This document shows, piece after piece, positions 1 through 64,000 of a DNA stretch of 64,000 nucleotides. The stretch comes from a virus. The stretch lies in IMG/VR virus record IMGVR_UViG_3300045988_092366; one strand, given 5' to 3'. Each line of letters starts with the position of its first letter. Positions within the stretch are counted from its first letter, which is position 1. The position numbers were made by a program, and so were the translations under genes. Below the pieces are notes generated by a model. That model was not told the DNA's origin. It saw only the letters and a list, made by a program, of their open reading frames with translations, and ran no database searches.

Positions 1-1
1 A

Positions 2-628
2 GCGCCACTTCGTATGGAATATCTTCCTAACTATGGTATGAAAGATGTTGAGAATTGTATCAAACGCAATATGCGCAAATACAAATATCCACGAGTAGAT
101 GAACAAGGCAATACAGATTACCTAACTTTTCAATGTGTTGTCTTTGACTATCTAACTTCATCCATTAAGATGATTGAGGAAATCTCACATGGAACTGGAA
201 TGAAAGTACGCGAGGACCAAATTCTATTCCTTATGTCATCTAAACTTAAAGAAATAGCTGTCGAGAACAATGTCTTTCTTTTGTCAAGCACTCAAATTAA
301 TGGTAGTTATCGTCAAGAGAAAATTCTAGACCAGAACATGTTAGCTGGCGCAAAATCAATCGCAAACCGAATCGACTACGGTGAAATCATGGTCGATTGT
401 ACAGATGAAGATATTCAAGATATTGAAGGTGTTTTGGCGCAGCATCCCGGCATGTGTCCACCAAATGTAAAAAGAAGTGTATATAAGAATCGACGAGGGA
501 AATTCAATCGTGTTATTTGTTGGATGCGCGCGAATAAAGGCACTTGTCGATATAAGACTTTATTTGTAACTGACTTTTCTTTTAAACCAATAGACAAAGA
601 TGAAATCTTCCAGAAGAAGAAAGAATAG
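2..628 (+). CDS. DnaB-like replicative DNA helicase, C-terminal portion (5' end outside window)
   Basis: Frame is open to the window edge. Motifs LSSTQINGSYRQ...AGAKSIANRIDYGEIMV resemble the DnaB C-terminal RecA-like region. The gene sits directly upstream of the primase. Confidence 0.45.
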   Translation, partial: APLRMEYLPNYGMKDVENCIKRNMRKYKYPRVDEQGNTDYLTFQCVVFDYLTSSIKMIEEISHGTGMKVREDQILFLMSSKLKEIAVENNVFLLSSTQINGSYRQEKILDQNMLAGAKSIANRIDYGEIMVDCTDEDIQDIEGVLAQHPGMCPPNVKRSVYKNRRGKFNRVICWMRANKGTCRYKTLFVTDFSFKPIDKDEIFQKKKE

Positions 629-631
629 GAG

Positions 632-1711
632 GTGCGGGAATTGGGATACGATAAAGCAAAGGTAAAAGAATCAATTGAGCCAGAAAACGTATATGATATT
701 CTAGAATACTTTGGCGCAGAACCAGAAATGTATTCTGATTATATTATTTCCCGCACGATTTGTCACAATGGCATTGGTGAAGGTTCAAAGAAACTATATT
801 ATTATTTTGAGAATAGCATGTTTAATTGCTATACCGAGTGCGGCGCATTCGATATTTTTGAACTTGTTGAGAAAGTTAAGAATGTAGATTTAAATTCCGC
901 AATCTATTTCGTGGTTAATTTCTTAAATCTTCAAATTGATTTAGATAATGATATTGATTTAAAAGATAGTCAAGAAGACTGGAAAATATTCAATAGATAT
1001 AAAGAGCAAAAAGATGTAACTGTAAATGATAATACCATTGAGCTACCAGAATATGATACATCTATTATTCAGCATTATCCTCAACCTATTATTTCTTCTT
1101 GGTCTAATATCTCAAAAGAGGTGTGCGATTTTGCGCAAATTCATTATGACCCTCTTGGCGGTAATATCCTTATTCCGCACTTCGACCAGAACGATAGGTG
1201 CGTAGGTATTCGACAGAGAACTATTATTAAAGAGCAAGAAAAAAAGGGAAAATACAAACCTTGGCGAGTCCACGGTGAACTTTATAATCATGCTCTTGGC
1301 TTTAACTTGTATGGTCTTAATTGGGCTAAAGAAAGAATTAGAGAAATACAAACTGCGGTTGTAGCCGAATCAGAAAAGTCGGTTCTTGCCTATATGTCAT
1401 ATTATGGTACAGGTAATAATATTTGTGTTGCAACATGCGGCAGTTCCTTGTCTAAGTATCAGTTCAAACTTCTTAAAGATGCAGGATGTAAAGAAATTGT
1501 TATCGCATTTGACCATGACTTTGATGAATATGGTTCAGATGAAAGTCTAAAGGTTGAAGAAAAGATTGCCAAGATTGGTAACAAATACAAACCGTATATG
1601 AACATGTCTGTAGTTTTCGATAGAGAGAATATTCTAGGATATAAGGCAAGTCCATTAGACCAAGGTAAAGATGTATTCATGTATCTATTTAAGAATAGGA
1701 TTATGTTATAA
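632..1711 (+). CDS. DNA primase, DnaG-like (Zn-binding plus TOPRIM)
   Basis: Cys/His cluster CHNG...FNCYTECG near the N-terminus. TOPRIM-like acidic motifs VVAESEKSV...AFDHDFDEYGSDE. SD GGAGGT upstream; start may be TTG at 641. Confidence 0.55.
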   Translation: MRELGYDKAKVKESIEPENVYDILEYFGAEPEMYSDYIISRTICHNGIGEGSKKLYYYFENSMFNCYTECGAFDIFELVEKVKNVDLNSAIYFVVNFLNLQIDLDNDIDLKDSQEDWKIFNRYKEQKDVTVNDNTIELPEYDTSIIQHYPQPIISSWSNISKEVCDFAQIHYDPLGGNILIPHFDQNDRCVGIRQRTIIKEQEKKGKYKPWRVHGELYNHALGFNLYGLNWAKERIREIQTAVVAESEKSVLAYMSYYGTGNNICVATCGSSLSKYQFKLLKDAGCKEIVIAFDHDFDEYGSDESLKVEEKIAKIGNKYKPYMNMSVVFDRENILGYKASPLDQGKDVFMYLFKNRIML

Positions 1712-1938
1712 TGGGTGTTACAATTGGACAAATCGTAATTTTAATACTTGTGCTTATGTCTCCGATTCTTTTATGCCTTGCTATCATTGCAGCTTGTATT
1801 ATTATAGATAAATGGATAGATACTATATTTTATCCTTTTGAGATTCTTCGTGATAAAATTGATAATTATAGGCAGCGAAAAGATTTAGAATCATGGTGGG
1901 AAGAAAACGAAAATAGCCAAGAGGATGATATAGTATGA
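1711..1938 (+). CDS. hypothetical small membrane protein
   Basis: 75-aa ORF with a hydrophobic N-terminal stretch; start overlaps the primase stop. Confidence 0.3.
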   Translation: MGVTIGQIVILILVLMSPILLCLAIIAACIIIDKWIDTIFYPFEILRDKIDNYRQRKDLESWWEENENSQEDDIV

Positions 1939-2165
1939 CAGAAGATGATAAACTAAAGATTCTCAGTTATCGCCGTAAACATAAGCGCTGTCGATATTGT
2001 AAATATTATTTCTATCCATATGTGCCGCATGAGCTAAAATTGACTAGCACTTTTCCTCCTGAATGTGCTGTTAAAGATAAAAAGATTTATCTTTTTATTC
2101 TTGGTTTTAAAACATTAGCAGGATGTATGTGCAAAGAGTTTGGAGTTGATGAAAATAGATTATAA
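1935..2165 (+). CDS. hypothetical small Cys-rich protein
   Basis: 76-aa ORF with CRYCKYY and CMCKEF motifs; overlaps neighbours by 4 nt. Confidence 0.25.
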   Translation: MTEDDKLKILSYRRKHKRCRYCKYYFYPYVPHELKLTSTFPPECAVKDKKIYLFILGFKTLAGCMCKEFGVDENRL

Positions 2166-3264
2166 ATTATATAAACCAACATTAGATAGCTTGACACCTC
2201 AACAACAAATTTTATATAATAGAGATATTCCAGTAGAAGAACAAAGCAATTGGCTTAATGCCTATTGGAATGACGTAAATGATTTTCATCTACTAAAGAA
2301 TATTAAAGACGCGGCTGGAATGATTATCGATCATTGCATGTATACAAGTTCTAAGATTACCATTCTTCAAGACTGTGATTGCGATGGATTGACTTCAAGT
2401 GCGATTATAGCTAATTACATTCATCGTATTTGTAGCAAGGAACCGACCATTTTAATCCACGAAGGAAAAGTTCATGGACTTGCAGACATTGATTTAGACA
2501 ATATTATAGAGACTACAAGTCTTCTTATTATCCCAGACGCGGCAAGCAATGATTATAAACAGCTTAAATATTTACATAATAATGGTGTAGACATTGTAAT
2601 CGCCGACCACCACCATTGTGAGAAATATTCTGAGGATGCTATTGTAGTAAATAATCAATTAGACGATTATCCTAATAAGAGCTTTTGCGGAGCAGGTGTT
2701 ACATGGCAGCTTTGTCGCCAGATGGATGAAATGTGCCATTTTGATTATGCAAATGACTTGGTTGACTTATGCGCTCTTGGTCTTTGTGGTGATATGATGG
2801 ATTACCATGAGAAAGAAGTGAGAGCGCTCGTTAATATCGGTTACGCCAATGTTAAAAATAAATTCTTTAAAGCATTTGTAGATAAACAAGAATTCTCTTT
2901 AAATAAGATGAATGGACTTAATTATCTCAGCTCTAGCTTTTACGTAGTTCCTTATATTAATGCATGTTGTCGAACTGGTGAAATGGTAGAGAAACGTCTT
3001 CTTCTTAGTGCTCTCTTGGATTATAAGTGTGATACAATGATTCCATCATCCAAGAGAGGTGAAAAAGGTAAAGAAGTTCCTATCTGGCAAGAAGCCATTA
3101 CCGTCATTGAACGAGTGAAACGTAGACAGACTAAGCTACAAGATGAAGCTATGGAGTTCTTTGAATACCAAATTCAAACCAAAAAGCTAACAAATAATGC
3201 TATCATTGCTTGCGTATGCGGCAAAGACGATGCTGAACCAGGAATCCTTGGGTCGAATAAATAA
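2140..3264 (+). CDS. DHH-family phosphoesterase (RecJ-like), exon 1; the 3' tail is probably intron read-through
   Basis: DCDCDGLTS and IPDAASNDY...VIADHHH motifs of the DHH domain. No DHHA1 motif before the stop; it is found in the downstream ORF. Confidence 0.55.
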   Translation: MELMKIDYKLYKPTLDSLTPQQQILYNRDIPVEEQSNWLNAYWNDVNDFHLLKNIKDAAGMIIDHCMYTSSKITILQDCDCDGLTSSAIIANYIHRICSKEPTILIHEGKVHGLADIDLDNIIETTSLLIIPDAASNDYKQLKYLHNNGVDIVIADHHHCEKYSEDAIVVNNQLDDYPNKSFCGAGVTWQLCRQMDEMCHFDYANDLVDLCALGLCGDMMDYHEKEVRALVNIGYANVKNKFFKAFVDKQEFSLNKMNGLNYLSSSFYVVPYINACCRTGEMVEKRLLLSALLDYKCDTMIPSSKRGEKGKEVPIWQEAITVIERVKRRQTKLQDEAMEFFEYQIQTKKLTNNAIIACVCGKDDAEPGILGSNK

Positions 3265-4404
3265 TGCTATTGGCCCAATAAAATACTTTTCTTATAATTA
3301 ATAAGGTGATTATCTAACAAAAAACGATAATCGCTAACGGGGAAAATTTATATATATATTATTGGTTGCTACCAGTCCATATAAATAAACAATCCCGTGG
3401 GAAAGGTTATATTGTGTTAAAAAAATATATTTATAAAATTACAAATACTATTAATGGAAAAATATATATAGGTCAAACTAATGACCTCAATCGTAGAATC
3501 AGAGAACATAAAAATTGTGGTTATGGCACTGTAAAAAATAAGCCATTATATGATGCTATTAAAAAATATGGAATAGATGCGTTTACCTTTGAAGAAATTG
3601 AGTATACAGAAAACTACAATGAACGAGAGCAATATTGGATTGATTATTATGATACGACTAATTCTAATAATGGATATAATATATCTATAGTTGATATTCC
3701 AAATAACCACAAAAATGAATTATCAAACGATGAATTATATCGTCTATATGATGATTTAAAAAATCTTGATAACTCTTACAAAATGTTGGCAGAAAAATAT
3801 GGTTTTTCTAGCGAACAATCTATTAGGAATATTAATAAAGGTATTATTTATCATCAACCAAGCGTTAAATATCCAATTCGTTTAGATAGAAACACTCTTG
3901 CTCGAATGAAGGCAGAAAGAATTATTGATTTATTAAAAAATACAAAAATGAGTTTTGAAGAAATAGCTGACAAAGAAAAGACTACATCTGGATACGTTCT
4001 GCAAATCAACTCTGGGTCAAGATGTAAACTCCAAGGAGTAGACTACCCAGTTAGATTAACTTTGTCTCATTTTAGGAAACCGTATCATTCATTATCAAAA
4101 GAAGAAGTTAAAAATATTAAAGATGATATTAAATATACTAATATGACTTGGGAACAGCTATCTAAAAAATACAAGGTAAATAGTAAAGTGTTTCAACATA
4201 TAAATCGTGGAATTACGCATCATGATTCTAATGAAGAATATCCATTAAGACATATAAAACAATATGACCAACCTGTAGAGACTATGGAAGGTCAATCTTC
4301 CAGTACATTTAATATATAAATGGAAACAGGTATTGCTATTAATTTAAAATTAATAGTTAAGAGATAGTCCAAATAAAATGTAATAGCAAATAAAATCCAA
4401 GCCA
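3245..4404 (+). mobile_element. Group-I-intron-like insertion carrying a GIY-YIG homing endonuclease gene, interrupting the DHH/RecJ-like gene (boundaries approximate)
   Basis: The DHH domain and the DHHA1 domain (GSAR...AAGHGSA) lie in separate ORFs. Between them are about 120 nt and 85 nt of noncoding flanks plus a free-standing HEG ORF with its own SD. The downstream frame is open from 4377. Confidence 0.5.
3366..4319 (+). CDS. GIY-YIG homing endonuclease (intron-encoded)
   Basis: KIYIGQTNDLNRRIREHK GIY-YIG core. Repeated NUMOD-like DNA-binding helices. Likely real start is GTG at 3414, with SD GGGAAAGG. Confidence 0.75.
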   Translation: MLPVHINKQSRGKGYIVLKKYIYKITNTINGKIYIGQTNDLNRRIREHKNCGYGTVKNKPLYDAIKKYGIDAFTFEEIEYTENYNEREQYWIDYYDTTNSNNGYNISIVDIPNNHKNELSNDELYRLYDDLKNLDNSYKMLAEKYGFSSEQSIRNINKGIIYHQPSVKYPIRLDRNTLARMKAERIIDLLKNTKMSFEEIADKEKTTSGYVLQINSGSRCKLQGVDYPVRLTLSHFRKPYHSLSKEEVKNIKDDIKYTNMTWEQLSKKYKVNSKVFQHINRGITHHDSNEEYPLRHIKQYDQPVETMEGQSSSTFNI

Positions 4405-5027
4405 AATACCAGCATCCTACATTAGTCTTGCAGGAAGTCGAAGAGGAAGACGAAGTGCATCTAAAAGGGTCTGCTCGTAATTACTCTTATTGTCCTGTTG
4501 AAGATATGCGTAGTCTTTGTGAAGACACTGGTGTTGTCGATTATGCTGCCGGGCACGGGTCTGCGTTTGGCTTGTCGTTGCCTTTATCAAACTTTTATGA
4601 ATTCTTAGACAAGACTAATGAACAATATAAAGGTGTCGATTTTAAGCCTGTCTATCTCGTTGATTATGTTTGGAATTATGATAGAGTCAATCCCAAATAT
4701 ATTCTAGATATTGCAGAACTGAATATTTATGGTCAAGATATTCCAGAGTCTAAAGTTGTGGTAGAAGATATTGCATTAGATAATGTTAATGTCCAGCTTC
4801 TAGGTGAAGCAAAAGGACATCCTACTATTAAGATTTCTCTACCTTCTGGTGTAGATATTATGAAATTCAAATCTTCTAGAGAAGAATTTGAAGAATGGAC
4901 AAGCGGTGAAAAGAAACTAACCATTGTAGGTAAATGTTCAAAAAATTCTTGGATGGGAAACATTACACCGCAAATTCTAATTGATGATTTTGAATTAGAA
5001 GATTATGAAGAGGAATGGGTATTTTAA
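4377..5027 (+). CDS. DHH-family phosphoesterase exon 2 (DHHA1 domain); exon start approximate
   Basis: HLKGSARNY...VVDYAAGHGSAFGLSL matches the RecJ DHHA1 GGGH/AAG region. The frame is open upstream of the annotated TTG start to 4377, with no SD, consistent with a spliced exon. Confidence 0.5.
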   Translation, partial: NVIANKIQAKYQHPTLVLQEVEEEDEVHLKGSARNYSYCPVEDMRSLCEDTGVVDYAAGHGSAFGLSLPLSNFYEFLDKTNEQYKGVDFKPVYLVDYVWNYDRVNPKYILDIAELNIYGQDIPESKVVVEDIALDNVNVQLLGEAKGHPTIKISLPSGVDIMKFKSSREEFEEWTSGEKKLTIVGKCSKNSWMGNITPQILIDDFELEDYEEEWVF

Positions 5028-5279
5028 ATGAAACTTCAAATTGAAGAAGCAGAGCTTAGGAATCTTGCGCATAAGGCATCACGTTATGATATTATCATGG
5101 ATGCTCTTATTCGTGAGAAGTTTGATAAGATTGATATTTATAGTGATTGGGAAATGACTGAAAACTATATGCAAGACATTATCAATCAGCAGCCAAGTGA
5201 TATTAAGTCTGTAAACGAAGATAAGATTAAAGCAGACCGAGAGTGGATGGATAAGCATCCTGATTTTGGCACAATGTAA
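5028..5279 (+). CDS. hypothetical protein
   Basis: 83-aa ORF; ATG overlaps the upstream stop (TAAATG). Confidence 0.3.
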   Translation: MKLQIEEAELRNLAHKASRYDIIMDALIREKFDKIDIYSDWEMTENYMQDIINQQPSDIKSVNEDKIKADREWMDKHPDFGTM

Positions 5280-5287
5280 TTAAATAA

Positions 5288-5326
5288 AAAGCCCTCTAGT
5301 TTTACTTGACTAGAGGGCTTTTTTAT
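5288..5326 (+). terminator. rho-independent terminator
   Basis: Perfect inverted repeat AGCCCTCTAGT...ACTAGAGGGCT followed by TTTTTT. Confidence 0.7.
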
Positions 5327-5334
5327 GTTATAAT
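5306..5334 (+). promoter_or_regulatory. sigma-70 consensus promoter TTGACT-17-TATAAT
   Basis: Exact consensus hexamers with 17-nt spacing, overlapping the terminator's 3' arm; drives the 5375 gene. Confidence 0.6.
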
Positions 5335-5374
5335 GTATTTATACAAAGTCCAATAGAAAGGAGTAGCATAGATT

Positions 5375-5773
5375 ATGCGAATGGCCCCATGCCCTGTGTG
5401 CGGAAAGACGGCACCTAACGGTTTTAAAAAAGGAAATAAGTGGTATTCTAAGTGTTACAATAAGGAGTGCGGCTATACTACTGAGGTTGGTATGCCAACA
5501 CGTAAAATGAGTCGTTTTAATTGGAATCTGAATTATGAGCGTTTGACTGGCGAGACTCTTCCTGATGAAATGACCGGTCGCCAAAAGGGTGCTTATATGA
5601 AGAAAGAAATTCGTTGTGGTGTGCCTGAACTAGTCCAATGTTTCACTCAAGAAGATTTTGAGAACTGGGGAAAAAAGTACGATATTTCTAAGGTTGATTG
5701 GGTAAAGGAATGCGGCAAACATTGCAAACGAGGTAAGCGAGTCGTTTTTACAGGCCAGAAGAAGGACAAATAA
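5375..5773 (+). CDS. hypothetical zinc-ribbon protein
   Basis: CPVCG...CYNKEC and C-terminal CGKHCKRG Cys pairs; SD AAAGGAG upstream. Confidence 0.35.
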   Translation: MRMAPCPVCGKTAPNGFKKGNKWYSKCYNKECGYTTEVGMPTRKMSRFNWNLNYERLTGETLPDEMTGRQKGAYMKKEIRCGVPELVQCFTQEDFENWGKKYDISKVDWVKECGKHCKRGKRVVFTGQKKDK

Positions 5774-5937
5774 TGAGCGCAGAAATTTGCGGAGACAATC
5801 GTTTTTTGGTGATTGAGCGAGCAAAAAACGATTTATTTGAAAGCACCAATATTGGAATGGCTCCAAAAGAAGTTGAAGTTATTGACAGTATTCTTTTTCG
5901 CTGCTGGCAAATGGGCTGGTTAAAGAAATATGAATAG
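5773..5937 (+). CDS. hypothetical small ORF (54 aa)
   Basis: ATG overlaps the upstream stop (TAATG). Not in the supplied track (<60 aa). Ends inside the dnaE start region. Confidence 0.2.
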   Translation: MSAEICGDNRFLVIERAKNDLFESTNIGMAPKEVEVIDSILFRCWQMGWLKKYE

Positions 5938-8464
5938 AGAGACGGTGATGCCAGTGACAAATCAGTATCCCGGCAGTCTTCATAACCATACAGATTTTTC
6001 AAATCTTAGGCTTAAAGATTCAATTAATACTGTAGACCGTTTAATGGATTATGCTTTGGAGCTTGGTCAAGATGTATTAGCCTTTACTGAGCATGAGTCA
6101 GTAGCCAACGCAGTTAAAATTCAAGAAGCATATGAAAAGCGTAAACAAGATAATCCAAATTTCAAAGTAATTCTTGGTAATGAGATATACCTTGTCCGTA
6201 ATGGTCTTAATAAGGATAATTTTAATCCAGAAGAAGATAGGTATTTCCACTTCATTCTTTTGGCTAAAAATGCAGAAGGACATAAACAAATTCGTGAGAT
6301 TTCAACGCGAGCTTGGATGCGCTCTTATATGGCTCGTGGTATGCGGCGAGTGCCAACTTATTATCAAGATTTAATTGATATTATTGGCAAGGATAAAGGT
6401 AATGTTATTGCTTCAACCGCATGTTTAGGAGGGCAACTTCCTACATTTATTCTTAAATATAAGCAAACATCCGATGAAATCTATATCAAGCAAGCTATCA
6501 AGTGGCTAAAAGGAATGGTTAAACTTTTTGGCAAAGACAATTTCTTCCTTGAAATGCAACCTTCGCGCAACGAAGAACAAATTTTTGTCAATCAATGGAT
6601 TAAGAAATTATCTGATAAGCTAAACATTCCATATATTATCACTTGCGATGCTCACTATTTAAAGAAAGATGAAGCCTTTATCCATGAGACATATCTAAAA
6701 TCTCAAAACGGTGAGCGTGAGGTATCTGAGTTTTATGCAACAACTTATCTCATGGGTACGGAAGAACTTGAAGAGTTTTTCCCCTACTTCGAGAAAAAAG
6801 ATATTTGCGCCGCATATGAAAATATTGAATATATTAAAAATCAATGCGAAGATTATAATCTCAAAAAGCCTTTAAAGATTCCTCAACTACCTTGGAAAGA
6901 TAGTTATATTACAGATGAACAAGTAAAATCTTTTCAAGATAAAATTCCTAACCTAAAATATCTTACTGAATCTGATTTTGAAGGTGACAAACTTCTTGGC
7001 AGACTAATTCTTCAAGGTATCCAAGAGAAAGAAGATTTACAGAATCAAGATGCTTATGATGAAATCAACGTTGAACTAGAGTCTGTCTATCAAAGTTCTC
7101 TTGTAAATAAAACGCACTGGTCTTCATATTTTCTTAATTTACAGAAAATTATTGATACCATTTGGGAAGCTGGTTCCATTGTTGGCTGCTCGCGAGGAAG
7201 TGGCGGTGGCTTCCTTATCTTGTATGTTCTGGGCATTATCCAAATTAACTGTTTAAGGGAAACTACAAAGACCTTTCATTGGAGGTTCCTTAATCCCGCA
7301 CGTGTCTCTGTCTTGGATGTAGACATTGACGTATCTGGTCTGCGCCGCAAGCAAATTCTAGATAAATTTAGAGAGGTCTATGGTGAAGATAGAGTTTGCA
7401 ATGTTCTTACTCTTGGTACAGAAAGCACAAAATCAGCTATTCTAAGTGCGGCGAGGGGTCTTGGAATTGATAATGATGTGGCACAATATATTGCTTCTCT
7501 AGTTCCTTCTGACCGTGGTTTAATTCGTTCTTTGCATCAGTGTTACTATGGTGATAGTAAAGAAGGAATGAAACCAGTTATTCCTTTTGTCAATGAAATG
7601 AAACAGCGTCCAAAATTATGGGAAGTTGCTTGTCGAATTGAAGGTCTAATCTGTCGTTCTGGAATACACGCGGGAGGACTCGTCTTTGTTGATGAACCAT
7701 TTACGGAGACGGCTGCTCTTATGCGTGCTCCTGATGGGACTATTATTAGTCAATTTGACCTCCATGACCTTGAAAAATTATCACTCATTAAATACGACCT
7801 ACTTTCGGTCGAAGCAATGGACAAGATTCAGGTCTGTCTTGAGCTATTAGTAAAATATGGTTATCTCAAGTGGGCTGGGACTCTAAGAAAAACTTATGAA
7901 GATGCTATTGGTATTTACAATCTAGAACGAACAGATTCTAAGATGTGGAAAATGGTATGGGAACATAAGATTCAATCTTTATTTCAAATGGAAAAGTCAA
8001 GCGGAATTCAAGGTATCGCTTTGACACATCCTAAATCTGTTGATGATTTAGCTACTCTTAATAGTGTAATTCGACTTATGGCGCAAGAGAAAGGCGCTGA
8101 AACACCTCTTGAAAAATATGCAAGGTTTAAGAAAGATATTTCTTTATGGTATCAAGAAATGGACTCTTATGGTCTAACAAAAGAAGAGCAAAAGATTCTT
8201 GAGCCTGTCCTTAAAATCTCTTATGGCATCTGTGAAAGCCAAGAACGTTTCATGATGCTTGTCCAGATTCCAGAATGTGGTGGCTTTGACCTAAACTTCG
8301 CTGACCGTCTCCGCAAAAGTGTAGCCAAGAAACGTCCAGAAGAATACAAAAAATGTGAAAAAGAATATTTTGAACGAGTCCAAGAGTTGGGCTTGAGTAA
8401 AAACCTTTGTAATTATGTATGGAATGTATGCGTAGCTACAAGCAGAGGATACGGGTTTGAGAAA
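5930..8464 (+). CDS. dnaE: DNA polymerase III alpha subunit (DnaE-type), exon 1
   Basis: N-terminal PHP motif SLHNHTDFS...FTEHES. Exon 1 ends at the conserved GYGFEK (canonical GYGFNK-SH). The ORF then runs into non-homologous sequence and stops at 8521. Confidence 0.7.
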
Positions 8465-9667
8465 ATTGGACCCTACACGCTAAAATATTTATCAATATGG
8501 TTTTACACTTTATGTTTCTAACCTTTAGCCAAGGAAGAACGTGTAAAGCTAACGAGGGTAAAATCTCGTGGCAAAATTCAAAAAGGTTATTTACTATATA
8601 ATATATATGAAGGAGGTGATAATATGCTTTATATTTATAAATTTACAAATAAGGTTAATGGAAAAATATATATAGGACAAACCAATGATATAGAACAAAG
8701 AAAGCGTGGGCATAAATCTACAGCTTTCAATGAAAAATCGCATAATTATCATTGTGCTTTCCATAATGCAATTCGTAAATATGGATGGAATAACTTTGAT
8801 TTTGAAATTTTAGAAGAAATAGATGATAGTTTTGGAAGAGAATATTTAAACGAAAGAGAAATTTTCTTTATTTCATACTATCAATCTCTAACCTCTCAAA
8901 ACGGTTATAATATTACAAAAGGCGGCGATGGCTGTGCGAAAGAGCAAAAAACTTTTGAAGAATGTGTAGCTTGCAGTAAAATATTTACTTTAAACGAAGT
9001 AATTGATATACAGACAATGCTCGTTGAAGGTTATGCCTATTTTGAAATTTATAAAAAGTATCCTAAATTAACAGATAGTTTTTTATCTAATATTTCGTCT
9101 GGTTTAAATTTTTATAATGAAAAACTAGAGTACCCATTAGGCAAAAATAAGACAAGGTTTTCAAAAGACACTCAAGATGAAATTATATCTAGTATTAAAA
9201 GTGGAATCCCATATAGCGAAATTAAAGAAAAATTTGGGATAAGTACTGGATATATAAGTTCTATCAATTCTGGCAAAAGGTGGCATCGGGATAATGAAAT
9301 GTATCCGTTATGCTTTAAGGCATGTGCCAATAATGATTTTGGACAAAAAGCAATACATAATATTATTTTTACAACTTTGTCGATGGAAAAACTTGGAAAG
9401 GTTTATCATAAATCTAAAGCAACTTTTACTGCAATTAATGTTGGTAGAAATCGTAACAACTCAGCTTTTAAATATCCATTGCGTACAAATGCTGTAGAAA
9501 ATCAAAAAATATGGAATGACCTTTTTGAATAATGCTGTATCGACTATCTTGGGTTAGACCGAGAGTACATTTACTATTGATACGTAAGTGGAAACAGCGT
9601 GCGTTTTCTGGGTGGCACCCAGATTAAAAACGTAAGAAATAGTCAGTTATTAGTATAACGTAATCTT
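8465..9667 (+). mobile_element. Group-I-intron-like insertion in dnaE carrying a GIY-YIG HEG (boundaries ±10 nt)
   Basis: The polymerase motif GYGFNKSHAAAYA is split as GYGFEK | SHTLGYSLVALQEMNLAYKYP. The downstream frame is open from 9659 with no start codon. Structured GC-rich flanks, for example CTGGGTGGCACCCAG. Confidence 0.6.
8624..9532 (+). CDS. GIY-YIG homing endonuclease (intron-encoded)
   Basis: YIYKFTNKVNGKIYIGQTNDIEQRKRGHK; strong SD AAGGAGGTGA; paralogous to the 3366 HEG. Confidence 0.75.
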   Translation: MLYIYKFTNKVNGKIYIGQTNDIEQRKRGHKSTAFNEKSHNYHCAFHNAIRKYGWNNFDFEILEEIDDSFGREYLNEREIFFISYYQSLTSQNGYNITKGGDGCAKEQKTFEECVACSKIFTLNEVIDIQTMLVEGYAYFEIYKKYPKLTDSFLSNISSGLNFYNEKLEYPLGKNKTRFSKDTQDEIISSIKSGIPYSEIKEKFGISTGYISSINSGKRWHRDNEMYPLCFKACANNDFGQKAIHNIIFTTLSMEKLGKVYHKSKATFTAINVGRNRNNSAFKYPLRTNAVENQKIWNDLFE

Positions 9668-11014
9668 TCACACACTTTAGGATATTCGCTTGTAGCTCTT
9701 CAAGAAATGAATCTAGCTTATAAATATCCTATTATCTTTTGGAATTGTGCAAACTTAATCGTAGATAGCGGCACAATTGAAGGTATCGACGATAAAACAT
9801 CTGATTATAATAAAATTGCACGTGCGGTCAATAAAAATAAGTTAGCAGGTATTAAAGTATCGCTTATTGATGTAAATAAATCAGAGTTATCTTTTACACC
9901 AGATGCAGAAACGAATACAATTCATTATGGTCTTGGCGGTTTACAGGGCGTAGGCAACGAAGTCGCGCAAATGATTATTGATAATCGCCCATATGATTCA
10001 GTAGAAGATTTTATGGATAAGACAAAAGTAAATAAAACTGTTATGGTTTCTTTGATTAAATCTGGTGCTTTTGACCAATTCGGCAAACGCAAAGACATTA
10101 TGAAACAATATCTATACACTACAATCAATCCTAAAAAACGTTTAACCATGCAGAACTTTAATGCGCTTATAGAAAATAGCCTTGTGCCGCAAAAGCTAAA
10201 ATTCCAAAAGCAAGTATTTAATTTTAATAAAGGGCTAAAAAAAGATTGCAAATATAACACAGATTATTTTGCATTAGATGGTGTTTACTACAAATTTTAT
10301 GTTAAGTTTTTCAATGAAGATAATATTGAACCAATAGACAATAAATTATGTTTAAATAAAAAGACATGGAAGAAAGAATATGATTCCGTAATGAGTACAG
10401 CCAAACAGTATATTATGGATAATCAGCAGGAACTATTAGATAAGCTAAACAATAAAATGTTAAAAGATGCTTGGAATAAATATGCGGCAGGTACAATTTC
10501 TCATTGGGAAATGGAAAGTCTTGGTATGTATTATCATAAGCATGAGTTAATTAGTATTGATAATTCATTATATGACATTGTAGATTATACGAAACTTGAC
10601 CGCACACCTATCGTAGATTATACATTTAAACGTAACGGCGCGGAGATTCCAATTTTTAAAACTTTTAAAATCGCTGGAACGGTTATTGCAAAAGATGAAA
10701 TGCACTCACAAATTACTTTACTTACTACTACTGGCGTAGTGGAAGTTAAAATGTCTAAAGAATATTTTTCACAATACAATAAACGTATTAGTGAAGTCAG
10801 ACCAGATGGTACTAAAAAAATTATGGAACAAGGTTTCTTCCAGCGTGGCATGATGCTGGTATGCAATGGTATTAGACGTGGAGATACTTTCGTATTAAAG
10901 GCGTATAAGCGCAAAGGAAATGTACAGCATCAGTTATATAAAATTACGAAAGTGAATAAAGACGGTACCATAGAAATGACTAATAGCCGCTATGGCGAAA
11001 ATGTTGACAATTAA
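9668..11014 (+). CDS. dnaE: DNA polymerase III alpha subunit (DnaE-type), exon 2
   Basis: SHTLGYSLVALQEMNLAYKYPIIFW aligns to DnaE [24 protein letters not shown]. Continues to a C-terminal region with an OB-like domain. Confidence 0.65.
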   Translation, partial: SHTLGYSLVALQEMNLAYKYPIIFWNCANLIVDSGTIEGIDDKTSDYNKIARAVNKNKLAGIKVSLIDVNKSELSFTPDAETNTIHYGLGGLQGVGNEVAQMIIDNRPYDSVEDFMDKTKVNKTVMVSLIKSGAFDQFGKRKDIMKQYLYTTINPKKRLTMQNFNALIENSLVPQKLKFQKQVFNFNKGLKKDCKYNTDYFALDGVYYKFYVKFFNEDNIEPIDNKLCLNKKTWKKEYDSVMSTAKQYIMDNQQELLDKLNNKMLKDAWNKYAAGTISHWEMESLGMYYHKHELISIDNSLYDIVDYTKLDRTPIVDYTFKRNGAEIPIFKTFKIAGTVIAKDEMHSQITLLTTTGVVEVKMSKEYFSQYNKRISEVRPDGTKKIMEQGFFQRGMMLVCNGIRRGDTFVLKAYKRKGNVQHQLYKITKVNKDGTIEMTNSRYGENVDN

Positions 11015-11032
11015 ATAAAGTTATGTTATAAT
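11004..11032 (+). promoter_or_regulatory. sigma-70 consensus promoter TTGACA-17-TATAAT
   Basis: Exact consensus, overlapping the dnaE stop. Followed by a leader hairpin ATAGGAG...CTCCTAT and SD GGAGGT before 11084. Confidence 0.55.
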
Positions 11033-11083
11033 ATAGGAGTAAACAGAAAAGGAAAGGTTTGCTCCTATATTTTTGGAGGTTTA

Positions 11084-11695
11084 ATGGAACCAATTGTAAT
11101 TGGCATTTGCGGCAAGAGTGCGAGTGGCAAGGATTCAACCGCGACTCGATTAGTTGACGAATATATTGAAATGGGTATTCCAGTTAATAAAGTAGTTAGC
11201 TATACTACTCGTCCTCAAAGAGAGGGAGAAATTAATGGTGTAGATTATCATTTTATTGACCGGAAAACATTTATTAAAATGCAGTATGAAAAGAAATTTA
11301 TGGAATACTCAGAGTTTCGTGGTTGGAAATATGGCACTTCAATTGACGCATTTAAAGATAATTGTGTAAATATTTGTGTCCTTAACCCTACTGGCATGGA
11401 CGCTTTAAGTAAATACTATCGTAATACTCGTTCAATTGCGGCATGTGAACTATTTTATCTTAAAGTTCCGTTCTTTACTCGACTTAAACGTTCTATCAAA
11501 CGTGAGCATACTTTTAAATGGGAGTTTATCAGACGCGCGTTTGCGGACAATCACGACTTCCTAGATTATGATGAATATTTTGGATATATGGAAAATGAGC
11601 ATCTTCTGCCTTATTGCAATGGTCGCATAAATTTCGTATCCAAAATTATGAATAATGACCGCTTAATTTATGAAACTTCAAAGTTACAGTATTAG
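11084..11695 (+). CDS. guanylate kinase-like nucleoside monophosphate kinase
   Basis: P-loop GICGKSASGKDS and TTRPQREGEINGVDYHF...EYSEFRGWKYGTS, the GMP-kinase signature. Confidence 0.55.
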   Translation: MEPIVIGICGKSASGKDSTATRLVDEYIEMGIPVNKVVSYTTRPQREGEINGVDYHFIDRKTFIKMQYEKKFMEYSEFRGWKYGTSIDAFKDNCVNICVLNPTGMDALSKYYRNTRSIAACELFYLKVPFFTRLKRSIKREHTFKWEFIRRAFADNHDFLDYDEYFGYMENEHLLPYCNGRINFVSKIMNNDRLIYETSKLQY

Positions 11696-11772
11696 TTTTT
11701 ATCCAAATAAACGCATGGACATAAGTTTAGAAAATCTATTAGCTAAATTTTATATAAGAGAAAGAGGATAAA

Positions 11773-12225
11773 ATGATTTTTCAAGTACGACAAGGAGTGT
11801 TTGAAACTAATTCAAGCTCAACACATACGTTAACTATCTGCTCAAAAGATGATTTTGACAAATGGAAACATGGCGAGGTATTTTGGCTTGATAATGATTG
11901 GGGCAAGCTACAGACAAATAAGAGTTTTGTCACCCCAGAAGAGCTAGAAGAACTTACAGAAAAGTACAATGAAGAGCAGCATGAGCGCATTGACGCAGGA
12001 GATAAGTTCGCTAAGGTGCTTGATATTGACAAAGTTCTTAATGAGCGTCCAGATTACGATAGTTGGAGAGATAGCTATTGGGACACTGAGCGTAGTTCGC
12101 TTGAAGCATATACAACAGATGATTTCTATGTGCGTAATGGCGACCTTGAAACCTATAGTGAAACTTTTACTTCTCCTTCTGGTGACGAAATGGTAGCGTT
12201 TGGAGCGTTTGGATATGATGGCTAA
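11773..12225 (+). CDS. hypothetical acidic protein
   Basis: 150-aa ORF rich in Asp/Glu; SD AGAGGA upstream. Confidence 0.3.
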   Translation: MIFQVRQGVFETNSSSTHTLTICSKDDFDKWKHGEVFWLDNDWGKLQTNKSFVTPEELEELTEKYNEEQHERIDAGDKFAKVLDIDKVLNERPDYDSWRDSYWDTERSSLEAYTTDDFYVRNGDLETYSETFTSPSGDEMVAFGAFGYDG

Positions 12226-13177
12226 AGATTGGAATATGACAGCCAAAGGTTTTGACCCTCGCTCTTCCAATTGTGTTTCTTACAATAATGGTAACTATAC
12301 AGTTACGTTATCTCTTGCAGACGGGACTATGATTCGATACAGTAAAGATGATAAATTAGTTCCGTCTTTTCCTGACTCAATGGATATTAAAATTACCAGC
12401 TGCTGTTCGCTGAACTGCCGCTATTGTCACGAGAAATCGATAAAGGATGGACAGCATGGAGACATCTTATCAGATAGCTTTATTGACAAACTTCATCCTT
12501 ATACTCAATTAGCATTAGGCGGTGGCAACGTTCTAGAACATCCTGACTTTGTGCCTTTTCTAAAGAAGTGTAAGGAGCTAAAACTAGTTCCGTCTGTAAC
12601 AGTAAACCAGATTCATTTTATGCAACAGCATAAATTTCTCAAGCAGCTAACAGATGAAAAGCTAATTTATGGTTTAGGCATTTCTTTCCATCATCCTGAT
12701 AAGAATTTCCTACCTATGCTCCGCAGCTTTCCTAATGCGGTCATTCATACTATCGCAGGTATCACCAAGGAAAGAGATTATGAGTTTCTTTATGACAATG
12801 GCTTAAAGATTCTTATTCTTGGATATAAAAAGTTTGGTCGTGGAATTCAAGCCTACCAAGAGTCTCACCAGCATATTGATTACAGTATCATGAATCTTAA
12901 ACACCTTTTGCCGTATATGGTCAAAGAAAAATGGTTTGACAGCATTTCATTTGACAATTTTGCGCTAGAACAACTTGACGTAAAGAACCTTGTGCCGCAA
13001 GATAAGTGGGATATGTTTTATATGGGCGATGAAGGTAGTTCCACGATGTATGTTGATATGGTCAATCGTGAGTTTGCGGCGAATTCTACGTCTGAAACTC
13101 GCTATCCTCTTTTGGACAATGTAGAAGATATGTTGAAGGTCATTCACCAAGAGAAGAAGGAGAAAGATATTGACTAA
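12200..13177 (+). CDS. radical SAM domain protein of unknown specificity
   Basis: CX3CX2C motif CSLNCRYCH followed by the glycine-rich LALGGGNVLEHPDF (GGEP-like). Adjacent to nrdD/nrdG. Confidence 0.45.
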   Translation: MERLDMMAKDWNMTAKGFDPRSSNCVSYNNGNYTVTLSLADGTMIRYSKDDKLVPSFPDSMDIKITSCCSLNCRYCHEKSIKDGQHGDILSDSFIDKLHPYTQLALGGGNVLEHPDFVPFLKKCKELKLVPSVTVNQIHFMQQHKFLKQLTDEKLIYGLGISFHHPDKNFLPMLRSFPNAVIHTIAGITKERDYEFLYDNGLKILILGYKKFGRGIQAYQESHQHIDYSIMNLKHLLPYMVKEKWFDSISFDNFALEQLDVKNLVPQDKWDMFYMGDEGSSTMYVDMVNREFAANSTSETRYPLLDNVEDMLKVIHQEKKEKDID

Positions 13178-14365
13178 ATATATTACAAAGCGAAATGGAA
13201 ATAAAGTAGAGTTCGACATTTCTAAGATTGAAAATGCGGTGTTTCGTGCGGCATGTGATGTTTCTGGTACTCTTGGATGGACATTGACGTTTTGTCATAA
13301 GGTTGCAAGAGACATTGCAAATGACTTTGAAAAAGCCGAGTATTATCATGACGGTATGACAGTAGAAGAGATTCAGGATGCTGTTGAAGAACTGCTCATG
13401 GGCGATTTTCCGCATGTTGCAAAGTCATATATGATTTATCGTTATGAACATCAGATTGCACGTCAGAAACATAATGATGCTGAAATTCTCGATATGATTA
13501 AGAATGACCCAGAAAGTTACTGGGCAACAGAGAATAGTAATAAAAACGCTAAGCTCGTTACGGTGCAACGAGATTATCTTGCTGGCATTACAAGTACAGA
13601 CATCGCTCGTAATTATATTTTCCCTAAAAAGGTAATTGAAGCTCACGACGCTGGTATTTGCCATCAGCATGATATGGATTACATGGCACAATCAACTCTT
13701 CACAACTGTGACCTTATCAATCTAGAAGATATGCTGCAAAATGGCACGGTCATTAACAATGTGCGCATCAACAAACCGCATCGTCTTTTAACGGCTATGA
13801 CTGTAACCACACAGATTATGGCTAGTGTTGCGGCCAATTCTTATGGTGGAGAATCCATCACACTAACTCATTTAGCTCCTTTCGTTCGTGATAGTTACAA
13901 TATCTTTAAAAACAAATATAAAGATGAAGATATTTCAGATGAACTAAAAGAAAAGTTTGCTCTGGCAGATTTAAAGAAAGAAGTCGCGGATTCAGTACAA
14001 ACTTTTAATTATCAAATTTCAACGCTGTTTACATTAAATGGACAGGCGCCATTTTGCTCCCTGTTCATGTATATTGGCGAGACAGAAGAATATAAGAAAG
14101 AATTAATTCTTCTTATTGAAGAGTTTTTAAAGCAACGAGAAAAAGGTATGCCAAATCGTCAAGGTGTATATGTTACGCAAGCATTTCCAAAGTTGTTATA
14201 TGTTCTTGAAGAAGATAATTATAAACCCGGAACGAAATATTGGAATGTAACTAAAAAAGCAGTTGAATGTTCTGCTAAGCGCCTAACTCCTGATTATATT
14301 AGTGAAAAGGTAATGAAACAAATTAAGGTAGATGCAAATGGCGAAGGCCATTGTTTCCCTTGCAT
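13170..14365 (+). CDS. nrdD: anaerobic ribonucleoside-triphosphate reductase NrdD, exon 1
   Basis: N-terminal ATP-cone ITKRNGNKVEFDISKI. Exon 1 ends ...GHCFPC-AT, with 5' splice after U 14365. The ORF read-through tail to 14417 is intron sequence. Confidence 0.65.
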
Positions 14366-15154
14366 AAACTATTTAACTGTGCCTTTCAATAGTGATATTG
14401 ATAGCAAATTTTTCTAAACGGAGAAAGTCTATAAAATATAGATAACTTACCGTGCTAAGAATAGATATTGAATAAAAACCTCCTGAAAATGTGGAGGTGA
14501 TTATATGTGGAAAAAGATACCTAATTGGTCATGGTATTTGGTCAATGAACAAGGTGTTGTTTATAATAGTAAAACAAAAAAGTATTTATCTGGCGATGTC
14601 AATAATTGTGGTTATCATAGAATTGTATTATATGATAAAGGTAGAAAACAAAGAATTTTTATTCATAGATTAGTAGCAACTCTCTTTCTTCCAAATCCAA
14701 ACAATTATTCGGAAGTCAACCATATAGATGGAAATAAAAATAATAACCAAGTAACTAATTTAGAATGGTGTGACCGAATACACAACGAGCATGAAGCGCG
14801 TAGGTTAGGGTTAAAAGTCTATAAACCATTTATTGTTTCTTTCTCTAATGGCGAAACAAAAACCTATGAATTTGCTCAAGAACTAGCAGATGAAATACAA
14901 GTAAGTAAAAGAACGGTTCTAAATTATTTACATGGAAAAACAAAAGGATATTTAAACAGAGGGATTAAAAGTATTCAATATCTATAAAAGCCTAACGACT
15001 AGTCCTTATGTGACGTAGGTTATAAGCGACAGATAACCGAAATGTAAAAATTCTTATAATAATAAGAATGTGATATAGTCTAATCTATATGGAAACATAT
15101 AGCAGTTCATAAGAGAACGTATACGAAAGTGGCGTTTTGTATAGAATATTCATG
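14366..15154 (+). mobile_element. Group I intron in nrdD carrying an HNH homing endonuclease
   Basis: Joining ...TGC AT (ends 14365, U) to G GGT TGT... (starts 15155, preceded by G 15154) recreates the conserved NrdD motif CFPCMGCRSFL in frame. This gives the canonical U / omega-G splice-site bases. Confidence 0.7.
14505..14987 (+). CDS. HNH homing endonuclease (intron-encoded)
   Basis: GYHRIVLY...IHRLVATLFLPNP...VNHIDGNKNNNQVTNLEWCDRIHNEH motif; SD GGAGGTGA. Confidence 0.7.
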   Translation: MWKKIPNWSWYLVNEQGVVYNSKTKKYLSGDVNNCGYHRIVLYDKGRKQRIFIHRLVATLFLPNPNNYSEVNHIDGNKNNNQVTNLEWCDRIHNEHEARRLGLKVYKPFIVSFSNGETKTYEFAQELADEIQVSKRTVLNYLHGKTKGYLNRGIKSIQYL

Positions 15155-16193
15155 GGGTTGTAGAAGTTTCCTGTCTCCATATTTAGATGAAGATGGTAAA
15201 CCAAAATATTATGGACGATTTAATTGCGGAGTTTCTAGTTTGAATCTTCCCGATACAGCTTTTGCGGCACAAGAAGAACTCAAATATGACGCAGACAAAT
15301 CACAAGAGCATCTTCTTGAAATCTTTTTCAGGCTATTGGATGAACGAGCTGAAATCTGCCATGCTGGTTTAAAGGTTCGTGTTGATAGACTTTCAAAGAC
15401 TAAAGCTGGCGTAGCTCCAATCTTATGGGTTGATGGTGCTTTAGCTAGGCTAGAACCCGATGATACTTTAGATAAGCTAGTCCATAATGGATATGCTACA
15501 GTTTCGCTTGGATACAATGGCGGAAACGAAGCAGTTAAAATTCTTATTGGAGAAGACAATTTCACCAAGAATGGACAAGAACTGATGCTACGAATTCTCA
15601 AGTTCTTGACCAATAAGTGTGAAGAATGGAAGCAAGCAGAGAACGTTGGGTATTCACTTTATGCATCCCCAGCAGAGTCATTGTGTTACAAGTTTGCAAC
15701 TAAGACTAAAGAACGTTATCCAGACCAGTTCAAGAAACTGTTTGGGAACAAAAAGTATTTTGAAAATTCTTATCACATCCCGAGTTCTCAGCCAATCGAC
15801 CCGTTCTCTAAGATTGAACTTGAGGGCGAATTTCAGAAATATTCCGTAGGGGGTTGCCTAAGTTACGTAGAAAGTTCTGACGTTTCTCAGAATATCTCCG
15901 TTTTGTATCCAATCCTAGAATGTATTTATAATAACATCATGTATTGTGAGATTAACACAAAGACCTCTTATTGCCACGTTTGCGGCGAATCACAGACCAT
16001 TGATGTACATAAAGACAAAGATGGGAATACGTGGTGGGAGTGCTCTAACTGCGGTAATACAGATACAGACAAGATGGACGTTGCCGCACGTACTTGCGGA
16101 TATGTTGGAGTCAACTTCTGGAACGATGGCAAGACTCAAGAAATTGCTTCTCGTTATAAGCATATTGATGACCATGAGATTGGTGAAGAATGA
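15155..16193 (+). CDS. nrdD: anaerobic ribonucleoside-triphosphate reductase NrdD, exon 2
   Basis: GCRSFLSPY...GRFNCGVSSLNLP. C-terminal zinc ribbon CHVCG...CSNCG and glycyl-radical motif RTCGYVG. Confidence 0.7.
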
Positions 16194-16714
16194 GATATTT
16201 TCAAATAAGGTCGATGGACATTAGCAACGGCATAGGCATTGGCGCTAGTGTCTTTCTATCTGGCTGTCATTTCCATTGTAAGAATTGCCATAACCAAGAA
16301 CTATGGGATTTTAATAGTGGCAATGAATATACCAATAATGCTAAGAATAAAATCTTAAAGACTATCCAACCAAAATGGGTAGAAAGATTTTCAATTCTAG
16401 GTGGAGAACCATTAGAGACAATTAACTTAAAAGAGCTATTAGCCCTTATTGAAAATATTAAGGTCTTACGACCTGATATTAAAATTTGGATTTATACTGG
16501 ATACACCTATGAACAGCTCCAAGAGAGAATCAAAAAGAATAAAGACGATTATTATCTAGAACCTATTTTGCGACTCGCTGATGTTCTAGTAGATGGTCCA
16601 TTTATCCAAGAGAAGAAAGATTTAACGCTTGCTTTTAAAGGCAGCTCTAATCAACGAGTGATTGACCTTCAAAAGACACATGCGGCAAATGATATTGTGC
16701 TTTTGGATATTTAA
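16190..16714 (+). CDS. nrdG: anaerobic RNR activating protein NrdG (radical SAM)
   Basis: SMDISNGIGIGASVFLSGCHFHCKNCHNQELWDF, the NrdG N-terminal signature; start overlaps the nrdD stop. Confidence 0.7.
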   Translation: MRYFQIRSMDISNGIGIGASVFLSGCHFHCKNCHNQELWDFNSGNEYTNNAKNKILKTIQPKWVERFSILGGEPLETINLKELLALIENIKVLRPDIKIWIYTGYTYEQLQERIKKNKDDYYLEPILRLADVLVDGPFIQEKKDLTLAFKGSSNQRVIDLQKTHAANDIVLLDI

Positions 16715-16717
16715 GTA

Positions 16718-16752
16718 TGAGGGATAGATTTTGTTCTATCCCTCATTTTTTA
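16718..16752 (+). terminator. rho-independent terminator
   Basis: GAGGGATAGAT-TTTGTT-CTATCCCTC followed by ATTTTTTA. Confidence 0.65.
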
Positions 16753-16781
16753 TTGACTTTTGTAAAGTATTATGGTATAAT
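16753..16781 (+). promoter_or_regulatory. sigma-70 consensus promoter TTGACT-17-TATAAT
   Basis: Exact consensus directly after the terminator. Confidence 0.55.
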
Positions 16782-16811
16782 ATAATTACAAACAAGGAAG
16801 AAAGGAATTAT

Positions 16812-17186
16812 ATGAGCAAAGCAGTAATTGATAATTACGCTCTAAATCAACAAATGTATGCCAAGATTACGCCACCTTCACAGGATGAAGTAAATGCAAT
16901 GTTCGTCAATGTAGGGGCATGGCTTTCAACGCATCATAAAAAACATTATTATATGCTACTTAATAATGAGCTTCATTATTACACTACCTTCAATCTTAAA
17001 AACCCAAATTATGATAAGATGATTCAAGAGCTTAAAGAATGCCTTGCGTTCCGTGGCCGTATTCTCGACATTGAATATCAGCACGCCGAAGATACTTATC
17101 AGATTTGGATTAAAGAATATAAGACCGATAATGTTTATATGTTTATGCTATTTGAAGCAGAAGATTTTGTAATTGAGGTGGAATAA
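16812..17186 (+). CDS. hypothetical protein
   Basis: The track ORF begins at 16731 but would include the terminator and promoter. Internal ATG 16812 has SD GAAAGGA. Confidence 0.35.
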   Translation: MSKAVIDNYALNQQMYAKITPPSQDEVNAMFVNVGAWLSTHHKKHYYMLLNNELHYYTTFNLKNPNYDKMIQELKECLAFRGRILDIEYQHAEDTYQIWIKEYKTDNVYMFMLFEAEDFVIEVE

Positions 17187-17434
17187 TGAATAAGCTAATC
17201 GTGGCGGCTTTTCCCGCATCAGCTATTAAGTTTATGGTACAGGGTGACACAGAGCAGGTTGATTCACAGAAAATGTGTTGGTTCCCTGAATTTGAAGAAA
17301 ATCTCACGCCATATCTAGATAAAGAATATGCTATTCAAGAAATCTATGTTCTTGGACCTAAGAGTTATATTCCAGAAGTAGTAAGTAAAATCAAGGGTCT
17401 TACGACTCTACCCGTTATTGAGGAAGGTATTTAA
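17186..17434 (+). CDS. hypothetical protein
   Basis: 82-aa ORF, start overlaps the upstream stop, SD GAGGTGGA. Confidence 0.3.
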   Translation: MNKLIVAAFPASAIKFMVQGDTEQVDSQKMCWFPEFEENLTPYLDKEYAIQEIYVLGPKSYIPEVVSKIKGLTTLPVIEEGI

Positions 17435-17436
17435 TT

Positions 17437-17748
17437 ATGCGCCATTACGTTATCAAGAACACCGCCGAGTATCGTGTTGAGACGATTGAAGATGTGGTAG
17501 CTTTTCGTGAAGAACTACAGAAGCAGGCTGCGCAGGATGGTTACTCTCTATCTGCGTTCAGTTATTCTGAGAAGCTAGTTAAGGAGCGCGGAGAGGTTGT
17601 AGATAATTTTTACGCTGTCAAGGCTGTTTTCACAGTCAATGATATGAAAGAGCCTACAATTCCTATCTTCGATGTAGAGCTACCTTATGCGGCAGAATCT
17701 ATGCGTTCTACTAATGACGATGATAGCGAGGATGATATTTTTGAGTAA
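17437..17748 (+). CDS. hypothetical acidic protein
   Basis: 103-aa ORF, SD GAGGAAGG. Confidence 0.3.
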   Translation: MRHYVIKNTAEYRVETIEDVVAFREELQKQAAQDGYSLSAFSYSEKLVKERGEVVDNFYAVKAVFTVNDMKEPTIPIFDVELPYAAESMRSTNDDDSEDDIFE

Positions 17749-18178
17749 TTCAGAGACTATTAAGATTCAGTATTGGCCTGGTATGCCGCGTCTAGAGGTT
17801 AATCCTAATGGCTCTTGGATTGACCTTTATACTCGAAAAGACGTTACACTGCAAGCAGGAGAATTTGCTATTATTCCTCTTGGTGTTGCAATGAAGCTCC
17901 CAGAAGGGTATGAAGCCAATTTCGTTCCTCGTTCTTCTACCTTTAAGCGCTATAAAGTGCTACAAACGAACGCTTTCTCCGTGATAGACCCAACATACTG
18001 CGGGCCAGACGATGAGTGGGGCTATCCAGTATATGCTACTTTCCCAGTAGTCATTCCTAAAGGCACTCGTCTTTGTCAGTTCCGTATCAATAAGGTACAG
18101 CCGCATATTATTTTTGATGAAGTTGCTTCACTTGCCGCAGAAAATCGCGGTGGCTTCGGTACGAGCAATACTGATTAA
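17741..18178 (+). CDS. dUTP diphosphatase (dUTPase)-like
   Basis: VPRSSTFKRY and SVIDPTYCGPDDEW resemble dUTPase motifs 2 and 3. Probable TTG start at 17741, since the track ORF 17687 overlaps the upstream gene. Confidence 0.45.
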   Translation: MSNSETIKIQYWPGMPRLEVNPNGSWIDLYTRKDVTLQAGEFAIIPLGVAMKLPEGYEANFVPRSSTFKRYKVLQTNAFSVIDPTYCGPDDEWGYPVYATFPVVIPKGTRLCQFRINKVQPHIIFDEVASLAAENRGGFGTSNTD

Positions 18179-18187
18179 GGAGCATAT

Positions 18188-19039
18188 ATGGACAAGATAA
18201 TTGAATCTACTATTAAAAAGCTAGAGACAGTTGCTATTGACCAGCATCCTACACTTAATCCTACTCTTGGTATTATCTATCGAGCGGATGACGCGGCAGC
18301 TGGTTCGTATCTCCGTTCCATTACGCGCAATGCTGACAAATATAAGTCAACTACAATCTCAGCTCAATGCGATACAATTCAAGATGCAAGTCTACAAATT
18401 CGCAGATGGACACAAGACCCTAGTATCAATGGAATCATTCTTATCTCAGATTATGGTGAAGCGACTCAATCATTATACAATCTGATTCCAATGCGGCTTG
18501 ATATTGATGGTCTTTCTAATAAATCCGCGGCGCACCTATATGGCAGTAAAGACCCTATTGCATATCGCAAGGCTCCCTGTACTGCTGCGGCATGTCTAAA
18601 GATTATTCAAACACTCTATGATAATAATCTTGCAGGTCTTAATGTCGCCGTTGTTGGCAGGTCTATGCGAGTCGGGCGACCTCTCGCAGAGCTATTATTG
18701 CAACAAGATTGCACTGTAACACTTTATCACAGTAAAAGCAAATTTATTTCAACAAAAGGAATGAATAATTTTAGCGATAAAGATGTATTTGTTTCTGCTA
18801 TTGGACAACCAAAGTATTTTAATACTTCTAATCTTGATGCATTTCGTTTAAACATCATTGATGTTGGCATTAACTATGATGAACAAGGACATATTTGCGG
18901 CGATGTAGATTATGATAGTGTTAAAGATTTGGCTGATTATATCACACCAGTCCCCAATGGCGTAGGCGCTGTTACGAATACTGTGCTGTTTGCTAAGCTA
19001 TATGCAAATAAACTTGATTTTGCTGGGATTGATGTTTAA
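18188..19039 (+). CDS. folD: bifunctional methylenetetrahydrofolate dehydrogenase/cyclohydrolase FolD
   Basis: VVGRSMRVGRPLAELLLQQDCTVTLYHSKS...VSAIGQP...IIDVGINY...GDVDY...ITPVPNGVGAVTNTVL is collinear with FolD signature regions. Confidence 0.65.
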   Translation: MDKIIESTIKKLETVAIDQHPTLNPTLGIIYRADDAAAGSYLRSITRNADKYKSTTISAQCDTIQDASLQIRRWTQDPSINGIILISDYGEATQSLYNLIPMRLDIDGLSNKSAAHLYGSKDPIAYRKAPCTAAACLKIIQTLYDNNLAGLNVAVVGRSMRVGRPLAELLLQQDCTVTLYHSKSKFISTKGMNNFSDKDVFVSAIGQPKYFNTSNLDAFRLNIIDVGINYDEQGHICGDVDYDSVKDLADYITPVPNGVGAVTNTVLFAKLYANKLDFAGIDV

Positions 19040-19533
19040 TGCGTCTCTTAGCATTAGACCAAAGTTTGAATACAACAGGCGTTGCGGTTTTTGATAATGA
19101 TAAAATCTTAAATTGTGGAGCTTTCACCATTCATTCTAACCAAGAGCTAGGAAAGCGTCTGACTGAATTTCTTTATGAATTAGATGATTTATACGAGACT
19201 TATCATTTTGATGCTATCGTATATGAAGATATTCAATTGCAAATGGGCAATGTCGAGACATACAAGAAATTAGCATATGTGCAGGCAATGATTTTATTCT
19301 GGTGTGAGAAGCATGAAAAGAATCTATATTGTCTTTCTCCATCGCACTGGCGTAAGATTTTGAAAGATAAATATGGTATGTCATGGGGTAGAAAGAGAGC
19401 GGAGCAAAAACAAACCGCCATTGACTTTATCCAAGAGCACTATAAAAAAGAAGTAGATAGCGATACCGCAGATGCTATTTGTATCGGGTGTGCAGCCAAT
19501 ATTGAAATTAATAAAACTGAATCGGCTTTCTAA
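19039..19533 (+). CDS. RuvC-like Holliday junction resolvase
   Basis: MRLLALDQSLNTTGVAV (RuvC motif I), YEDIQLQ, and DTADAICIGCA (RuvC DAADALAIA motif). Confidence 0.5.
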   Translation: MRLLALDQSLNTTGVAVFDNDKILNCGAFTIHSNQELGKRLTEFLYELDDLYETYHFDAIVYEDIQLQMGNVETYKKLAYVQAMILFWCEKHEKNLYCLSPSHWRKILKDKYGMSWGRKRAEQKQTAIDFIQEHYKKEVDSDTADAICIGCAANIEINKTESAF

Positions 19534-19539
19534 AGCCAT

Positions 19540-19587
19540 AAAAAAAGAGGGGTATTCTCAATTAAGAGAATACCCCTTATTTTATTT
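19540..19587. terminator. bidirectional rho-independent terminator at the convergence of the + and - modules
   Basis: AAAAAA-GAGGGGTATTCTC-AATTAA-GAGAATACCCCTT-ATTTTATTT. A-run and T-run flank a 13-bp stem, so it functions in both orientations. Confidence 0.75.
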
Positions 19588-19589
19588 AA

Positions 19590-20636
19590 TTAAAATGGAT
19601 TAGCATCAGAAATGCAGACTTGTAGACGGTCAAGAGCTTCACCATACATACCAGCGAAATCATCGCCACCATATGTAGAACCGTCATCGCATACAGAGTT
19701 TAGCCAACCTTCACGGTCAACAGTCTGAGAACGATAGTATACTTGCTTGTAGCTTTCACCCTTTGGAGTAATATAGAACATACGAACACCGTCAATCGCA
19801 TGACCACCGATACCAGCACAGCCATTAACAAGGTCATTCTGATTACCTTGTGATACGTAGCCTAGCCAGCCGTCCTGCTGAGTGTGAACCTGATACTTAA
19901 GAGTACCGTGGTCAACCCAAGCACATAGATAATCATGCTTGCCGCAAGGAACGCCAGCAAAACCGTTGGAATCAGAATTATTGAAGTTAGTAATTGTACC
20001 ATTCCAACCACCATTAAGATTGCGCAAAGCATAATGAACATTAACGATAGCCTTGCCGGGGGCTGGCTTATTAGTAGGAGCAGGCGCAGGAGTAGGCTTA
20101 TTTGTAGAAGGAGCAGGAGCAGCTTGTGAACCATTCTTCATCGCATCATACCATTGCTGCGCACGGTTAATATACTCGTCTTTCTGAGAACCATATAGTT
20201 CACCAGGGCACGCCGTAGCAGACCAGTAGCGATGCGGGAAGACATTGACTAGCCACTGAGGACGGCCAAGATTATAATAGAGACAAAGAGCAGCTACAAG
20301 ATGCGCACCAGACTCTAGAGCAGCAGGGAAGACGGTCCAAGGATTGCTGTTGTTGTTAGCGTGCTCAATAGAGATAGTATGCGTATTAGCATACCAATTG
20401 CCGCAAGCCCAAGCAGTATCCCAATCATTGACCATCTGGCCGATTTTGCCATCAGACTGAACCGCATAGTGAGCAGAAGTCTGTGAACGGCTCCACAGAT
20501 TATAGCATTGGTCGATAGAAAGATTACCAGCCATATGGTGAATGGTAATACCAGTAATATTAGCACCTTCACGACCTGCGGTATAGTCGCAAGGCAGAAT
20601 CTTGGTTACATCAGCTTGAATGTTTTTCCAATCCAT
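19590..20636 (-). CDS. endolysin: N-acetylmuramoyl-L-alanine amidase (Amidase_2/PGRP) with Pro-rich linker and C-terminal binding domain
   Basis: ITIHHMAG...AHYAV...ISIEH...ACPG amidase_2 motifs. Linker APAPSTNKPTPAPAPTNKPAPG. SD AAAGGAAAAT. Confidence 0.7.
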   Translation of the reverse strand: MDWKNIQADVTKILPCDYTAGREGANITGITIHHMAGNLSIDQCYNLWSRSQTSAHYAVQSDGKIGQMVNDWDTAWACGNWYANTHTISIEHANNNSNPWTVFPAALESGAHLVAALCLYYNLGRPQWLVNVFPHRYWSATACPGELYGSQKDEYINRAQQWYDAMKNGSQAAPAPSTNKPTPAPAPTNKPAPGKAIVNVHYALRNLNGGWNGTITNFNNSDSNGFAGVPCGKHDYLCAWVDHGTLKYQVHTQQDGWLGYVSQGNQNDLVNGCAGIGGHAIDGVRMFYITPKGESYKQVYYRSQTVDREGWLNSVCDDGSTYGGDDFAGMYGEALDRLQVCISDANPF

Positions 20637-20656
20637 AATTTTCCTTTCTGTTGGAA

Positions 20657-20682
20657 ATAAAAAAGGGAGCCGTTAGGCTCCC
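20657..20682 (-). terminator. intrinsic terminator/attenuator between holin and endolysin
   Basis: On the - strand GGGAGCC-TAAC-GGCTCCC followed by TTTTTT. Confidence 0.55.
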
Positions 20683-20692
20683 TTGTGTAACA

Positions 20693-20983
20693 TTATTTAG
20701 ATTCTTTATCGGAACCGTTGAGAAGATTTTTATAGGCTTCAAAAAGACCTGTACTTGCCAAACCACTACTTAATCCTGCAACTACAACATCAACAGTAAT
20801 TGGAACACCTGTTGTGACCGCAGTAAAGATTGTGGCGGCAACGCCAAGCACACCTACGATAAGAGGAATAAAACGGTTAATAGAATCATTTGGAATCAAG
20901 TTCTTAATAATGTAGCCGACCAAAAGACATAGAATAACTACACTAGGAACGAGATAGGTAGAGATAGTTGATAAATCAAACAT
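20693..20983 (-). CDS. holin (LL-H/Dp-1-like, two TM segments)
   Basis: 96 aa, two hydrophobic helices, charged C-terminus; directly upstream of the endolysin. Confidence 0.6.
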   Translation of the reverse strand: MFDLSTISTYLVPSVVILCLLVGYIIKNLIPNDSINRFIPLIVGVLGVAATIFTAVTTGVPITVDVVVAGLSSGLASTGLFEAYKNLLNGSDKESK

Positions 20984-20994
20984 TGTTAAATCTC

Positions 20995-21171
20995 CTATTC
21001 AGATTTATAATTCTTGAATTCCTCAAGAATTTCATCAGCTTGAGCCTGAGATAGCTTAGGATAACTATTTAGAATATCATCAAGAGTTTCGCCACGGTCT
21101 AGACGAATCTTAACGGCTTTCTTAACGATTTTAAAAGCGAGTGCGGAAACACCTTTAGTGGGACGTGCCAT
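20995..21171 (-). CDS. XkdX-like small protein, copy A (58 aa; hand-called)
   Basis: MARPTKGVSALAFKIVKKAVKIRLDRGETLDDILNSYPKLSQAQADEILEEFKNYKSE. ATG overlaps the upstream stop (TAATG). Confidence 0.45.
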   Translation of the reverse strand: MARPTKGVSALAFKIVKKAVKIRLDRGETLDDILNSYPKLSQAQADEILEEFKNYKSE

Positions 21172-21326
21172 TATTCATCACTTCCTGATACAATCTCAGA
21201 AACAAGTTCGTTAAGGTCATCAATATCAGATTCCATCTGGATAAAACGATTAACGACAAATTTCTTAACAGTGCCGATAATGGTAATTAGCAATGCACAA
21301 GCAATTACACCTAGAATAAAGTCCAT
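21171..21326 (-). CDS. hypothetical small membrane protein ending ...VSGSDE (51 aa; hand-called)
   Basis: MDFILGVIACALLITIIGTV... The C-terminus SEIVSGSDE repeats the C-terminus SEIVAGSDE of ORF 21490-22011. Confidence 0.35.
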   Translation of the reverse strand: MDFILGVIACALLITIIGTVKKFVVNRFIQMESDIDDLNELVSEIVSGSDE

Positions 21327-21328
21327 AA

Positions 21329-21490
21329 TTACTCACTTTCTTTTGGAGTATAGAATTCACGAAGTTCGACAGTCTGTTCCGCAGACAGTTTAGGATAGCT
21401 GGCGAGAATATCTTCCAGTTCTTCACCACGCTCAAGACGGATTTGTACTGCACTTTTAACGATTTTAAAGGCCATTTTAGATACTGCCAT
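21329..21490 (-). CDS. XkdX-like small protein, copy B (53 aa; hand-called)
   Basis: MAVSKMAFKIVKSAVQIRLERGEELEDILASYPKLSAEQTVELREFYTPKESE; paralogue of copy A; same TAATG overlap. Confidence 0.45.
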   Translation of the reverse strand: MAVSKMAFKIVKSAVQIRLERGEELEDILASYPKLSAEQTVELREFYTPKESE

Positions 21491-22011
21491 TATTCATCAC
21501 TTCCTGCAACGATTTCAGACAACATAATAGTTAAATCACCGATAGATGTAGTATTAGATTCAAGCTGGTCAGGGCCATTTTCCATAAATGCAGCCTGCTT
21601 TGCCTGTTTCTCTTCCATTTCCTTACGTTCTTTAAGCTCGGCTTCGGTATATAGAACGTAACGTTGAATATCTTCATATTCATCATATGCGTCTTTGTGT
21701 TCTACATGCTCGTGGTCGATTACAGATTTAATGTCTGCACCGTGATAAACATTACCTTCACCTTTGTCTATGTATTCAAAGACGCCAGCTTGGTCATCAA
21801 TAACCTTTACGTGCGGGTCTTCGTTGGTTTCGATAAGCATTTGCGAGCCATCTTCAAAGACAAAACGTTCAACTTCATAATGTTTTTTCTCTGGAATTTC
21901 AAGTTGCTCATCGTGATGCATGACAAATTTCTTATCAGGCTTTAAATAGCCTTTCATTGTATCAACGTCAGATTCTTTAATCTCAACGTCTTCTTCGTTT
22001 AAAATCTTCAT
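21490..22011 (-). CDS. hypothetical acidic protein
   Basis: 173 aa, very acidic. Confidence 0.35.
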   Translation of the reverse strand: MKILNEEDVEIKESDVDTMKGYLKPDKKFVMHHDEQLEIPEKKHYEVERFVFEDGSQMLIETNEDPHVKVIDDQAGVFEYIDKGEGNVYHGADIKSVIDHEHVEHKDAYDEYEDIQRYVLYTEAELKERKEMEEKQAKQAAFMENGPDQLESNTTSIGDLTIMLSEIVAGSDE

Positions 22012-22037
22012 TTATACTCCTTTTATTTCTTAAAAAA

Positions 22038-23024
22038 TTAACCTTTATTGATATAAATGGCTTTAATTTTAGCCCCGGCAGGAATGTTTACATAGGCTAT
22101 TGGTTGCGCATACGTAGAAATTGCAGCAGCTGATGACCAAGTAGAAGCTCTTGAATTATCTGCATTATAAGTCCTTGCCCTTACACGAGCATTACTATTA
22201 TGTTTTAATCCCATAATAAAAGAATTAAGAGATGAATTAGAAGAGCTATGATTAACAACGGTTCCTTCATTTGCCTGTACAGTAGACCAAGATAAACCTT
22301 TATCTGTAGAATATTGCCATTCGTTCTTTTTTGAAGGATAATTTGTATTATTGTTATCAATTGTAAAACCAACATTACCGGCTGTTGGCAGAATTGTAGC
22401 GTTTGCATTAACAATAGAGGGTGCAGGTGGCTCAGTATAAATAGTGTTTGTAGTTTGATGCGCTGACTGCCCAGCAGAGTTATATGAATTAATTCTAAAT
22501 TGGTACCTATGATTAGCAGAGACAGTATATGTCGTGCTGGTAGCTTTTGTATTTAAAATATTTTTCCAGTCATCATTATCAATTTTCACGTCTACGTAAT
22601 TACCTGTTGGATTGCTTGTACCAGAACCATTATTTGTCCAAGAGATAGTAACTGTTGAACCAGATAATACAGCTTTTTGATTAGTTACTATAGGAGGGGT
22701 TGTGACAGATGGAGGTGTTGCAGGAACATATACATTTCCAGAACCTTCTGTAGCTCCAAAAGAACCAATAGCGCCACCGCCGCCCTTAAACCAAAGTGTC
22801 CTTGCAGACGTACTATTGCCAACAGAAAAACTAAAAGTTCTTGATATACTTTGACCATATGGAATGGCAACTCCTGAAACAGACTGTCTAGAACATCCTT
22901 GTACTTCTGCCCAAAAAGTGACGCCGCCAGCGTCCCAAGTTATGCCATTGTTATTCATAGTTACTACTACCGTTACGGTATTTTGATTAGCGCTAGCAGA
23001 AGCACTATAATAAGAATAGCCCAT
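22038..23024 (-). CDS. structural protein with fibronectin-type-III-like repeats (putative tail or carbohydrate-binding protein)
   Basis: Two segments TISWTNNGSG...YQFRINSYNSAGQSA typical of FN3. Ser/Thr/Asn-rich. Confidence 0.4.
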   Translation of the reverse strand: MGYSYYSASASANQNTVTVVVTMNNNGITWDAGGVTFWAEVQGCSRQSVSGVAIPYGQSISRTFSFSVGNSTSARTLWFKGGGGAIGSFGATEGSGNVYVPATPPSVTTPPIVTNQKAVLSGSTVTISWTNNGSGTSNPTGNYVDVKIDNDDWKNILNTKATSTTYTVSANHRYQFRINSYNSAGQSAHQTTNTIYTEPPAPSIVNANATILPTAGNVGFTIDNNNTNYPSKKNEWQYSTDKGLSWSTVQANEGTVVNHSSSNSSLNSFIMGLKHNSNARVRARTYNADNSRASTWSSAAAISTYAQPIAYVNIPAGAKIKAIYINKG

Positions 23025-23115
23025 TCAATTCCTCCTTTCCTTTTAAATCGTATTTTACTAATTATACATAAAAAATGGGTAGAACTATTTACATAATTCT
23101 GCCCAAAAATTTAAG

Positions 23116-23409
23116 CTACTTGTACATATCAATTAATGTCTTGACATGTGCCGCACCGTCAATTAGTTTTTTGTTTTGCCAATCAAATAGATTCTGCACT
23201 ATATCAGTTTGTTCTCCAAGAGATTCATAAACCTTGAGTAAATGTGAATGTAATATCTGTATGTGAGAATACTCTTGCTTAGACAAATCATTATACATAC
23301 TAGACAGTTGCGGCGAATCGTCTTTCAATGACAGCGCTAGCTCCGCATACTCCTTTGCACCGCATATTTCATCATCGACTTGGTCAAGTAGCGTTTTAAA
23401 AATTTCCAT
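23116..23409 (-). CDS. hypothetical protein
   Basis: 97-aa ORF; its stop overlaps the start of the downstream gene. Confidence 0.3.
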   Translation of the reverse strand: MEIFKTLLDQVDDEICGAKEYAELALSLKDDSPQLSSMYNDLSKQEYSHIQILHSHLLKVYESLGEQTDIVQNLFDWQNKKLIDGAAHVKTLIDMYK

Positions 23410-23816
23410 TACGCAATCTTTACCACAATAATGTTGGCAATACGGACACTCGTAGCACTTAACGCCTTAACGTTAATTGTTGCTTGCGGAGCATTGCAAG
23501 GAACCGTGACAAGTGCGGAAAACGCCTGAGACACAAGATTACTTGCTGCGGCACCTGTGTCGATAGCATGTGCCGCTGGAAGAGCGTTGCCGTTGCGATA
23601 CATTTGTGTTTCTATTGGTCCTGCTTCTGTTGCGGCAAATGTGAAATTCGCCATAATCTGATAAAGACCGCTATTGTTAATAGTGATGTTCTTACCATCG
23701 CACGAGACGCACTTATTGGATACTGTTGAGTTAGGTACTGGAATGGTGTCGCCAGCAGCTAGCGTAATTGCAGTAGCACTATCATAAGTGAATCTGCCTA
23801 CTGTTTTGATGCCCAT
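23409..23816 (-). CDS. BclA-C-terminal-domain-like (C1q/TNF-like jelly roll) protein
   Basis: Pattern ...LYQIMANFTF...ALVTVPCNAPQATINVKALSATSVRIANIIVVKIA resembles exosporium BclA CTD, including the terminal IxxVA. Confidence 0.35.
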   Translation of the reverse strand: MGIKTVGRFTYDSATAITLAAGDTIPVPNSTVSNKCVSCDGKNITINNSGLYQIMANFTFAATEAGPIETQMYRNGNALPAAHAIDTGAAASNLVSQAFSALVTVPCNAPQATINVKALSATSVRIANIIVVKIA

Positions 23817-23841
23817 AATAAACTCCTAAAGATAGATAGGA

Positions 23842-24462
23842 TTAAAAAGTAGCTCCATTGCAGCCACAGCCACAAGGAGTAGCGAAGTTAGGCACTACGC
23901 CATAGCCATAAGGGGAAATACGAGGTACGCCGCAGAACATATTCTGGGTTTTAAGCTCGGAAACTTGAGCCTGTAGAGACTCAATCTTATCCTGTGCAAG
24001 AGCATCTAGAATCTTTTGGGTCTGTGCGGTGGTGTTCTCGTTAATAGAAGCGGTGTTCATTGCAGCACTGTATTTAAGGTCTGCCGTGGCCTGCTTATTT
24101 TCGCAGCAACAATTCGCTAGCTGGCTAGAAAGCGCATAGTTACCATCTTTGATAGCATCCTGAGTAGATGCAAAGTTGCGTAGATTCTCATAGCCAACAG
24201 ATGCTAGACCTTGTGAAGTCTGCATGAACTGTGTCTGCATTAGGTCAGACAGACGGCCAACGCTATTTTCAAGGTTATTAAAATTCATAGCGCTGCAAAG
24301 ACCTGCTTCGGTAACAGGCTGTTCAGTTGTGGTGTTACGATTCCAGCCATTACCATACATAAATAGGAAAAGGACAATAATCCAAATCCAGCCACCGGCA
24401 CCGCCCCAATTGTCGTTGTCTTTAGTGACTGCCGCAATATCGGATAGAGACATATTTTCCAT
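23842..24462 (-). CDS. hypothetical membrane-anchored protein
   Basis: N-terminal TM WGGAGGWIWIIVLFLFMYG; C-terminal Cys cluster CGCGCNG. Confidence 0.3.
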   Translation of the reverse strand: MENMSLSDIAAVTKDNDNWGGAGGWIWIIVLFLFMYGNGWNRNTTTEQPVTEAGLCSAMNFNNLENSVGRLSDLMQTQFMQTSQGLASVGYENLRNFASTQDAIKDGNYALSSQLANCCCENKQATADLKYSAAMNTASINENTTAQTQKILDALAQDKIESLQAQVSELKTQNMFCGVPRISPYGYGVVPNFATPCGCGCNGATF

Positions 24463-24524
24463 AATAATCTTCTTTCTATCGTGGTATATAGAAATATTTT
24501 ATCCTGTGCGCACAAGGGGATAAA

Positions 24525-24734
24525 CTAATTGAAGAATTTGGCTATATTCATAGCCTGTTGTTTAAGTGTTTCAAATTGCTGTTGAGACATTTGCCCAGAA
24601 GAGATAAGAGATTGAACCTTCTCTTGGGCTTGTTGAGGTGTGATGTTACTACTTTTAATGAAGTCCAACAACTCGGTCATTGGGTTGTTTTGCGGCGTTT
24701 GTGTTTGCTGCAATGTTTGAAATAATTGATTCAT
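24525..24734 (-). CDS. hypothetical Gln-rich protein
   Basis: Internal ATG (MNQLFQ...) with SD AAGGAG. The track ORF extends to 24761. Confidence 0.3.
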   Translation of the reverse strand: MNQLFQTLQQTQTPQNNPMTELLDFIKSSNITPQQAQEKVQSLISSGQMSQQQFETLKQQAMNIAKFFN

Positions 24735-25038
24735 ACTGCTCCTTCCATTTGTTGAATTCATCTTTTGTTATATAGTTATCCGCAGTTTGCGGCTCAACTT
24801 TTTTGAAGGAGTATTCTGAAATAGTAGATATACCATTCATATCAGTTTCTTTCAAATAAAAAATATCCTTATTTGAATCCATAAGCAGCGCTTTTGTTCC
24901 GCGAGGAACGGCACAGCTTTCCGCTTCTTGACGATTAGACACAAATCTAACCCCTTGAATTTGGTTTGCTGGTGGGTACGCGCTATTCTGCATAGGCATA
25001 TATGGCGCATATGGATTAAAATAAGGATATTCGTTCAT
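24655..25038 (-). CDS. hypothetical protein (3' end overlaps the next gene in another frame)
   Basis: 127-aa ORF with Pro/Tyr-rich N-terminus. Confidence 0.3.
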   Translation of the reverse strand: MNEYPYFNPYAPYMPMQNSAYPPANQIQGVRFVSNRQEAESCAVPRGTKALLMDSNKDIFYLKETDMNGISTISEYSFKKVEPQTADNYITKDEFNKWKEQYESIISNIAANTNAAKQPNDRVVGLH

Positions 25039-25224
25039 GGTGTTCTCCTTAGCGATATGCAGTGATACATATATATAAAAGAAGATATGGTAAGAGTTAA
25101 TCTATTTTATTATATGGAATCTGATTTAACTTCATTACCATATCTTCGTAGTGTCTTTAAGATTTTTCTCTCTATTGTACCTAAAAATTAGAGGGTAAAA
25201 ATTATAATACTTTGCCCAATAATT

Positions 25225-26337
25225 TTAAATTTTTATCCACAACTTACATCTTGAATCTGTTGGCTGAGTAGATGAAACTTGAACTGAATATTCAGTGTTT
25301 GCACTTCCAGCAGTAGTGGCATATTTAACTGATTGAGAACCAATATCAGCTGATGTAATACATTGACCGTAATATGAATCGTCTGAGTTGTATAGAGAAA
25401 CATTGGGAGTGCCGTTTAAACCTTTAATGCAAAAGGCACCACCCTTATTATGGTCGCCAATAGCTGCATCATCGCCAACGACATACCAAGTATTGTTTGC
25501 GAAATACGGTTCTAGCTTAGAAGGAAAATCACTGATTTGAGCTCTAGTATGCGTGTGACTGGCTGCGGCTGCACCAAGTTCAGATAAGGTAGGTTTATCG
25601 TCACTTGTATAAACTTTATACCAGCTATTCCAAGAAGAAGCAGATAAGTCTGAACCACGTAAAGCCAAACGTGGATGTCCTTCGCTTGCGTATCCAAAAG
25701 CAAGTTGATAACCATGACCGCCAGAAGTTTCACTCCAAGGAGCTAAAGATAAAACGCCACAAAAAGTTCCATTACATCCAATAGGAGAATTAATTTTACT
25801 TGCAGTCTTAAAATCAACAGTCAATTTATTTTTATCGAATCCAGCGTCTTTTGGCGCAGGATTCTCATTTCTTGTATCTGCAACATCAACACCGTCAGTA
25901 GAACTAGATTTTGTAGCAGTATTTGCCACGTTAGCGCTGTTAGCGGTATTAGCTGTTTTAGCTGAATTAGCAGTATTGGCTGTGTTTGCGGAATCAGCTG
26001 TTGTAGCAGTATTAGCTGTATTTGCACTTCCTGCTGAATCAGCATATCCCGCAGACATTTTTTCCCACGTGCTAGAACCTAACGCTCTTTTATATAAATA
26101 AGAGACTGCTCCATCTGGAATAGCAATTTGAAATGGAGTGCCAATATCTGCATCGGTGAACACACTTGCCCATCGATTAACGGGAGAAGACGCATTGCCA
26201 CCAGTTGACGGCACTCCCCTAACAACATAATAACCAGTTTTGGTATGATTATCTAGATTCGTATCAGTTGTTACTGTTTCTGTCAACAGCGGTATTTTAG
26301 AAAATTCACTACCATCAGAAAGATAAAGTTCAGCCAT
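25225..26337 (-). CDS. tail fibre / receptor-binding protein paralogue A (C-terminus ...TDSRCKLWIKI)
   Basis: Repeats ANTANTAN. N-terminus MAELYLSDGSEF resembles paralogue D. ATG has no recognisable SD. Confidence 0.55.
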   Translation of the reverse strand: MAELYLSDGSEFSKIPLLTETVTTDTNLDNHTKTGYYVVRGVPSTGGNASSPVNRWASVFTDADIGTPFQIAIPDGAVSYLYKRALGSSTWEKMSAGYADSAGSANTANTATTADSANTANTANSAKTANTANSANVANTATKSSSTDGVDVADTRNENPAPKDAGFDKNKLTVDFKTASKINSPIGCNGTFCGVLSLAPWSETSGGHGYQLAFGYASEGHPRLALRGSDLSASSWNSWYKVYTSDDKPTLSELGAAAASHTHTRAQISDFPSKLEPYFANNTWYVVGDDAAIGDHNKGGAFCIKGLNGTPNVSLYNSDDSYYGQCITSADIGSQSVKYATTAGSANTEYSVQVSSTQPTDSRCKLWIKI

Positions 26338-26366
26338 TTAAATCAATCAAACTAGTTGACGTGGGC

Positions 26367-26399
26367 TTAAAGCCCCCCCCAAGAAGTGTAAGTTTGCAT
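26367..26399 (-). CDS. upstream mini-ORF a containing a G8 tract (MQTYTSWGGL*)
   Basis: SD GAAAGGA with 7-nt spacing. G tract read as TGG GGG GGG. With G10 its stop would become TGA overlapping codons 2-3 of fibre A (ATGGCTGA). Confidence 0.3.
   Translation of the reverse strand: MQTYTSWGGL
26373..26380. repeat. homopolymeric tract C8 (+) / G8 (-)
   Basis: Preceded on + by the hairpin GGGCTT/AAGCCC. Lies between fibres B and A. Confidence 0.9.
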
Positions 26400-26416
26400 A
26401 AAAATTCCTTTCAATC

Positions 26417-27613
26417 TTAAATTTTAATCCATATCTTACATGTATCGCTAGTAGGCTTTGTGCTAGATATGGTTATAATATCGCTCGCTGCCTTGGCATT
26501 GAGCTTTGTGTTCATTTCACTTTCAGTATAGTAGCGGTCATCGTGAGAATGGCTAGAGTTGGCTTTACCGTTTAGTTTGGTATTAACTTCACTTTCAGTG
26601 TAATATCTATCATCGTGAGTGTGACTTGGAAGGTCAGCTGCCACAAGTTTTCTAAACGATGCTTTTCCGTTGGAACCACTTGGAGCAGCTAATATAGTAT
26701 TAGCGGTTCTATCTGTTTGAGCACTATAAATATATGAACCCCAGTCACTAACATCTGTCATTTTGTGAGTGTGACCTGATGGAGAAAACGTTGAAGGTTT
26801 ACCACTAACATTACCCCATGAGACACTATTGGCAGAACCAGCACTGCTAGCATATGCAACTTTACCAATATCATAACCAGTAGCTTGTGCAGTGTATGCC
26901 CTTGTATCCATTGCAGCTCGGGGTTCATCGTTCATTAGCTGCCAAGAAGAGCCGTTACCACCACGAGTGCTGTTTGCTAAAATTCGGATATTACACGAAT
27001 TATATGTACCAGTAGCATGAAAATATAAATCAGCATATCCAACAGTTGATTTAGCAGAATGTATTTTTAAAATAAATTGGTCTGGTTCATATCCATATCT
27101 ACAAAGCCATTGAACAGTTCCATGAGTAGCCACAGCGCTTTCAGATACATTCTCATTGCGGAAACGGACTGCTAGAATGCCAAATCCACCATTTTCGTAA
27201 CCAGAATCTACACACAATACAACGCTACCATCGAACCAATTTTGCGCTGATTCTATTTTCAAACAACGCCAATATGGTTTAGCAGCGCTAGATTGAGTAA
27301 CATATCTTACAGTGCCATTTAGAGATTTTGTATAATTGGCAGTTCCAGAAATATTACATGTTACAACATTTCCTTCTGGATTATATTTAAAATTATCATT
27401 ATGGACTCTGTGAGTGTCATTGCCACTATCTGAAAACCAAATTGGCCTTAATGCATTTGCTGTCGCATTACCATAATTTTTTACAGCATTAGCAGCACCT
27501 CCTGCGGAATCTGCACCCGCATAATTATGGCTATGACTAGCAGCTGCTGCTCCCACCATGTCTGGAGTCCACTCTTTAAAAGACCCACCGCTAGGATAAT
27601 ATGCTTTAGCCAA
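26417..27613 (-). CDS. tail fibre / receptor-binding protein paralogue B (C-terminus ...TSDTCKIWIKI)
   Basis: HTHDDRYYTESE(V/M)NTKLN HxH fibre repeats; TTG start without SD. Confidence 0.55.
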   Translation of the reverse strand: MAKAYYPSGGSFKEWTPDMVGAAAASHSHNYAGADSAGGAANAVKNYGNATANALRPIWFSDSGNDTHRVHNDNFKYNPEGNVVTCNISGTANYTKSLNGTVRYVTQSSAAKPYWRCLKIESAQNWFDGSVVLCVDSGYENGGFGILAVRFRNENVSESAVATHGTVQWLCRYGYEPDQFILKIHSAKSTVGYADLYFHATGTYNSCNIRILANSTRGGNGSSWQLMNDEPRAAMDTRAYTAQATGYDIGKVAYASSAGSANSVSWGNVSGKPSTFSPSGHTHKMTDVSDWGSYIYSAQTDRTANTILAAPSGSNGKASFRKLVAADLPSHTHDDRYYTESEVNTKLNGKANSSHSHDDRYYTESEMNTKLNAKAASDIITISSTKPTSDTCKIWIKI

Positions 27614-27674
27614 TTACATCGCCCCCCCCCCAGCAGACCTCACTAAAGGTGCGCTGTGTTAAAATATTCTTCAT
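27606..27674 (-). CDS. upstream mini-ORF b containing a G10 tract (MKNILTQRTFSEVCWGGGDVIG*)
   Basis: Stop TAA overlaps codons 2-3 of fibre B (TTGGCTAA). Confidence 0.3.
   Translation of the reverse strand: MKNILTQRTFSEVCWGGGDVIG
27622..27631. repeat. homopolymeric tract C10 (+) / G10 (-)
   Basis: Read directly; lies between fibres C and B. Confidence 0.9.
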
Positions 27675-27681
27675 ATTATCA

Positions 27682-29817
27682 CTATACCTTAATCCATAAT
27701 TTACAAGTACTTGCGTTAGGCTGCGAAGAAGATACGATAACCTCTTCTGGTCGCCAAGTATTGGTGTTGGTATCTGTAAGAGCAATAGTCGCGTTACCAG
27801 ACTGATTGAGCGTAAAACTGCCCTTATTCGTACCATTCTGTGTGATTGTAACAGTGCCATTACCAACAGAAGGAATTGACGGTCTGCCAGAAATTTCAGA
27901 CCAAGAATAGGAAGGTTTACTTGAAGCCTTAGCCCAAGCATAAACGTCACTAGCTGGCATAGAGGACGGTCTACCAGAAACATTGCTCCATGCGACAGAA
28001 CCAGCTGTGTTAGCATGACTTACAGATTGCGAACCGATAGTAGCAGAAGTGATAATTTCCTGCGAGCTGCCACCAGTAGGTAGATAAGTCGTATTGGTAG
28101 AATTCTTGCCAGCATTAAAATTAGTATCTGTATCGTAAGCGAATACTAGGCGTTCATCGCCTGCTAAGTTGCCGACAGTCCAAGCGCCCTTAGCTGTCTT
28201 TTGACCTACAACTGGATTGTATGACTGTGAATTGGCAGTAGAACCAAAAACGATAGCATTAATACGACCTTGAATCCAACTGCCACCAGCACCACGAAGG
28301 ATGCGGCCAGTCATTGTACCACCAGCAAGAGGTAGATAAGAGTGAGAGTGGCTTGCAGGAGCAGCACCTACATCACCAGCAGAAAGTGTGATATTAGCAC
28401 TTAAAGCCTTACCATTGACTGTGCGGCTAGCTGGAACATATGAACTAAACTTATCGTTCAAGGCTTTACCCTGTGCCGCAGACAGTGATTGGTCGGTAGC
28501 AGTAGAAGTAAGATTATTCTGAACAGGACGCCAAGTATTTGTATCTGTAGAATGTACTGTAATATTACCACTTGCGTCAGATGTTACAGAAGTAGCGCCA
28601 GTACCTTTAATAACCACACCACTACGGAAAGTATTATTATCTGTAACATTGATATAAGTGTTACCGTTTGTAGTAGCAGCATTTGCAGTGCCACTTTTTG
28701 CGCCAGCTACGATATTGGTAGTATAATGAGTATTTGTATCTGTCTTTGGCGGGGTGTAGCCAAGAGCAGTAGTAACATTAGCGCTTGTAAGTTCGCCACG
28801 AATTGTCGCAGAAGACTTATTCTCTACACTACCAAGACCCAAATCGGCTTTTGTAGTCTTGTGCGGATTGCCAGTAGATGTGGAGTGGTTATATGCAGCA
28901 CGAGATTCATCACCATAACCAGCAGTGGAATGAGTTGTACCGAGGGCAATAGTTTCAGAAATTACGACATATGTGCTACCGCTCCAACGATAGGTTTTGT
29001 TGTTGCTAAGGTCAACATAAATCTTACCAGCTTCGGCTTTGATTTCACCAGAATATGCGCCACTAGAGCTTTTTGTGGTATAGAATTTGCCACCATTTAA
29101 ATAACCTTCGATAACATCATCGACATAGCTTGGAAGATGCGCTGCATCAATTACACCGCTAATGCGCGAAGCAGGAAGATTACCACTAACTTCACTAATA
29201 GTATAGCTAGGCTTGCTTGACTGCTTAGCCCATGAATAGACATCGCTCGCTGGCATACTAGTTGGGAAGTCTGTAATCTGAGCTTTTGTATGTGTGTGGC
29301 TTGAATTAGCTTTTGCATTCAGCTTTGTATTGATTTCGCTCTCAGTATAATACCTATCATCATGAGTATGGCCTGTATTAGACTTGCCGTCAAGTGCAGA
29401 TTTAATGACCTTATTCTGTACAGGATTCATTGAAGTAGTAGAAAGTTCTGCATCAACAGTAACGTGATTTGAACCTGCGGCAACACCGTCAAGTTTAGCC
29501 TTGTCTGCGGCAGACATAAGACCTGCGGCACTGGCAGTAGCATTGCCGTATACAGTATTTGAATCTGTAACATTAAATGTGCTACCATCGCTACCTCTAA
29601 GAGTGATTGTACTACCGCTCTTGGTTAAGTTATAAGTTGTATTTGTATTGATATTATCTTTAATCTGAATCAGAGAGGATGAAGAAATACCCATCCACAA
29701 AGTGCCGGTATCGGTGGCAACATACAATGCACCGTCCAATACTTTATTTTCGGCAGTGAGTGCTTTGATATTAGGTTCTTTATCTCTGATAAATTTTACT
29801 CTTGCTATCTTGCTCAC
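27682..29817 (-). CDS. tail fibre paralogue C (711 aa; C-terminus ...ASTCKLWIKV)
   Basis: GHTHDDRYYTESEINTKLNAKANSSHTH and SMPASDVY(S/A)WAK repeats. N-terminal module VKFIRDKEP...LYVATDTGTLW is shared with 3 other proteins. GTG start. Confidence 0.55.
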   Translation of the reverse strand: MSKIARVKFIRDKEPNIKALTAENKVLDGALYVATDTGTLWMGISSSSLIQIKDNINTNTTYNLTKSGSTITLRGSDGSTFNVTDSNTVYGNATASAAGLMSAADKAKLDGVAAGSNHVTVDAELSTTSMNPVQNKVIKSALDGKSNTGHTHDDRYYTESEINTKLNAKANSSHTHTKAQITDFPTSMPASDVYSWAKQSSKPSYTISEVSGNLPASRISGVIDAAHLPSYVDDVIEGYLNGGKFYTTKSSSGAYSGEIKAEAGKIYVDLSNNKTYRWSGSTYVVISETIALGTTHSTAGYGDESRAAYNHSTSTGNPHKTTKADLGLGSVENKSSATIRGELTSANVTTALGYTPPKTDTNTHYTTNIVAGAKSGTANAATTNGNTYINVTDNNTFRSGVVIKGTGATSVTSDASGNITVHSTDTNTWRPVQNNLTSTATDQSLSAAQGKALNDKFSSYVPASRTVNGKALSANITLSAGDVGAAPASHSHSYLPLAGGTMTGRILRGAGGSWIQGRINAIVFGSTANSQSYNPVVGQKTAKGAWTVGNLAGDERLVFAYDTDTNFNAGKNSTNTTYLPTGGSSQEIITSATIGSQSVSHANTAGSVAWSNVSGRPSSMPASDVYAWAKASSKPSYSWSEISGRPSIPSVGNGTVTITQNGTNKGSFTLNQSGNATIALTDTNTNTWRPEEVIVSSSQPNASTCKLWIKV

Positions 29818-29832
29818 ATCCTTTCTGATATA

Positions 29833-30594
29833 TTATTTAATAGAAGACCAAGTTAAATCATCTGGCGTAGCAAAATCAGAAGCATCATGATATGCGGCAG
29901 ATTTTAAACCATATACTGCCACAGATTTATCTTTAACTTTAATTGTACCATTTGCAGTGCCAGTAGTGATAGATGGAACTGTCAAAACATCAGATGGCAA
30001 AATGCCGCTTGCAACGGTATCGACATATGCTTTAGTGGCAATGTCATTATCGTCATTGATGACTTGACCAGCCGCGTATTTAATTTTACCAGATAAAGTA
30101 CCACCAGTAAGAGGAAGATATTTCGCTTTCTCTTGGTCGGTATATGCCTTTGCATCTTTAAGGGCTTTATCTGCCTTTACTTGTGCGTCTGTTGAAGACG
30201 CACCAGATGCAGTCTTAATTGCTGAATTCATCTCACTCTTGGTTGGATAGTTCGATAAGTCGGTCTTAGAGCCACCTAGCTTTTCAAACTTACCATTAAC
30301 CCAAAAATATTCAGTATATTCATTGCTGGATTCAGTCAAATCTGGCAACATATAAATTGTATTTTCTTCGCCAGTAGAAGGAAGAGTTGACCCTTTTGCC
30401 AGCACAACACGTTTAAGATGCGGCGCACCTGCTACTGCATTTGCAATAGCCGTGTTCATAGCATCTTTTTTAACATATTCTGCTGGAACTTTATCACTCG
30501 GAATGTTAACATCCCAGTTAATATCAGAAGCATCTACGAGTTTGAAAGTGCCGTTATTCTTTTGTTTGATTTTATCAATAAGTTGAACAGGCAT
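29833..30594 (-). CDS. Ala-rich fibrous structural protein (paralogue of 31437 and 33292)
   Basis: Shares HLKR..., TIYM(V/L)P and KADKAL(K/E)DAKAYTD modules. Confidence 0.4.
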   Translation of the reverse strand: MPVQLIDKIKQKNNGTFKLVDASDINWDVNIPSDKVPAEYVKKDAMNTAIANAVAGAPHLKRVVLAKGSTLPSTGEENTIYMLPDLTESSNEYTEYFWVNGKFEKLGGSKTDLSNYPTKSEMNSAIKTASGASSTDAQVKADKALKDAKAYTDQEKAKYLPLTGGTLSGKIKYAAGQVINDDNDIATKAYVDTVASGILPSDVLTVPSITTGTANGTIKVKDKSVAVYGLKSAAYHDASDFATPDDLTWSSIK

Positions 30595-31412
30595 TATTTC
30601 ACCTCCACCGTAGTTGCACCTAATCCTGCATTAGTTGACCTATAGATATTATAAGAAGCGGTATAGCCACTTGCATTTGTGAAATCAAAAGTCTTTACTT
30701 TGTTGAAGCCACCCTCGAAACCTCCAACATAAAATGCGGGAGTTCCAAAAGAAGCAGGAATAGCAAAATAAATATACTGCTCAGCATTAGCTGTGACGCT
30801 CCATGAACCCGTGCGACCAGACACTAAATTTCTAGTAAGCCCTTTGACAAACGCCGCATCTATCTTAGAAGTATCTGTTATATTGCTCACGCCATAGTAT
30901 TTACCATTTAAAAAGTAAATTGTAGTCTGCTTAGTAGATGTGGCTTTGCGAGCGTCAGTAGCAGTCAAAGTAAATGCGGTCGTTGCGGTAAGAGGTGCCG
31001 CAAATGTAATTGCCGCAGTTCCAGATTGCGTCTTGTTGATTTCAAATGATTGACCACCTGCTGTAATTGTCAGTTTAGAAGGTTGTTTATTCAAATTCCA
31101 AGAGAAGTTGGAAGATGGAAGACGAGAACCTATTTCAAGTGTGCCGCTATTGTTAGAAAAACTATTAACGGACATTGCTTTATAAATTGAAAGTGTGCCG
31201 TCAGAGGTAATATCAAAATCTCCGCTTGGCTTGATAATACCTGCGGCAGAGCCGGTGGCAATTTTAATATCGCCACAGCTGTATTTGATATTATTTTTCA
31301 TGATACTCGTGGTATCTGAAAGAAAATAGATTCCGTTGGGGTCTATTTTGGTAGACCCCAACGCATCATACTCTGATTGCACGCCTGTGTAAAATCTAAT
31401 ATCAGCAGACAT
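30594..31412 (-). CDS. structural protein with shared N-terminal module
   Basis: N-terminus IRFYTGVQSEYDALG...NGIYFLSDTTSI is homologous to the N-termini of 31437, 32861 and fibre C. Confidence 0.4.
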   Translation of the reverse strand: MSADIRFYTGVQSEYDALGSTKIDPNGIYFLSDTTSIMKNNIKYSCGDIKIATGSAAGIIKPSGDFDITSDGTLSIYKAMSVNSFSNNSGTLEIGSRLPSSNFSWNLNKQPSKLTITAGGQSFEINKTQSGTAAITFAAPLTATTAFTLTATDARKATSTKQTTIYFLNGKYYGVSNITDTSKIDAAFVKGLTRNLVSGRTGSWSVTANAEQYIYFAIPASFGTPAFYVGGFEGGFNKVKTFDFTNASGYTASYNIYRSTNAGLGATTVEVK

Positions 31413-31436
31413 ACAATCTCCTTAATCTAATTTAAA

Positions 31437-32849
31437 TTAGAGTGTTTGCCATTCAATTAGGCCGTTAGCATATTCTTTAGCAGAAGCAAGAGCGTTATTG
31501 GCCTTAGTTGTAGCATCTGCGGCAGCAGCGTCAACGGCTTCGGTCTTTTTTGTGTCAGCATAGGTTTTAGCTTCAGTAAGAGCACCAGCAGCAGCACCAG
31601 AAGCATCAAAGGCACCGCTGTTTTGATAAGCAGCAGAGCCTAGACCCTTAACAGCAACGTCTGAACCCTTAACAGAGATTGTACCATTAGCAGTGCCAGA
31701 AACAACATCTGCGGCCTGAACAGCAGAGTCAGCTTTGGCGCCTTGGGCGGCAGTAGCATAATTCTTGGCTAGACCATCGGAATAAGCCTTGGCATCTTCA
31801 AGAGCCTTATCAGCTTTTTTACCAGCTTCGGTAATAGCAGCAGCTTGAGCAGCGTCAGCCTTTGTGGTGGCATCTGCTGCGGCGGTAGCAATGGCAGCAG
31901 CCTTAGCGGCATCTGCCTTAGTCTGAGCGTCAGTAGCAGCTTCACCCTTAGCGGTAGAGATAGCATCAGTTACTTGGTCTTTGGTGAAGTAGTTGCCAAG
32001 GTCTACGTCAGAAGTACCAATACGCTCAAAGGCACCATTGACAAGCATGTATTCAGTATAAACAGACTTGTTGGAGCCTGCGGTATCGGTGCTACCAGCA
32101 TCGGGAACCATATAGATAGTATCTTCGTTGGCTTCGGAAACCTCGGGAAGAACGCTAACGATTTCACGCTTGAGGTGGTGCGCATTAGCTACGGCAGCAG
32201 CAATAGCGGTATTGGCTTCATCCTTTGTATAGGCATCGGCGATACCGTAACCAGCAAGGGTAGTAGCTTTGTCAGCTTTCTTGTCGATGTTGGCCTGTAG
32301 CTCGGTTTTAGCAGCGGTAACCTGTTTGGTGGTTTCAGCAGCAGCTGCTTCAATAGCTTCTGTCTTCTTAGTGGCAGAATCAGCTTTGGCATCTTCTAGA
32401 GCTTTGTCGGCTTTAGAAGTGGCGTCTGTGGCAGCGGCGGCGATAGCAGCAGCCTGAGCATCAGCGGCAGCTTTCTTGATAGAGCCTTCGCCCTCACCTT
32501 GAATAACCGTTAATTTTCCATCTGCGGCAGAAATATTATTTTCAGCAGTAGTAACACGCTGGGTAAGAGCAGAAAGGTCTGCGGCAACGGTTGTTGGCTT
32601 AACAACTGTAATATACTTGGTGCCGTCCCAATAGGCAACGTTGTCTCCATTATCACCTACAATATATAGGGTATTAATTTTACCCTGCGTAGGAAGTGCG
32701 CTTACTTTTTCGTAAATACCACCAGAGTATGGTGTATTACCTTTGTAAATGCGCTGCTCTTCTTCTACAAAATAAAGAGTATTAGCGTCTTTATTTTCAA
32801 GGCCTTGGTAGCCAGCAAGAGTAGCAGCTACAAATTTAACTTGACTCAT
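31437..32849 (-). CDS. Ala-rich coiled-coil fibre protein
   Basis: GEGEGSIKKA, TTLAGYGIADAYTKDEANTAIAAAVANAHHLKR, repeated KADKALEDAKA; shared N-terminal module. Confidence 0.4.
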   Translation of the reverse strand: MSQVKFVAATLAGYQGLENKDANTLYFVEEEQRIYKGNTPYSGGIYEKVSALPTQGKINTLYIVGDNGDNVAYWDGTKYITVVKPTTVAADLSALTQRVTTAENNISAADGKLTVIQGEGEGSIKKAAADAQAAAIAAAATDATSKADKALEDAKADSATKKTEAIEAAAAETTKQVTAAKTELQANIDKKADKATTLAGYGIADAYTKDEANTAIAAAVANAHHLKREIVSVLPEVSEANEDTIYMVPDAGSTDTAGSNKSVYTEYMLVNGAFERIGTSDVDLGNYFTKDQVTDAISTAKGEAATDAQTKADAAKAAAIATAAADATTKADAAQAAAITEAGKKADKALEDAKAYSDGLAKNYATAAQGAKADSAVQAADVVSGTANGTISVKGSDVAVKGLGSAAYQNSGAFDASGAAAGALTEAKTYADTKKTEAVDAAAADATTKANNALASAKEYANGLIEWQTL

Positions 32850-32860
32850 TCACGTCTCCT

Positions 32861-33283
32861 TTAAATAGTTGTCCATTCTGTATTATTAGCAACACACATA
32901 TATGTATGAAGGGCCGCATTCCATTTATAAATTGCTTTATCGGCAATATATAACATAGTTTCTTTTCCTTCTTTTGGAAAATCTTCAACAGAAGTACCAA
33001 AAGCTATGGTTTGTAAATTAGAAGGAGTAAGCTGTTTCCACCCGTCTTTATAACGCCACATTACGCCAGTTTCTTCTACATAATAGTAGCCTTCAACTGG
33101 CGCTAATTTATCAATTCTATCTTTGTCTGTAGGAAATTCTTGGATACAATTGTATTTAATTCGTAGACCGTTATAATCTAAATAGAGTTGACGTGTATCG
33201 GAAACAAAAACTAAATTTCCATCGCTAACTGGTAATTTATTTAATTTTGCGGCCACAGTTGTATATACACGAACTACAGCCAT
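32861..33283 (-). CDS. small structural protein consisting mainly of the shared N-terminal module
   Basis: VRVYTTVAAKLNKLPVSDGNLVFVSDTRQLYLDYNG. Confidence 0.35.
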   Translation of the reverse strand: MAVVRVYTTVAAKLNKLPVSDGNLVFVSDTRQLYLDYNGLRIKYNCIQEFPTDKDRIDKLAPVEGYYYVEETGVMWRYKDGWKQLTPSNLQTIAFGTSVEDFPKEGKETMLYIADKAIYKWNAALHTYMCVANNTEWTTI

Positions 33284-33291
33284 TTTAACTC

Positions 33292-34644
33292 CTAAACTTC
33301 TACAATTGTTAAAGCGTTATCCGTGTAAGTTTTAGAAGTTTCAATGGCTTCTTTCTTTGCTGCTGCAATTGCTTCTGCACTAGCAGTTCCACCGGAACCT
33401 ACGCTTGTATCAATATACTGCTTAATAGTAGTACCTTCGGCAATGTCACCGACTTTTTCAGAAAGAATAGTCTTTACTTGAGCAGCATCGACTTTAGTAT
33501 TTAAATTCTCTTGGATGGGAGAAATTTGACCATCGGTATATGCTTTAGCTTGTTCAAGTGTCGTAGCACCTTGCGTATCGGTATATGCTTTTGCATCTTC
33601 AAGAGCTTTAGCAGCGGCACCAGCTTTTTCATAATTAGCAGCAAGACCGTCGGCATATTCTTTTGCGCTTGTCAGAGTGGCAGTATCTTTTTCAACAGCA
33701 GCGGCAATGGCAGCAGCTTGAGCCGCATCGGCTTTTTTCTGCGCTTCTGCAATTGCAGCAGTTTGTGCGGTATCTGCCTTGGTCTGAGCGTCAGTAGCGG
33801 CAGCATCAATTGCAGCTTGCTTGGCGGTCGCAACTTCATCTTTAGTCGCGTAATCAGAAAGGTCTACCTTACTGTCACCGATTTTTTCAAATTTCTTGAC
33901 TTCACTAGCTACAACGAGAATGTATTCATCATAATGGTCATCAACTGGAACCATATAGATAGTATTAGCATCAGCTTCATCGACAGCAGGGAGAGCATCG
34001 ACAATAGCACGCTTTAAATGGTCTGCTTTCGCAATAGCAGAAGCGATTGCAGTATCAGTTGCTTCTTTTGTATAAGCATCAGCAATGCCGTATCCAGCCA
34101 AAGTAGTTGCTTTATCAGCCTTGTCAGCGACAGTAGTATCTGTATATGCCTTTGCATCTACAAGAGCTTTCTTTACAGAACCTTCACCTTCACCAGTCAA
34201 GCTATCTAATTTAGCTTGAATAGCTTCAATGGTTGCTTTAAGATTCTCAACTTGTTCAAAAATTACCTTGAAACCAGAACCAGTATAGATATATCCTTTG
34301 TTATCTGTAGTATTAATATAGATAACACCTTGTTCTTGGTCGGTTTCTGGAAGAGCTTCTACTACCTTAACATACTCTTTTACCTTGGTTGGGTCAATTT
34401 CACCATCAATTCCAATAGGAGAAAGATTAAAACCTGTACCCTCAGCTTTTGGTTGAAGCATATATGCTTTATACTTACCATCAACCAATGCGGTAATGAC
34501 TTGACCGCCATAAGCAATAGCTGAATCTGCATAGGTCTGTGCGGCTGCTAATGTCTCATGGACACTCGAAGCATCAAGTGGAAGAGCATTACCACGAGAA
34601 TAGGCTTTTACAGCAACCAATAGTTTTGTGCTATCAATAGCCAT
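33292..34644 (-). CDS. Ala-rich coiled-coil fibre protein (paralogue of 31437)
   Basis: GEGEGSVKKA, TTLAGYGIADAYTKEATDTAIASAIAKADHLKR, AKAYTD repeats. Confidence 0.4.
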   Translation of the reverse strand: MAIDSTKLLVAVKAYSRGNALPLDASSVHETLAAAQTYADSAIAYGGQVITALVDGKYKAYMLQPKAEGTGFNLSPIGIDGEIDPTKVKEYVKVVEALPETDQEQGVIYINTTDNKGYIYTGSGFKVIFEQVENLKATIEAIQAKLDSLTGEGEGSVKKALVDAKAYTDTTVADKADKATTLAGYGIADAYTKEATDTAIASAIAKADHLKRAIVDALPAVDEADANTIYMVPVDDHYDEYILVVASEVKKFEKIGDSKVDLSDYATKDEVATAKQAAIDAAATDAQTKADTAQTAAIAEAQKKADAAQAAAIAAAVEKDTATLTSAKEYADGLAANYEKAGAAAKALEDAKAYTDTQGATTLEQAKAYTDGQISPIQENLNTKVDAAQVKTILSEKVGDIAEGTTIKQYIDTSVGSGGTASAEAIAAAKKEAIETSKTYTDNALTIVEV

Positions 34645-34660
34645 AATTTATAACTCCTTT

Positions 34661-35665
34661 CTAAATGGTTACTGTAAATGTCATTGGAGCTGCGGCAGGA
34701 GCAGCCATAGCGTAGCTATAGACTTTATAGTTTGCAGCTGTTGCTCCGTTGGCACCTTCGACAGACACGGTCTGCTTGGCAAAGCTAGAAGCCATGCTAA
34801 TATCATTTGTTTCTTCATATTTCACTTGGCTTACATCACGAAGAGCCGCAGGATAGGCGAAAACAATATATTGTTGCCCTTGAGCGACTTTAATGGTAAG
34901 TTTGGTACCAGCAGTAGGATTAAGAGACTTACCAGTAAGACCACGTACAATTGCAGAATTTAGCTCAGGTACAGAGCCTACACCAGTGCCATAAAAGGCA
35001 TTTCGCTTTCCAACATAAGAAAGTGCATTTGATGTAATAGAACCAGCAGTAATATGACCAGCTGGGGAATCATCTCCAAGATTATCTTGCTTGATTGCAC
35101 CCTCGGCATAAGAAGCAATAGCTTTAAAAGAAGTGGTACCTTCTCCAATAGTAATTGAATGGTCAGATAGAACTAGTGGGCTAGTAGTACCCTCAAGTAC
35201 GTCTACAGTACCATCAGAAATTTTAATTGCGGTAAGAGCGCCAGCATCTTGCTTCGTAAAGTTTGCTGTCATTGTTGCTGCAAGGGTAGTACCAACTTCA
35301 TAATTGCCCGGTTGAGCGCCTTTTGAAACCGCAAGAGAAATCTTAGGTGCAATATATGTAGCAGGTACACGTTTCATAATAATCTTTTTAATTAATGCAT
35401 CTAAATCAGTACCAGCTTCAATAACATCGCCAGTCTTGATACCGCCAACACTTCCACCAACGCCTAGTTGAACAGTGTGAGCCTGTTTAGATTTAGCGTT
35501 GCCAAGTGTATGCGGCACTTTAGAATCATCTACATAAATCATATTATCTTCTGTAGAAATAACGACACTATTTGTACCAATAGTCCCAGCGGTAATACTA
35601 TCATTTAGTTTTGTTTCAGAACCATGAAAAAAACTAATTTTTTTTGCATTTTCTGCATCAGCCAT
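34661..35665 (-). CDS. hypothetical structural protein (Gly/Thr/Ala-rich)
   Basis: 334-aa ORF in the tail module. Confidence 0.3.
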   Translation of the reverse strand: MADAENAKKISFFHGSETKLNDSITAGTIGTNSVVISTEDNMIYVDDSKVPHTLGNAKSKQAHTVQLGVGGSVGGIKTGDVIEAGTDLDALIKKIIMKRVPATYIAPKISLAVSKGAQPGNYEVGTTLAATMTANFTKQDAGALTAIKISDGTVDVLEGTTSPLVLSDHSITIGEGTTSFKAIASYAEGAIKQDNLGDDSPAGHITAGSITSNALSYVGKRNAFYGTGVGSVPELNSAIVRGLTGKSLNPTAGTKLTIKVAQGQQYIVFAYPAALRDVSQVKYEETNDISMASSFAKQTVSVEGANGATAANYKVYSYAMAAPAAAPMTFTVTI

Positions 35666-35728
35666 ATGTTTGTAACCCCTCTCTATTGAGTATAAAAATT
35701 TTTATATATATAAAAATAAACCATATAG

Positions 35729-36337
35729 CTAAAATTCTCGAATCTTAACTTCTGCGCTGATAGCTATCTGGTCTAATTTATTTTCTACTGAAACGGCTTT
35801 ATCATATGCACTTGTTGCAATTTGTTTGATTTCTTTTGTTTCCTTTGTCCATTCTTGAAATTCTTTACGTTGTTCATTCATTTGTTTTTCCATCTTGTCC
35901 CCAAGAGTAGCAAGATGGATTACAGCATTTTGAAAAGCGCTAAAATCATCAGAAACGACAAACGCAGAGCCGTCATTTGGGTCGGACAATACATGTACAA
36001 GAAAATTCGTGCTAGAAGCAATTGATACCGAATCAACTAATTCGACACAACAAAGCACGTCTCCTTCATGTAACATGGCTTGCGGCCATTTAATTTCCCA
36101 TACGATAGGGTCTTCATGTGTTTTTGTAAAAACATTATATCCTTTTATATCTAGTTGAACATGCCGCCAACTCAAATAAACTTTTGTATCTGCGACACAT
36201 TGCGCAGCAGCTTCTTGGTCGAAAATAATTCTAAAAGTACGACCATTTGCATCTGCGCCGCCAGCCACAATAGGGTCTTGAATGTCTTGGTCAAGAGACT
36301 TTAAATTGACTGTAACTGCTTTTAATTCCTGACTCAT
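35729..36337 (-). CDS. hypothetical structural protein (globular N-domain plus C-terminal coiled coil)
   Basis: 202 aa; C-terminal heptad-like QMNEQRKEFQEWTKETKEIKQ. Confidence 0.3.
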   Translation of the reverse strand: MSQELKAVTVNLKSLDQDIQDPIVAGGADANGRTFRIIFDQEAAAQCVADTKVYLSWRHVQLDIKGYNVFTKTHEDPIVWEIKWPQAMLHEGDVLCCVELVDSVSIASSTNFLVHVLSDPNDGSAFVVSDDFSAFQNAVIHLATLGDKMEKQMNEQRKEFQEWTKETKEIKQIATSAYDKAVSVENKLDQIAISAEVKIREF

Positions 36338-36961
36338 TTATTCACCCCTTTCATTGTTCTTTTGGCTTACAATAAATTGTGGATTGGAAAGATTGATTCT
36401 CGGTAGTTCGCGTATCTCTTCCATTAAGCCATCAATGAATGAGTTGCCGCCTGCCGCTTTATAATATAAATATCTACGCTCTAGAGATTCTAGATTAAGG
36501 TCATCAATAGCCTTAATTTCATAGCAAAAATAGTGATGCTTGTCAATGATATAACTGCGGGAGTTCTCCTGCAATCTTTCAAGAGTAAGTTTTTCATGCT
36601 CTTGGAGTGCTTTAATATCATTCGATTGGTTGCTAATTTCTTGGCTAAGCCTTTTAATGTCTGCTTGCAACGAAGCAATACTTTCTATAATCTCAGAGTG
36701 CTGTGTATCTTTAAGTGTCTGATAATTGAAGAATTTTTTTAATTTATTATAAAAATATTCCAATAGTTCACTTAAAAATTTAAAAGCAACAGCTAAAGTC
36801 ACAACTAGCATAACGATAGCTCCGAAAGAGTATTGCGACACTAGTTGCGACAAAGCATCCATTCTCGGCAATATCCCTTCTTCTCTACATAATCTAATAT
36901 AATATGAAAATAATTTATATTTGATTTTAGGAATTTGCCCATAAAAAAATGAGGGAAACAT
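36338..36961 (-). CDS. hypothetical membrane/coiled-coil protein
   Basis: TM FGAIVMLVVTLAVAF followed by coiled coil. Confidence 0.3.
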   Translation of the reverse strand: MFPSFFYGQIPKIKYKLFSYYIRLCREEGILPRMDALSQLVSQYSFGAIVMLVVTLAVAFKFLSELLEYFYNKLKKFFNYQTLKDTQHSEIIESIASLQADIKRLSQEISNQSNDIKALQEHEKLTLERLQENSRSYIIDKHHYFCYEIKAIDDLNLESLERRYLYYKAAGGNSFIDGLMEEIRELPRINLSNPQFIVSQKNNERGE

Positions 36962-36985
36962 AAAGTTTCCCTCGAATAAAATAAA

Positions 36986-37372
36986 TTAAGCGGTTCTATG
37001 CCACACATAGCAATTTTGATAAGCTGGTAAATTATTATGAGCTTTTCCGTCACCTTTTGATTCTACATATTTATCAATAAACTTATTAGAATAATCCAAA
37101 CCAGCCGCGCCAATTTGATAAGGCAAATTGGTAGCAATGTTATTACCAGCTTGCTTAGTTGATATGTGGTGAGTATGAGGTGGCATTTCACCAACGGTAA
37201 GTTTATGTGTGTCTTCCCCGCCGGTATTAGTATTTGTTGAAGCTCGTAGCACTTTATCAGTTATTTGTGTCCAAGTACCGCCAATACTGGATGCCGGTGA
37301 AGCGCTATGAAAAGAAATATATACAGAACCAACAGGGTAGACAATATCCATGAGGTTAACGTAATTAGACAT
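36986..37372 (-). CDS. phage tail-collar-domain protein paralogue 4
   Basis: MSNYVNLMDIVYPVGSVY...GGEDTHKLTVGEMPPHTHH...CYVWHRTA; SD GAGGT. The track TTG at 37378 lies 2 codons upstream. Confidence 0.5.
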   Translation of the reverse strand: MSNYVNLMDIVYPVGSVYISFHSASPASSIGGTWTQITDKVLRASTNTNTGGEDTHKLTVGEMPPHTHHISTKQAGNNIATNLPYQIGAAGLDYSNKFIDKYVESKGDGKAHNNLPAYQNCYVWHRTA

Positions 37373-37402
37373 ACGCAACCTCGCTTAGATTTAGATTGCT
37401 TG

Positions 37403-37858
37403 CTACGCTGTGCGATACCAAATAAAGCAAGTTGTGTAAGGTGGCAAGTTGTTGTGTGCTTGCCCCCCCCCATTAGAAGCAATAGTGTGGGTATGGTTAC
37501 CAACCTCAGACGTATACTGTCCACCAAACCTACCAACAGAACCAAAATAATTACCAGCACCTTGAAGAACGTTACCTCCACCTGGACCGTACCATGCGAT
37601 AATTCGTTCATCAATACTGTGATTGTGTTTGCCAGCTTCTCCTGTAGAACCATTGTGGCTGTGAGCGGGCATTTCATTAAGGCTAAGCGTGTGCGTTGCT
37701 TCGCCGCCCGTATTCTTGGCGGTTGTAGACCCATAAAGAAAAGTGTTCAATCGTGTCCAAGTGCCACCAATAGAGCTAGCAGGAGATGTTGCATCCATGC
37801 TCTGATAGATTGAACCTACTGGATATATAATATCCATGAGGTTTACAAAATTACTCAT
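37403..37858 (-). CDS. phage tail-collar-domain protein paralogue 3 (contains an in-frame G9 tract near its 3' end)
   Basis: MSNFVNLMDIIYPVGSIY...GGEATHTLSLNEMPAHSHN...NGGGQAHNNLPPYTTCFIWYRTA. Confidence 0.5.
   Translation of the reverse strand: MSNFVNLMDIIYPVGSIYQSMDATSPASSIGGTWTRLNTFLYGSTTAKNTGGEATHTLSLNEMPAHSHNGSTGEAGKHNHSIDERIIAWYGPGGGNVLQGAGNYFGSVGRFGGQYTSEVGNHTHTIASNGGGQAHNNLPPYTTCFIWYRTA
37463..37471. repeat. homopolymeric tract C9 (+) / G9 (-) inside collar paralogue 3
   Basis: Codes GGG GGG GGG. Followed by the hairpin GGCAAG...CTTGCC. A G10 variant would read through to a TAA overlapping the ATGTCTAA start of paralogue 4. Confidence 0.85.
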
Positions 37859-37902
37859 TTATATCCTTTCTAATTGCATAGAAAGAATATTATAAAATCT
37901 TC

Positions 37903-38358
37903 TTAGGCTGTTCTTTTATATACTGCTAAAGAATAATGATATGGAATATGCTCTTGTTGTTCGGTAACAAAATGTCCGTTATCATTAAGTTTCCAAGTAC
38001 CTTTAGTCCACAAATTCCAACCAGTATCGCCACCATCTTTAGTACCGACTGACAATAATTGCCATAAACTACCAGCAGCAGCATTAGTATTCCAAAAACC
38101 AATACCTGAATATTGTTGCAGTTTACCATTCCAACCAACAACATTGTGCTGATGGTCTGGTATGGCTAGCGAAGAAATCATATTGCTACCAGAAAAACGT
38201 CCAGCTACGTTATAGGTATCACCACTTGCCGCAAGCAAACAATTTTCTATTTTAGTCCAAGTTCCGCCAATACTACTCGCAGGAGAAGTACTAGAAGTAC
38301 TAAAGTATATACTACCTACTGGATAAATAATATCAAGAAGATTTACAAAATTAGACAT
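37903..38358 (-). CDS. phage tail-collar-domain protein paralogue 2
   Basis: MSNFVNLLDIIYPVGSIY...IPDHQHN...; C-terminus ...AVYKRTA. Confidence 0.5.
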   Translation of the reverse strand: MSNFVNLLDIIYPVGSIYFSTSSTSPASSIGGTWTKIENCLLAASGDTYNVAGRFSGSNMISSLAIPDHQHNVVGWNGKLQQYSGIGFWNTNAAAGSLWQLLSVGTKDGGDTGWNLWTKGTWKLNDNGHFVTEQQEHIPYHYSLAVYKRTA

Positions 38359-38452
38359 GGTAAATCACCATGCTTAGAACAGCCATTGAAGAAGAAGCTA
38401 CATTATTGTAGCCCCCCCCCCAACGACCGTGATTAGTCATTAAGTTTTTCAT
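38351..38452 (-). CDS. upstream mini-ORF d containing a G10 tract (33 aa; MKNLMTNHGRWGGGYNN...)
   Basis: SD GAAAGGA. Stop TAA overlaps codons 2-3 of collar paralogue 2 (ATGTCTAA). Confidence 0.3.
   Translation of the reverse strand: MKNLMTNHGRWGGGYNNVASSSMAVLSMVIYHV
38412..38421. repeat. homopolymeric tract C10 (+) / G10 (-)
   Basis: Preceded on + by the hairpin CTACA-TTAT-TGTAG. Confidence 0.9.
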
Positions 38453-38487
38453 AATATCCTTTCATTTAGGATATTAGATTTTAGATT

Positions 38488-38868
38488 TTAAGCAGTTCGT
38501 ACCCAGACTCTACAAGCATATGAATAAGGATAATAATCAAGTCCTCTTCCCTCGGTACTAGTATATTTGGTAACGAATATGCTACTGTCGTCAAGTCCAC
38601 CGCCACCCCATTGGTACGGCCAATCATTATTAACGCCATTACCAGCATGTTTATTTGTGGCAGAATGTTTATGTGCTGGCATTTGGTCAACTGTAATATG
38701 TTTGCTGCCCGTATAACCAGAAGTACTAGTATATGCGGCCAAGCAAGCGCCATCTTTAATCTGTGTCCAAGTGCCACCGATAGACGTTGCAGGTGAAACA
38801 GTGCTAGTAGTAATATACATACTATTTATAGGATAAATAATATCTAAAAGATTTACAAAATTGCTCAT
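38488..38868 (-). CDS. phage tail-collar-domain protein paralogue 1
   Basis: MSNFVNLLDIIYPINSMY...MPAHKHS...CRVWVRTA; strong SD AAGGAGGT. Confidence 0.5.
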   Translation of the reverse strand: MSNFVNLLDIIYPINSMYITTSTVSPATSIGGTWTQIKDGACLAAYTSTSGYTGSKHITVDQMPAHKHSATNKHAGNGVNNDWPYQWGGGGLDDSSIFVTKYTSTEGRGLDYYPYSYACRVWVRTA

Positions 38869-38934
38869 TATTCAACCTCCTTATTTGGGAGGTCATCTAA
38901 AATCATAATATCAAATTGATTTATAGATTTTAAG

Positions 38935-38985
38935 CTACCGCAGTAGCCCCCCCCCTAGAGAGGTCAATTCATTAAATTTATTCAC
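38935..38985 (-). CDS. upstream mini-ORF e containing a G9 tract (GTG start; VNKFNELTSLGGGLLR*)
   Basis: SD AAAGGAG. G tract followed by the hairpin GCTAC-TGCG-GTAGC. A G8 variant would terminate at the TAATG overlapping the collar-1 start. Confidence 0.25.
   Translation of the reverse strand: MNKFNELTSLGGGLLR
38947..38955. repeat. homopolymeric tract C9 (+) / G9 (-)
   Basis: The adjacent hairpin GCTACCGCAGTAGC is duplicated at 39654-39667. Confidence 0.9.
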
Positions 38986-39030
38986 ATAAAACTCCTTTTC
39001 TTTCTTAGAATTATATTCTATATCTATATG

Positions 39031-39064
39031 AAAAAAGGGCAAAACCCGTAACAGGATTTTGCCC
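39031..39064 (-). terminator. rho-independent terminator inside the fibre array
   Basis: - strand: GGGCAAAATCC-TGTTAC-GGGTTTTGCCC followed by TTTTTT. Lies downstream of fibre D. Confidence 0.7.
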
Positions 39065-39073
39065 AAAGTTATA

Positions 39074-39625
39074 TTAGATTTTAATCCACAATTTACATCT
39101 TGAATCCGTTGGTTGCGCAGATTGTACCATAACGCAATATTCATTATCAGCACTGCCAGCTTTTGTCGCATAGCTCGCCGAGCTTGCACTGCCAGCACTG
39201 GCCGCATATTTCACACTCTTGGATGAATCAGCCGTATTATCGACATTGCCCAATCCAACAGAAGATTTAGAAGGAGGATAAGCGTTTGTATAAAATTCCT
39301 CTACAGAGATAACAGAACCATTCGAGTAAGTCACTCTATAAGCCTTGCCCGGGCCAGTCATAGGAAATAACAATAAATTACCATATTTATAATTATCTTC
39401 ACCAACACCAGTCCTATGCGGCACATATAAATAATTATACCAAGAGCCACCAGTAAAGCTCAATCTTTTCTCTTTTGACTGATTGAACATACATGACCCT
39501 AGCGATGGAGGTCTATTCACTAATTTTACAATTAAATCATCTATTGTGTCCGCATTATTTTCTTGCGCTGTCATAGCTGGGATTACAGTAAAATTCTTCC
39601 CATTTGAAAAATAAAATTCGCTCAC
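39074..39625 (-). CDS. tail fibre paralogue D (C-terminus ...PTDSRCKLWIKI)
   Basis: MSEFYFSNGKNF... GTG start with no properly spaced SD. Confidence 0.5.
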   Translation of the reverse strand: MSEFYFSNGKNFTVIPAMTAQENNADTIDDLIVKLVNRPPSLGSCMFNQSKEKRLSFTGGSWYNYLYVPHRTGVGEDNYKYGNLLLFPMTGPGKAYRVTYSNGSVISVEEFYTNAYPPSKSSVGLGNVDNTADSSKSVKYAASAGSASSASYATKAGSADNEYCVMVQSAQPTDSRCKLWIKI

Positions 39626-39655
39626 TCCATATCATATAGAATGGTATCTATAGAG

Positions 39656-39700
39656 CTACCGCAGTAGCCCCCCCCCATCCCATAAAAGATTAATAAACAT
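39656..39700 (-). CDS. upstream mini-ORF f containing a G9 tract (MFINLLWDGGGLLR*)
   Basis: SD AAAGGAG overlaps the stop of fibre E. A G8 variant would end at a TGA overlapping the GTG start of fibre D (GTGA). Confidence 0.3.
   Translation of the reverse strand: MFINLLWDGGGLLR
39668..39676. repeat. homopolymeric tract C9 (+) / G9 (-)
   Basis: Same GCTACCGCAGTAGC hairpin as at 38933-38946. Confidence 0.9.
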
Positions 39701-39710
39701 ATTTTCTCCT

Positions 39711-40226
39711 TTAAATCTTTATCCATAATTTACAAGTAGAAGATGTAGGCTGAGAAGATGATACGGTGACAATATCATTGGCCGCATACTGAGAATGCGT
39801 ATGCGATGCTTGTGCAAACATATTTTTATTGATTGTTTTTAATGTATTACCATCATACGCAGCTATCCAAGTGAAGCCAGAATAGGGCAAGTCCTTAGCG
39901 CTATAAGAAACTTTTAAATCACGCCCATCGCCAGAGTCTTTGATTAAACCAGCTTCATTAGCATATTTTACTAATTTATCCGCATCGGCTGTGTTATCAA
40001 CAGCATTAAGACCTAACCACTTTTTATATTCTGTCTTAGATACGTCTTTAATTTTCTTATCATTGCTTAGTCCAAGAGCATAAGTAAAATCTGCGGCAGT
40101 AAAACTAGACCCAGACCATCCTAGCTTGATTACATTATTCGGATTATTGTAATCTCGCACGCCGTCAGCTTTAGAAGGGACAAATTCAGAAAAATTCGTC
40201 CCATCGCTTACCATAAAATCAGCCAC
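39711..40226 (-). CDS. tail fibre paralogue E (C-terminus ...PTSSTCKLWIKI)
   Basis: MADFMVSDGTNF...; GTG start, poor SD. Confidence 0.5.
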   Translation of the reverse strand: MADFMVSDGTNFSEFVPSKADGVRDYNNPNNVIKLGWSGSSFTAADFTYALGLSNDKKIKDVSKTEYKKWLGLNAVDNTADADKLVKYANEAGLIKDSGDGRDLKVSYSAKDLPYSGFTWIAAYDGNTLKTINKNMFAQASHTHSQYAANDIVTVSSSQPTSSTCKLWIKI

Positions 40227-40240
40227 ACCTATCAGCTAAG

Positions 40241-40285
40241 CTATTTAGCGGGGCAGATGCCCCCCCCCAGAAATGTGTTATTCAT
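40241..40285 (-). CDS. upstream mini-ORF g containing a G9 tract (MNNTFLGGGICPAK*)
   Basis: SD AAGGA. A G8 variant would end at a TGA overlapping codons 2-3 of fibre E (GTGGCTGA). Confidence 0.3.
   Translation of the reverse strand: MNNTFLGGGICPAK
40260..40268. repeat. homopolymeric tract C9 (+) / G9 (-)
   Basis: Flanked by hairpins GGGGC-AGAT-GCCCC and GCTAA-GCTA-TTAGC. Confidence 0.9.
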
Positions 40286-40295
40286 ATCTACATCC

Positions 40296-41855
40296 TTAAA
40301 TTTGTACCCAAATTTTAACATGTTCTTCTGTTGGCTTACTCATACCAACATAGACAGTGCCAACATCATCCGCAAGTTTGCCATTGGTCACAGCTTTGCT
40401 TGCAATTTTGCCTGATGAAACAGCTCCATCAGCAATCTTAGCCGAAGTTACTTTGCCATTACCAATAGTCGTAGCCATTGTAATAGGGCTTGCCGTATTA
40501 AAACTTGTAGCAGATGTTGTAATATCTCCGCTCAGCGCAACAGTATTATTAAACTTGTTCGCAGATTGAGCATTCGTAGCGCTAGTAGCGTTACCTTCTA
40601 CATTGCCAGTAAGAGTACCAACAATCTTATTAGCATAAACATAATTCCACTTTGCACTAGAGGAACCAAGAGAATAAGAGTTTGTAGCGCTAGGAACGAT
40701 ATTCTGACCAGTTAGAGAACCTGTCAGCGTGCCGCCAGATAGCTTTAAATAACTCGCATTGTGATTGTGGTTAGCGGTTGCAGCGCCGATATTAGCACAA
40801 GTAAGATTGACATTGCCTGTACGATAATTGCTTTCCGCATTACCCTTAACGCCAGTGACCTCGCCAGCAATTTGCCACGTACCGTCTCCGCGAAGGAATT
40901 TATTCTGACTTCCAGCCGCAGGAGCAGGAACAAGGCCAGAGTGACCAGCTGCATTGGCAGTGGCAGCTTTCATGACTTCTGGTTTAGTTGTATCTATATC
41001 AAACGAAACATCAGCAGAACCATTGAAACTAAATGTCTGTTTACGCGAAGCTGATGCAGTCCCATATGTCACTCCAACACTTAAATTATGACCAACTTTA
41101 CCAGCAGTGGTCGCATTAGTAGCGTTATCGGCATTTGTCGCATGACTTGCGTTAAGCGCTGTACCAGCTTTGTACTCTTGGTATCCAGCATAAGAATTTA
41201 GCTTACTATCATCAACGACAATATACATAACGTTAGTGTCGTTTTGAATAACGCTATCGCCAGTCTGCACTTGCTTATTTGTTAACTGAAAGCGTGCAGC
41301 CTTATTTGCAACATGAACTAATCGTTCTAACGCACCTTGCGGAATAGTGCTTAGAGGTAACACTCCAGTGACACTTGCCGCATCAATTGATGGAATTGTA
41401 ATTGAAATATTCCCAGAACCATCAAAATTAGCGCTGCCCGTGCCACCGTTGTTGCCGCCTTTAACGCTGATTGAGCGTGCGGTCTTTAGCTTCGTAGCTG
41501 TATCGGCATTACCAGTGACATTACCAGTTAGGTTTCCAGTGAATCCGCCATTACCAGTAACCTTGCCAGCGAATGTAGTAGGAGACTTAACTGATTGCGC
41601 GTTAGCAGTTGTCTTGTCTAGCTTATTGTTCGCATTGTCATTAACGGCCTTAACTGCTTTTGGCGTAGCGGCAACAACACCTGTGGCCGCACTATCGGTC
41701 GCATTTGTCGCGTCTGAAAGCCAGACTTCACCACGCTTATTGTCGGTAGCATCTGGCGCAACGTAAATCGGCCTATATGTTTTAAGCGTAGGGTCATATA
41801 CCTTAGCAACAAAATTATTTTTCATCGTAGAATCATTTGGATTACCTTTAGCCAT
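40296..41855 (-). CDS. tail fibre paralogue F (519 aa) with T4 gp37/lambda Stf-type fibre repeat
   Basis: AATGVVAATPKAVKAVND (the AATPKAVK phage-fibre repeat); C-terminus ...EEHVKIWVQI; own SD GGAGGT. Confidence 0.55.
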   Translation of the reverse strand: MAKGNPNDSTMKNNFVAKVYDPTLKTYRPIYVAPDATDNKRGEVWLSDATNATDSAATGVVAATPKAVKAVNDNANNKLDKTTANAQSVKSPTTFAGKVTGNGGFTGNLTGNVTGNADTATKLKTARSISVKGGNNGGTGSANFDGSGNISITIPSIDAASVTGVLPLSTIPQGALERLVHVANKAARFQLTNKQVQTGDSVIQNDTNVMYIVVDDSKLNSYAGYQEYKAGTALNASHATNADNATNATTAGKVGHNLSVGVTYGTASASRKQTFSFNGSADVSFDIDTTKPEVMKAATANAAGHSGLVPAPAAGSQNKFLRGDGTWQIAGEVTGVKGNAESNYRTGNVNLTCANIGAATANHNHNASYLKLSGGTLTGSLTGQNIVPSATNSYSLGSSSAKWNYVYANKIVGTLTGNVEGNATSATNAQSANKFNNTVALSGDITTSATSFNTASPITMATTIGNGKVTSAKIADGAVSSGKIASKAVTNGKLADDVGTVYVGMSKPTEEHVKIWVQI

Positions 41856-41866
41856 TTACTACCTCC

Positions 41867-42220
41867 TTATTCTTCCTCGTCTTTATAGATAACGTCTACA
41901 ATTGTCTCTGGCGGCATACTCTTTTCAAAAGTGAATTTTAGCTTTGAGCCAAAATTACCGTCAAGCTCAAGTATACCTGTTTCATTTACCTTATATGAAA
42001 ATTCACTCTCACCTGTAGTGATTGTAACATCATAATCAGGAATTTGCGGAAAAAGGATAATATCCTCTTTCCCTTCATTTAAAGCACGATATTCAGAATA
42101 AGCAATCGGTTGACGCTTTGGAATCTGAATGCCAATATGTACATAAGAGTTGCCCGCGCCAGCCTTAAATGTATGGCTAGATTTTGTTGAGAACGGGCCT
42201 TTAATTTGTTCAAGTTTCAT
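41867..42220 (-). CDS. hypothetical tail/baseplate protein
   Basis: 117-aa ORF preceding the fibre array. Confidence 0.3.
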   Translation of the reverse strand: MKLEQIKGPFSTKSSHTFKAGAGNSYVHIGIQIPKRQPIAYSEYRALNEGKEDIILFPQIPDYDVTITTGESEFSYKVNETGILELDGNFGSKLKFTFEKSMPPETIVDVIYKDEEE

Positions 42221-42222
42221 AT

Positions 42223-44517
42223 CTACGCTCCAAACTTATAGGTACTAGACCAATAGGAAGGAATCGCGCTGTCTGAAACTGTCACAGAGTTCTGTAAGAA
42301 AGCAAGACCATCAGAAGTTAAAGTTTTAAGACTTTCGTAAGTAGCTGCACTTTCATCCATTAGTTTAACATCGCGCATACCAGTATCAGCAATCTTGCCA
42401 AGATAATACCACGTACTTAAATTATAATCAAACGCATAGAACTCTTTATCGCTCTTGGCTTCATTGTATGGCTGATACGTAATAATTTTGCCAAGATTAG
42501 ATTGACCACCAGGCTGGTTTTGCGCACCAGTAAGGCCAAAAGGAAATTCACGATTTAGATATTCAATAATATTGGCATCTGTAAAACCTGCTGCATTTAG
42601 CTGAGTCTTTGTGACATTAAAGCCAATTAAAATACCAGCTTGGTCTTTAATAGTGCCGAGGTCTTTCCAATAGACATTTGAGCCATAATTAGGAATAGAT
42701 GCGTCGTACTTCATCGCATCATTGTTTGAAATCCAACCATCGGTCGCATTTTTAACACGATGTGATGGGTCGCTGTAAAGAACGAATAGATGCCAGTCAG
42801 ATGGACGAACAACAAGACGTTCAATTGAGTTGATTGGGTCACTGATTTTTACAGGGTTTGGACTACTATTGTATTTAACATAAATGCTCTTATCATCACT
42901 AATACCAGTACCCATGTAGATAGATTTAACGGTTGTTATTTTATAATTCTCGCCACCGTTTTCAGTCTTTAAATTAATTGTCTCACCAGTATTAAAGATA
43001 AGAGTTGTTTCACCAATATCGTTAACACGCGCGGCCGTTAGAAGTTTCAGCTTGGCTGGACTAATTTTATCACCAGTAGTTGTATTGATTGTAATCTGAC
43101 CATTTGCTTGATTAATTGTAATATCTTTGACCCAAGTTAAGCGTTTATCAACAGACGCAGTACCATCATTGAAAGAGCATACAAAATGACCAGTATTTTC
43201 ATCTAACGTAACTGAACTAATCCAACGAATATGACCGACCTTATTCCTACCATCGTTTGACAGTTTGCCGCCATCTGTGCCCGCAAATGTTCCGATAACA
43301 TCGCCGTTATCTTGAATCTCAAGGCCTTTGACCCACGTAAGATTTGTTTCATATGCAGGAGAGTCATTGTTGAAATCCATCTTAAAATGTCCACCTGCGG
43401 CACCGTTTCCAGTAGACAGAGCAACGCCTGTCACCCATTTAATTTTCTTATAAAAGATGCTATCGTTGTTGTGAGTATAAGATACTGTTAGAGTACCTTT
43501 ATCATCAAGCGTAATATTCTTAATAATATTAAAATCACCGAGATAAATTAAAATTGGGTCTGGATTGATTCGCTTATCATAGATATATAGTTCATATACT
43601 ACGATTTGGCGATGTTTGGCAATATCATCTTCCATATTAGGATAGCCAGATTGACCAACAGTAGCAAGACCAGTAGTAGGATTGACTGTAATGTGCTCAG
43701 TAGAATATACTTTGTTGCGTAGTGCTTCTGTCATTTCAATAACTTTAAGGTTACGAAGCGTATCACCCTTTAAGCCTTTTGGAATACCCATGTCCCAGTA
43801 TTCCCAGAATGGATGGGTCTTATCATCAATACGTGCAATGGAAGCCATAGCATTTTCTTGTTTAATATTACCAGCTGTATCATACTGGGAAACTGCATGA
43901 GCTTTATAATCAATTACAGTATAAGGGAACTTCATTCCTACATAAAACCAAGAGTCCGCATCTTCATCATCCTTGCGGATATTGACCCATGTATATTCAA
44001 TATCGTCATTAAATGAATTGCCACTTTTACCCGGAACTAACGTGCGGTTTTTGATATTGAATTTAAAATCTTTTTTAAGCGTACCGCCACCATCATGCCA
44101 GTTGCCATTATCATCTTGTTTCCAGTTAGTGATAACAGTACCATCGGCATTTTGACCAACTGGATACCTACGATAAGTATTTTCTTCAAGTACCTTTGTT
44201 GACATATGTGTTACATTGTCAATAGTATCTACTTGAAAAAAAGGCGTGCCGCTAGACGGGCCAACGATTTGTCCTACGTAAATACTGCCAGCAGTCTGTG
44301 TATTCTGGTAATCTAGCCCGCGTCTAAAAACCTTTCCGTTATCTGGATGATTTTTATTCTTTGTAGAAATCAGACAGTATTCTCCATACCAGACTTCTGT
44401 GAAATTACTACCACGCGAAAACATCTGTCGCATTTCATTTACAGAAGTGAAAGAAGCCTTAATTACAAAGCTAGTTCCTTCATGTCCACCATAAAGTGAA
44501 TCCATTGGTCTATTCAC
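42223..44517 (-). CDS. large baseplate/tail structural protein
   Basis: 764 aa, beta-rich Gly/Thr/Asn composition, in the tail module. Confidence 0.35.
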   Translation of the reverse strand: MNRPMDSLYGGHEGTSFVIKASFTSVNEMRQMFSRGSNFTEVWYGEYCLISTKNKNHPDNGKVFRRGLDYQNTQTAGSIYVGQIVGPSSGTPFFQVDTIDNVTHMSTKVLEENTYRRYPVGQNADGTVITNWKQDDNGNWHDGGGTLKKDFKFNIKNRTLVPGKSGNSFNDDIEYTWVNIRKDDEDADSWFYVGMKFPYTVIDYKAHAVSQYDTAGNIKQENAMASIARIDDKTHPFWEYWDMGIPKGLKGDTLRNLKVIEMTEALRNKVYSTEHITVNPTTGLATVGQSGYPNMEDDIAKHRQIVVYELYIYDKRINPDPILIYLGDFNIIKNITLDDKGTLTVSYTHNNDSIFYKKIKWVTGVALSTGNGAAGGHFKMDFNNDSPAYETNLTWVKGLEIQDNGDVIGTFAGTDGGKLSNDGRNKVGHIRWISSVTLDENTGHFVCSFNDGTASVDKRLTWVKDITINQANGQITINTTTGDKISPAKLKLLTAARVNDIGETTLIFNTGETINLKTENGGENYKITTVKSIYMGTGISDDKSIYVKYNSSPNPVKISDPINSIERLVVRPSDWHLFVLYSDPSHRVKNATDGWISNNDAMKYDASIPNYGSNVYWKDLGTIKDQAGILIGFNVTKTQLNAAGFTDANIIEYLNREFPFGLTGAQNQPGGQSNLGKIITYQPYNEAKSDKEFYAFDYNLSTWYYLGKIADTGMRDVKLMDESAATYESLKTLTSDGLAFLQNSVTVSDSAIPSYWSSTYKFGA

Positions 44518-45508
44518 CGTCCTCTTCTACGTCTTTTTGTGTAAATTCATAGTCAATAGTAAATGAATCAGTATAATCACGAGCCACAATGCCAATAGAA
44601 GAAACAGGCACTTCTGATAGTTCATAGAATCCGCTCGGACCAATCCTAATCTCTTCACCATTAATAGCCATCATCAAACCAGAATGACCCCAAATACCAA
44701 TTCTATCAAGCGTAGCATTATTGTTCATACTTTCCACTAGATTACTTAATTGACATAGCTCACATTTAATTTTATCTAAATCTACAATGCGACCATAAGT
44801 CGTACCATTTGCTGTCGTATGTTGAATATTGTAGTCTTCTGCTTGTCTTGTCATTGACAGCACAACAGAAATGAATCCATCTTCTATTGGCCTGAAAATC
44901 ATTTCAAACAGACCATAACGTTCACCAACATCTGTTTTCCAAGATGCTGCCATAGCTACAATATTGCGTTTATCTGTCTGTGTATACGTATTGCCACCAG
45001 TGCCCAGATAATATTTTTTATTCTGTTCTCGATAATATAAAGCATCTTTAATAGTAGTTTTACCATATTCATATTTAAGCGGTATCATAGCATTAATGCT
45101 ACCATTACTTTTCTCATATAATGCAACGTTATAAACGTTACTCCCGTCTCCACCTGCGTTAACGTTAACGGTCTTAATATACTGATACGAGCCTTGGTCT
45201 GTATCTGAATTTTTTGTTAATTTAATAGTAAATTCCATAGCATAATTCATGTCTTGCGGAATTTGAACTTTTAAATAATAATCTTGACCTTTAACAAATT
45301 GCTTGTCGGGAATGATAGCAACGTCTTTGAAACCTGTATTTTGTTCATCTAATCCAGTAATATCAGCATTAGAGTCAACATAAGATTTTTTGAAAGATAG
45401 TTCAGTAAGACCTTCTCCCGCATACCTATATTGACCGATATTTGTGGTTGCCAATTTCCCTCCTTTTATTTCCAAAATATACCTAATATAAAATAAAAAA
45501 TAGGGCAA
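44510..45508 (-). CDS. baseplate structural protein
   Basis: 332 aa; overlaps the next gene by 8 nt. Confidence 0.3.
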   Translation of the reverse strand: MPYFLFYIRYILEIKGGKLATTNIGQYRYAGEGLTELSFKKSYVDSNADITGLDEQNTGFKDVAIIPDKQFVKGQDYYLKVQIPQDMNYAMEFTIKLTKNSDTDQGSYQYIKTVNVNAGGDGSNVYNVALYEKSNGSINAMIPLKYEYGKTTIKDALYYREQNKKYYLGTGGNTYTQTDKRNIVAMAASWKTDVGERYGLFEMIFRPIEDGFISVVLSMTRQAEDYNIQHTTANGTTYGRIVDLDKIKCELCQLSNLVESMNNNATLDRIGIWGHSGLMMAINGEEIRIGPSGFYELSEVPVSSIGIVARDYTDSFTIDYEFTQKDVEEDGE

Positions 45509-45534
45509 ACCAATTATACGGTTTTGCCCTATTT

Positions 45535-47820
45535 TTAGAATCTTTCTATTGACTGATTACACGAAACGGTCATTGCATTGCCCGGCCCAAGAGGAATAGA
45601 AAGTGTATTTAAATTATAATCGCCATATGTATTTGTAGAAGTATCATTTAATTCAACTCTAGAATTAGGCTCTAAGTAGAATACTGGCAGCGCAGTAATT
45701 GATACTGAATTTTGATAAGTTGTATGAAGATATAATTCATACTTTACTTGGTCAAAAGCACTATTCTTATAGCCGCCAGTAGCAAGATTATAAAAAACCT
45801 CACCGCGTACCTGAGTATATGGCATACCATTATCTTCACATTCCTGTTGCTTCGTTCTTCCCTTATCATCTTCATCAGCATTGATGAATACAATATTAGG
45901 AATCTCAGGAGAGAACAGACAGTTTACGGTATCAGATGATACGGCATCTGTTCTGCGACCAATGGCAGATACAGAGAATCTTCCTAAGTCAGATGTTGAA
46001 GAATCAATAAAATCTAGAAAATAATTACCATCAGTCAGTGCAGAAGTAAGCAGTTCCGCATTTGCTTTCTCGCCTATGAACTTCTGGTCTGCAAGGTCAT
46101 AAATTTGCGGCCAAAATGCATCTAATTCTTCAAAATAATAATCTGTATCTATCTTACAATTATGTGCATATTGTAGAATATCTCCCTGCCAACCAGAAAT
46201 ACCATCAATTTTAGCGTAATAATTGCCAGAATCAATTCCATTTTTCTTAGCCAATAGACCTTCAAGATAAAGCTCGGTACGCCAGTCTTTCACAGTATAA
46301 CCATCAATGATAATCGGTATTGCCGCAGAGCTGATGTCTCCTTTATCATCTACAACAACGGCAGAAGTTGAAGCATCTATTGGAGGATAATATGCTGCAC
46401 ACTTTAATGCTTTATAAGTATCATCTTTCCAATAGTAAGCAGTTTTATTAGTAGCATCAAAATAAATAGTATTGAAATCACCAATAGTAGGAAAATCTTT
46501 TACGCTTGTATATACAGTCGGAAACGCGGCTTTTAATTCTTGAGTAGACTCTTCTGTATATAATAAAACGTTGTAATAAGTATTATAGTAACTATTACCT
46601 TGTTCATCTATTGTAACGGGTGTCGGCTTGCGGTCAATGCAAAGATGATAACGAACGTCTACCTGCTGCTGGCTATTTGTACCTTGGCGCTTACCTTGAA
46701 TAATGAAGTCATTCTTGATATTATTGAATTGCGGTGTTTTACTAATACTGATAATATTGTCTTTATCATTAAAAGCGTATACACTTTTACCTGTAGTTGT
46801 TTCTACAAGATAGTCATGCTTCTTCATGTCATTGACTAAAGTTGTCGCTTGCGTAGTATTAAGATAATTCTTAATTTCCCTAAAATGGAATACACCAAAT
46901 TCATCATAAAAATATTCAAAATTACCAAGATAGCTTTTAATCTTATCGAGTACAGATGTTACGCTTTCGCCAAGGTTAGCAGACAGCTCAGAATCATACA
47001 CAAAATCATCATAGACATAGCCGCAGTCTTGACCGCTTAAAATTTCAATCGTACCGTCTTCTAATTTTGCCGGCTTATCGACATATGCCGCATACCATAT
47101 CCTACCAGCACTTCCACTTTGCTTAGGTACAAGATATAACGGATTAGAGCCAGTCCATTTCATTACTCTTTTGATGCGGCGAGGCACATCTTCAATGACG
47201 ATATTGTTTAAATCTTCCCCGCCGTAATGATTCACTAACTCTTGGATAATATCATAAACTAATACTTTTTTAGTAACATATGCGCCGCTTGCGTCCTGTG
47301 TATCCATTTCATCGAATATAACAGCCGCAGGCAACGTGCCAGAAACATCACCTGATAATCCACACATTTTGTCTTTCAATGTCAATTGCAATGACACGGC
47401 AGATGAAACAGAAGATGATGCACTCGCACTCGCAATAAAGAAAACGCCTTGAGGGAACCATAAGATAGGATAATCTAAAAATTGATTGCTATGGTTTTCA
47501 ACACCAATCTCAATGAAGATTTTCTTGTTAATTGCAAAATCGTATGACATATTTTCAATATCATAATCACCGCTACTAATAGATGCGGTTAATGAGCAAG
47601 TGCGCCTAATAGACGAAGAACCGTCTTTAGAAAGACTACCAGATGCAATAACGCCTTGAATCTCCTTCAACGGTTCTTCATTCCAATTGAGAAGGGTTAG
47701 CCGCACATACTGTTTTTGATTAACAAAATTATCAATAGTCTTGAGAAAGTTTCTACGCTTTAATGCGCTATTGGCATCTTCATAGAAACTGTCGTTTAAA
47801 TAAGGATACGTCCTTCTCAT
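45535..47820 (-). CDS. large baseplate structural protein
   Basis: 761-aa ORF in the tail module. Confidence 0.35.
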   Translation of the reverse strand: MRRTYPYLNDSFYEDANSALKRRNFLKTIDNFVNQKQYVRLTLLNWNEEPLKEIQGVIASGSLSKDGSSSIRRTCSLTASISSGDYDIENMSYDFAINKKIFIEIGVENHSNQFLDYPILWFPQGVFFIASASASSSVSSAVSLQLTLKDKMCGLSGDVSGTLPAAVIFDEMDTQDASGAYVTKKVLVYDIIQELVNHYGGEDLNNIVIEDVPRRIKRVMKWTGSNPLYLVPKQSGSAGRIWYAAYVDKPAKLEDGTIEILSGQDCGYVYDDFVYDSELSANLGESVTSVLDKIKSYLGNFEYFYDEFGVFHFREIKNYLNTTQATTLVNDMKKHDYLVETTTGKSVYAFNDKDNIISISKTPQFNNIKNDFIIQGKRQGTNSQQQVDVRYHLCIDRKPTPVTIDEQGNSYYNTYYNVLLYTEESTQELKAAFPTVYTSVKDFPTIGDFNTIYFDATNKTAYYWKDDTYKALKCAAYYPPIDASTSAVVVDDKGDISSAAIPIIIDGYTVKDWRTELYLEGLLAKKNGIDSGNYYAKIDGISGWQGDILQYAHNCKIDTDYYFEELDAFWPQIYDLADQKFIGEKANAELLTSALTDGNYFLDFIDSSTSDLGRFSVSAIGRRTDAVSSDTVNCLFSPEIPNIVFINADEDDKGRTKQQECEDNGMPYTQVRGEVFYNLATGGYKNSAFDQVKYELYLHTTYQNSVSITALPVFYLEPNSRVELNDTSTNTYGDYNLNTLSIPLGPGNAMTVSCNQSIERF

Positions 47821-47828
47821 TTTCCCTC

Positions 47829-50800
47829 CTATTGATAATTTGTGGTCATTACGGTGCCATAATAATTAATCATACCTTCTATTGGCATAAAAGCAATACC
47901 AATAGTTTCTGTAGAATTATTATTCTCTATATTATCAATCGTACCAAAAGCAAAATTATACCATTGATAATTATAATAAATCTTTAAGTCGCCATTAATA
48001 TTATATACAGTATTTAGTGTAGGCTTCTTAACTTCACTAACATCCATGTATTTTACAACCTGAACTGGTCGTTCACCAATATCGTTCCATGCATTAACAA
48101 AACTATCCTGCGGTGGATTATTGTCTTGAATTACAGATACCGGGTCTTTTGTTTCAGCAGAATCAATAACTCTAATCCAATTAAAATTGTTAATTGTTGC
48201 GTCATTAAGCGAAGCATCAACTCTAAATTCGTTCTCTTGCAAATATTTTGTTTTGTTTACTTGCTTCATACGAATTCCTAAGAAACACATATCATCTACT
48301 GGAACGTCTCTCAGCATATGTAAAACACCTGTGCCACCTACGAGATAGTTTTTATATTCTGCTTCATTATGGTATTTAATACTAGCAACTGCGTATGGAG
48401 TAACATCTAAGCAAATACCCTTCCAATATTTCATGCGTTTGCTTGAAATCATAACATCGCCGTTCATTTGAATAAAGTTATATTTATTCCTAATCTTTCT
48501 TCCAAGATAAATATTAGGTTTAAAGATACCTCTCTCTTGACCAACTACTACGCGGTCAACAGACGCGCTTGAAACAGCTTCTTTTGAGCTAGAGCGTTCT
48601 TTATAGCAAAGCGTGTATTCAACAGTGATAACATCACCAATTTGGAAATAAAGACCAATAACATCTAACTTGTTTGGAATCTGATAATATCCACGCTCGT
48701 TAACGAAAATATTATGATTACCATTACTACCACGAGTCATAACACCAAAATAATATCCTTGCTGGACTCGCTTTTCAGCAATCATCTGAGACACACCATT
48801 TGTTTTATCTGTTACTTCTGTAAGTCCATCTGAACCACTTTGGAAGGTATAGTAACGAGGTTTAGAATGATAATAAATTTTAATATCTTTAAGTACGATT
48901 TCTTCTGCTTTGCGTTTCGCAAGAACTCCACTATATTTTTTACTTAATATATCATTAATATCATTTCTAATATCATTGTTATTCGTAACTGTAAACTTAT
49001 ATGTTTGACCAGGTTTAATAACTTCAATGTAATCTTTAGGCTCGTCCTCGGAATCTTGTTTACCATTGCCACTAATAGAACCAATCATCTTGCGGTTATA
49101 AATACCAAGAGTATCAAGAGTATCTAAGGAAGAAGCATCTTCAACTTCATAAACAGTAGCAGAAAAATTCCATAGCCTGCGGCCAACGGTTTCATTAGGT
49201 GTCAATGCAACATCTGTAAGCATAACGACCATTGAACCTTCTGCCATTGAACGATACAGCTTAGGCTCACCATCATTTAACCATGCAATTAGCTTTTCAC
49301 GGAATTCACGCTCGTAGAGCCAATCGTTTGTAGTAGTCGTTAAATACTCTTGTGACGTGATACTAGAAACTGGTGCATTAGGATACTGATTACCGCCAGT
49401 CTTTTCCCAGTTCTTAAAATCGTTACGTACTAATTCTTTAACACCGGTTTCATCTTTATATTCCGCATATAAATCTTTAAGAGTATCATTATTATGATGG
49501 ATAAGTTTTGTTTTGTTCGCAAACTCTGAATAAACATCAGACTCAGCACTAATCAGACCTGAAATACTAAACTGTTTATAATTCAATACAGCATTTTCTG
49601 CAAACTTAGGATATTTGCCACCAAGAGTATCAATCTTAGCCCTATTTACTACTGGTTTAAAACTACTTACTTGATAGTTGTATCTTACCGCATATTGCTC
49701 TTTTCCACGAGAGAAATATGCGTCATAGAATTGCGGCAAAACGACTTTAGACATGGTTGGTTTTGCAATTGACATTCCAGTAGAAGTAAGAGCTTCTACG
49801 CGATAACGGTACCATGTTAGGCTTTCTACAGTATTGTCTACAACTGAAAAATCAATCTGCTGTAGCTTTGCACTATAGATTGTTTCCCACTCTTTGAAAT
49901 TATCTTTATTAGATGCACGCCTTACGTATACAGATACGCCGTCACTAAAAGAATATTCATTTTTAACCGAAACCTTAATTGACGCAGTTTCATCATCAAC
50001 TTCTGCGGCAATTGTAGGTTGCCATTCGTCAGCACCACTATATTCACCTATCTGGAATTTATATTCTTTGCTAAGCTGATATTGGTTTTTTGTGCGACAA
50101 GTAATGCGGCATACGTAATATGCGCTGGTTGGGTCTGATGTAGAACCATCTGCACTATTCTTCAAAGATGAAAAATCAATATTATATACAATATTATTTG
50201 GATTAAGATTTTCACCAGTATAAATGGTAGGGGTAGAGAACAATACCTTATCTGAATCATCTAAAATATCAAATTGATATGCTTCAAGAGTTTCAGTTTC
50301 AGTATTTAAAACTACCTCTTCACCACTTTCATTTTTAGTGACAAAAAGAAGACCTCCCGCGATTTGCGTTAAGCCTTTATTAAATGTCATATATGAATTG
50401 CCTGTATAATTTTCAAATACAGACAGATAGATTTTAGGTTGGTGAATAGGTCTAATTAAACAAACAGAAGACCATTCTGAAAAATATTGCGCATGTGATA
50501 AAAGATAACTATTCTTCTTTACTTCATCGTTGATAGGCACTTCATCAGTTCCATTATAGCTATCAAATCGAATCTGAACTTTATAAAACTGATTCGTATT
50601 AAAAGCATTGCCTTCAATATAAGCGGTAGGTATCGTTACATAATACATACCGCTTACTTTATCGAATTGTAAATCTTCAATGAGAATGCCAGAAAGTTTA
50701 TTCAAAGCATTCTCATTGTTAAGTTGATTTACGCAACTGACGTGTACGTGCTTAATCTCAGATGCAGAATTAAAAGAAGAAAGAGTAAAATACACAACAG

Positions 50801-50876
50801 CATCTTCTGTGTTTACAAAGGCATTTTGAAATGTCGAAACAACGGGTGGATACAGTGTACTAACAACTGTTGCCAT
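47829..50876 (-). CDS. large baseplate/tail structural protein
   Basis: 1015-aa ORF in the tail module. Confidence 0.35.
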   Translation of the reverse strand: MATVVSTLYPPVVSTFQNAFVNTEDAVVYFTLSSFNSASEIKHVHVSCVNQLNNENALNKLSGILIEDLQFDKVSGMYYVTIPTAYIEGNAFNTNQFYKVQIRFDSYNGTDEVPINDEVKKNSYLLSHAQYFSEWSSVCLIRPIHQPKIYLSVFENYTGNSYMTFNKGLTQIAGGLLFVTKNESGEEVVLNTETETLEAYQFDILDDSDKVLFSTPTIYTGENLNPNNIVYNIDFSSLKNSADGSTSDPTSAYYVCRITCRTKNQYQLSKEYKFQIGEYSGADEWQPTIAAEVDDETASIKVSVKNEYSFSDGVSVYVRRASNKDNFKEWETIYSAKLQQIDFSVVDNTVESLTWYRYRVEALTSTGMSIAKPTMSKVVLPQFYDAYFSRGKEQYAVRYNYQVSSFKPVVNRAKIDTLGGKYPKFAENAVLNYKQFSISGLISAESDVYSEFANKTKLIHHNNDTLKDLYAEYKDETGVKELVRNDFKNWEKTGGNQYPNAPVSSITSQEYLTTTTNDWLYEREFREKLIAWLNDGEPKLYRSMAEGSMVVMLTDVALTPNETVGRRLWNFSATVYEVEDASSLDTLDTLGIYNRKMIGSISGNGKQDSEDEPKDYIEVIKPGQTYKFTVTNNNDIRNDINDILSKKYSGVLAKRKAEEIVLKDIKIYYHSKPRYYTFQSGSDGLTEVTDKTNGVSQMIAEKRVQQGYYFGVMTRGSNGNHNIFVNERGYYQIPNKLDVIGLYFQIGDVITVEYTLCYKERSSSKEAVSSASVDRVVVGQERGIFKPNIYLGRKIRNKYNFIQMNGDVMISSKRMKYWKGICLDVTPYAVASIKYHNEAEYKNYLVGGTGVLHMLRDVPVDDMCFLGIRMKQVNKTKYLQENEFRVDASLNDATINNFNWIRVIDSAETKDPVSVIQDNNPPQDSFVNAWNDIGERPVQVVKYMDVSEVKKPTLNTVYNINGDLKIYYNYQWYNFAFGTIDNIENNNSTETIGIAFMPIEGMINYYGTVMTTNYQ

Positions 50877-50892
50877 ATTTCACTCTTCCTTT

Positions 50893-51150
50893 CTATTGGT
50901 TAGAAGAACTTGTATCAATCCAAATGCCAACATGAGTATTAGTAGGCTGTGTCTTGCCAGTGTATACAAATGTTGTATTTTTCATGTAGTCCATGTAATT
51001 ATCAAAGAATTGGGCAAGAGAATAATTACCCTTATCTTTACGTGTGTCCACTACATTATCAAAGCCAACTCCAAATTCAGAGTAAGGCAAAGTAAGTGAA
51101 CCATCTTTGGCCTTTTGACCAACCTTTTTAACAAAGGATTTTACTGCCAT
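50893..51150 (-). CDS. hypothetical protein
   Basis: 85-aa ORF in the tail module. Confidence 0.3.
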   Translation of the reverse strand: MAVKSFVKKVGQKAKDGSLTLPYSEFGVGFDNVVDTRKDKGNYSLAQFFDNYMDYMKNTTFVYTGKTQPTNTHVGIWIDTSSSNQ

Positions 51151-51407
51151 TATTTAACTTCCTTCTCCTTGGGAGTGGCTTTTTGCTCTGCTTGATTAAC
51201 TTCTTGCGCCTGTTGTTGAGCCTTAGCCGCAGTTTCCATGTCCATAGCTCGTAACATTTCACCCTGAGCTAGTGGATAAAGACCGACAAGAACAGAATTA
51301 AGAGCGTCTACCATAACAGTAGCACCAATACCGTTCTTTGCCATAAAATCATAAATCATATCTTTTGCAAGAGCATGAACCCTCATGCGTACTTCTAATT
51401 CGTTCAT
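51150..51407 (-). CDS. hypothetical protein
   Basis: 85-aa ORF; overlaps the 50893-51150 ORF by 1 nt. Confidence 0.3.
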   Translation of the reverse strand: MNELEVRMRVHALAKDMIYDFMAKNGIGATVMVDALNSVLVGLYPLAQGEMLRAMDMETAAKAQQQAQEVNQAEQKATPKEKEVK

Positions 51408-51440
51408 ATCCTTTTGTCTCCTTTTTTAATTTTAATGCTT

Positions 51441-54400
51441 TTAAACGGGTCGTGATGTCGAGAAACCAGAACCAGTAGCTAAACTAGTAACATACTCGTT
51501 CGCACTTTCTTTTCCACCAATACTAACCTTACTACGGAATACCGTAAACTGGTGCATGTGGTTGTTATAAGTAGAAGTATCAACCTTATTATTAGCTGTA
51601 GCCTGCGCTGCATTAGCTTTGCTTATAGCACTATTGGCTTTATTCCTAGCATCATTTACATCAGACTTACGAGCATTTACTTCATTATTAATCTGTGTTT
51701 GCAAATTATTTAACAAATCATAAATACAACCTAAATGGTCTGAAACCTTGGTTGAAGTTCTATTAGCACCCATACAATTATGTGAATAAGCATTATTATA
51801 GCAATATTCGTTACTATAATTCCAACCACTGATGCTACGTATGTCTCGTTCGGCAGTAATTGATGTGGTTGATTGTGAATCTGGTGTACCTGTAAATACA
51901 CCCCAATTTGAAACAACGCCATGACCGATACTTACATAAGTTCGTTTACCAACATGCGGCACTTCATCATAATTAGATTGAATAGTACCAGTACCAGACC
52001 TGATATAGAAAGCACCATTACCACCAGACTGCGGGACAAGGCTAATACTTACGCCGCCTTGGGCTTCGTTGTCTTTAATAGCAGTAGCAAGTAATTTAAT
52101 ACCATCTGGTGAAGTATCACTTACAATATTAACGCCATTGTTTTCAGCATTGAATTTAAGACCTTCACCAACAAGCGTAGTATTTTGTCCTTTGTTGTCA
52201 TTCAATGTTAAGACAGCTTTAGCATTATTTGCACCAATAGTAAAAGTACCATCTTTATTATTTGCGACAGAAGAGAAAGCCTTTGAATACATCAAATAAT
52301 CTTCTCCTGCTTTAATCTGAAAGTCTTTATCTGCGATATTTCTGATTGAATTGGTTGCATTTAATCTTAAATTGCCGCCAATGGTATAAGTATAATTACC
52401 GTCTTTATCTGTCTTATCATCTTTTGGCGTTCCAATAGCAGAAAGAGTAAAATCACCAGTAGACATAGTAGTTTTTCTATCTTTTGGATTCATAAACTCA
52501 AAATTATTATTAAGATATAGAACAGATGTTTTAGTTTTTCCATCTGTTGTATCATCTGCCGCAGATAAAGCAGATAATCTTAAATAAGAATTTTCGTGGC
52601 CGATAATAGCTTGCTGTGAATCTATGTGAAGTCTATGTGTCGAGCTATCAGATGATTCCTTACCTAAATCTGGCGCATAAAGACTAACATGATTACCATA
52701 TACATTGAATCCTCTTGGATATTCATTGTTAACATTTGTGCCAGTAGAAAGATAAAGGTCTGTTGTAGCCTTTTCAGAATTTTTAACTGTACCATCAACA
52801 AAGAATTTAAATAAGTTTGTATCAGACCAGCCAAACTGCGCACCAATATATTTAGCATCTAGCGCACGTTTACCAAAGGCTCCAATCTTGCCAATGCCCA
52901 TCGAAGACTCTTGGTCTTGAATTGCATTTGTGTAAAACTGCCCAAATTGATTAATACCAACAAGCGGATAACGATGCCACTTATCATCTTTCTTATAATG
53001 TCTATAAATTGAGAAAGTTGAATCTTTGCGCGGGTCAATTTCTACTTCAAGGCTATCTCCCTCGGCAAGTGCGGCATTTGCTCCGTCAAAATCAATATTT
53101 GAATTTTGTTTTGTAAGTGGCTTACCTTTGACTGAAATATATGCGGGATTAGCACCTAAAATAAGACCCTGTTTGTCTGATGGAATTGAAAATTGTGAAT
53201 CCTTTACAGGATAATCTGTATATGGTCTATCTACAGTCGCTTCTGTGAAATTACCGTCTTTATCAACCTCCGCATTTGCAATATTATATAATGCACGAGA
53301 ACCGATACGCCATGCGCCAATATAGCTTTCGCCACCTGGGACTAACTTAATGCGGCCTTCCTCAAAATGGTTATTCTGCGATGCTTGTTGTTCTGGCAAA
53401 CCAAAAGTGGCAGAACCGTCTTTAGCATCTAAGAAAATAGATTGCTTACCTTCTGAGAATCCCATTAAACCAATTTGAGATTCATCAGAATCATAAGTCT
53501 TAGAAGTTCCCATAACAACGCCAGTAAACTGATTATTCTTATTCTTTTCACCAGCACCAATTTGCGGCGCAAGGATGTAATTTTCATCTTCATTGATTTC
53601 TAGATGCGTTCCATCCCAATCATTCAATGATTTAAGACCATAAGTATTCAGTGACATATAGATAGGAATATATAGCTCTACAACAGGATTAGCCGCATCC
53701 GCCGATGTATATACTTTACAATGGACTAAATTGTTTCCATATTCACCATCATATACATCATTTGGGAGAATATAAATTTGACTTAATCCTTTTGTGCGGG
53801 CTGTCTTTTGTACACCATCAGATGTATTCTTTTCTATAATAATTTTAAAACAAGCACTTAATGGATTCTCGTCATATGTTTGACCAGTCTTTGAAGGTTC
53901 ACCGCCCTCAGCTATCCATTCAATAAATAAATTTTCAAGGCCAGAGCCAACAAGCGTAACGCCTTGGTTCTTATTGTATAACGGATTACGTCCATCTGCG
54001 TTATAAGTAATAGACTTTAGAAGAGAAGTCTTATCAATTTGAATATCATTATCAGCATATTTCTTAATCACTGGGATACCATAAAAAGCATAATACTTAT
54101 ATGAAGAATCTCCAACGGTATAAATTGTTTGAGCCTTTACAATTTGGTTCATAAACTTACGTTTGATCGCGTCAGTTGTGCTCCAAGAAACAACACCATT
54201 GTTACAACTCATATATTTGCTTTGACCATAACCCATAGACCAAGAGACAGTAGAATCATCATTGATTTTCTCATTGCGCTGATAGAGCTGGAACTGCAAG
54301 ACCTGTTGCGAAATTGCCTGTCCTGTATTCCACGCAACTTTATTATTTTTGTCGATAATAAGCGCAAGCATCTTATTCTTTAGATTCTTAGAAGTAGGAG

Positions 54401-56555
54401 AAATCTTAGCGACAATATCTGTACCATTCGTACCATTCTCTCCAACTTTAGTAAACAGAAAATCAGTCATCTGACTATATGTAACTCCTTGATATGTTAC
54501 AATAGCTTCAATTTGATTCGATACTGCTGAATAATCAAAGTTTGCGGCAATCGCCATAGGATAAATCTGTGATATACAATACTCGATTTTCTGATTAGAC
54601 TGATTGAGTACCATTCCTTCTTTTGGAATAGTAATCATTGAATCTGTTAATGGTACTCGCCATTTAATATCATATGTATCTTTATTAACTTCAAGACCAG
54701 CAGGGTCAAAGAAATGGCAAGTAAGCGGCTTGACCTCTAATGGGTCTTCATATCTATCATCATCAGGTGATACACCAGATTCACTATACTGGAATACTTG
54801 GTCGCCATTTTCAATAGTGATATAATAATCAGTAGGGTCTGCGGCGGTTGCGTTTTTTAAAGTAAGTGTCGCAACACCAATATTATATTCAATATTTTCT
54901 ACAGATTCATCTTTTGAAGGTTCCCTATCGCGCAAATAAACTGCACACTTAAAGGTAGCCTTAGAATCAATGCCTTTAACTGGATAAGTAAGCGTATTTT
55001 TGTCCCATGATGCACCTTCAAGTGCATTCATTTGATTCTTCAAGGCAGATAAATTGTTATATCCAATACCCTGTTTTATACCATCTTCGTAACGAGCTTT
55101 AAGTTCTTCTACCGTTTCAATGAAAGATAATGTTTGACCATAATCATCAACTTTAGACCAAACAAATCTAAAGAAATTATCTGGATGCCCATTTGCTTTA
55201 CCAGCTTCAAAGTCAGAAGATTTGCCGTCCAAGAGACAGGTAAGTTTAGGTTTGCCACGGTCAAAGCTGAAACTAACACCAAGAGAAGAGATAATCTCAA
55301 TATCACGCTTTGCCGCTTCATTATATAATGTGAAATAATCTTTTAAAACCATTTGCTCTTTATAGACGCAAACACACATATATTTATTTTCATAAGCACG
55401 ATTTTCCGCACCAGTAGTAACAAAGCTATACTTATTGCCTTTGGCTTCAAGATAAGACCAGCCAGCTCCACCGTACATCTTATAATCTTTTGAGCTTGCG
55501 GTCACTCGTCCATCTTCTTTGAACCAGTAAAACATAGCATCGCCTGATAAGTCTTCGTTTTTATGACGAAGAGTACCGACAACGCTTAGAGAAGAGTTCT
55601 CAGTTAAGTCTCTAAGAGTAGAACCTTTCGGCATAGACAGGTGCATCTGATAATCACCATTTGCCGCACTGATTTTTCTAAGGCCATAAAATTCAACATC
55701 TTTAATGAAAATATCATCGCCCCAGCCAATCGGTCTATCCTGTGATTGAATTGGGTCAGTAGTTTCTACGAAATCTTTACAATAGAAAATAATCTGGTCA
55801 ATATATAAGAAGTTCTCAACGTCTACTGGGAAAATCTGATATTGGTCAAAATAACTTTGATATTGAAGCGGCGAACCTGTCATACTATTACTATCAATAG
55901 TATACGATAATTTCTTAACTAACGCCTGACCTTTATCGTCTGTAGCGTCTCCGTCTTTAAAAGCTAAGATAAAAGTGATACCATATTCGCCAGTCTTTGT
56001 AAGTTTATGCTCTCGCGGCAAAGACGTGCGGAAAGACGCTTCAATTAGCATCGCTTCGGCCTGTTTAATATTATTATCTAGCTCTTGAGTATCAATAGAT
56101 AAGAACTTAGGCTTAAAGCCGCTTACATCTTCATCTTTCTTATATAGAACTTTGTAATCTTCTTTTTTGTAAGAACGAAGTCCCGCAGGCGTGACTTTAT
56201 TTTTATCACTAAGGCAATTGCGGCCAATGAGATTGTAATTACTAATGGCCGAAGATACAAAACTGATATTGTTATCATCTTCTGCTGCCTGCGCAACACC
56301 TACGATATTCTTTTTCTTGGTGAAATCACCTTCTGGAACAAGCACATATACTGATTGACCTTGAGTATATGTATTTCCTTCTTGGGCATATGCTTTTAAT
56401 TTGCCACCATTATATGAAACAAGGTATTCTCCTGTAAGTGAATTAGTACAGCCAGCGACAGTGGCGGTAACTGTTTTATCCGTAGCTATCTGTTCTATTC
56501 TATTGGATACAATTGTATCCACAGCTTCAAGAACAACGTCTTGTAGATTCGCCAT
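51441..56555 (-). CDS. giant tail-tip/baseplate hub protein (about 1700 aa) directly downstream of the tape measure
   Basis: Position after the TMP; beta-rich; SD AAGGAG, with ATG at 56555 (the track lists an upstream TTG). Confidence 0.4.
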   Translation of the reverse strand: MANLQDVVLEAVDTIVSNRIEQIATDKTVTATVAGCTNSLTGEYLVSYNGGKLKAYAQEGNTYTQGQSVYVLVPEGDFTKKKNIVGVAQAAEDDNNISFVSSAISNYNLIGRNCLSDKNKVTPAGLRSYKKEDYKVLYKKDEDVSGFKPKFLSIDTQELDNNIKQAEAMLIEASFRTSLPREHKLTKTGEYGITFILAFKDGDATDDKGQALVKKLSYTIDSNSMTGSPLQYQSYFDQYQIFPVDVENFLYIDQIIFYCKDFVETTDPIQSQDRPIGWGDDIFIKDVEFYGLRKISAANGDYQMHLSMPKGSTLRDLTENSSLSVVGTLRHKNEDLSGDAMFYWFKEDGRVTASSKDYKMYGGAGWSYLEAKGNKYSFVTTGAENRAYENKYMCVCVYKEQMVLKDYFTLYNEAAKRDIEIISSLGVSFSFDRGKPKLTCLLDGKSSDFEAGKANGHPDNFFRFVWSKVDDYGQTLSFIETVEELKARYEDGIKQGIGYNNLSALKNQMNALEGASWDKNTLTYPVKGIDSKATFKCAVYLRDREPSKDESVENIEYNIGVATLTLKNATAADPTDYYITIENGDQVFQYSESGVSPDDDRYEDPLEVKPLTCHFFDPAGLEVNKDTYDIKWRVPLTDSMITIPKEGMVLNQSNQKIEYCISQIYPMAIAANFDYSAVSNQIEAIVTYQGVTYSQMTDFLFTKVGENGTNGTDIVAKISPTSKNLKNKMLALIIDKNNKVAWNTGQAISQQVLQFQLYQRNEKINDDSTVSWSMGYGQSKYMSCNNGVVSWSTTDAIKRKFMNQIVKAQTIYTVGDSSYKYYAFYGIPVIKKYADNDIQIDKTSLLKSITYNADGRNPLYNKNQGVTLVGSGLENLFIEWIAEGGEPSKTGQTYDENPLSACFKIIIEKNTSDGVQKTARTKGLSQIYILPNDVYDGEYGNNLVHCKVYTSADAANPVVELYIPIYMSLNTYGLKSLNDWDGTHLEINEDENYILAPQIGAGEKNKNNQFTGVVMGTSKTYDSDESQIGLMGFSEGKQSIFLDAKDGSATFGLPEQQASQNNHFEEGRIKLVPGGESYIGAWRIGSRALYNIANAEVDKDGNFTEATVDRPYTDYPVKDSQFSIPSDKQGLILGANPAYISVKGKPLTKQNSNIDFDGANAALAEGDSLEVEIDPRKDSTFSIYRHYKKDDKWHRYPLVGINQFGQFYTNAIQDQESSMGIGKIGAFGKRALDAKYIGAQFGWSDTNLFKFFVDGTVKNSEKATTDLYLSTGTNVNNEYPRGFNVYGNHVSLYAPDLGKESSDSSTHRLHIDSQQAIIGHENSYLRLSALSAADDTTDGKTKTSVLYLNNNFEFMNPKDRKTTMSTGDFTLSAIGTPKDDKTDKDGNYTYTIGGNLRLNATNSIRNIADKDFQIKAGEDYLMYSKAFSSVANNKDGTFTIGANNAKAVLTLNDNKGQNTTLVGEGLKFNAENNGVNIVSDTSPDGIKLLATAIKDNEAQGGVSISLVPQSGGNGAFYIRSGTGTIQSNYDEVPHVGKRTYVSIGHGVVSNWGVFTGTPDSQSTTSITAERDIRSISGWNYSNEYCYNNAYSHNCMGANRTSTKVSDHLGCIYDLLNNLQTQINNEVNARKSDVNDARNKANSAISKANAAQATANNKVDTSTYNNHMHQFTVFRSKVSIGGKESANEYVTSLATGSGFSTSRPV

Positions 56556-56581
56556 TGTCAACTCCTTTTCAATCCAAATAA

Positions 56582-56614
56582 AAAACGGGAGAACATAAAG
56601 TTCTCCCGTTCATA
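56582..56614 (-). terminator. intrinsic terminator/attenuator between the tape-measure and tail-tip genes
   Basis: - strand: AACGGGAGAAC-TTTAT-GTTCTCCCGTT followed by TTTTTT. Confidence 0.55.
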
Positions 56615-56674
56615 AAATTATGCTCTAAGACATATCAAAACCACAAATGTTCGATTATAAAATTTTGCCCATGT

Positions 56675-59600
56675 TTATCTGAACTTATAAGCATATTGAA
56701 CTGCCCTATCGTTTAGTGACATAAGCGCAGATTCAATTTCTGCCGCACTGTTCGCAGCTGGGAATTCAGCAGTGATATGTACGTTTTGGTCAATTGTCTC
56801 GGATGCGTTATTTGCTTTCGCACCACTCACCGCTCCAAGAGCAGTAGAAAGTGACTGTGCAAGGCTTGTAGATTTAAGGCTATCTGCAAAAGACCTTACG
56901 GATTCAACTGCCGCAAGAATATTTTGCGTATCTGTAGCATTAAGAACAAGTTCTTTCTGATGTAAGAATGCAAGTTTACCATTTTTGGCATCTGCGGTCT
57001 TATCAGACCAAGAACCCGTGTAGCCGCCTGTATCATATCCGATTAGATTCTTTGAACTATATTTCATAGAACCGTAATCAACAAGTTTACCAGACCTAGA
57101 ATATTGGTTGATAATATCCTGAACGTGGCGGGCAAAAGCGGTACCATATGCGCCAGTCAGCTTGCTGGAACGTACAGGGTCATTGCCCCAGCCAGAAGCC
57201 CAGCCATAAGTCCAAATCGCCTTAGCAATGCCCCAAGCAGTATCTTCATTAGCACCAGCTCCACCGCCTCCACCGCCAGATGAAGGACCGTTAGCGTTAC
57301 CATAGTGTTCATAGTTATAGTTCTTTTGCTCAGCTTGCTTTAGAGCTTCGCTTAGATTAGCATTTTCTTGCTCTTTTTTAGACAGCTTGTTTGCAGTTTC
57401 ATCAGCGAGTTGCTTGAATGCCTGCATATTGTTGTTAGCATCTGTAATACGATTGGCGTAATCAGTCATCGTAGATTCAGTCTTTTTGACTTCACCAGAT
57501 ACATCTTTAAGAATGTTGACAAAATCTTTTGTGCTGTCCGCAAGTTCTTTTGTCTTATCCGTTGTGCCGCTAATGCTATTAGAAATATCATCAAAATTAG
57601 TCTTAGCTAGGTCAGCAATAGTCTTTGTACCGTCCGCATAATCTTTACCAGCTTGCGTCAAATCACCAAGCATCTTATCTGTGTCGGCTTTGAACTGGTC
57701 CATATTCTGTAACCAAGAGGTCAAAGAAGTAGACCAACGTGTATCAATCTGGTCGAAAGCGTCAGTACTGCCATTAACAATCTGGTCGTATACGTCTTGT
57801 AGATTATCTTTGTTCTCGCCAGTAAGCATATCGCACATGCCGATGAAGTCATTGATAATGTTCTTCTGGGATGTGCTTAGCTGTTCACTGGTTCCAGCGA
57901 GATATTCTTTGAGTGAGTCAATGATTGCTTGTGTTCTCTTGGTCTTCTCTTCAAGAGACAGATTAGCATTGTTCCAAATGTCATTGACTGTAGATTGAGC
58001 ATCCTGTAGCGCAGATAGTGAATCTGCTTGAGTTTGCTTCATCTGGTCTTTAGACATATTGTAAGCGTTGTTCTGTGCATCTAGAAGGTCAGACTGTGCG
58101 GAACGGACATTATCATCATTCGCTGTATAGACGTATGAATAATTACCCTGAGTATCCCTGCGAAGTTTCATTTGAGACTTGTTGCGCTGAGCTTCTTCAA
58201 GCGCAATTTGCTTCTGTAAGATTTCAAGCTGTGCATTTGCATAGTTTACATCGTATTCAGATAACTTAGTCTTATCACGCAGATATTCAAGTTGTTCTTT
58301 CATCTGCGCTGAAATCTTTTGCTGGATAGCTAAATCATTTGAACCATCCAAGAGGTCAAGATATTTGCTCTGTAGCTTTTGAATGTTATAGGATTTATTA
58401 ACATCATCGAGATAATAATCTGCGTTGCGGTTAATTAGCTCCCACTGCGTATTCATCCAGTCAAGGTCAGTACCGACAGCTTTGGTTCCCCATGCCTTTG
58501 TAATCTTTGAAACTGTATTTGAATACTGCTTCTGTAGATTCTCTAAAGAATTCTGAATAAGGTCGTTAATGTCAGAAGTAGCATCTTTAATCTTGTCAGA
58601 TACTTCGTTCCACTCTTCCGAACCTTCTTTCATGGAGCCAAGCATATCTTTCCAAATATCGCGCTGCTGCATTAGTTCATTCAACTGTGCTTTGTAATTA
58701 TTCTGCTGTGCGCCAAGGATGGTATTTAAATCATCGTAAGATTCTTCGCCATGTAGAAGTTCTGTAATATCTAACCAGTGTTCAAGTTCATCTGTGATGG
58801 CTTCATACTGGTCTTTACGCCTATCCATCTTATCGCTAATATCATCAATCATATCCATAACATTATCATGGAGATTTTCAATCAATGACCAGTAGTCCTG
58901 AACAAGTCCTGCGGCCTGTTCATATACTGTCTTAGCTACGTCATAGAGGTCTGCGGAATTCTCACCGAAAATATCAGATTTACCAGTCTCTTCAAACTGT
59001 TTCATCTGAGCGTTAATGTCAGTGAGATTCTTCATAGACATGTCGAAATAACCAGTGCCGTAGTAGTCTACACTCTTATCACCATTGAGCGCACGCTGCT
59101 TAGCGGCTTTGAGTTCGTCTACACGACCTGCTGACCATTTCTTATATGCGTCAGATGTGCCTGCGGCATTTGCAGCATCCTCTTGCTTCTTGATAAGATT
59201 ATCATAGTATTCATCAACGCTCATGGTAGCAACATCAAAGTATTTGCCGAGCTTAGCTACATTATCTGCTGCTTCTTGATAAGGCGTTAGCTTAATACCA
59301 CGATTGAATGCCCGATCAAAATCAACTAGACTTTCTTGAATATCTTTAAGATTATCAAGAGCTTCAATTTGAGTCTTTAATACTGAAATATGTAAATCTT
59401 CAATTGAATCTTTAAGGTCTTCAATTTGAGACTTTGTATCCTCTAAGTCACCGCTCCACAGCTCGTCATAGCGCTGATACTTCTTGTTAAAATTATCCAG
59501 CGCTTTCGTAGCAGCTTCATATTCTTTGTCAACGGCATCTTGTTGTTCTTGTGAAGTTAATCCAGAATATTTTGCACCGATACTATTAACTTTATTCACA

Positions 59601-62600
59601 AGACCAGTGTAAATATCAGCATAATTTGAAATAAAACCTTCGTTGTCAAATTGTACGCCGAAAGAAGAAGTCAATTCCTTGCGTAAATCTGCTGCTTCTT
59701 TTTCCTGAATTTTTTGTTTTTCTTGCTGTAAAGCAACTTGACGCTGTAAAAGTTTATTTTCTTCGGCTAAATTCTGTGCTAACTTATCACCAGTCAGCCT
59801 GTCTCGTTCAGAGGTTAAGCGGTCATACTGGTTGGAAATTTTTTCAAGCTGAGCATTGACCCTTTCATAAAGGTCTATCTCGCTTTCAATTTCTTTGTTC
59901 TCTTGCGGAGTGTATGACGAGCCACCACCACCACCGCCGCCACCTCCACCGCCAGAGCCACCACCAGCGTTGGAACCGTGTCCACCACCGCTTGGGCTGC
60001 GATAACTACTGCCGCCACCACTATTTGGTGTTCTCGTGACAGACTTAATCGTTGGAACCATAATTGATTGGCTAATGGCACTTACTGTAGTACCAACAAC
60101 CTGTCCAAGAGCTTCGCCCATGCTTTTGCTCTTTTTACCTTTTATGTTTTTCGAGACAGTTTGAGCGATTTGCGGCAAAGAAATAGTCGCTGGTTGATAA
60201 GCAATTTCAAAATCTACGCCAAGACCTTCAAGTGCCTTAAATAAAACTTGCAACTGCTGAGTAGTATATTGGCCTTCTGATAGCATAGTGCGCAATCCAT
60301 CAATAAATGGGCCTTCATTGATTGTTGCACCAGCTTCAATATCAGGAATATTATTATTGACATAATCAATAATAGAAGACATACTGTTATAGATGTCAGC
60401 GCTACTATTCGGATTAATTCCAGCATTAATTAAAATTTGATTTGCAGCTTCACGTCTTAATGCTTGTAAGGCTTCAACGTCTCCATTGGCTGCTTCTCTA
60501 ATTTTATCAAGATTATTGGCAACAAAAGCACTTTTTTGGTCTAATGTCCAGTTAGACATATCAATATTGAGCATTTTACCGGTTGCATCAGCAAGCTCTT
60601 CAATTTTTGAAGTATAGTCGGCTGAACTTTCAGCTAATCCTTGTAATGGATTTTCAGTATCGGCAAAGATTTTATTCAAATCTTCCATACCATTTTGCAT
60701 TACAACTAGCTTAGCAGTTAATTCATCATAATTTTGATTATTTTGCTTAATTGATTTATTATTTGCATCAATTCGAGCTTTGTTTTGTTTCCATTCATCG
60801 CTAGACGCATCAAGATTTTTATTTGCCTTTTGTAATTGTTCATTTTGTTCTTGAAGGTCTGCGTTATTCTTGCTAACGTTATCACCATATTTAGCAAATG
60901 CTTGATTTGTTCCTACAAGATTGGTTTTATATTCCTCAAGTTTTTCAGCACTTTCACCAACATTGGCAAGCTCAGAAGAAATCTTTTGGTCATCCCAGCC
61001 GTTTTCAAACAAGGTTTTATCATCAATCTTATAAGATTTAATGGCATCTGCAAATGCTTTTGCATATTGCTCGCCATTTTTAAACCCGGCGGCTTTTGCA
61101 GCTTCGTCTGAAATTCCAAGATAGTCAGCTGTAATGCTATCAGAATCATTTTGCAGTTGGAAGATTTCAGAAACATCCATTCCAGACAAGTCAAAGCCAC
61201 TTTGTTTATTGCCGCCAGCGACAGCATTTACTAAGTCTGTCCCATATTTTGAACCAGCAGCAGAATTTGAAATTTGAGCAACAATACTTGCAGTATCAAC
61301 CCAATTGCTTGATGCTTCTGTCATAGCTTTAGAAGCGGCTAAATAATTAGTTAATACTTCTTTAGAAACTTGTTGTTCTTGTCCAAGAGCATCAGTGAAT
61401 GTAAAAGTACCATTTTTTTCTTTATTAAAAGTCCAACCATTTTGCTGAGCATAAAGTTCACCAAGGTCAGAAGACTTCATACCGCTAAATTCACTATAAT
61501 ACTTATCTGTAAGGTTGGCAGCTTGTGAAGCAACCATAGCAACAACTGCGTCATTGTTTTTTTGGCTAGAATCATAACCAGCTGTGTTATTAAGAGCCTG
61601 CTGTGCCGCATTTTCAAGAAGCTGACGATTTTGAGTATTTAACTGCTCATTTTCTCTAAACGCACCGACAATTTTGTCGCCATTGTCAACAATAGCGTCT
61701 ACAATTGCATCGCTAGAGTCTTGACCAGCTATTTCCAATGCTTCTCTAATGTCACTTTCTTTATTGATACTATTGACACCGTTATAACGGAGCATATCAT
61801 AAACAGCGTCTAGCTCATTATCAGAAATCGAACGGGTACCATTAGTAACGTATGAACGTTTACGTCCAGCAGAGTCAGTTACGGTTTTTGTTCCTCTGCC
61901 TTGGAAAGTTACATTAGCTTGAACTTCTTTATTATTGGCTTCAACTTGAGCTTGGTTTGCATCTTGCTGCGTCTTAGCGACCGCAAGTGCGCCATAAGCC
62001 ACATTTTGAGCCATTTTATCTTGTAAGTTATCTAAACCTTCATCTGAAATAGTTAACTTACCACTAGTATCTTTATATACATATTTCTGTAACTCAGGAT
62101 ACGCTTGTAAAAGTTTAAGAACTTCATCATTGACTGCAATAAGCTCGTCTTTCCAATCACGAGTTCCCTTTTCAAGTTTATCAAGAGCTTCTTGAGATTC
62201 TTTATAATTAGCAATGCTATCTTTAAGATTCTGATAACTATTTTGAATCTCTTGGTATTCTGTAGCAACATCGGCAGCAGACTTAGCTAAATCATCTGCT
62301 TTCTTTTGCGCTCGGTCAGCTTCAATAGCAAGACGATTAATGCTATACCAAATGCTATAACCGACTGCGGCAACACCAGCTCCAAGAGCAATCCAAGGAG
62401 CAGCAGCAACAATCAAACTGCCAAAGGCAGATGCCAATGCACCTACTGCACCAGTAATTTCACCAAATCTGCTAACAATTTTGGCTGCAAACCCACCAGC
62501 AGCAATGCCTTCTGTGGCTTCTGCAACGGTTTCTGCGGCCCCAGCAGCATCACCAGCAGCATCGACAACATCCGTTACATCGTCAACAACCTCAGCAGCA

Positions 62601-64000
62601 TTGCCAGCTGTTTCAGCTGCATTACTAGCAGCTTTGGCAGCAGCATTTTCTGCTTCTGTAGCACTATTTTCTGCCGTTGCGGCAGTATCAACTTTATCAG
62701 CGGCAGCTTCTTCTAGTGATGCTTCTGCACTTTCTTGTTTAGCTTTAGTGCTTGCAGCTTTGGCTGCGGCATTTTCAAGTTCGTCTTTTGTATTTTCTTT
62801 TGTACTTGCAGAATCACCTTTCTTAGACATGCTAACAGCATCGGCTACCTCAGACACATCATTGGCAAGTTTTTCAAGGCTATCTACCTTAAAAATATCT
62901 TTAAATGTTGAAAAAGACTGAGCAAGCATTGGCGCAATTGTACCAAGAGACATAAGGGTTTGAAGAAGTTTTTCGCCAGATGTTAAATCATCATCGTTCC
63001 AAATGTCTCCAATAGACTGAATTTGTTGGTAAACGAAAGCAAGATTTCCAAGAGCACCTGCAAATTCTAGAGCCTTAGAAATAGCGTTTGCAAAATCAAG
63101 AGATTTGATAAACGCTGCGCCACGTTCTTTAGCAGAATCAAATAAAGAGTCAACCTGAATTAACTGAGAAGAAAGTTTAGTCAGGTCTTCATCAGTTTTA
63201 ACTAGGTTGCCGTCATAGTCATTTGCCGTCTTATTCACAGCTTCAATTGCTTGCTCTAACTGTTTAAAGGCTTCTTGTAGCTCTACAACTTCTACATCTT
63301 GAGAAGTTAATAAATCGAGTAGATTTTCAGCAGCATCAGTAACGTGGCTATTTTCCACTTTATTCATGTCATTAAATGACCTGCTAGTTTTCATAATGTA
63401 ATCTAAAGCATCGCTAGCTTGATTTCCTTCAGCAAGTTTATAAATAGCATTTAGCTGGTCTGCACTATCTCTGTATTTCTTTGAATCATTTGCAACAAAT
63501 TGCAACGGCTGTAAATCTCTAGCAAAAGATTCATCTATATTAGACATGTCTGATTTATATAAAGCAAAATCTTCTTGTTTTACAGCACTATGGTCATATT
63601 TAAACTGCGCATCGCTGCCATATCTCTCACTATATTTCTGCAAACCACCAGTATTAACACCTGTAATATTGCCATTTTCGTCTCTAATCAAAGAAACATC
63701 TTCTGCAAGCGTTCTATTTCTAAGTTTGTAAGCTGCATTCGTAGCATCAACAGATTTTTGCAATTTCACTTCAAGGTCAATTGCTTCTTTCTTTAAAGCT
63801 ACTTCGTCTTGAAGAATACTATTATATGTTTTTTGAGCGTCAGAGTTCATAATAGAAGCATTACTCTGACCACCTTTAATCAAGTTCACAATGTCACTAT
63901 AACGCTCATCTGTAACATCGTTAATACCAAGTTTTTTAAGCTCAGCATATGCTTGATTTTTATTATTCGCTTGAATCTTAGATAAATCTCTATTATACAA
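56675..64000 (-). CDS. tail tape-measure protein (more than 2441 aa in window; N-terminus beyond 64000)
   Basis: Long alpha-helical Ala/Glu/Lys/Gln-rich sequence. TM segment AAPWIALGAGVAAVGYSIWY. Poly-Gly block GGGGGGGGGGG. C-terminal GYTGSW...GKLAFLHQKE. Confidence 0.55.
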   Translation of the reverse strand: MYNRDLSKIQANNKNQAYAELKKLGINDVTDERYSDIVNLIKGGQSNASIMNSDAQKTYNSILQDEVALKKEAIDLEVKLQKSVDATNAAYKLRNRTLAEDVSLIRDENGNITGVNTGGLQKYSERYGSDAQFKYDHSAVKQEDFALYKSDMSNIDESFARDLQPLQFVANDSKKYRDSADQLNAIYKLAEGNQASDALDYIMKTSRSFNDMNKVENSHVTDAAENLLDLLTSQDVEVVELQEAFKQLEQAIEAVNKTANDYDGNLVKTDEDLTKLSSQLIQVDSLFDSAKERGAAFIKSLDFANAISKALEFAGALGNLAFVYQQIQSIGDIWNDDDLTSGEKLLQTLMSLGTIAPMLAQSFSTFKDIFKVDSLEKLANDVSEVADAVSMSKKGDSASTKENTKDELENAAAKAASTKAKQESAEASLEEAAADKVDTAATAENSATEAENAAAKAASNAAETAGNAAEVVDDVTDVVDAAGDAAGAAETVAEATEGIAAGGFAAKIVSRFGEITGAVGALASAFGSLIVAAAPWIALGAGVAAVGYSIWYSINRLAIEADRAQKKADDLAKSAADVATEYQEIQNSYQNLKDSIANYKESQEALDKLEKGTRDWKDELIAVNDEVLKLLQAYPELQKYVYKDTSGKLTISDEGLDNLQDKMAQNVAYGALAVAKTQQDANQAQVEANNKEVQANVTFQGRGTKTVTDSAGRKRSYVTNGTRSISDNELDAVYDMLRYNGVNSINKESDIREALEIAGQDSSDAIVDAIVDNGDKIVGAFRENEQLNTQNRQLLENAAQQALNNTAGYDSSQKNNDAVVAMVASQAANLTDKYYSEFSGMKSSDLGELYAQQNGWTFNKEKNGTFTFTDALGQEQQVSKEVLTNYLAASKAMTEASSNWVDTASIVAQISNSAAGSKYGTDLVNAVAGGNKQSGFDLSGMDVSEIFQLQNDSDSITADYLGISDEAAKAAGFKNGEQYAKAFADAIKSYKIDDKTLFENGWDDQKISSELANVGESAEKLEEYKTNLVGTNQAFAKYGDNVSKNNADLQEQNEQLQKANKNLDASSDEWKQNKARIDANNKSIKQNNQNYDELTAKLVVMQNGMEDLNKIFADTENPLQGLAESSADYTSKIEELADATGKMLNIDMSNWTLDQKSAFVANNLDKIREAANGDVEALQALRREAANQILINAGINPNSSADIYNSMSSIIDYVNNNIPDIEAGATINEGPFIDGLRTMLSEGQYTTQQLQVLFKALEGLGVDFEIAYQPATISLPQIAQTVSKNIKGKKSKSMGEALGQVVGTTVSAISQSIMVPTIKSVTRTPNSGGGSSYRSPSGGGHGSNAGGGSGGGGGGGGGGGSSYTPQENKEIESEIDLYERVNAQLEKISNQYDRLTSERDRLTGDKLAQNLAEENKLLQRQVALQQEKQKIQEKEAADLRKELTSSFGVQFDNEGFISNYADIYTGLVNKVNSIGAKYSGLTSQEQQDAVDKEYEAATKALDNFNKKYQRYDELWSGDLEDTKSQIEDLKDSIEDLHISVLKTQIEALDNLKDIQESLVDFDRAFNRGIKLTPYQEAADNVAKLGKYFDVATMSVDEYYDNLIKKQEDAANAAGTSDAYKKWSAGRVDELKAAKQRALNGDKSVDYYGTGYFDMSMKNLTDINAQMKQFEETGKSDIFGENSADLYDVAKTVYEQAAGLVQDYWSLIENLHDNVMDMIDDISDKMDRRKDQYEAITDELEHWLDITELLHGEESYDDLNTILGAQQNNYKAQLNELMQQRDIWKDMLGSMKEGSEEWNEVSDKIKDATSDINDLIQNSLENLQKQYSNTVSKITKAWGTKAVGTDLDWMNTQWELINRNADYYLDDVNKSYNIQKLQSKYLDLLDGSNDLAIQQKISAQMKEQLEYLRDKTKLSEYDVNYANAQLEILQKQIALEEAQRNKSQMKLRRDTQGNYSYVYTANDDNVRSAQSDLLDAQNNAYNMSKDQMKQTQADSLSALQDAQSTVNDIWNNANLSLEEKTKRTQAIIDSLKEYLAGTSEQLSTSQKNIINDFIGMCDMLTGENKDNLQDVYDQIVNGSTDAFDQIDTRWSTSLTSWLQNMDQFKADTDKMLGDLTQAGKDYADGTKTIADLAKTNFDDISNSISGTTDKTKELADSTKDFVNILKDVSGEVKKTESTMTDYANRITDANNNMQAFKQLADETANKLSKKEQENANLSEALKQAEQKNYNYEHYGNANGPSSGGGGGGAGANEDTAWGIAKAIWTYGWASGWGNDPVRSSKLTGAYGTAFARHVQDIINQYSRSGKLVDYGSMKYSSKNLIGYDTGGYTGSWSDKTADAKNGKLAFLHQKELVLNATDTQNILAAVESVRSFADSLKSTSLAQSLSTALGAVSGAKANNASETIDQNVHITAEFPAANSAAEIESALMSLNDRAVQYAYKFR

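Follow-up and report, generated by a model that had tools for sequence, protein, structure and literature searches.

In the mosaic fibre loci of T-even, lambdoid, P2 and Mu phages and in the Gin/Cin invertible segments, the N-terminal anchor is usually constant and the C-terminus variable. The locus described here, from an uncultured human gut phage (~37% GC), is like these loci in swapping receptor-binding parts within conserved flanks and in encoding several alternative fibres together, but its constant part is a C-terminal peptide of ~20 aa. Switching by inversion, as in Gin/Cin systems and shufflons, was considered and excluded, because the genes all lie on the minus strand and a repeat search of the window (the whole 64-kb stretch of DNA analysed) found no inverted repeats flanking alternative fibre ends, two trivial ones being present and neither flanking a fibre end.

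A constant C-terminal element is known from T4 fibritin (gpwac), whose ~30-aa C-terminal domain, the foldon, has the dual role of initiating trimerisation and contacting the long tail fibres (PMC3797505), and JS98-type fibritins carry two such C-terminal motifs (PMC3797505). The tail described here is like the foldon in occupying ~20–30 residues at the extreme C-terminus of a putatively trimeric fibre, in its predicted beta-hairpin with a conserved Trp, in persisting through variation or exchange of the remainder of the protein, and in sometimes recurring, twice in the JS98 type (PMC3797505) and as internal repeats in a few other proteins that carry the tail motif. The foldon caps a coiled coil, whereas the fibres here are beta-rich and six different ones belong to one phage, and no sequence or profile similarity between foldon and tail was found (hhalign probability 0.13%, E=0.45).

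The C-terminal domain of T4 gp10 (PF21939; related to the head and collar domains of gp11/gp12) holds a variable insert between a conserved N-terminal segment and a last strand, a plan shared by the collar proteins encoded at this locus. In T4 the domain ends a 600-aa baseplate protein, whereas here it is free-standing (126–151 aa) and present in four copies in the window and 2–9 in relatives, several of which carry or follow a poly-G tract. Campylobacter Fletchervirus phages are described as carrying hypermutable poly-G tracts in their genes for receptor-binding proteins (Sorensen et al. 2021, Cell Rep 35:109214, as summarised in PMC12633550). In that summary, as here, runs of G7–G11 are concentrated in receptor-binding genes and their length varies between near-identical genomes; the tracts it describes lie inside those genes, whereas six of the seven here lie in leader ORFs, and the phage and host lineages are different.

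The six fibre genes (A–F) and four collar genes are arranged as two tandem clusters, all on the minus strand (Table 1), and the coordinates and ends of these ten ORFs agree with the initial annotation. Its start codons required revision: none of those of FibB, FibD and FibE is ATG, and the ATG at 37372 (MSNYVNL...), not the TTG at 37378, is the most probable start of collar paralogue 3. In relatives, orthologues measure 243–370 aa for fibre A, 64–419 aa for fibre B, 193–954 aa for fibre C and 183–198 aa for fibre D, and fibre F is near-constant (509–519 aa in close relatives). Fibre D is globular at its N-terminus only, and the N-terminus of fibre C presumably resembles the N-terminal domain of the HylP and Mtd fibre proteins. 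The similarity of fibre N-termini reported earlier was recovered in four of the six, which start M-A/S-E/D-x-Y-x-S-D/N-G-x-x-F, a pattern found in exactly 4 of the 68 window ORFs of at least 100 aa. Part of this similarity is constrained at the nucleotide level: the stop codon of the upstream poly-G leader ORF falls within the start context (xTG-GCT-GA, GTGA or TTG-GCT-AA).

Table 1. Fibre genes, collar genes and poly-G leaders of the module (positions in the window; SD, Shine-Dalgarno).
Feature	Coordinates	Strand	Details
fibre A	25225..26337	-	370 aa; codons of the putative tail hairpin and stop at 25225-25290
fibre A conserved N-terminus	26302-26337	-	MAELYLSDGSEF
leader of fibre A	26338..26416	-	SD, ATG, ORF MQTYTSWGG...; G8 at 26373-26380; stop overlaps start at G7/G10 (ATGgcTGA)
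fibre B	26417..27613	-	398 aa; TTG start; tail ...SSTKPTSDTCKIWIKI, then stop, at 26417-26482
leader of fibre B	27614..27681	-	ORF MKNILTQRTFSEVCWGGG...; G10 at 27622-27631; stop overlaps start in present phase (TTGgcTAA)
fibre C	27682..29817	-	711 aa; N-terminus VSKIARVKFIRDKEPN...; tail ...SSSQPNASTCKLWIKV, then stop; no poly-G tract
collar paralogue 3	36986..37372	-	~128 aa from ATG; ends CYVWHRTA, then stop; PF21939 E=2.6e-18
collar paralogue 1	37403..37858	-	151 aa; Gp10_C; ends CFIWYRTA, then stop; internal G9 at 37463-37471
collar paralogue 2	37903..38358	-	151 aa; Gp10_C N-terminal half; ends AVYKRTA, then stop; PF21939 E=5e-9
leader of collar 2	38359..38487	-	ORF MKNLMTNHGRWGGG...; G10 at 38412-38421; stop overlaps start in present phase (ATGtcTAA)
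collar paralogue 4	38488..38868	-	126 aa; Gp10_C; ends CRVWVRTA, then stop; PF21939 E=1.2e-9
region upstream of collar 4	38869..39073	-	GTG-started leader; G9 at 38947-38955
fibre D	39074..39625	-	183 aa; GTG start; N-terminus (M)SEFYFSNGKNF; tail ...QSAQPTDSRCKLWIKI, then stop
leader of fibre D	39626..39710	-	AGGAG-N5-ATG, MFINLLWDGGG...; G9 at 39668-39676; stop overlaps start at G8 (GTGA)
fibre E	39711..40226	-	171 aa; GTG start; N-terminus (M)ADFMVSDGTNF; tail ...SSSQPTSSTCKLWIKI, then stop
leader of fibre E	40227..40295	-	ORF MNNTFLGGG...; G9 at 40260-40268; stop overlaps start at G8 (GTGgcTGA)
fibre F	40296..41855	-	519 aa; own AAGGAGG SD; Phage_fiber_2 repeat; tail ...MSKPTEEHVKIWVQI, then stop

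All six fibre ORFs stop with the common ending first noticed in the initial annotation, whose consensus is (V/I)xVSSxQPTxxx(C/V)K(L/I)W(I/V)(K/Q)(I/V), the conserved peptide being ~20 residues long. BLASTP between the paralogues gave significant similarity (FibA vs FibD, 6e-13; FibE vs FibD, 3e-7) confined to the last 20–30 aa and a short VDNTAD motif, and the repeat search independently recovered five CK(L/I)WIK tails as a 59-nt family of 61–78% identity. The identity expected of the last 60 nt did not materialise, the tails being 43–80% identical as DNA: the longest exact run between any two is 18 nt, most exact runs are 4–14 nt, and 74 of the 151 codon pairs with identical residues (49%) are synonymous variants within the window. 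Across 56 distinct tail sequences (83 proteins), all four Pro codons occur at the invariant Pro, and every synonymous codon is represented at the Lys position and at the Leu/Ile positions. Since synonymous sites have diverged and the residues are the same, the tail is, judged from its codons, maintained by selection on the protein and not on the DNA.

The same motif extends far beyond this genome. An exhaustive HMM search found it in 161 protein clusters (E<=1e-3), on proteins of 38–1437 aa with many unrelated N-termini, and neither Pfam nor PDB has an entry covering it. Of 148 proteins passing a stricter regular expression, 141 have it at most 3 residues from the protein end. Some proteins also contain internal tandem copies, three with a 48-aa period in P0031, three in P0032 and four in P0055, of which three have a 36-aa period; P0031 and P0032 belong to other, unrelated phages, with no Gp10_C (collar) gene within 10 kb.

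Structurally, the tail probably forms a beta-hairpin. AlphaFold2 was run on monomers, and its model of fibre E is poor (pLDDT 41), but the last 20 aa are its best-scored part (pLDDT 63–64), with strands 152–156 and 165–170 paired as a two-strand hairpin at moderate confidence. Over the last ~20 residues, a short strand (h-x-V-x-V-S-S) would lead through a Q-P-T-x-x-x loop into an amphipathic closing strand, (C/V)-K-(L/I)-W-(I/V)-(K/Q)-(I/V). The Peptidase_S74 type of C-terminal intramolecular chaperone known from tailspikes and fibres, a domain of ~100–150 aa, gave no Pfam match, and the conserved part here is only ~20 aa. We propose that the tail is an autonomous structural module closing the polypeptide, whose likeliest job would be that of a trimerisation or folding nucleus, foldon-like but not homologous to the foldon, which caps a trimeric fibre at its C-terminal end and keeps that end in register; a new receptor-binding cassette would then need it in order to fold and be assembled. 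To this reading we assign a probability of about one half.

The hairpin could equally be a docking element, and a tentative alternative, less probable but deserving consideration, is that it is a common plug attaching all fibres to one shared partner. This partner might be a site on the baseplate, an assembly chaperone used by all fibres, or the free-standing Gp10_C collars, which would then be the heads of fibres whose shaft and head are separate proteins. A peptide common to all fibres for assembly or docking, the second option of the initial annotation, fits both peptide-level selection and a C-terminal motif on 161 clusters with unrelated bodies. Docking in particular would account for one tail on six fibres of a single virion whose bodies differ; fibre D, with its globular part at the N-terminus, would suit a C-terminal anchor; the collars consist of the domain alone, with no attachment region of their own; and the T4 foldon itself doubles as a contact site for long tail fibres (PMC3797505). 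Gene order also leaves room for fibre–collar contact through the tail. In each phage examined in this lineage that has hairpin fibres, the gene of the FibF-type fibre is directly followed by collar arrays; at 17 of 22 more distant loci, and likewise in Hadza-gut relatives, 2–9 collar genes come immediately after a FibF-type fibre. This co-occurrence, however, comes from a single phage lineage and carries little independent weight, and the internal tandem copies and the phages with no nearby collar gene favour an intrinsic structural unit over a terminal plug. The lack of foldon sequence similarity counts against a foldon-type cap.

The structural module has also to be set against explanations in which the shared ends reflect DNA history. 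The primary reading of the initial annotation, that the termini are kept mainly as homology for cassette exchange, appears unlikely as the cause of their conservation, although the mosaicism it predicted is abundant in relatives and some junctions fall at the predicted ends. Breakpoints are concentrated at poly-G tracts and where the genes of fibres A, D and E stop. One relative (L047) lacks the FibD cassette, with its crossover inside the TGTAAATT(A/G)TGGAT codons of CKLWIKI; two others (L018 and L032) lack FibE, the junction being the poly-G tract just upstream; and in a fourth (L001) FibE retains ~28 codons at its start and 26 at its end around a different middle, with ~80 nt flanking the replacement on either side. 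Numerous further junctions fall within the genes, at the VDNTAD..KYA and HDDRYYTESE modules, and the fibre middles, first described as unrelated, are not wholly so but are mosaics of short shared modules (LGLxxVDNTAD, SVKYAxxAGSA and HDDRYYTESExNTKLN, the last common to FibB and FibC). Tail DNA has nearly saturated synonymous sites, the 161 clusters keep the peptide with all synonymous codons, and no inverted repeats able to form an invertible segment were found in the window. Because the tails have diverged as DNA and many junctions are internal, recombination exploits the conserved ends without accounting for their conservation. Junctions in relatives directly show that cassettes are gained, lost and fused at conserved stretches. 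This use would be a by-product of having a module at the 3' end of every paralogue and, in four of them, a poly-G leader and N-terminal hairpin at the 5' end, short conserved stretches doubling as crossover points. Recent tandem duplication or gene conversion, with the shared ends as functionless leftovers, is highly improbable: there are two tandem gene clusters, and fibres A and D have 102 nt in common at 75% identity, but the high synonymous divergence of tails whose peptide is kept contradicts it, as does the spread of the motif far beyond this genome, to proteins whose bodies are unrelated.

The module also contains seven poly-G tracts (G8–G10) that had been overlooked. All seven runs of at least seven G in the 64 kb lie within it (26373–40268), six in SD-led leader ORFs upstream of fibre or collar genes and the seventh inside collar 1, and a 48-nt block including the collar 4 leader tract is repeated in front of fibre D. 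In all 29 leaders compared, from the window and relatives, the leader stop lies at +1 or +5 of the downstream start codon in exactly one of the three tract-length phases, here called coupled or ON; the fibre B leader is ON in its present phase. The genes behind leaders have no well-spaced SD themselves, and most start with GTG or TTG. Such tracts are hypermutable in a close relative: over ~21 kb, two genomes (L135 and L136) are separated by 2 substitutions, but four of their five tracts differ by one G, these being the four one-G indels between them, and orthologous tracts span G6 to G20. The overlap of leader stop and next start in one phase suggests control by translational coupling, in which G-tract slippage would determine if ribosomes stop at the start codon and begin translating again there, making coupling of the fibre and collar genes phase-variable. 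Against this model, the predicted ON phase is present in only 8 of the 29 assembled leaders, about the chance expectation. Frameshifting of the main protein itself applies to collar 1 only, whose tract precedes the stop by 22 codons; with G10 the frame is shifted and terminates on the collar 3 start (ATGtcTAA), and frameshifted natural variants of collar 1 occur in relatives.

The endings quoted for the collars were accurate, but their reading as evidence for cassette exchange does not hold, the pattern being Gp10_C domain architecture with likeness over the whole length (33–51% identity) and the first 35 aa better conserved than the RTA tail. PF21939 matches all four collars (74.2, 67.7, 39.7 and 37.6 bits, cut-off 27; E down to 2.6e-20) and spans positions 1–139 of the 139-position profile in three of them, whereas none matched PF07484 (Collar) at E<=0.1. 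By these profile matches the four are ordinary paralogues of the T4 gp10 C-terminal domain as free-standing proteins, the domain starting at residue 7 and not forming the end of a large baseplate protein. Its core would consist of the conserved N-terminal 40 aa and the last strand around a variable insert; the monomer model from a four-sequence alignment is poor (mean pLDDT 43), residues 1–40 and 141–151 reaching only 59–72. Alteromonas phage tail fibres carry transient chaperone 'caps', which by the description in PMC10579305 are, like the collars, small proteins whose genes directly follow a fibre gene and which may sit on the fibre tip. Unlike those caps as described there, the collars are Gp10_C domains under putative phase variation, which would fit a role in receptor binding better than one in chaperoning.

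The C-terminal tail of about 20 residues (...QPT...CK(L/I)WIKI) shared by six fibre paralogues, fibres A-F, is an unannotated, widespread module. The initial annotation quoted the fibre C- and N-termini correctly, and the similarity it saw at the fibre ends is real: significance between paralogues is limited to the last 20-30 residues (fibre A versus fibre D, E=6e-13; fibre E versus fibre D, E=3e-7), and the shared N-terminal pattern occurs in exactly 4 of the 68 window ORFs of 100 aa or more. The middles, described there as unrelated, are not wholly so, being built of common short modules (LGLxxVDNTAD, SVKYAxxAGSA and HDDRYYTESExNTKLN). The proposed nucleotide-level identity of the tails does not hold: the 51-nt tails are 43-80% identical in the window, their longest exact shared run is 18 nt, and 74 of 151 codon pairs for identical residues use different codons. 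A set of 83 proteins has 56 distinct tails, in which the invariant Pro is encoded by CCT, CCA, CCC and CCG, Lys by AAA or AAG, and the Leu/Ile position by six codons. This variation of codons under kept residues shows that selection acts on the peptide, not the DNA.

An HMM search with a 32-column profile of the six window tails, run exhaustively against 1.84 billion representative proteins, matched 161 clusters at E<=1e-3; an earlier word-indexed protein search with the tail profile had returned just 5 short fragments. The motif-bearing proteins are 38-1437 aa long with N-termini of many kinds, and in 141 of 148 that match a stricter regular expression the motif ends at most 3 residues from the C-terminus. 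Three proteins carry internal tandem copies, each followed by D/N-T/P: three copies at 48-aa spacing in P0031, four in P0055 (three of them at a 36-aa period) and three in P0032. No Pfam family covers the motif, and two profile searches of the PDB with it gave only noise, with no matching sequence. The codons for CK(L/I)WIKI and a stop were found 35 times in 185,579 species-representative genomes, never with the QPT part or a long ORF; these matches are chance, and the rate they give supports the 50 viral matches as real. The same scan yielded no prophage or host clue. The module is a marker of fibre proteins on which Pfam is largely silent, and could serve for finding receptor-binding genes in metagenomes and for choosing cut sites in chimeric-fibre engineering.

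We propose, with a probability of about one half, that the tail is an autonomous C-terminal beta-hairpin that would cap the end of the trimeric fibre and set its register. Read from the sequence, its final strand alternates hydrophobic residues (C/V, L/I, I/V, I/V) with K/W/K positions. In an AF2 monomer of fibre E that is poor overall (mean pLDDT 41), the last 20 residues score best (pLDDT 63-64) and are modelled as two strands, 152-156 and 165-170, with the QPT loop between; a hairpin is also modelled for the first 15 residues, with low confidence (pLDDT about 32-34). This putative cap would act like the T4 fibritin foldon; the fibritin C-terminal peptide can nucleate trimerisation and also serve as a contact (PMC3797505). 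The likeness lies in the proposed way of working and not in homology, which a profile comparison ruled out; a Pfam search ruled out an intramolecular chaperone domain at the fibre C-terminus. Should the tail prove to be a self-contained trimerisation cap, one could use it to test whether beta-rich fibres fold from a C-terminal nucleus as fibritin does. The main rival, in which the tail docks as a plug into the baseplate or into collar heads encoded in trans, is supported by the strict gene order of fibre then collars; we find it less likely, and it is weakened by the internal tandem repeats and by motif-bearing phages that lack collars (no Gp10_C gene lies near P0031 or P0032, both in other phages).

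The initial annotation had offered cassette exchange at conserved termini, or an assembly or docking peptide, and both alternatives are in part supported. The ends do serve as crossover points in relatives from metagenomes: locus L047 lacks fibre D, with a crossover within the CKLWIKI codons (its sequence is that of fibre E as far as TCTACT and that of fibre D from TGTAAATTGTGGATTAAAATCTAA on), and the fibre E of L001 has a different middle between about 28 N-terminal and 26 C-terminal codons that are kept. In L018 and L032, where fibre E is missing, the join falls at the poly-G tract (window 39674 joined to 40262). Other relatives carry fused fibres: E-D at the VDNTAD..KYA module in L005 and L016, B-A in L022, and C-B at HDDRYYTESE in L023 and L043. 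The fibre and collar genes are where breakpoints of high-identity blocks concentrate; some sit at the stop ends of fibres A, D and E or at poly-G sites, but many are internal. The conserved ends are too short and too divergent for crossover use to explain their conservation; that the tail is kept for the sake of recombination is contradicted by the codon data and is improbable, and the same data leave recent duplication hardly credible as the source of the similarity. A 65-nt module encoding SHxHDDRYYTESE(M/V/I)NTKLNxKA has two copies in fibre B and one in fibre C, 72-78% identical, and is where the C-B fusions of L023 and L043 are joined. An invertible-segment mechanism for the locus was ruled out by a repeat search.

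Features of the window, with fibre lengths in relatives compared at constant N-terminal class (fibre F: close relatives)
Feature	Position	Strand	Length in relatives (aa)	Remark
Receptor-binding module	25225-41855	-
Fibre A	25225-26337	-	243-370	fibre cluster at one end
Fibre B	26417-27613	-	64-419	same cluster as fibres A and C
Fibre C	27682-29817	-	193-954	same cluster as fibres A and B
Fibre D	39074-39625	-		fibre cluster at other end
Fibre E	39711-40226	-	131-371	same cluster as fibres D and F
Fibre F	40296-41855	-	509-519	same cluster as fibres D and E
Six more fibre-like ORFs	29833-35665	-		no QPT...WIKI tail
Four collar genes	36986-38868	-
Tract before fibre A	26373-26380	-		overlap ATGgcTGA in one phase
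Tract before fibre B	27622-27631	-		overlap TTGgcTAA in one phase
Tract inside collar 1	37463-37471	-		G10 phase: stop overlaps collar 3 start
Tract before collar 2	38412-38421	-		overlap ATGtcTAA in one phase
Tract before collar 4	38947-38955	-		overlap TAATG in one phase
Tract before fibre D	39668-39676	-		overlap GTGA in one phase
Tract before fibre E	40260-40268	-		overlap GTGgcTGA in one phase
Fibre E start	40191-40226
65-nt modules	26490-26626, 29309-29373
Hoc-like protein	22038-23024	-		weak match
DnaE-type polymerase ORFs	5930-8521, 8624-9532, 9707-11014	+

A large tailed phage has its receptor-binding module here, with all genes on one strand and further fibre-like genes between the two fibre clusters. 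The most unusual feature of the locus is a linked system of poly-G leaders, which the initial annotation had missed. All seven runs of at least 7 G in the 64 kb fall in this module (G8-G10), and six of them lie in short leader ORFs that begin right after the preceding stop codon, most of them led by a good SD, such as AGGAG-N5-ATG ahead of fibre D. In 6 of 6 leaders exactly one of the three tract-length phases puts the leader stop over the next start codon, and all 29 orthologous leaders analysed show this one-phase overlap, over tract lengths of G6 to G20. The fibre genes under this control lack a properly spaced SD themselves, and three of them start with GTG or TTG. Loci L135 and L136, the same phage in two samples, have 2 substitutions over about 21 kb, whereas four of five tracts differ by one G, with no other indels; the tracts are therefore hypermutable. 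The assembled leaders, 8 ON (leader stop overlapping the next start) and 21 off, do not differ from chance and so are uninformative on selection.

From this anatomy we infer that the leaders control fibre and collar translation by termination-reinitiation: tract slippage would set the leader phase, placing the leader stop over the next start and coupling the two. The shared 'M-A-E/D' start of the fibres would follow, because GCT-GA carries the leader stop. Fusion of leader and fibre ORFs in some tract phase was rejected, as stop codons separate both in all three frames. Fletchervirus phages are a known precedent for poly-G tracts in receptor-binding genes (Sorensen 2021, cited in PMC12633550), and putting the tracts into coupled leader ORFs looks like a novel arrangement. 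It suggests that bet-hedging on host range can be wired through translational coupling, in place of a frameshift in the protein.

In most public gene calls fibre E begins at an internal ATG (MVSDGTNF..., 167 aa), four codons into the ORF that opens with GTG. It is this GTG that the leader stop overlaps, and the residues A-D-F between the two starts are conserved with the other fibre classes. In the 30-40 nt on the downstream side (- strand) of the tracts, six of the seven have a small hairpin whose 5' arm is made by the tract's last Gs, with stem sequences that differ between tracts (GGGGC-ATCT-GCCCC, GGCTAC-TGCG-GTAGC, GGCTACA-ATAA-TGTAGC, GGCAAG-N10-CTTGCC); these hairpins are weakly supported (individual z -0.7 to -3.7).

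The collar half of the earlier finding is ordinary. All four collars score above threshold against Pfam Gp10_C (PF21939), in three cases across the whole 139-position profile, and they are 33-51% identical along their full length, the N-terminus MSNFVNLLDIIYPVGSIY...SPASSIGGTWT being better conserved than the ...RTA end. Conserved ends with a variable middle, taken there to suggest cassette exchange, are therefore the domain's own architecture around a variable insert; the related gp12 collar has the same layout. What is unusual is that the Gp10_C domain is free-standing and that relatives have it in arrays of 2-9 copies. Poly-G tracts accompany many of these copies, and some copies are in a frameshifted state, for example ending ...EVAYV as predicted for the G10 phase of collar 1. 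In these relatives a FibF-type fibre is directly followed by the array (L130, 7078-10880; L084, 1633-4921; L135/L136, 11740-15220; L114, 6871-7637). The larger arrays hold 5-7 tracts and several frameshifted copies, and the minimal L114 has two collars and no tract. For collar 1, phmmer found no PDB match and the AF2 monomer model was poor.

A bolder reading, a 'split fibre', is in our view a long shot: the hairpin tail would be a universal plug through which any shaft could pair in trans with any free-standing Gp10_C head, each shaft and head being independently switched by poly-G slippage via termination-reinitiation coupling, so that virions from one genotype would be a random mix of many receptor-binding combinations.

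The lineage to which this phage belongs is common in public metagenomes. It has no cultured member in the collection searched (50,697 deposited phage genomes), where megablast of 25000-45000 and tblastn of fibre D gave no match and the phage has no close relative. Across IMG/VR, 47 loci, on contigs of 90-147 kb, have the tail motif, and most are 85-95% identical to the window; contigs of about 143-147 kb come from human gut samples, including Hadza stool, more distant members are present in HMP-type samples, and fibre F has 3,510 relatives at E<=1e-5. The phage has very large ORFs upstream and a DnaE-type DNA polymerase about 37% identical to SPbeta YorL. The polymerase is apparently split, an 863-aa ORF corresponding to phrog_405 positions 42-793 and a 435-aa ORF to positions 809-1096, with a 302-aa ORF between; either a split gene or the insertion of a mobile element may account for this. 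Three of the six tail-less fibre-like proteins (253, 272, 470, 140, 450 and 334 aa) end in another short Trp-containing strand (...LTWSSIK, ...LIEWQTL, ...NTEWTTI). Several of the six start with VKF/VRF...G..LYF..DT..LY, as does fibre C in kind, a start that resembles the N-termini of the HylP and Mtd fibre proteins. Directly downstream of the fibre A-C cluster, a 328-aa protein weakly matches Hoc-like head decoration (phrog_10993, E=9e-8).

Follow-up and report, generated by a model that had tools for sequence, protein, structure and literature searches.

Why should a phage carry long runs of G in its receptor-binding protein (RBP) arrays and nowhere else in the stretch examined? The question is raised by 64 kb of DNA, hereafter the window, from an uncultured human gut phage of ~ 140 kb. 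The best reading we can offer, held with moderate confidence and well ahead of its rivals, is that the runs form slipped-strand contingency switches acting through translational coupling from leader ORFs; the effects on expression are inferred.

PolyG Tracts and Leader ORFs of the Window

A sequence scan of the 64-kb window reveals seven C runs on the + strand, equivalent to G8-G10 on the - strand. All seven lie on the coding (-) strand and are confined to two tail-fibre/collar arrays, with no further G or C run of ≥ 7 in the window; by our arithmetic from the window base composition, ~ 0.2 runs of ≥ 8 would be expected by chance. Six tracts (a, b, d, e, f, g) lie within short, SD-led leader ORFs, and tract c is in frame within a collar gene. 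A sequence-only reading had claimed seven such tracts, restricted to RBP arrays, and the computed recount upholds it. All leader peptides it quoted are likewise reproduced (MQTYTSWGGL, ...CWGGGDVIG, ...RWGGGYNN..., ...SLGGGLLR, ...WDGGGLLR and ...FLGGGICPAK), and its GC content of 35% failed, the actual value being 37.7%.

All features described here read on the - strand. The upstream array opens with tail-fibre gene F519 (40296..41855, ending in ...VKIWVQI), which matches PHROG tail-fibre families and Pfam Phage_fiber_2 and carries its own SD, AAGGAGG. Leader ORF g (40241..40285) has an AAGGA SD and an ATG at 40285, encodes MNNTFLGGGICPAK and contains tract g (40260-40268, G9). At G9 its stop ends 14 nt upstream of the fibre start, and at G8 or G11 it would reach the overlap GTGGCTGA (+8). 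The accessory fibre gene behind it, Fg171 (39711..40226, ending in ...CKLWIKI), has a GTG start without an SD. Leader ORF f (39656..39700; AAGGAG SD, ATG at 39700, MFINLLWDGGGLLR) contains tract f (39668-39676, G9); its stop lies 30 nt upstream of the next start, and G8 or G11 would lead to GTGA (+4). The accessory fibre gene Ff183 (39074..39625) again starts with GTG without an SD and has weak PHROG tail-fibre matches.

An intrinsic-terminator-like hairpin with a T run (39031..39064) separates these fibre genes from the collar array. Leader e alone follows a terminator and a possible promoter, the other leaders being situated between tightly packed co-oriented genes. Leader ORF e (38935..38985, encoding MNKFNELTSLGGGLLR) has an AAGGAG SD and most likely starts with the GTG at 38985, a correction of the earlier reading, as the adjacent ATG runs straight into TGA. 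It contains tract e (38947-38955, G9; orthologues G7-G11) and ends 66 nt upstream of the next start; at G8 or G11 it would extend to 38 codons and TAATG (+1). An anti-SD, GACCTCC (38888-38894), is paired with the SD of collar gene 1, GGAGGTT (38874-38880), the element spanning 38874..38894. This collar-type receptor-binding gene, C1 (38488..38868, 126 aa), matches Pfam Gp10_C and PHROG tail families.

Leader ORF d (38351..38452; AAGGA SD, ATG at 38452, 33 codons) contains tract d (38412-38421; orthologues G7-G11), whose present G10 is the coupled phase: the stop overlaps the start of collar-type gene C2 as ATGTCTAA (+8). C2 (37903..38358, 151 aa) has an ATG without an SD, and the hairpin GCATGGT/ACCATGT (38355..38373) buries this ATG. 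Tract c (37463-37471, G9) lies in frame as GGG near the 3' end of collar-type gene C3 (37403..37858, 151 aa), 19 codons before the stop, with the tail GGGQAHNNLPPYTTCFIWYRTA. Its + 1 frame ends on the ATGTCTAA start of the next collar-type gene, C4 (36986..37372, 128 aa), which has a GAGGT SD.

The downstream array begins with tail-fibre gene F711 (27682..29817, ending in ...CKLWIKV), with matches to Pfam Phage_fiber_rpt and PTR and to PHROG tail-fibre families. Leader ORF b (27606..27674; ATG at 27674, MKNILTQRTFSEVCWGGGDVIG) contains tract b (27622-27631; orthologues G7-G10). Its present G10 is coupled through TTGGCTAA (+8), and at G9 the leader would also end directly against the TTG start (distance 0). 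Compared with most relatives, the window copy carries a 14-nt deletion; relatives without it have the start inside a GCCAAT/ATTGGC hairpin. Fibre gene Fb398 (26417..27613) starts with TTG without an SD, the homologous start in relatives being ATG. Leader ORF a (26367..26399; AAGGA SD, ATG at 26399, the decapeptide MQTYTSWGGL) contains tract a (26373-26380, G8; orthologues G8-G10). Its stop falls 29 nt upstream of fibre gene Fa370 (25225..26337, ATG without an SD), and G7 or G10 would create ATGGCTGA (+8).

The stop/start overlaps claimed earlier for b and d at their present length, for the other four leaders after a change in the tract, and for the in-frame seventh tract after gain of one G all held; the possible failure named with them, that miscounting had produced an apparent consistency, is not borne out by recomputation. 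No tract length fuses a window leader ORF with its fibre frame. The predicted leader length shifts with tract phase, from 10-17 to 21-38 codons.

Frame Architecture

Of 103 family leaders, 98 have one and only one tract phase in which the leader ORF is carried on to a stop that overlaps the next start, through ATGNCTRA, GTGA or TAATG (+8, +4 and +1); in the remaining two phases, a stop is usually met within about 20 nt. Chance alone makes a bridging frame likely in short leaders (shuffle probabilities 0.6-0.9). Counted over independent leader types, bridging frames are present in 14 of 16 vs 8.8 expected from shuffles (P = 0.002), and two frames are closed ≤ 20 nt from the tract in 10 of 13 types vs 2.7 expected (P = 1.4e-5). 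This architecture is shown; that the bridging phase is the ON state is inferred.

The coupled phase is occupied by only 33 of the 103 family leaders, and the modal G9 is mostly uncoupled (7 ON, 41 OFF). Such a distribution might reflect random phase or default-OFF bet-hedging, and is equally compatible with no selection on phase. Collar-gene tracts across relatives are split between 17 contexts in frame and 19 out of frame with respect to the conserved C-terminus, and the out-of-frame tails terminate on the start of the next gene.

Ribosome-Binding Sites and RNA Structure

An SD precedes 92 of the 103 family leader ORFs, and 89 of 103 start with ATG. Downstream genes lack an SD in 72 of 103 cases and start with GTG or TTG in 37 of 103. 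Late genes of the window with an ATG start have an SD in 17 of 18 cases; for leader-fed genes this is true of only one in six. Where the downstream gene does have a strong SD or ATG, it sits within a conserved hairpin with compensatory changes. The missing or masked sites and the covariation are observed directly. That the downstream genes recruit ribosomes poorly on their own is an inference from sequence alone.

The start-codon hairpin of C2, fed by leader d, is 100% paired in 13 variants, with all seven pairs varying; in one relative, the C2 ATG is changed to TTG and the change is compensated in the opposite hairpin arm. Controls with the pairing slid by 1-3 columns are 40-56% paired. In the consensus fold, leader d forms three helices, in which 99.2% of cells are paired and four pairs are compensatory, and its single-sequence fold reaches z = -7.3; tract d is predicted to pair with CTTCTTCTTC at 38388-38397. 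Leader f folds with z = -4.4, and the folds of leaders g, b, and a are no better than those of shuffles. Anti-SD/SD hairpins are also found in sequence-unrelated leader types. The structural logic is not settled, because in some minimum-energy folds the polyG pairs with the anti-SD and leaves the SD free.

These hairpins raise the possibility that the leader peptide switches transcription or mRNA fate rather than re-initiation, as in the pil1 operon of S. gallolyticus, with the extent of leader translation deciding whether a downstream hairpin acts as attenuator or processing site. The long conserved hairpin of leader d (the fold with z = -7.3) favors this view, as do a second d hairpin followed by CTAATTTTGT, flagged as terminator-like, and the pil1 precedent, which works by exactly such logic (PMC3894217). 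Against it, the terminator scan finds no hairpin-plus-U-run at leaders a, b, e, f, and g, the exact overlaps in 98 of 103 leaders and in unrelated phages indicate termination at the start codon, and the array genes are packed too tightly for separate transcription units. We consider this alternative unlikely.

In the coupling mechanism that we favor, G8-G10 homopolymers would gain or lose a G during phage DNA replication and thus behave as contingency loci, setting which RBPs a virion carries. A leader of the main class (a, b, d, e, f, g) is a short ORF with its own start signals placed directly after the preceding fibre gene, and the frame in which ribosomes exit the tract would be given by tract length modulo 3. 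In two phases, they would meet a stop within about 20 nt and be released well upstream of the next gene, which, lacking an SD, starting with GTG or TTG, or having its SD or start locked in a hairpin, would then be poorly translated. In the third phase, ribosomes would traverse the hairpin and terminate on the start codon (xTGNCTRA, GTGA, TAATG), opening the structure and re-initiating, so that the gene is translated. For the intragenic class (c and its relatives), with a tract about 20 codons before the collar gene stop, a length change would replace the conserved C-terminus, a classical frameshift OFF state, and the shifted frame would terminate on the start of the following collar gene. Both the slippage and its effect on translation are inferred, in the absence of expression data.

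Length Variation and Conservation among Relatives

Some 75 contigs of ~ 140 kb, from the human gut and IMG/VR, form the set of relatives. Tracts are kept in them at orthologous sites, with lengths of 6-11 and one G20; at the site of tract g, relatives that share the downstream half have G8-G11, and chimeric leaders have G7. In related loci totalling 2.1 Mb, G runs of 4 to 11 number 1361, 115, 29, 15, 33, 134, 46, and 15, respectively, with two of length 20. This bimodal distribution has its second peak at G9. The same run-length count over these 2.1 Mb gives no C run of ≥ 7, and all tracts of the related loci are within RBP arrays. Taken together, the length distribution, the strand bias, and the restriction to RBP arrays indicate that the tracts are selected features.

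Length is variable at 10 of 11 orthologous tract sites. Between genomes 99.75-99.9% identical (20-57 substitutions in 22 kb), four of five tracts differ, and tract changes are nearly the only indels. The polymorphism is thus shown between genomes; switching within a population is inferred, as no reads were available. A point against the switch is that intergenic T runs, too, differ in length between relatives.

All tract lengths were taken from assemblies, in which polyG lengths are error-prone, and some near-identical contig pairs possibly originate from the same or related samples. One could argue that the tracts are neutral mutational hot spots, or sequencing or assembly artefacts, without function; homopolymer lengths from short reads are unreliable, and the phase distribution looks random. 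Speaking against this, orthologous sites carry a tract in > 100 loci retrieved from many metagenome assemblies, in diverged relatives whose neighboring 764-aa protein is 50-99% identical. The tracts are also on the coding strand only, peak at 9, and are embedded in a non-random design of frames and structures. This explanation appears very unlikely.

A further alternative is non-genetic slippage by ribosomes (re-pairing of tRNA-Gly) or RNA polymerase, with DNA length changes being incidental; each genome would then produce a fixed mix of the three leader frames and hence a set level of each fibre. Runs of ≥ 9 identical bases permit re-pairing in any frame, all tracts are G on the mRNA strand, and the roughly random phases (33 of 103 coupled) would be tolerable if every genotype expressed some of each frame. 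However, tract length does differ between near-identical genomes, and 19 of 36 intragenic collar tracts are out of frame, a state that could hardly be tolerated unless switching were real. Moreover, the documented cases of efficient transcriptional slippage mainly involve A or T runs. We therefore judge this explanation improbable.

Tracts as Recombination Joints

A second role for the tracts, as joints for deleting or exchanging fibre cassettes, is suggested by the tract being the sole sequence common to otherwise unrelated leaders. Leader halves upstream and downstream of the tract reassort among relatives: upstream of its tract, L001 matches the g leader at 98% identity, and downstream it matches the e leader at 79%; in L005 and L012 the g upstream half is joined to the f downstream half. 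Deletion or replacement end points fall exactly on tracts in these three loci and in L011, L024, and L025. Fg171 is missing in some relatives, with the deletion end point precisely at the tract, and in collar genes the tract is the border between variable body and conserved C-terminus. The chimeric junctions are shown.

It could be proposed that the tracts are only such joints, short and very stable G:C microhomologies at cassette borders where template switching or illegitimate recombination could delete, duplicate, or exchange fibre genes, their length having no role in expression. The independent assortment of leader halves and the end points on tracts support this, and PeSL cassettes of T4-type phages, which shuffle via a repeated regulatory motif, provide a precedent (2010, PMC2839356). 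As with PeSL, a short repeated regulatory element flanks dispensable genes and coincides with insertion, deletion, and replacement end points. PeSL are promoter-plus-terminator units of tens of bases, a trait not met by the window leaders, in which the element is a 7-11 nt homopolymer within a leader ORF. A joints-only view leaves unexplained the SD and ATG before the tracts, the two early stops with one start-reaching frame, the missing or masked downstream ribosome-binding sites, and the recurrence of this frame design in unrelated single-tract phages. It seems doubtful as a full account, and the joint role is compatible with the coupling switch as a second function.

Comparison with Known Systems

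RBP genes of Campylobacter Fletchervirus contain hypermutable polyG tracts (Sorensen et al. 2021, Cell Rep 35:109214; cited in PMC10877375, PMC12823448). These tracts are thought to yield phenotypic subpopulations by slipped-strand mispairing. Both systems have G9-G11 runs in a large phage, clustered in an RBP region with several alternative RBPs. In the one genome examined, phage NCTC12673, there are only two runs of ≥ 7 (G9 and G11), about 30 codons into the 5' part of ORFs. Fletchervirus thus represents classical in-ORF frameshifting, whereas six of the seven window tracts are in separate leader ORFs; polyG within RBP coding sequence is met only by tract c and other collar tracts, at the 3' end. 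The window has no megablast match in the phage collection and no sequence relationship to Eucampyvirinae. The hosts differ as well, Campylobacter as opposed to a likely gut Firmicute. The label of Gram-positive type attached to the phage earlier is plausible, because of strong SDs, endolysin similarity, and an SPbeta-like PolIII-alpha: the endolysin has an Amidase_2 domain and shares 63% identity with an endolysin from a Clostridiales MAG contig, and the closest PolIII-alpha relatives are from Geobacillus, Bacillus SPbeta, and Staphylococcus phages at about 37%.

The S. gallolyticus pil1 pilus operon (Danne et al. 2014, PMC3894217) is an established case of leader-peptide phase variation, in which long leaders let ribosomes disrupt a downstream stem-loop, turning the operon ON. 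There, too, a slippage-prone repeat within a leader ORF sets leader length, translation of the window leaders being inferred. The pil1 system relies on GCAGA pentanucleotide repeats and transcription attenuation at a terminator, at one bacterial locus; the window instead has a homopolymer, a stop on the next start codon implying translational coupling, and a module repeated six times in RBP arrays. A pil1-type terminator overlapped by the long leader is not met, as the scan flags only the weak d start-codon hairpin.

Termination-reinitiation coupling at overlapping stop and start codons is known (Huber et al. 2019, PMC6728339; 2023, PMC10666635), and gaps of about 20 nt nearly abolish it (PMC10666635). 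As coupling is strongly distance-dependent, stops 14-66 nt upstream would be ineffective in the window leaders. The lysis gene of MS2 is similarly activated by out-of-frame termination. Known couplings share the ATGA, TAATG, and 8-nt overlaps and a downstream gene without a usable ribosome-binding site of its own, but they are fixed. Here, a mutable tract chooses the overlap-reaching frame, so that coupling would be heritable but reversible.

Contingency loci are described for T-even and other phages (Gomez, Barrick and Waters 2025 preprint, PMC12633550), likewise simple-sequence repeats with a high mutation rate, linked to bet-hedging. Most of those loci are A runs of ≥ 6 that lie within ORFs, whatever the functional class, and act by frameshift, unlike the long, strand-specific G runs of the window, which are restricted to RBP arrays and mostly outside the regulated ORF. 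The features of a contingency locus that are met are a repeat of hypermutable length, length variation among near-identical genomes, and a placement that alters the leader frame. The leader-frame effect is shown, and the effect on the fibre gene is inferred.

Recurrence in Unrelated Phages

As an independent set, we took 31 non-family IMG/VR leaders chosen solely on an upstream SD-ATG-N-G9. A bridging frame is present in 26 of them vs 14.8 expected (P = 2e-7), and two frames are closed early in 15 of 28 vs 5.7 expected (P = 7e-5). Phages with a single tract display the same frame design. All downstream proteins with a PHROG function are tail fibre or tail, bar one weak "structural protein" match.

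The idea of phase-variable coupling through upstream ORFs, put forward in the sequence-only reading, is supported, since every sequence-level prediction held in relatives and in unrelated phages, with the ON/OFF effect remaining inferred. Sequence features also agree with its suggestion that fibre translation plausibly depends on termination-reinitiation, again by inference and without expression data. It had missed that the tracts double as exact recombination junctions of fibre cassettes, that collar genes have, near their 3' end, a second class of tract with the classical in-ORF position, and that the design is widespread beyond the window phage.

A bolder reading, which we hold to fall a little short of probable, is that the polyG leader is a widespread portable module of uncultured, largely gut, phages. 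Its parts would be a mini-ORF led by an SD, a tract of the G9 type, stops immediately behind it in two frames, a hairpin with the anti-SD or start codon, and an overlap of stop and start. Behind such a module, any small receptor-binding "tip" gene would become stochastically switchable, and the module would also supply a microhomology joint for capture, loss, and exchange of such genes. This would amount to a phase-variable cassette system for host range, with a role like that of diversity-generating retroelements, shufflons, and invertible fibre segments.

Changes in phage host range are usually ascribed to mutation, recombination, diversity-generating retroelements, or invertible segments; a heritable, reversible translational switch before each alternative receptor-binding gene would be a different route. 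From one gut phage genome, a mixed population of virions that differ in their fibre sets could then arise, as bet-hedging against gut bacteria whose surfaces are themselves phase-variable. The host-range consequence is inferred, without virion proteomics, and the rule that tract length modulo 3 predicts the fibres made is testable. The compact design might also serve in engineering tunable phages. That it recurs in unrelated viral contigs hints at a general mechanism ignored by current annotation pipelines, and the design explains fibre starts misplaced or missed by gene callers: in the sole case examined, homologues of the 398-aa fibre are called about 18 codons short.

Poly-G Tracts in the Fibre and Collar Arrays

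All genes of the region lie on the - strand and fall into two arrays. The upstream array consists of a fibre gene termed F519 (40296-41855), two small fibre genes (39711-40226 and 39074-39625), a terminator-like hairpin (39031-39064) and four paralogues of 126-151 aa with a collar-type Pfam domain, Gp10_C (38488-38868, 37903-38358, 37403-37858 and 36986-37372). The downstream array holds the fibre genes 27682-29817, 26417-27613 and 25225-26337. PHROG and Pfam matches of the array proteins are to tail fibre, tail protein, Phage_fiber_2, Phage_fiber_rpt, PTR and Gp10_C. A PDB sequence search with one collar protein and one fibre gave no matches, and the only match in a protein search for cultured relatives of fibre b (398 aa, encoded by 26417-27613) was a 27-residue repeat.

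The window, with a G+C content of 37.7%, contains exactly seven G/C homopolymers of 7 nt or more, all of them C on the + strand and hence G on the - strand. By our own arithmetic, base composition predicts ~ 0.2 runs of at least 8 nt. Six of the tracts lie in leaders, short ORFs led by a Shine-Dalgarno sequence (SD) ahead of a fibre or collar gene, and we call a leader coupled (inferred to be ON) when its stop overlaps the start of the next gene. Two leaders are coupled at present: that of tract b (27622-27631, -; G10), whose stop overlaps TTGGCTAA at a coupled length of G10, with G9 abutting the TTG, and that of tract d (38412-38421, -; G10), whose stop overlaps ATGTCTAA at coupled lengths of G7 and G10. 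In the other four, the leader stop precedes the next start by 29 nt (ATG) for tract a (26373-26380, -; G8), 66 nt (ATG) for tract e (38947-38955, -; G9), 30 nt (GTG) for tract f (39668-39676, -; G9) and 14 nt (GTG) for tract g (40260-40268, -; G9). Tract a would be coupled at G7 or G10 (ATGGCTGA), and tracts e, f and g at G8 or G11, by way of TAATG after 38 codons, GTGA and GTGGCTGA, respectively. Tract c (37463-37471, -; G9) is intragenic and in frame, its GGG lying inside a C-terminus that ends in SNGGGQAHNNLPPYTTCFIWYRTA and a stop, so that coupled lengths do not apply. The sequence-only reading had proposed a phase-variable switch of receptor-binding proteins (RBPs) through coupling to upstream ORFs; the leader peptides and stop/start overlaps it quoted were all reproduced.

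Conservation and Length Variation of the Tracts

In 2.1 Mb of related loci read in late-gene orientation, G runs of 4, 5, 6, 7 and 8 nt number 1361, 115, 29, 15 and 33, followed by 134 of 9 nt, 46 of 10 nt, 15 of 11 nt and 2 of 20 nt, while C runs of at least 7 nt are absent. Lengths near 9 thus form a second mode rather than the tail of a decay. Tracts in the relatives are found exclusively in RBP arrays, with up to 6-8 per genome in 20 kb (L053, L054).

Orthologous tract sites range from 6 to 11 nt despite nearly identical flanks, and length varies at 10 of the 11 orthologous sites with at least three distinct contexts. Three genome pairs are separated by only 20-57 substitutions in 22 kb; in these pairs 4 of the 5 tracts are unequal, and these differences are nearly their sole indels. 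All lengths were taken from short-read assemblies, and some near-identical pairs possibly come from the same or related samples, which was not checked. Among control homopolymers, A runs are stable, but intergenic T runs vary in length as well; the variability test is therefore weak when taken alone. A G20 tract occupies the g-leader position in one relative (L026:14220, also L052:1617) and happens to be in the coupled phase (+8).

Three-Phase Design of the Leaders

We collected 159 distinct tract contexts, among them 103 leaders for which the start of the following fibre or collar gene could be recognised. In 98 of these 103, one and only one of the three frames past the tract remains open to a stop at -3 to +20 nt of the next start, with recurring positions at +8 (xTGNCTRA), +4 (GTGA/ATGA) and +1 (TAATG), and the two non-bridging frames stop earlier. 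Collapsed to sequence-independent leader types, a bridging frame is present in 14 of 16, compared with 8.8 expected from shuffles (P = 0.002), and two frames are closed within 20 nt past the tract in 10 of 13, compared with 2.7 expected (P = 1.4e-5).

The translation signals are unevenly placed. On the 5' side of the tract an SD is found in 92/103 leaders and an ATG in 89/103. The downstream genes lack an SD in 72/103 cases and start with GTG or TTG in 37/103. Among the ATG-start late genes of the window, an SD precedes 17 of 18, compared with one of six leader-fed genes; in that single case, behind leader e, an anti-SD (GACCTCC) located 8 nt upstream pairs with the AAGGAGG. For fibre b (26417-27613, -), many of the called homologues (P0001-P0052) span only ~ 95% of the query, and one of them (P0001, 380 aa) starts ~ 18 codons inside the 398-aa ORF; public calls for this family therefore seem to miss the TTG and to use an internal ATG.

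Three other readings of the tracts were rejected. In a classical in-ORF switch, the leader ATG would be the real fibre start; this is contradicted by stops in the fibre frame between tract and start, and the fibre frame is reached from the leader at no tract length. Phase variation of a promoter spacer does not fit tracts that lie 3' of an SD and ATG amid tightly packed, co-oriented genes. The poly-G run itself serving as SD would have the right spacing only in the shortened b leader of the window and the wrong one in its relatives and in the other leaders.

RNA Structure of the Leaders

The predicted fold of the d leader (z = -7.3) comprises a long hairpin that pairs the G run with CUUCUUCUUC and a second hairpin, GCAUGGU/ACCAUGU, that holds the start codon. 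Across 13 distinct orthologues, 99.2% of the pair cells are standard pairs, with compensatory double changes at four pairs. In the start-codon helix all 7 pairs vary and yet 100% remain paired, compared with 40-56% in slid controls; in one relative an ATG-to-TTG change is matched by a compensating one in the facing arm. In its usual long form, leader b has its TTG sequestered in GCCAAU/AUUGGC, and the sequence-unrelated leaders L104, L054-15519, L045 and L017-14711 display anti-SD/SD or start-codon hairpins. Leaders g, a and the short form of b have folds no more stable than those of shuffles. In some minimum-energy folds the G run itself is paired with the anti-SD, which leaves the exact conformational logic unsettled.

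The b leader of the window (27600-27640; also L048 and L059) has a 14-nt deletion relative to most relatives, e.g., L036:13527, so that the TTG-burying hairpin loses its 5' arm. Its coupled lengths are G10 or G7, with G9 abutting, compared with G9 in undeleted relatives. At L001:14250-14330, an e-type leader lacks a 16-nt segment bearing the anti-SD (GACCTCC), and its tract (G7 plus TG) is coupled; this may be a de-repressed variant.

The Same Design in Unrelated Phages

An IMG/VR scan with the pattern AAGGAG-N4-9-ATG-N9-39-G9 returned at least 120 matches, and 119 of those analysed were usable. Classical tracts at the 5' end of an ORF account for 65 (26 in frame, 39 out of frame), and 54 are leader-like, with every phase shorter than 60 aa. 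Forty leader-like sites, on contigs of 27-64% G+C, have no 21-mers in common with the phage family of the window, and 31 remained after removal of duplicates. A bridging frame is present in 26 of these 31, compared with 14.8 expected (P = 2e-7), and two frames are closed within 20 nt in 15/28, compared with 5.7 expected (P = 7e-5). As these sites were picked on upstream features only, the result constitutes an independent replication. Many of the leaders have identical ATGA, TAATG, ATGGCTAA, TTGGCTAA or ATGTCTAA overlaps and anti-SD/SD hairpins.

We scanned 20 downstream proteins; wherever a PHROG function could be assigned, it was that of a tail fibre C-terminus (phrog_2712) or a collar-type tail protein, with the exception of one weak "structural protein" match. 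Leaders of this kind, with the stop/start overlap and the hairpins, precede small tail-fibre or collar-type genes on many unrelated viral contigs among loci L117-L236 (e.g., L121:2267-2317, L135, L145, L153, L163 and L212). One non-family contig carries two G9 tracts ~ 70 nt apart within a single leader region (L191:1703-1790).

Observed Phases and the Intragenic Collar Class

The coupled phase is present in 33/103 leaders, approximately one third; we thus saw no surplus of coupled leaders that would point to selection, and the distribution provides no evidence of selection on phase. At the modal length, G9, 7 leaders are coupled and 41 uncoupled, compared with 26 and 29, i.e., about half coupled, at other lengths. 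For most leader types, a single step from G9 leads to the coupled phase. This pattern could reflect a default-OFF design with rare ON variants. Equally, it could reflect fast drift, with assemblies giving whichever variant was in the majority. The genes downstream of the 103 leaders are all intact ORFs, and hence those in the uncoupled phase are not decaying.

Tracts in collar genes lie ~ 17-22 codons ahead of the stop, precisely where a variable body gives way to a conserved C-terminus (of types such as QAHNNLPPYTTCFIWYRTA and QDYIPYHY...WKRTA). The tract is in frame in 17 of the 36 contexts of this class and out of frame in the other 19, and the out-of-frame tails commonly extend to the start of the next collar gene, ending at TAATG or ATGTCTAA. 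From sequence alone, we infer that these tracts represent a second, classical class of switch.

Proposed Mechanism and Relation to Known Systems

Tract positions, length polymorphism, the frame design, absent or masked ribosome-binding sites, hairpin covariation and chimeric junctions are established by our data; the steps connecting them are inferred. Slippage in replication would alter tract length. In two phases the leader peptide would stop right after the tract, and ribosomes would let go 14-66 nt upstream of the start. In the remaining phase they would read across the hairpin, end translation at the start codon and initiate again there. Experiments in other systems support this proposal: termination-reinitiation coupling is almost abolished by gaps of ~ 20 nt (Huber et al., PMC10666635), and the S. 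gallolyticus pil1 operon is switched by repeat-dependent leader length, though via attenuation (Danne et al., PMC3894217). With slippage and the effect on translation inferred, and no read-level or expression data, we favor the switch mechanism as a whole by a modest margin only.

Poly-G switches are already known from phages, namely Campylobacter Fletchervirus (Sorensen 2021); in the genome of Campylobacter phage NCTC12673, the two tracts sit ~ 30 codons inside ORFs. Contingency loci of T-even and other phages are likewise in-ORF and mostly A runs (PMC12633550). In the literature searched, we found no account of phage fibre genes coupled to leader ORFs that carry homopolymer tracts. The principles combined here, a contingency locus, leader-peptide control and translational coupling, are known, and within that literature their arrangement is probably new. 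It occurs in six copies in one genome and recurs across unrelated phages.

Tracts as Joints of Fibre Cassettes

Leader halves 5' and 3' of the tract assort independently. In L001, the 5' half is 98% identical to the g leader of the window and the 3' half 79% identical to its e leader, and both small fibre genes are absent. L005 and L012 join a g half (93-98%) to an f half (86-89%) and lack fibre g, L011 joins a different 5' half to f (94%), and in L025 the tract connects a fibre leader with a C-terminal piece of a collar gene. Based on these chimeric junctions, which are directly observed, the tracts double as joints of fibre cassettes. The arrangement resembles PeSL-mediated shuffling in T4-type phages (PMC2839356), but the common element here is a homopolymer of 7-11 nt.

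Irrespective of size, the six fibre genes (25225-41855, -) all encode a common motif, (S/T)xQPTxSxCK(L/I)WIK(I/V), directly before the stop, with the variant KPTEEHVKIWVQI in F519. The small fibres have a common N-terminus of the MAELYLSDG or LAKAYYPSGG type. Conserved N-termini together with the C-terminal motif thus provide every fibre cassette with homologous ends. The common N-terminus also suggests that the small fibres presumably compete for one attachment site, in which case switching would alter virion composition and host range.

The Phage, Its Relatives and Host

Megablast of the 15-kb region revealed no close cultured relative at the DNA level, and searches for known RNA families and tRNAs across the window found none. 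The relatives, contigs of ~ 137-147 kb, come from IMG/VR and from assemblies with the title "human gut metagenome". The window encodes an Amidase_2 endolysin and several very large virion-type proteins, and its PolIII-alpha is ~ 37% identical to Geobacillus, SPbeta-like and Staphylococcus phage versions. The sole host clue is a 63% identity of the endolysin to one on a Clostridiales MAG contig; on this single match, a gut host of the Firmicutes type is plausible rather than demonstrated.

Two genes are split by endonuclease ORFs. The anaerobic ribonucleotide reductase NrdD (13170-16193, +) is divided into 13170-14417 and 15129-16193 around an HNH/NUMOD4 endonuclease ORF (14505-14987), with no Rfam intron match at the gathering threshold. 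The PolIII-alpha gene (5930-11014, +) is divided into a part with the PHP, NTPase and finger domains (5930-8521) and an HHH_6 part (9707-11014), between which lies a GIY-YIG homing-endonuclease-like ORF (8624-9532).

Follow-up and report, generated by a model that had tools for sequence, protein, structure and literature searches.

Stem-loops at the ends of poly-G tracts in phage tail-fibre leaders and their possible part in a translation switch

Poly-G tracts and leaders of the tail-fibre region

The window analysed here is the whole 64,000-nucleotide stretch of IMG/VR virus record IMGVR_UViG_3300045988_092366. It carries seven poly-C runs on the plus strand, which read as poly-G tracts (G8-10) on the minus strand, the coding strand. 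The phage host is probably a gut Firmicute, judging from a polymerase that is 37% identical to those of SPbeta-type phages. The tracts were designated a to g. The reading frame in which a uORF stops at the start codon of the main ORF is called ON, and the other frames OFF.

26373-26380, minus strand: tract a (G8), inside uORF a; OFF as sequenced, ON at 7 or 10 G
26367-26399, minus strand: uORF a, translation MQTYTSWGGL*
25225-26337, minus strand: main ORF a, 370 aa, tail-fibre-like cassette, no SD
27622-27631, minus strand: tract b (G10), inside uORF b
27606-27674, minus strand: uORF b, its stop overlapping the main TTG at 27613 (TTGGCTAA); ON
26417-27613, minus strand: main ORF b, 398 aa, tail-protein matches
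37463-37471, minus strand: tract c (G9), intragenic and in frame, in the Gp10_C tip gene at 37403-37858
38412-38421, minus strand: tract d (G10), inside uORF d
38351-38452, minus strand: uORF d, ON at 10 G, its TAA lying 5 nt inside main ORF d (ATGTCTAA)
37903-38358, minus strand: main ORF d, 151 aa, Gp10_C tip, ATG at 38358
38947-38955, minus strand: tract e (G9), inside uORF e
38935-38985, minus strand: uORF e, GTG start preceded by AAAGGAG; OFF at 9 G
38488-38868, minus strand: main ORF e, 126 aa, Gp10_C tip
39668-39676, minus strand: tract f (G9), inside uORF f
39656-39700, minus strand: uORF f, OFF at 9 G; GTGA on the main GTG at 39625 with 8 or 11 G
39074-39625, minus strand: main ORF f, 183 aa, no SD, C-terminus ...CKLWIKI*
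40260-40268, minus strand: tract g (G9), inside uORF g
40241-40285, minus strand: uORF g, OFF at 9 G; with 8 or 11 G its TGA lies 5 nt inside main ORF g
39711-40226, minus strand: main ORF g, 171 aa, no SD, C-terminus ...CKLWIKI*

All seven tracts had been placed in uORFs by the original prediction. This was correct for six of them, and tract c is located inside the Gp10_C tip gene, where it codes for the GGG of the conserved ...NGGGQAHNNLPPY motif. In each of the six leaders, one tract-length class puts the uORF stop at -3 to +5 of the main start. The ON-frame junctions are ATGnnTGA/TAA (a, b, d and g), GTGA (f) and TAATG (e); from the frame analysis, uORF e stops at this TAATG on the main ATG at 38868 when the tract has 8 or 11 G. 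Main ORF g starts with the GTG at 40226, and its junction with uORF g reads GTGGCTGA. Leader b has two such classes, the second frame stopping at -3, and its third frame continues for 130 nt within the main ORF. The uORF stop of the two OFF frames usually lies inside a hairpin described below or within about 20 nt after it. None of the three frames fuses the uORF to the main ORF, as the stop comes before it, on its start, or out of frame within it. The same frame logic was found in divergent relatives.

The main starts of a, f and g showed SD energies of 0.2 to -0.9 kcal/mol, as compared with -6 to -16 kcal/mol in most other genes. At main start e the SD is paired to CCUCC, and at main start d the AUG lies in a hairpin. 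Leader b is the exception, and tract b itself could serve as the SD; the G tract hybridises to the 3' end of 16S rRNA at -14 kcal/mol. Several leaders also contain CCUCU-type tracts that are able to pair with either the G tract or the main SD. Thus, except for b, the downstream starts are predicted to lack an independent accessible ribosome-binding site.

In a comparison of 230 tracts (7-11 G, with a single tract of 20), the lengths vary between near-identical genomes at homologous sites. Consensus states could be read as ON for 40 and OFF for 90 of 130 tracts, and both states are also represented by alleles that a point interruption has locked. Because of this range of 7-11 G among near-identical genomes and of the locked, point-interrupted alleles, we place the switching at the DNA level. 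Two marks of a contingency locus are present, i.e., a mutable homopolymer in or next to a gene and length polymorphism among near-identical genomes. That a change in tract length would toggle the gene is fully consistent with the frame logic in silico.

Stem-loops at the tract ends

The following stems were found on the coding strand, at the tract ends and at two of the main starts.

26363-26375, minus strand: hairpin a, GGGCU-UUA-AGCCC, 5 bp, holding the OFF-frame UAA
37443-37464, minus strand: candidate stem c, GGCAAG-10nt-CUUGCC, within coding sequence
38355-38373, minus strand: hairpin at the start of main ORF d, GCAUGGUGAUUUACCAUGU, sequestering the ATG at 38358
38397-38412, minus strand: apical hairpin d, GCUACA-AUAA-UGUAGC
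38875-38893, minus strand: anti-SD/SD hairpin of main ORF e, ACCUCC-CAAAUAA-GGAGGU, masking the ribosome-binding site
38934-38947, minus strand: hairpin e, GCUAC-UGCG-GUAGC, UNCG-type loop; starting with the final G of tract e
39655-39668, minus strand: hairpin f, the same 14-mer as e; starting with the final G of tract f
40250-40263, minus strand: hairpin g1, GGGGC-AUCU-GCCCC; starting with the last four G of tract g
40235-40249, minus strand: hairpin g2, GCUAA-AUAGC-UUAGC, holding both OFF-frame stops

A hairpin directly after the G run had been predicted for six of the seven tracts (a, c, d, e, f and g), and these hairpins are real and non-random. In all six stems, the final 1-4 G of the tract take part in the pairing, and hairpin e encloses the OFF-frame UAG. 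The stem of a had been drawn with 6 bp (GGGCTT/AAGCCC), which would leave a loop of 1 nt; the real stem has 5 bp. As also predicted, no hairpin follows the tract at 27622 (b), because just 8 nt separate this tract from the main TTG. The homologous leader of a relative (L010:8360) is 14 nt longer than b and carries GGCA-UGGUG-UGCC. The duplication of the unit at e and f was borne out as an exact 14-mer, at positions that differ by one from those first given (38933-38946 and 39654-39667, corrected to 38934-38947 and 39655-39668). The chance expectation for 14-mer matches with up to two mismatches is 0.18. The duplication is explained by paralogy of leaders e and f, which share 79% identity over 48 nt.

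Whole-segment z-scores that include the G run are uninformative. A position-anchored test was used instead, in which the energy of the stem starting in the tract end was compared with 2000 shuffles of the downstream 30 nt. The p values were 0.05 (a), 0.04 (c), 0.0025 (d), 0.01 (e), 0.005 (f) and 0.015 (g), and b gave no stem. When real 30-mers of the same region were prefixed with GGGG, 2.4% reached -7.6 kcal/mol, as compared with six of the seven tracts. The z-scores of whole-segment folding were -6.5 (d), -3.1 (f), -2.4 (a), -1.45 (e), -1.3 (c) and -0.4 (g). These generic scores are mixed and G/C-rich shuffles fold anyway; therefore, the signal is positional and not one of raw energy. Against synonymous-codon shuffles, stem c was not significant beyond codon constraints (p = 0.07), and the stems in the intragenic tracts of some relatives were (L010, p = 0.003; L045, p = 0.02). 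The latter hint that the stem may have a role bound up with the tract. We rejected the use of intragenic hairpins to prove a role at the DNA level, as the outcome of these shuffles was mixed and mostly non-significant.

The mirror test on the upstream side of the tracts detected nothing, except at d, where it is the base of the d helix. This bears on transcriptional slippage, by which RNA polymerase would gain or lose G on the run with the aid of the hairpin and yield a mixture of ON and OFF transcripts. The sole point in its favour is the general resemblance of a long homopolymer adjoining a structure. The documented hairpin of this kind, in Roseiflexus IS630, acts 5' of the run in the RNA exit channel (PMC5009743), whereas the present stems lie 3' of it and would therefore not form until the polymerase is past the run. 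The likeness to such a cassette in the original prediction was thus not supported. The run here is also one of G. Transcriptional slippage in bacteria is documented for A/T runs, and rG:dC hybrids are the most stable. In addition, variation in the DNA already accounts for the switching. We consider this explanation highly improbable. The suggestion that slippage at the RNA level runs the switch was not supported, with the DNA tract length already varying, locked alleles existing, and the stem on the wrong side for the polymerase.

Several other candidates were discarded. An intrinsic terminator was rejected because a terminator scan found no T run after any post-tract stem; the sole convincing terminator of the e-f region is at 39037-39064. 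A stem between CCUCUCU and the G tract, proposed by RNAalifold in leader e, was a gap-column artefact whose real loop would be 1 nt. A +1 site of the prfB kind in leader a (the G run, SD-like, directly before CUU UAA, where a shift would lead to ON) was dropped, because a-type relatives have CUUUUAG or CUUAUAG there. A search of positions 25000-42000 with the Rfam covariance models gave no relevant match at E<=1.

Conservation of the stems and the long helix of leader d

Absence of the hairpins from related genomes had been named as a result that would speak against them. They are conserved among about 100 related phage contigs of about 140 kb, some of which are labelled human gut metagenome. 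Unrelated stems occur at the same position in 36 independent leader families, from lineages whose proteins are as little as 28-50% identical. In 47% of these families a stem anchored in the tract reaches -7.6 kcal/mol, as compared with 3% of the background (binomial, 7e-17; Mann-Whitney, 4e-14). The proportion in intragenic tracts was 24%, much less than in leaders. The leader loops are often UNCG or GNRA. Leaders fold better by 3.0 kcal/mol in the sense than in the antisense direction, as compared with 1.4 kcal/mol in the background (p = 2e-4), and this bias is absent from intragenic tracts. Three leaders that we take to be working have no anchored stem, i.e., b of the window, L051:15837 and L037:14220. 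In relatives without G tracts, the shaft and tip genes abut directly. Near and distant searches at the DNA level, with the tail-fibre region as query against GenBank phages, gave only a 46-nt match of chance level. A tblastn search with the adjacent 764-aa protein found no match in the GenBank phage collection, and a search with it against 185k representative genomes found no prophage.

The stems could also be by-products without a dedicated function, arising from duplication of the leaders (e, f and d) and the packing of stops, or generic hairpins for stabilising or processing mRNA. TAG and TAA stops after the tract would bring in CTA and TTA as their complements. Leaders e and f are indeed paralogous, and many stems have the form G-CUA...UAG-C with a stop in the 3' arm. 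Among orthologues, the stems of e and g are invariant, and their loops and neighbouring columns vary. The lack of covariation in e, f and g fits by-products, but covariation is uninformative there, because these stems never vary; their conservation could in part result from selection on the embedded stop codons. However, the stops account for the 3' arm and not for the conserved complementary 5' arm, and unrelated stems recur at one position in 36 families. Together with the compensatory changes described next, this makes by-products an unlikely explanation.

In leader d, the stem extends into a long helix.

38381-38428, minus strand: d-type helix, 5' to 3' GGUCGUU, the G10 tract, the apical hairpin, the pyrimidine tract (CUU)3C, AAUGGCU

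This helix has about 23 bp with the apical hairpin as its tip, and the whole G tract pairs with the pyrimidine tract, mostly through G·U pairs. Its energy is -22 kcal/mol. In the alignment, 97.9% of the cells are paired, as compared with 44-66% when the partners are slid. Compensatory double changes were found at five to seven pairs, and none of 500 shuffles reached the covariation score. Among the one-sided changes, pairing was kept via G·U in 13 and broken in 2 in the d leader. A covariance model of the helix gave 39 matches at E<1e-5 in 1.87 Mb, on the coding strand only and at most one per locus. The compensatory changes and the sense-strand (G·U) bias indicate that the d-type helix acts as RNA.

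These data also bear on a mutator or recombination element in the DNA, where a hairpin in single-stranded DNA would stall the replicative polymerase while the 3' end is within the homopolymer. Stalling would raise the rate of slippage and favour template switching between tracts, with loss or shuffling of cassettes. Polymerase pausing at hairpins promotes slippage in vitro (PMC4134008), and the core stems, from Watson-Crick-only energies, are purely Watson-Crick and overlap the tract end. Recombinant leaders, carried by L006, L007, L012, L016, L020 and L023, join the 5' half of g to the 3' half of f, e or d exactly at the G tract, and some intragenic tracts have stems beyond codon constraints. 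The stems are weak as DNA, however (only -4 to -7.6 kcal/mol), the d-type helix depends on G·U with one-sided substitutions in the style of RNA, the sense-over-antisense bias is restricted to leaders, and the enrichment is far stronger there than in intragenic tracts. Furthermore, locked alleles, which are no longer mutable, retain the structure. Poly-G tracts of other contingency loci switch without hairpins. A mutator role therefore appears improbable to us.

A proposed translation switch and its relation to known systems

From the structure, conservation, covariation, length variation and frame logic described above, we give about an even chance to the stem-loops being part of a translation switch that is set by DNA slippage, in which they insulate the leader. 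The original prediction also tied the hairpins to uORF translation and reinitiation at the RNA level, and we judge this connection the most plausible for structures that are real, non-random and conserved. In front of each cassette lies a short uORF that has a strong SD and contains a G7-11 tract. DNA slippage would change the tract length and thereby the reading frame of the uORF. In the ON frame, the uORF extends 8-80 nt further and stops on the main start codon, where the terminating ribosome could reinitiate. In the OFF frames its stop would lie too far ahead of the main start for this; termination-reinitiation coupling is lost at a gap of about 20 nt (PMC10666635). The stem, nucleated by the last G of the tract and growing into the helix of about 23 bp in the d-type family, would serve as an insulator by holding the SD-like G tract and the leader start folded. 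The main start would then be reached only by ribosomes translating the uORF in the ON frame, and the distinction between ON and OFF would therefore be sharpened. We infer the coupling and the insulating or SD-masking role from the sequences, and a function of the stem-loop other than stimulating recoding. Against the insulator, a ribosome at an OFF-frame stop has already melted the hairpin, which complicates how the stem would block leakage; the fold z-scores of e, c and g are unremarkable, and some leaders do without an anchored stem.

An alternative is ribosomal frameshifting, where the stem-loop slows ribosomes on the G run and a fraction of them slips +1 or -1 into or out of the ON frame. 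The homopolymer of 7-11 G would allow perfect re-pairing of tRNA-Gly in any register, and the structure is on the correct, 3' side. In frameshift cassettes, too, the zero frame typically ends at a stop within the stem or shortly after it, and the consensus states here are mostly OFF (90 of 130). The d-type helix, with its length and -22 kcal/mol, resembles the HIV type with the shift site in the lower helix (PMC5009743). Of the likeness to a frameshift cassette in the original prediction, the slippery run stands, whereas the spacer and the trans-frame product do not: the stems start within the tract, leaving 0 nt instead of the usual 5-9 nt (PMC5009743), and no frame yields a trans-frame protein. 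Most stems have just 5-6 bp, and the tract length is not conserved. Because the same structure is found in ON and OFF tracts, the required direction would change with the tract length, +1 at 9 G and -1 at 10 G. In addition, leader d, which has the strongest structure, is ON by its DNA both in the window and in most carrier genomes, where slippage could only lose expression. We regard frameshift stimulation as quite unlikely. It would add a graded and stochastic component to the expression set by the DNA. We are similarly doubtful that the G-tract stem-loop is a dedicated recoding and gating RNA, with expression set jointly by the tract length and by structure-promoted ribosome slippage; a single genome would then give, within one burst, a graded mixture of virions with different tips, a dimmer and not a binary bit.

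Under the translation switch, a widespread family of human-gut phages of about 140 kb appears to have a modular device, in which a uORF is combined with a G tract, a conserved stem-loop in the RNA and a junction where the uORF stop falls on the main start. It precedes up to six tail-fibre cassettes and could yield dozens of virion types per genome. The hairpins are evidence for selection on this architecture at the RNA level and against an assembly artefact. If confirmed, the module would supply a sequence rule by which host-range heterogeneity could be predicted from metagenomes. It would then also be a warning for gene callers, as uORFs and SD-less starts escape them, and would provide a compact natural design for heritable and reversible ON/OFF control of translation.

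To our knowledge, poly-G phase variation of phage receptor-binding proteins has so far been known from Campylobacter phages and, recently, T-even phages, as simple in-gene frameshifts. Hypermutable poly-G tracts in the receptor-binding-protein genes of Campylobacter phages are described by Sorensen et al. (2021, Cell Rep 35:109214; cited in PMC12823448 and PMC10877375), and contingency loci in T2/T4 have been reported (bioRxiv 10.1101/2025.10.21.683753). As in these phages, slippage-prone homopolymers here would create subpopulations with different host-recognition proteins, and tract c belongs to their classical intragenic type. Unlike theirs, six of the seven tracts are located in uORFs and would act via the position of the uORF stop and not by protein truncation, the tracts are embedded in conserved RNA stem-loops, and up to seven independent switches lie in one tail-fibre region.

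Termination-reinitiation coupling at ATGA and TAATG overlaps (PMC10666635, PMC6728339) resembles the present junctions, in which the ON-frame stop overlaps or abuts the main start and a, f and g have no SD; here, however, it would depend on a hypermutable tract, whose length decides which of three frames is read. In erm-type leaders, including ketolide-induced frameshifting in ermC (PMC5009743), the extent of leader translation likewise decides the use of a structurally masked start, but in the present leaders the frame is heritable through the DNA tract length and not set by a drug or by ribosome stalling. The -1 frameshift cassettes (dnaX, IS911 and the phage tail chaperone G/GT) share the slippery run, the 3' stem-loop and a zero-frame stop in or near the stem, and differ by the lack here of a spacer and a trans-frame protein, the mostly short stems and the variable run. 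The invertible tail-fibre segments of Mu Gin and P1 Cin and the diversity-generating retroelements also provide a stochastic choice of receptor-binding tips within a phage population, whereas this system involves no recombinase or reverse transcriptase and gives an independent on/off bit per cassette, not an either/or inversion. The known kind to which it belongs is the phage contingency locus, and what is new is the location of the tracts in uORFs with conserved stem-loops.

uORF leaders and main starts

All seven homopolymers of the window are G runs on the coding strand (tracts a-g). Six of them (a, b, d, e, f and g) each lie inside a short upstream ORF (uORF), whose start is preceded by a Shine-Dalgarno (SD) sequence and located just 3' of the previous tail-fibre gene. 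In all six leaders, one tract-length class puts the uORF stop on the start codon of the main ORF, a tail-fibre or tip cassette (ON). With the remaining two classes (OFF), the stop is usually 12-69 nt upstream of the main start, except in leader b, where these frames stop at -3 and +130. It is known that termination-reinitiation coupling is lost at a gap of about 20 nt (PMC10666635).

Tracts, states as sequenced and stop-on-start junctions
26373-26380, -, tract a, OFF, ATGGCTGA
27622-27631, -, tract b, ON, TTGGCTAA
37463-37471, -, tract c, in frame within a tip gene
38412-38421, -, tract d, ON, ATGTCTAA
38947-38955, -, tract e, OFF, TAATG
39668-39676, -, tract f, OFF, GTGA
40260-40268, -, tract g, OFF, GTGGCTGA

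No SD precedes the main starts of a, f and g, whereas most other genes of the phage have one. In the predicted structures, the SD of e pairs with CCUCC and the AUG of d is within a hairpin. The tract of leader b, 8 nt 5' of the main TTG (27613-27631), could itself serve as an SD sequence. Several relatives have a CCUCU-type tract pairable with the G tract or the main SD (L037:15597, L028:14711, L010:9506), and such dual pairing would give attenuator-like alternative structures.

The uORF/stop-on-start architecture was also found in lineages with an adjacent baseplate protein of only 40-52% identity. Because the shaft and tip genes directly abut in a lineage without G tracts, the comparison suggests that the uORF is an insertion into an ancestral coupled junction.

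Stem-loops at the tracts

A stem is located directly 3' of six of the seven tracts, and its 5' arm starts with the final 1-4 G of that tract. This placement, noticed in the original prediction, held in three tests: shuffles of the downstream 30 nt gave p = 0.0025-0.05 for each of the six stems, only 2.4-3% of real same-genome 30-mers with a GGGG prefix folded as well, and no hairpins were found on the mirror side of the tracts, apart from the base of the d helix. Whole-segment fold z-scores were unimpressive for e, c and g; the hairpin signal is stem placement, not folding energy. The lack of a hairpin after tract b was also confirmed, and is explained by the main TTG only 8 nt away; a b-homologous leader longer by 14 nt carries a stem. 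Some details required correction. Stem a exists, but with 5 bp and a 3-nt loop rather than 6 bp. Stem c pairs, but its tract is intragenic rather than in a uORF, coding GGG in ...NGGGQAHNNLPPY of the tip gene, and it was not significant against synonymous-codon shuffles (p=0.07). The duplicated 14-mer is real, but its correct positions are 38934-38947 and 39655-39668; leaders e and f are paralogues (79% identity over 48 nt), which accounts for this duplicated unit.

Of 36 independent leader families, 47% had an anchored stem at or below -7.6 kcal/mol, as compared with 3% of the background (binomial 7e-17); the figure for 21 intragenic or other families was 24%. The stem sequences are unrelated (e.g., GCUAC/GUAGC, GGGGC/GCCCC, GGGCU/AGCCC, GCUGGU/ACCAGU, GGGCAUU/AAUGCCC and GCUAU/AUAGC). 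Conservation in related genomes, proposed originally as a check, was found in two forms. The stems of e and g do not vary, apart from one change (C to U opposite G), while loops (UGCG to UACG or UGCU; AUCU to UUGC or AUUC) and adjacent columns vary. The d-type hairpin caps a helix of about 23 bp, in which the 5' flank and G tract are followed by the apical hairpin, the pyrimidine tract and the 3' flank; the flanks covary (GGUCGUU/AAUGGCU, AAUCGUU/AACGAUU, UUUGCU/AGCAAA and GGUCGCUU/AAGCGAC). Paired cells amounted to 97.9%, against 44-66% with slid partners, double changes occurred at 5-7 pairs, and none of 500 shuffles matched the covariation score. A covariance model matched this helix 39 times in 1.87 Mb (E<1e-5), always on the coding strand and never more than once per locus. 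Most pairs joining the G tract to the pyrimidine tract are G·U, and one-sided substitutions kept pairing via G·U in 13 cases and broke it in 2. The sense over antisense folding advantage was 3.0 kcal/mol in leaders versus 1.4 in the background (p=2e-4), and the stems were marginal when folded as DNA. These patterns indicate that the hairpins are under selection, as RNA.

The original prediction likened tract and hairpin to a frameshift or transcriptional-slippage cassette, and neither reading fits. Ribosomal slippage on the G run with the stems as stimulators is unlikely: there is no spacer between tract and stems, the stems are mostly 5-6 bp and present in any tract state, and no trans-frame protein would result. 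Transcriptional slippage helped by the hairpin does not fit, since a stimulatory hairpin works 5' of the run, within the RNA exit channel (PMC5009743), and the stems here are 3'.

Tract variation and the proposed switch

On the coding strand of 107 loci, 230 tracts of 7 (17), 8 (36), 9 (124), 10 (40), 11 (12) and 20 (1) G were found, and no C7 or longer run. The automatic frame call gave 40 ON and 90 OFF. The commonest length was 9 G (124/230), at which leaders are mostly OFF (54 OFF, 8 ON); this excess could stem from a mutational equilibrium, from selection for OFF or from a bias of assemblies in homopolymer calling. The suggested switch at the RNA level was not borne out, because tract lengths differ in the DNA of otherwise near-identical genomes, and the genome comparison indicates switching in DNA. 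In several genomes, the tract is broken by a point substitution, e.g., GGGGAGGGGG, GGGGTGG or GGGGTAGGGGAGGG (L056:14775-14831, L023:15481-15532, L059:17559-17608, L070:16231-16283, L020:15351-15403 and L092:16786-16839), with the surrounding RNA helix retained. These appear to be cassettes locked ON or OFF, like the locked alleles typical of contingency loci.

In six recombinant leaders (L006:906, L007:7728, L016:14268, L023:14235, L012:14250 and L020:15351), the G tract marks the exact point where the 5' half of a g-type or L026-type uORF meets the 3' half of a different leader (f, e or d); the cassette between the two is missing. The tract serves as a junction at which cassettes are lost or shuffled. 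These junctions also favour a role of the hairpin in DNA, in which polymerase stalling in the tract increases slippage or template switching, but this leaves the G·U-dependent, sense-biased, leader-specific signal unexplained and we consider it unlikely.

We propose, with the chances about evenly balanced, that DNA slippage drives a coupling switch of which the stem-loop is an RNA component. The G tract mimics an SD strongly (computed -14 kcal/mol to the 16S 3' end), and the stem, with the pyrimidine tract where present, would keep the tract and early leader folded. Both OFF-frame stops fall in or beside the stem, and only ON-frame ribosomes would cross the rest of the leader and reach the main start. 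The insulating step is inferred here, and a ribosome pausing at an OFF-frame stop will have melted the stem by then.

Cassettes, phage and known contingency loci

A near-identical C-terminal motif, (C)K(L/I)W(I/V)(K/Q)(I/V)*, closes the shaft gene, cassettes b, f and g and a 711-aa protein (25225-29817 and 39074-41855, -), and cassettes a, b, f and g begin with M(A/S)(E/D/K)(L/F/A)Y..(S/P).G. These common terminal motifs suggest serially docking fibre modules. In the G-tract-free sister lineage (about 47% identity; L038-L044, L046 and L073-L076), the shaft gene ends in KIWVKV* and runs directly into two tip genes, stop and start codons being next to each other (e.g., L039:12611-14874). The window has 37.7% GC, with replication genes on the + strand. 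The - strand has a long module of tail and baseplate genes, in which tail-fibre repeats and several Gp10_C tip domains occur.

Other features of the window
5930-8521, 8624-9532, 9707-11014, +, PolIII-alpha gene, interrupted by a GIY-YIG endonuclease ORF
13170-14417, 14505-14987, 15129-16193, +, gene for the anaerobic ribonucleotide reductase NrdD, interrupted by an HNH endonuclease ORF
36986-37378, -, further Gp10_C tip gene behind the tip gene containing tract c
39037-39064, -, intrinsic terminator between ORF f and leader e, GGGCAAAAUCC-UGUUAC-GGGUUUUGCCC then UUUUUU
51441-56561, -, ORF of 1706 aa
56675-64000, -, ORF of at least 2441 aa, running off the window

The further tip gene is probably a constitutive tip, because it has neither uORF nor G tract. 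The terminator was rated convincing, and therefore the cassettes from e onward may have their own promoter. By appearance, the split genes carry homing-endonuclease or intron-type insertions. The two very large ORFs, upstream of the baseplate genes, are almost without family matches.

Searches with the tail-fibre DNA and the adjacent protein found no close relative among GenBank phages, and representative genomes yielded no prophage copy. With the SPbeta-type polymerases of Firmicute phages, the polymerase shares 37% identity. The related contigs, mostly 90-148 kb, came from IMG/VR and metagenome assemblies, some labelled human gut metagenome.

Neither a published description of the uORF/tract/stem-loop design in the literature search nor a matching Rfam family for the stem-loops was found. 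Phage receptor-binding genes with poly-G contingency loci are already known from Sorensen 2021, and phage contingency loci likewise from bioRxiv 2025.10.21.683753. The new elements here are tracts carried by uORFs that would act by conditional stop-on-start coupling, embedded in a stem-loop that is conserved and recurring ahead of many cassettes.
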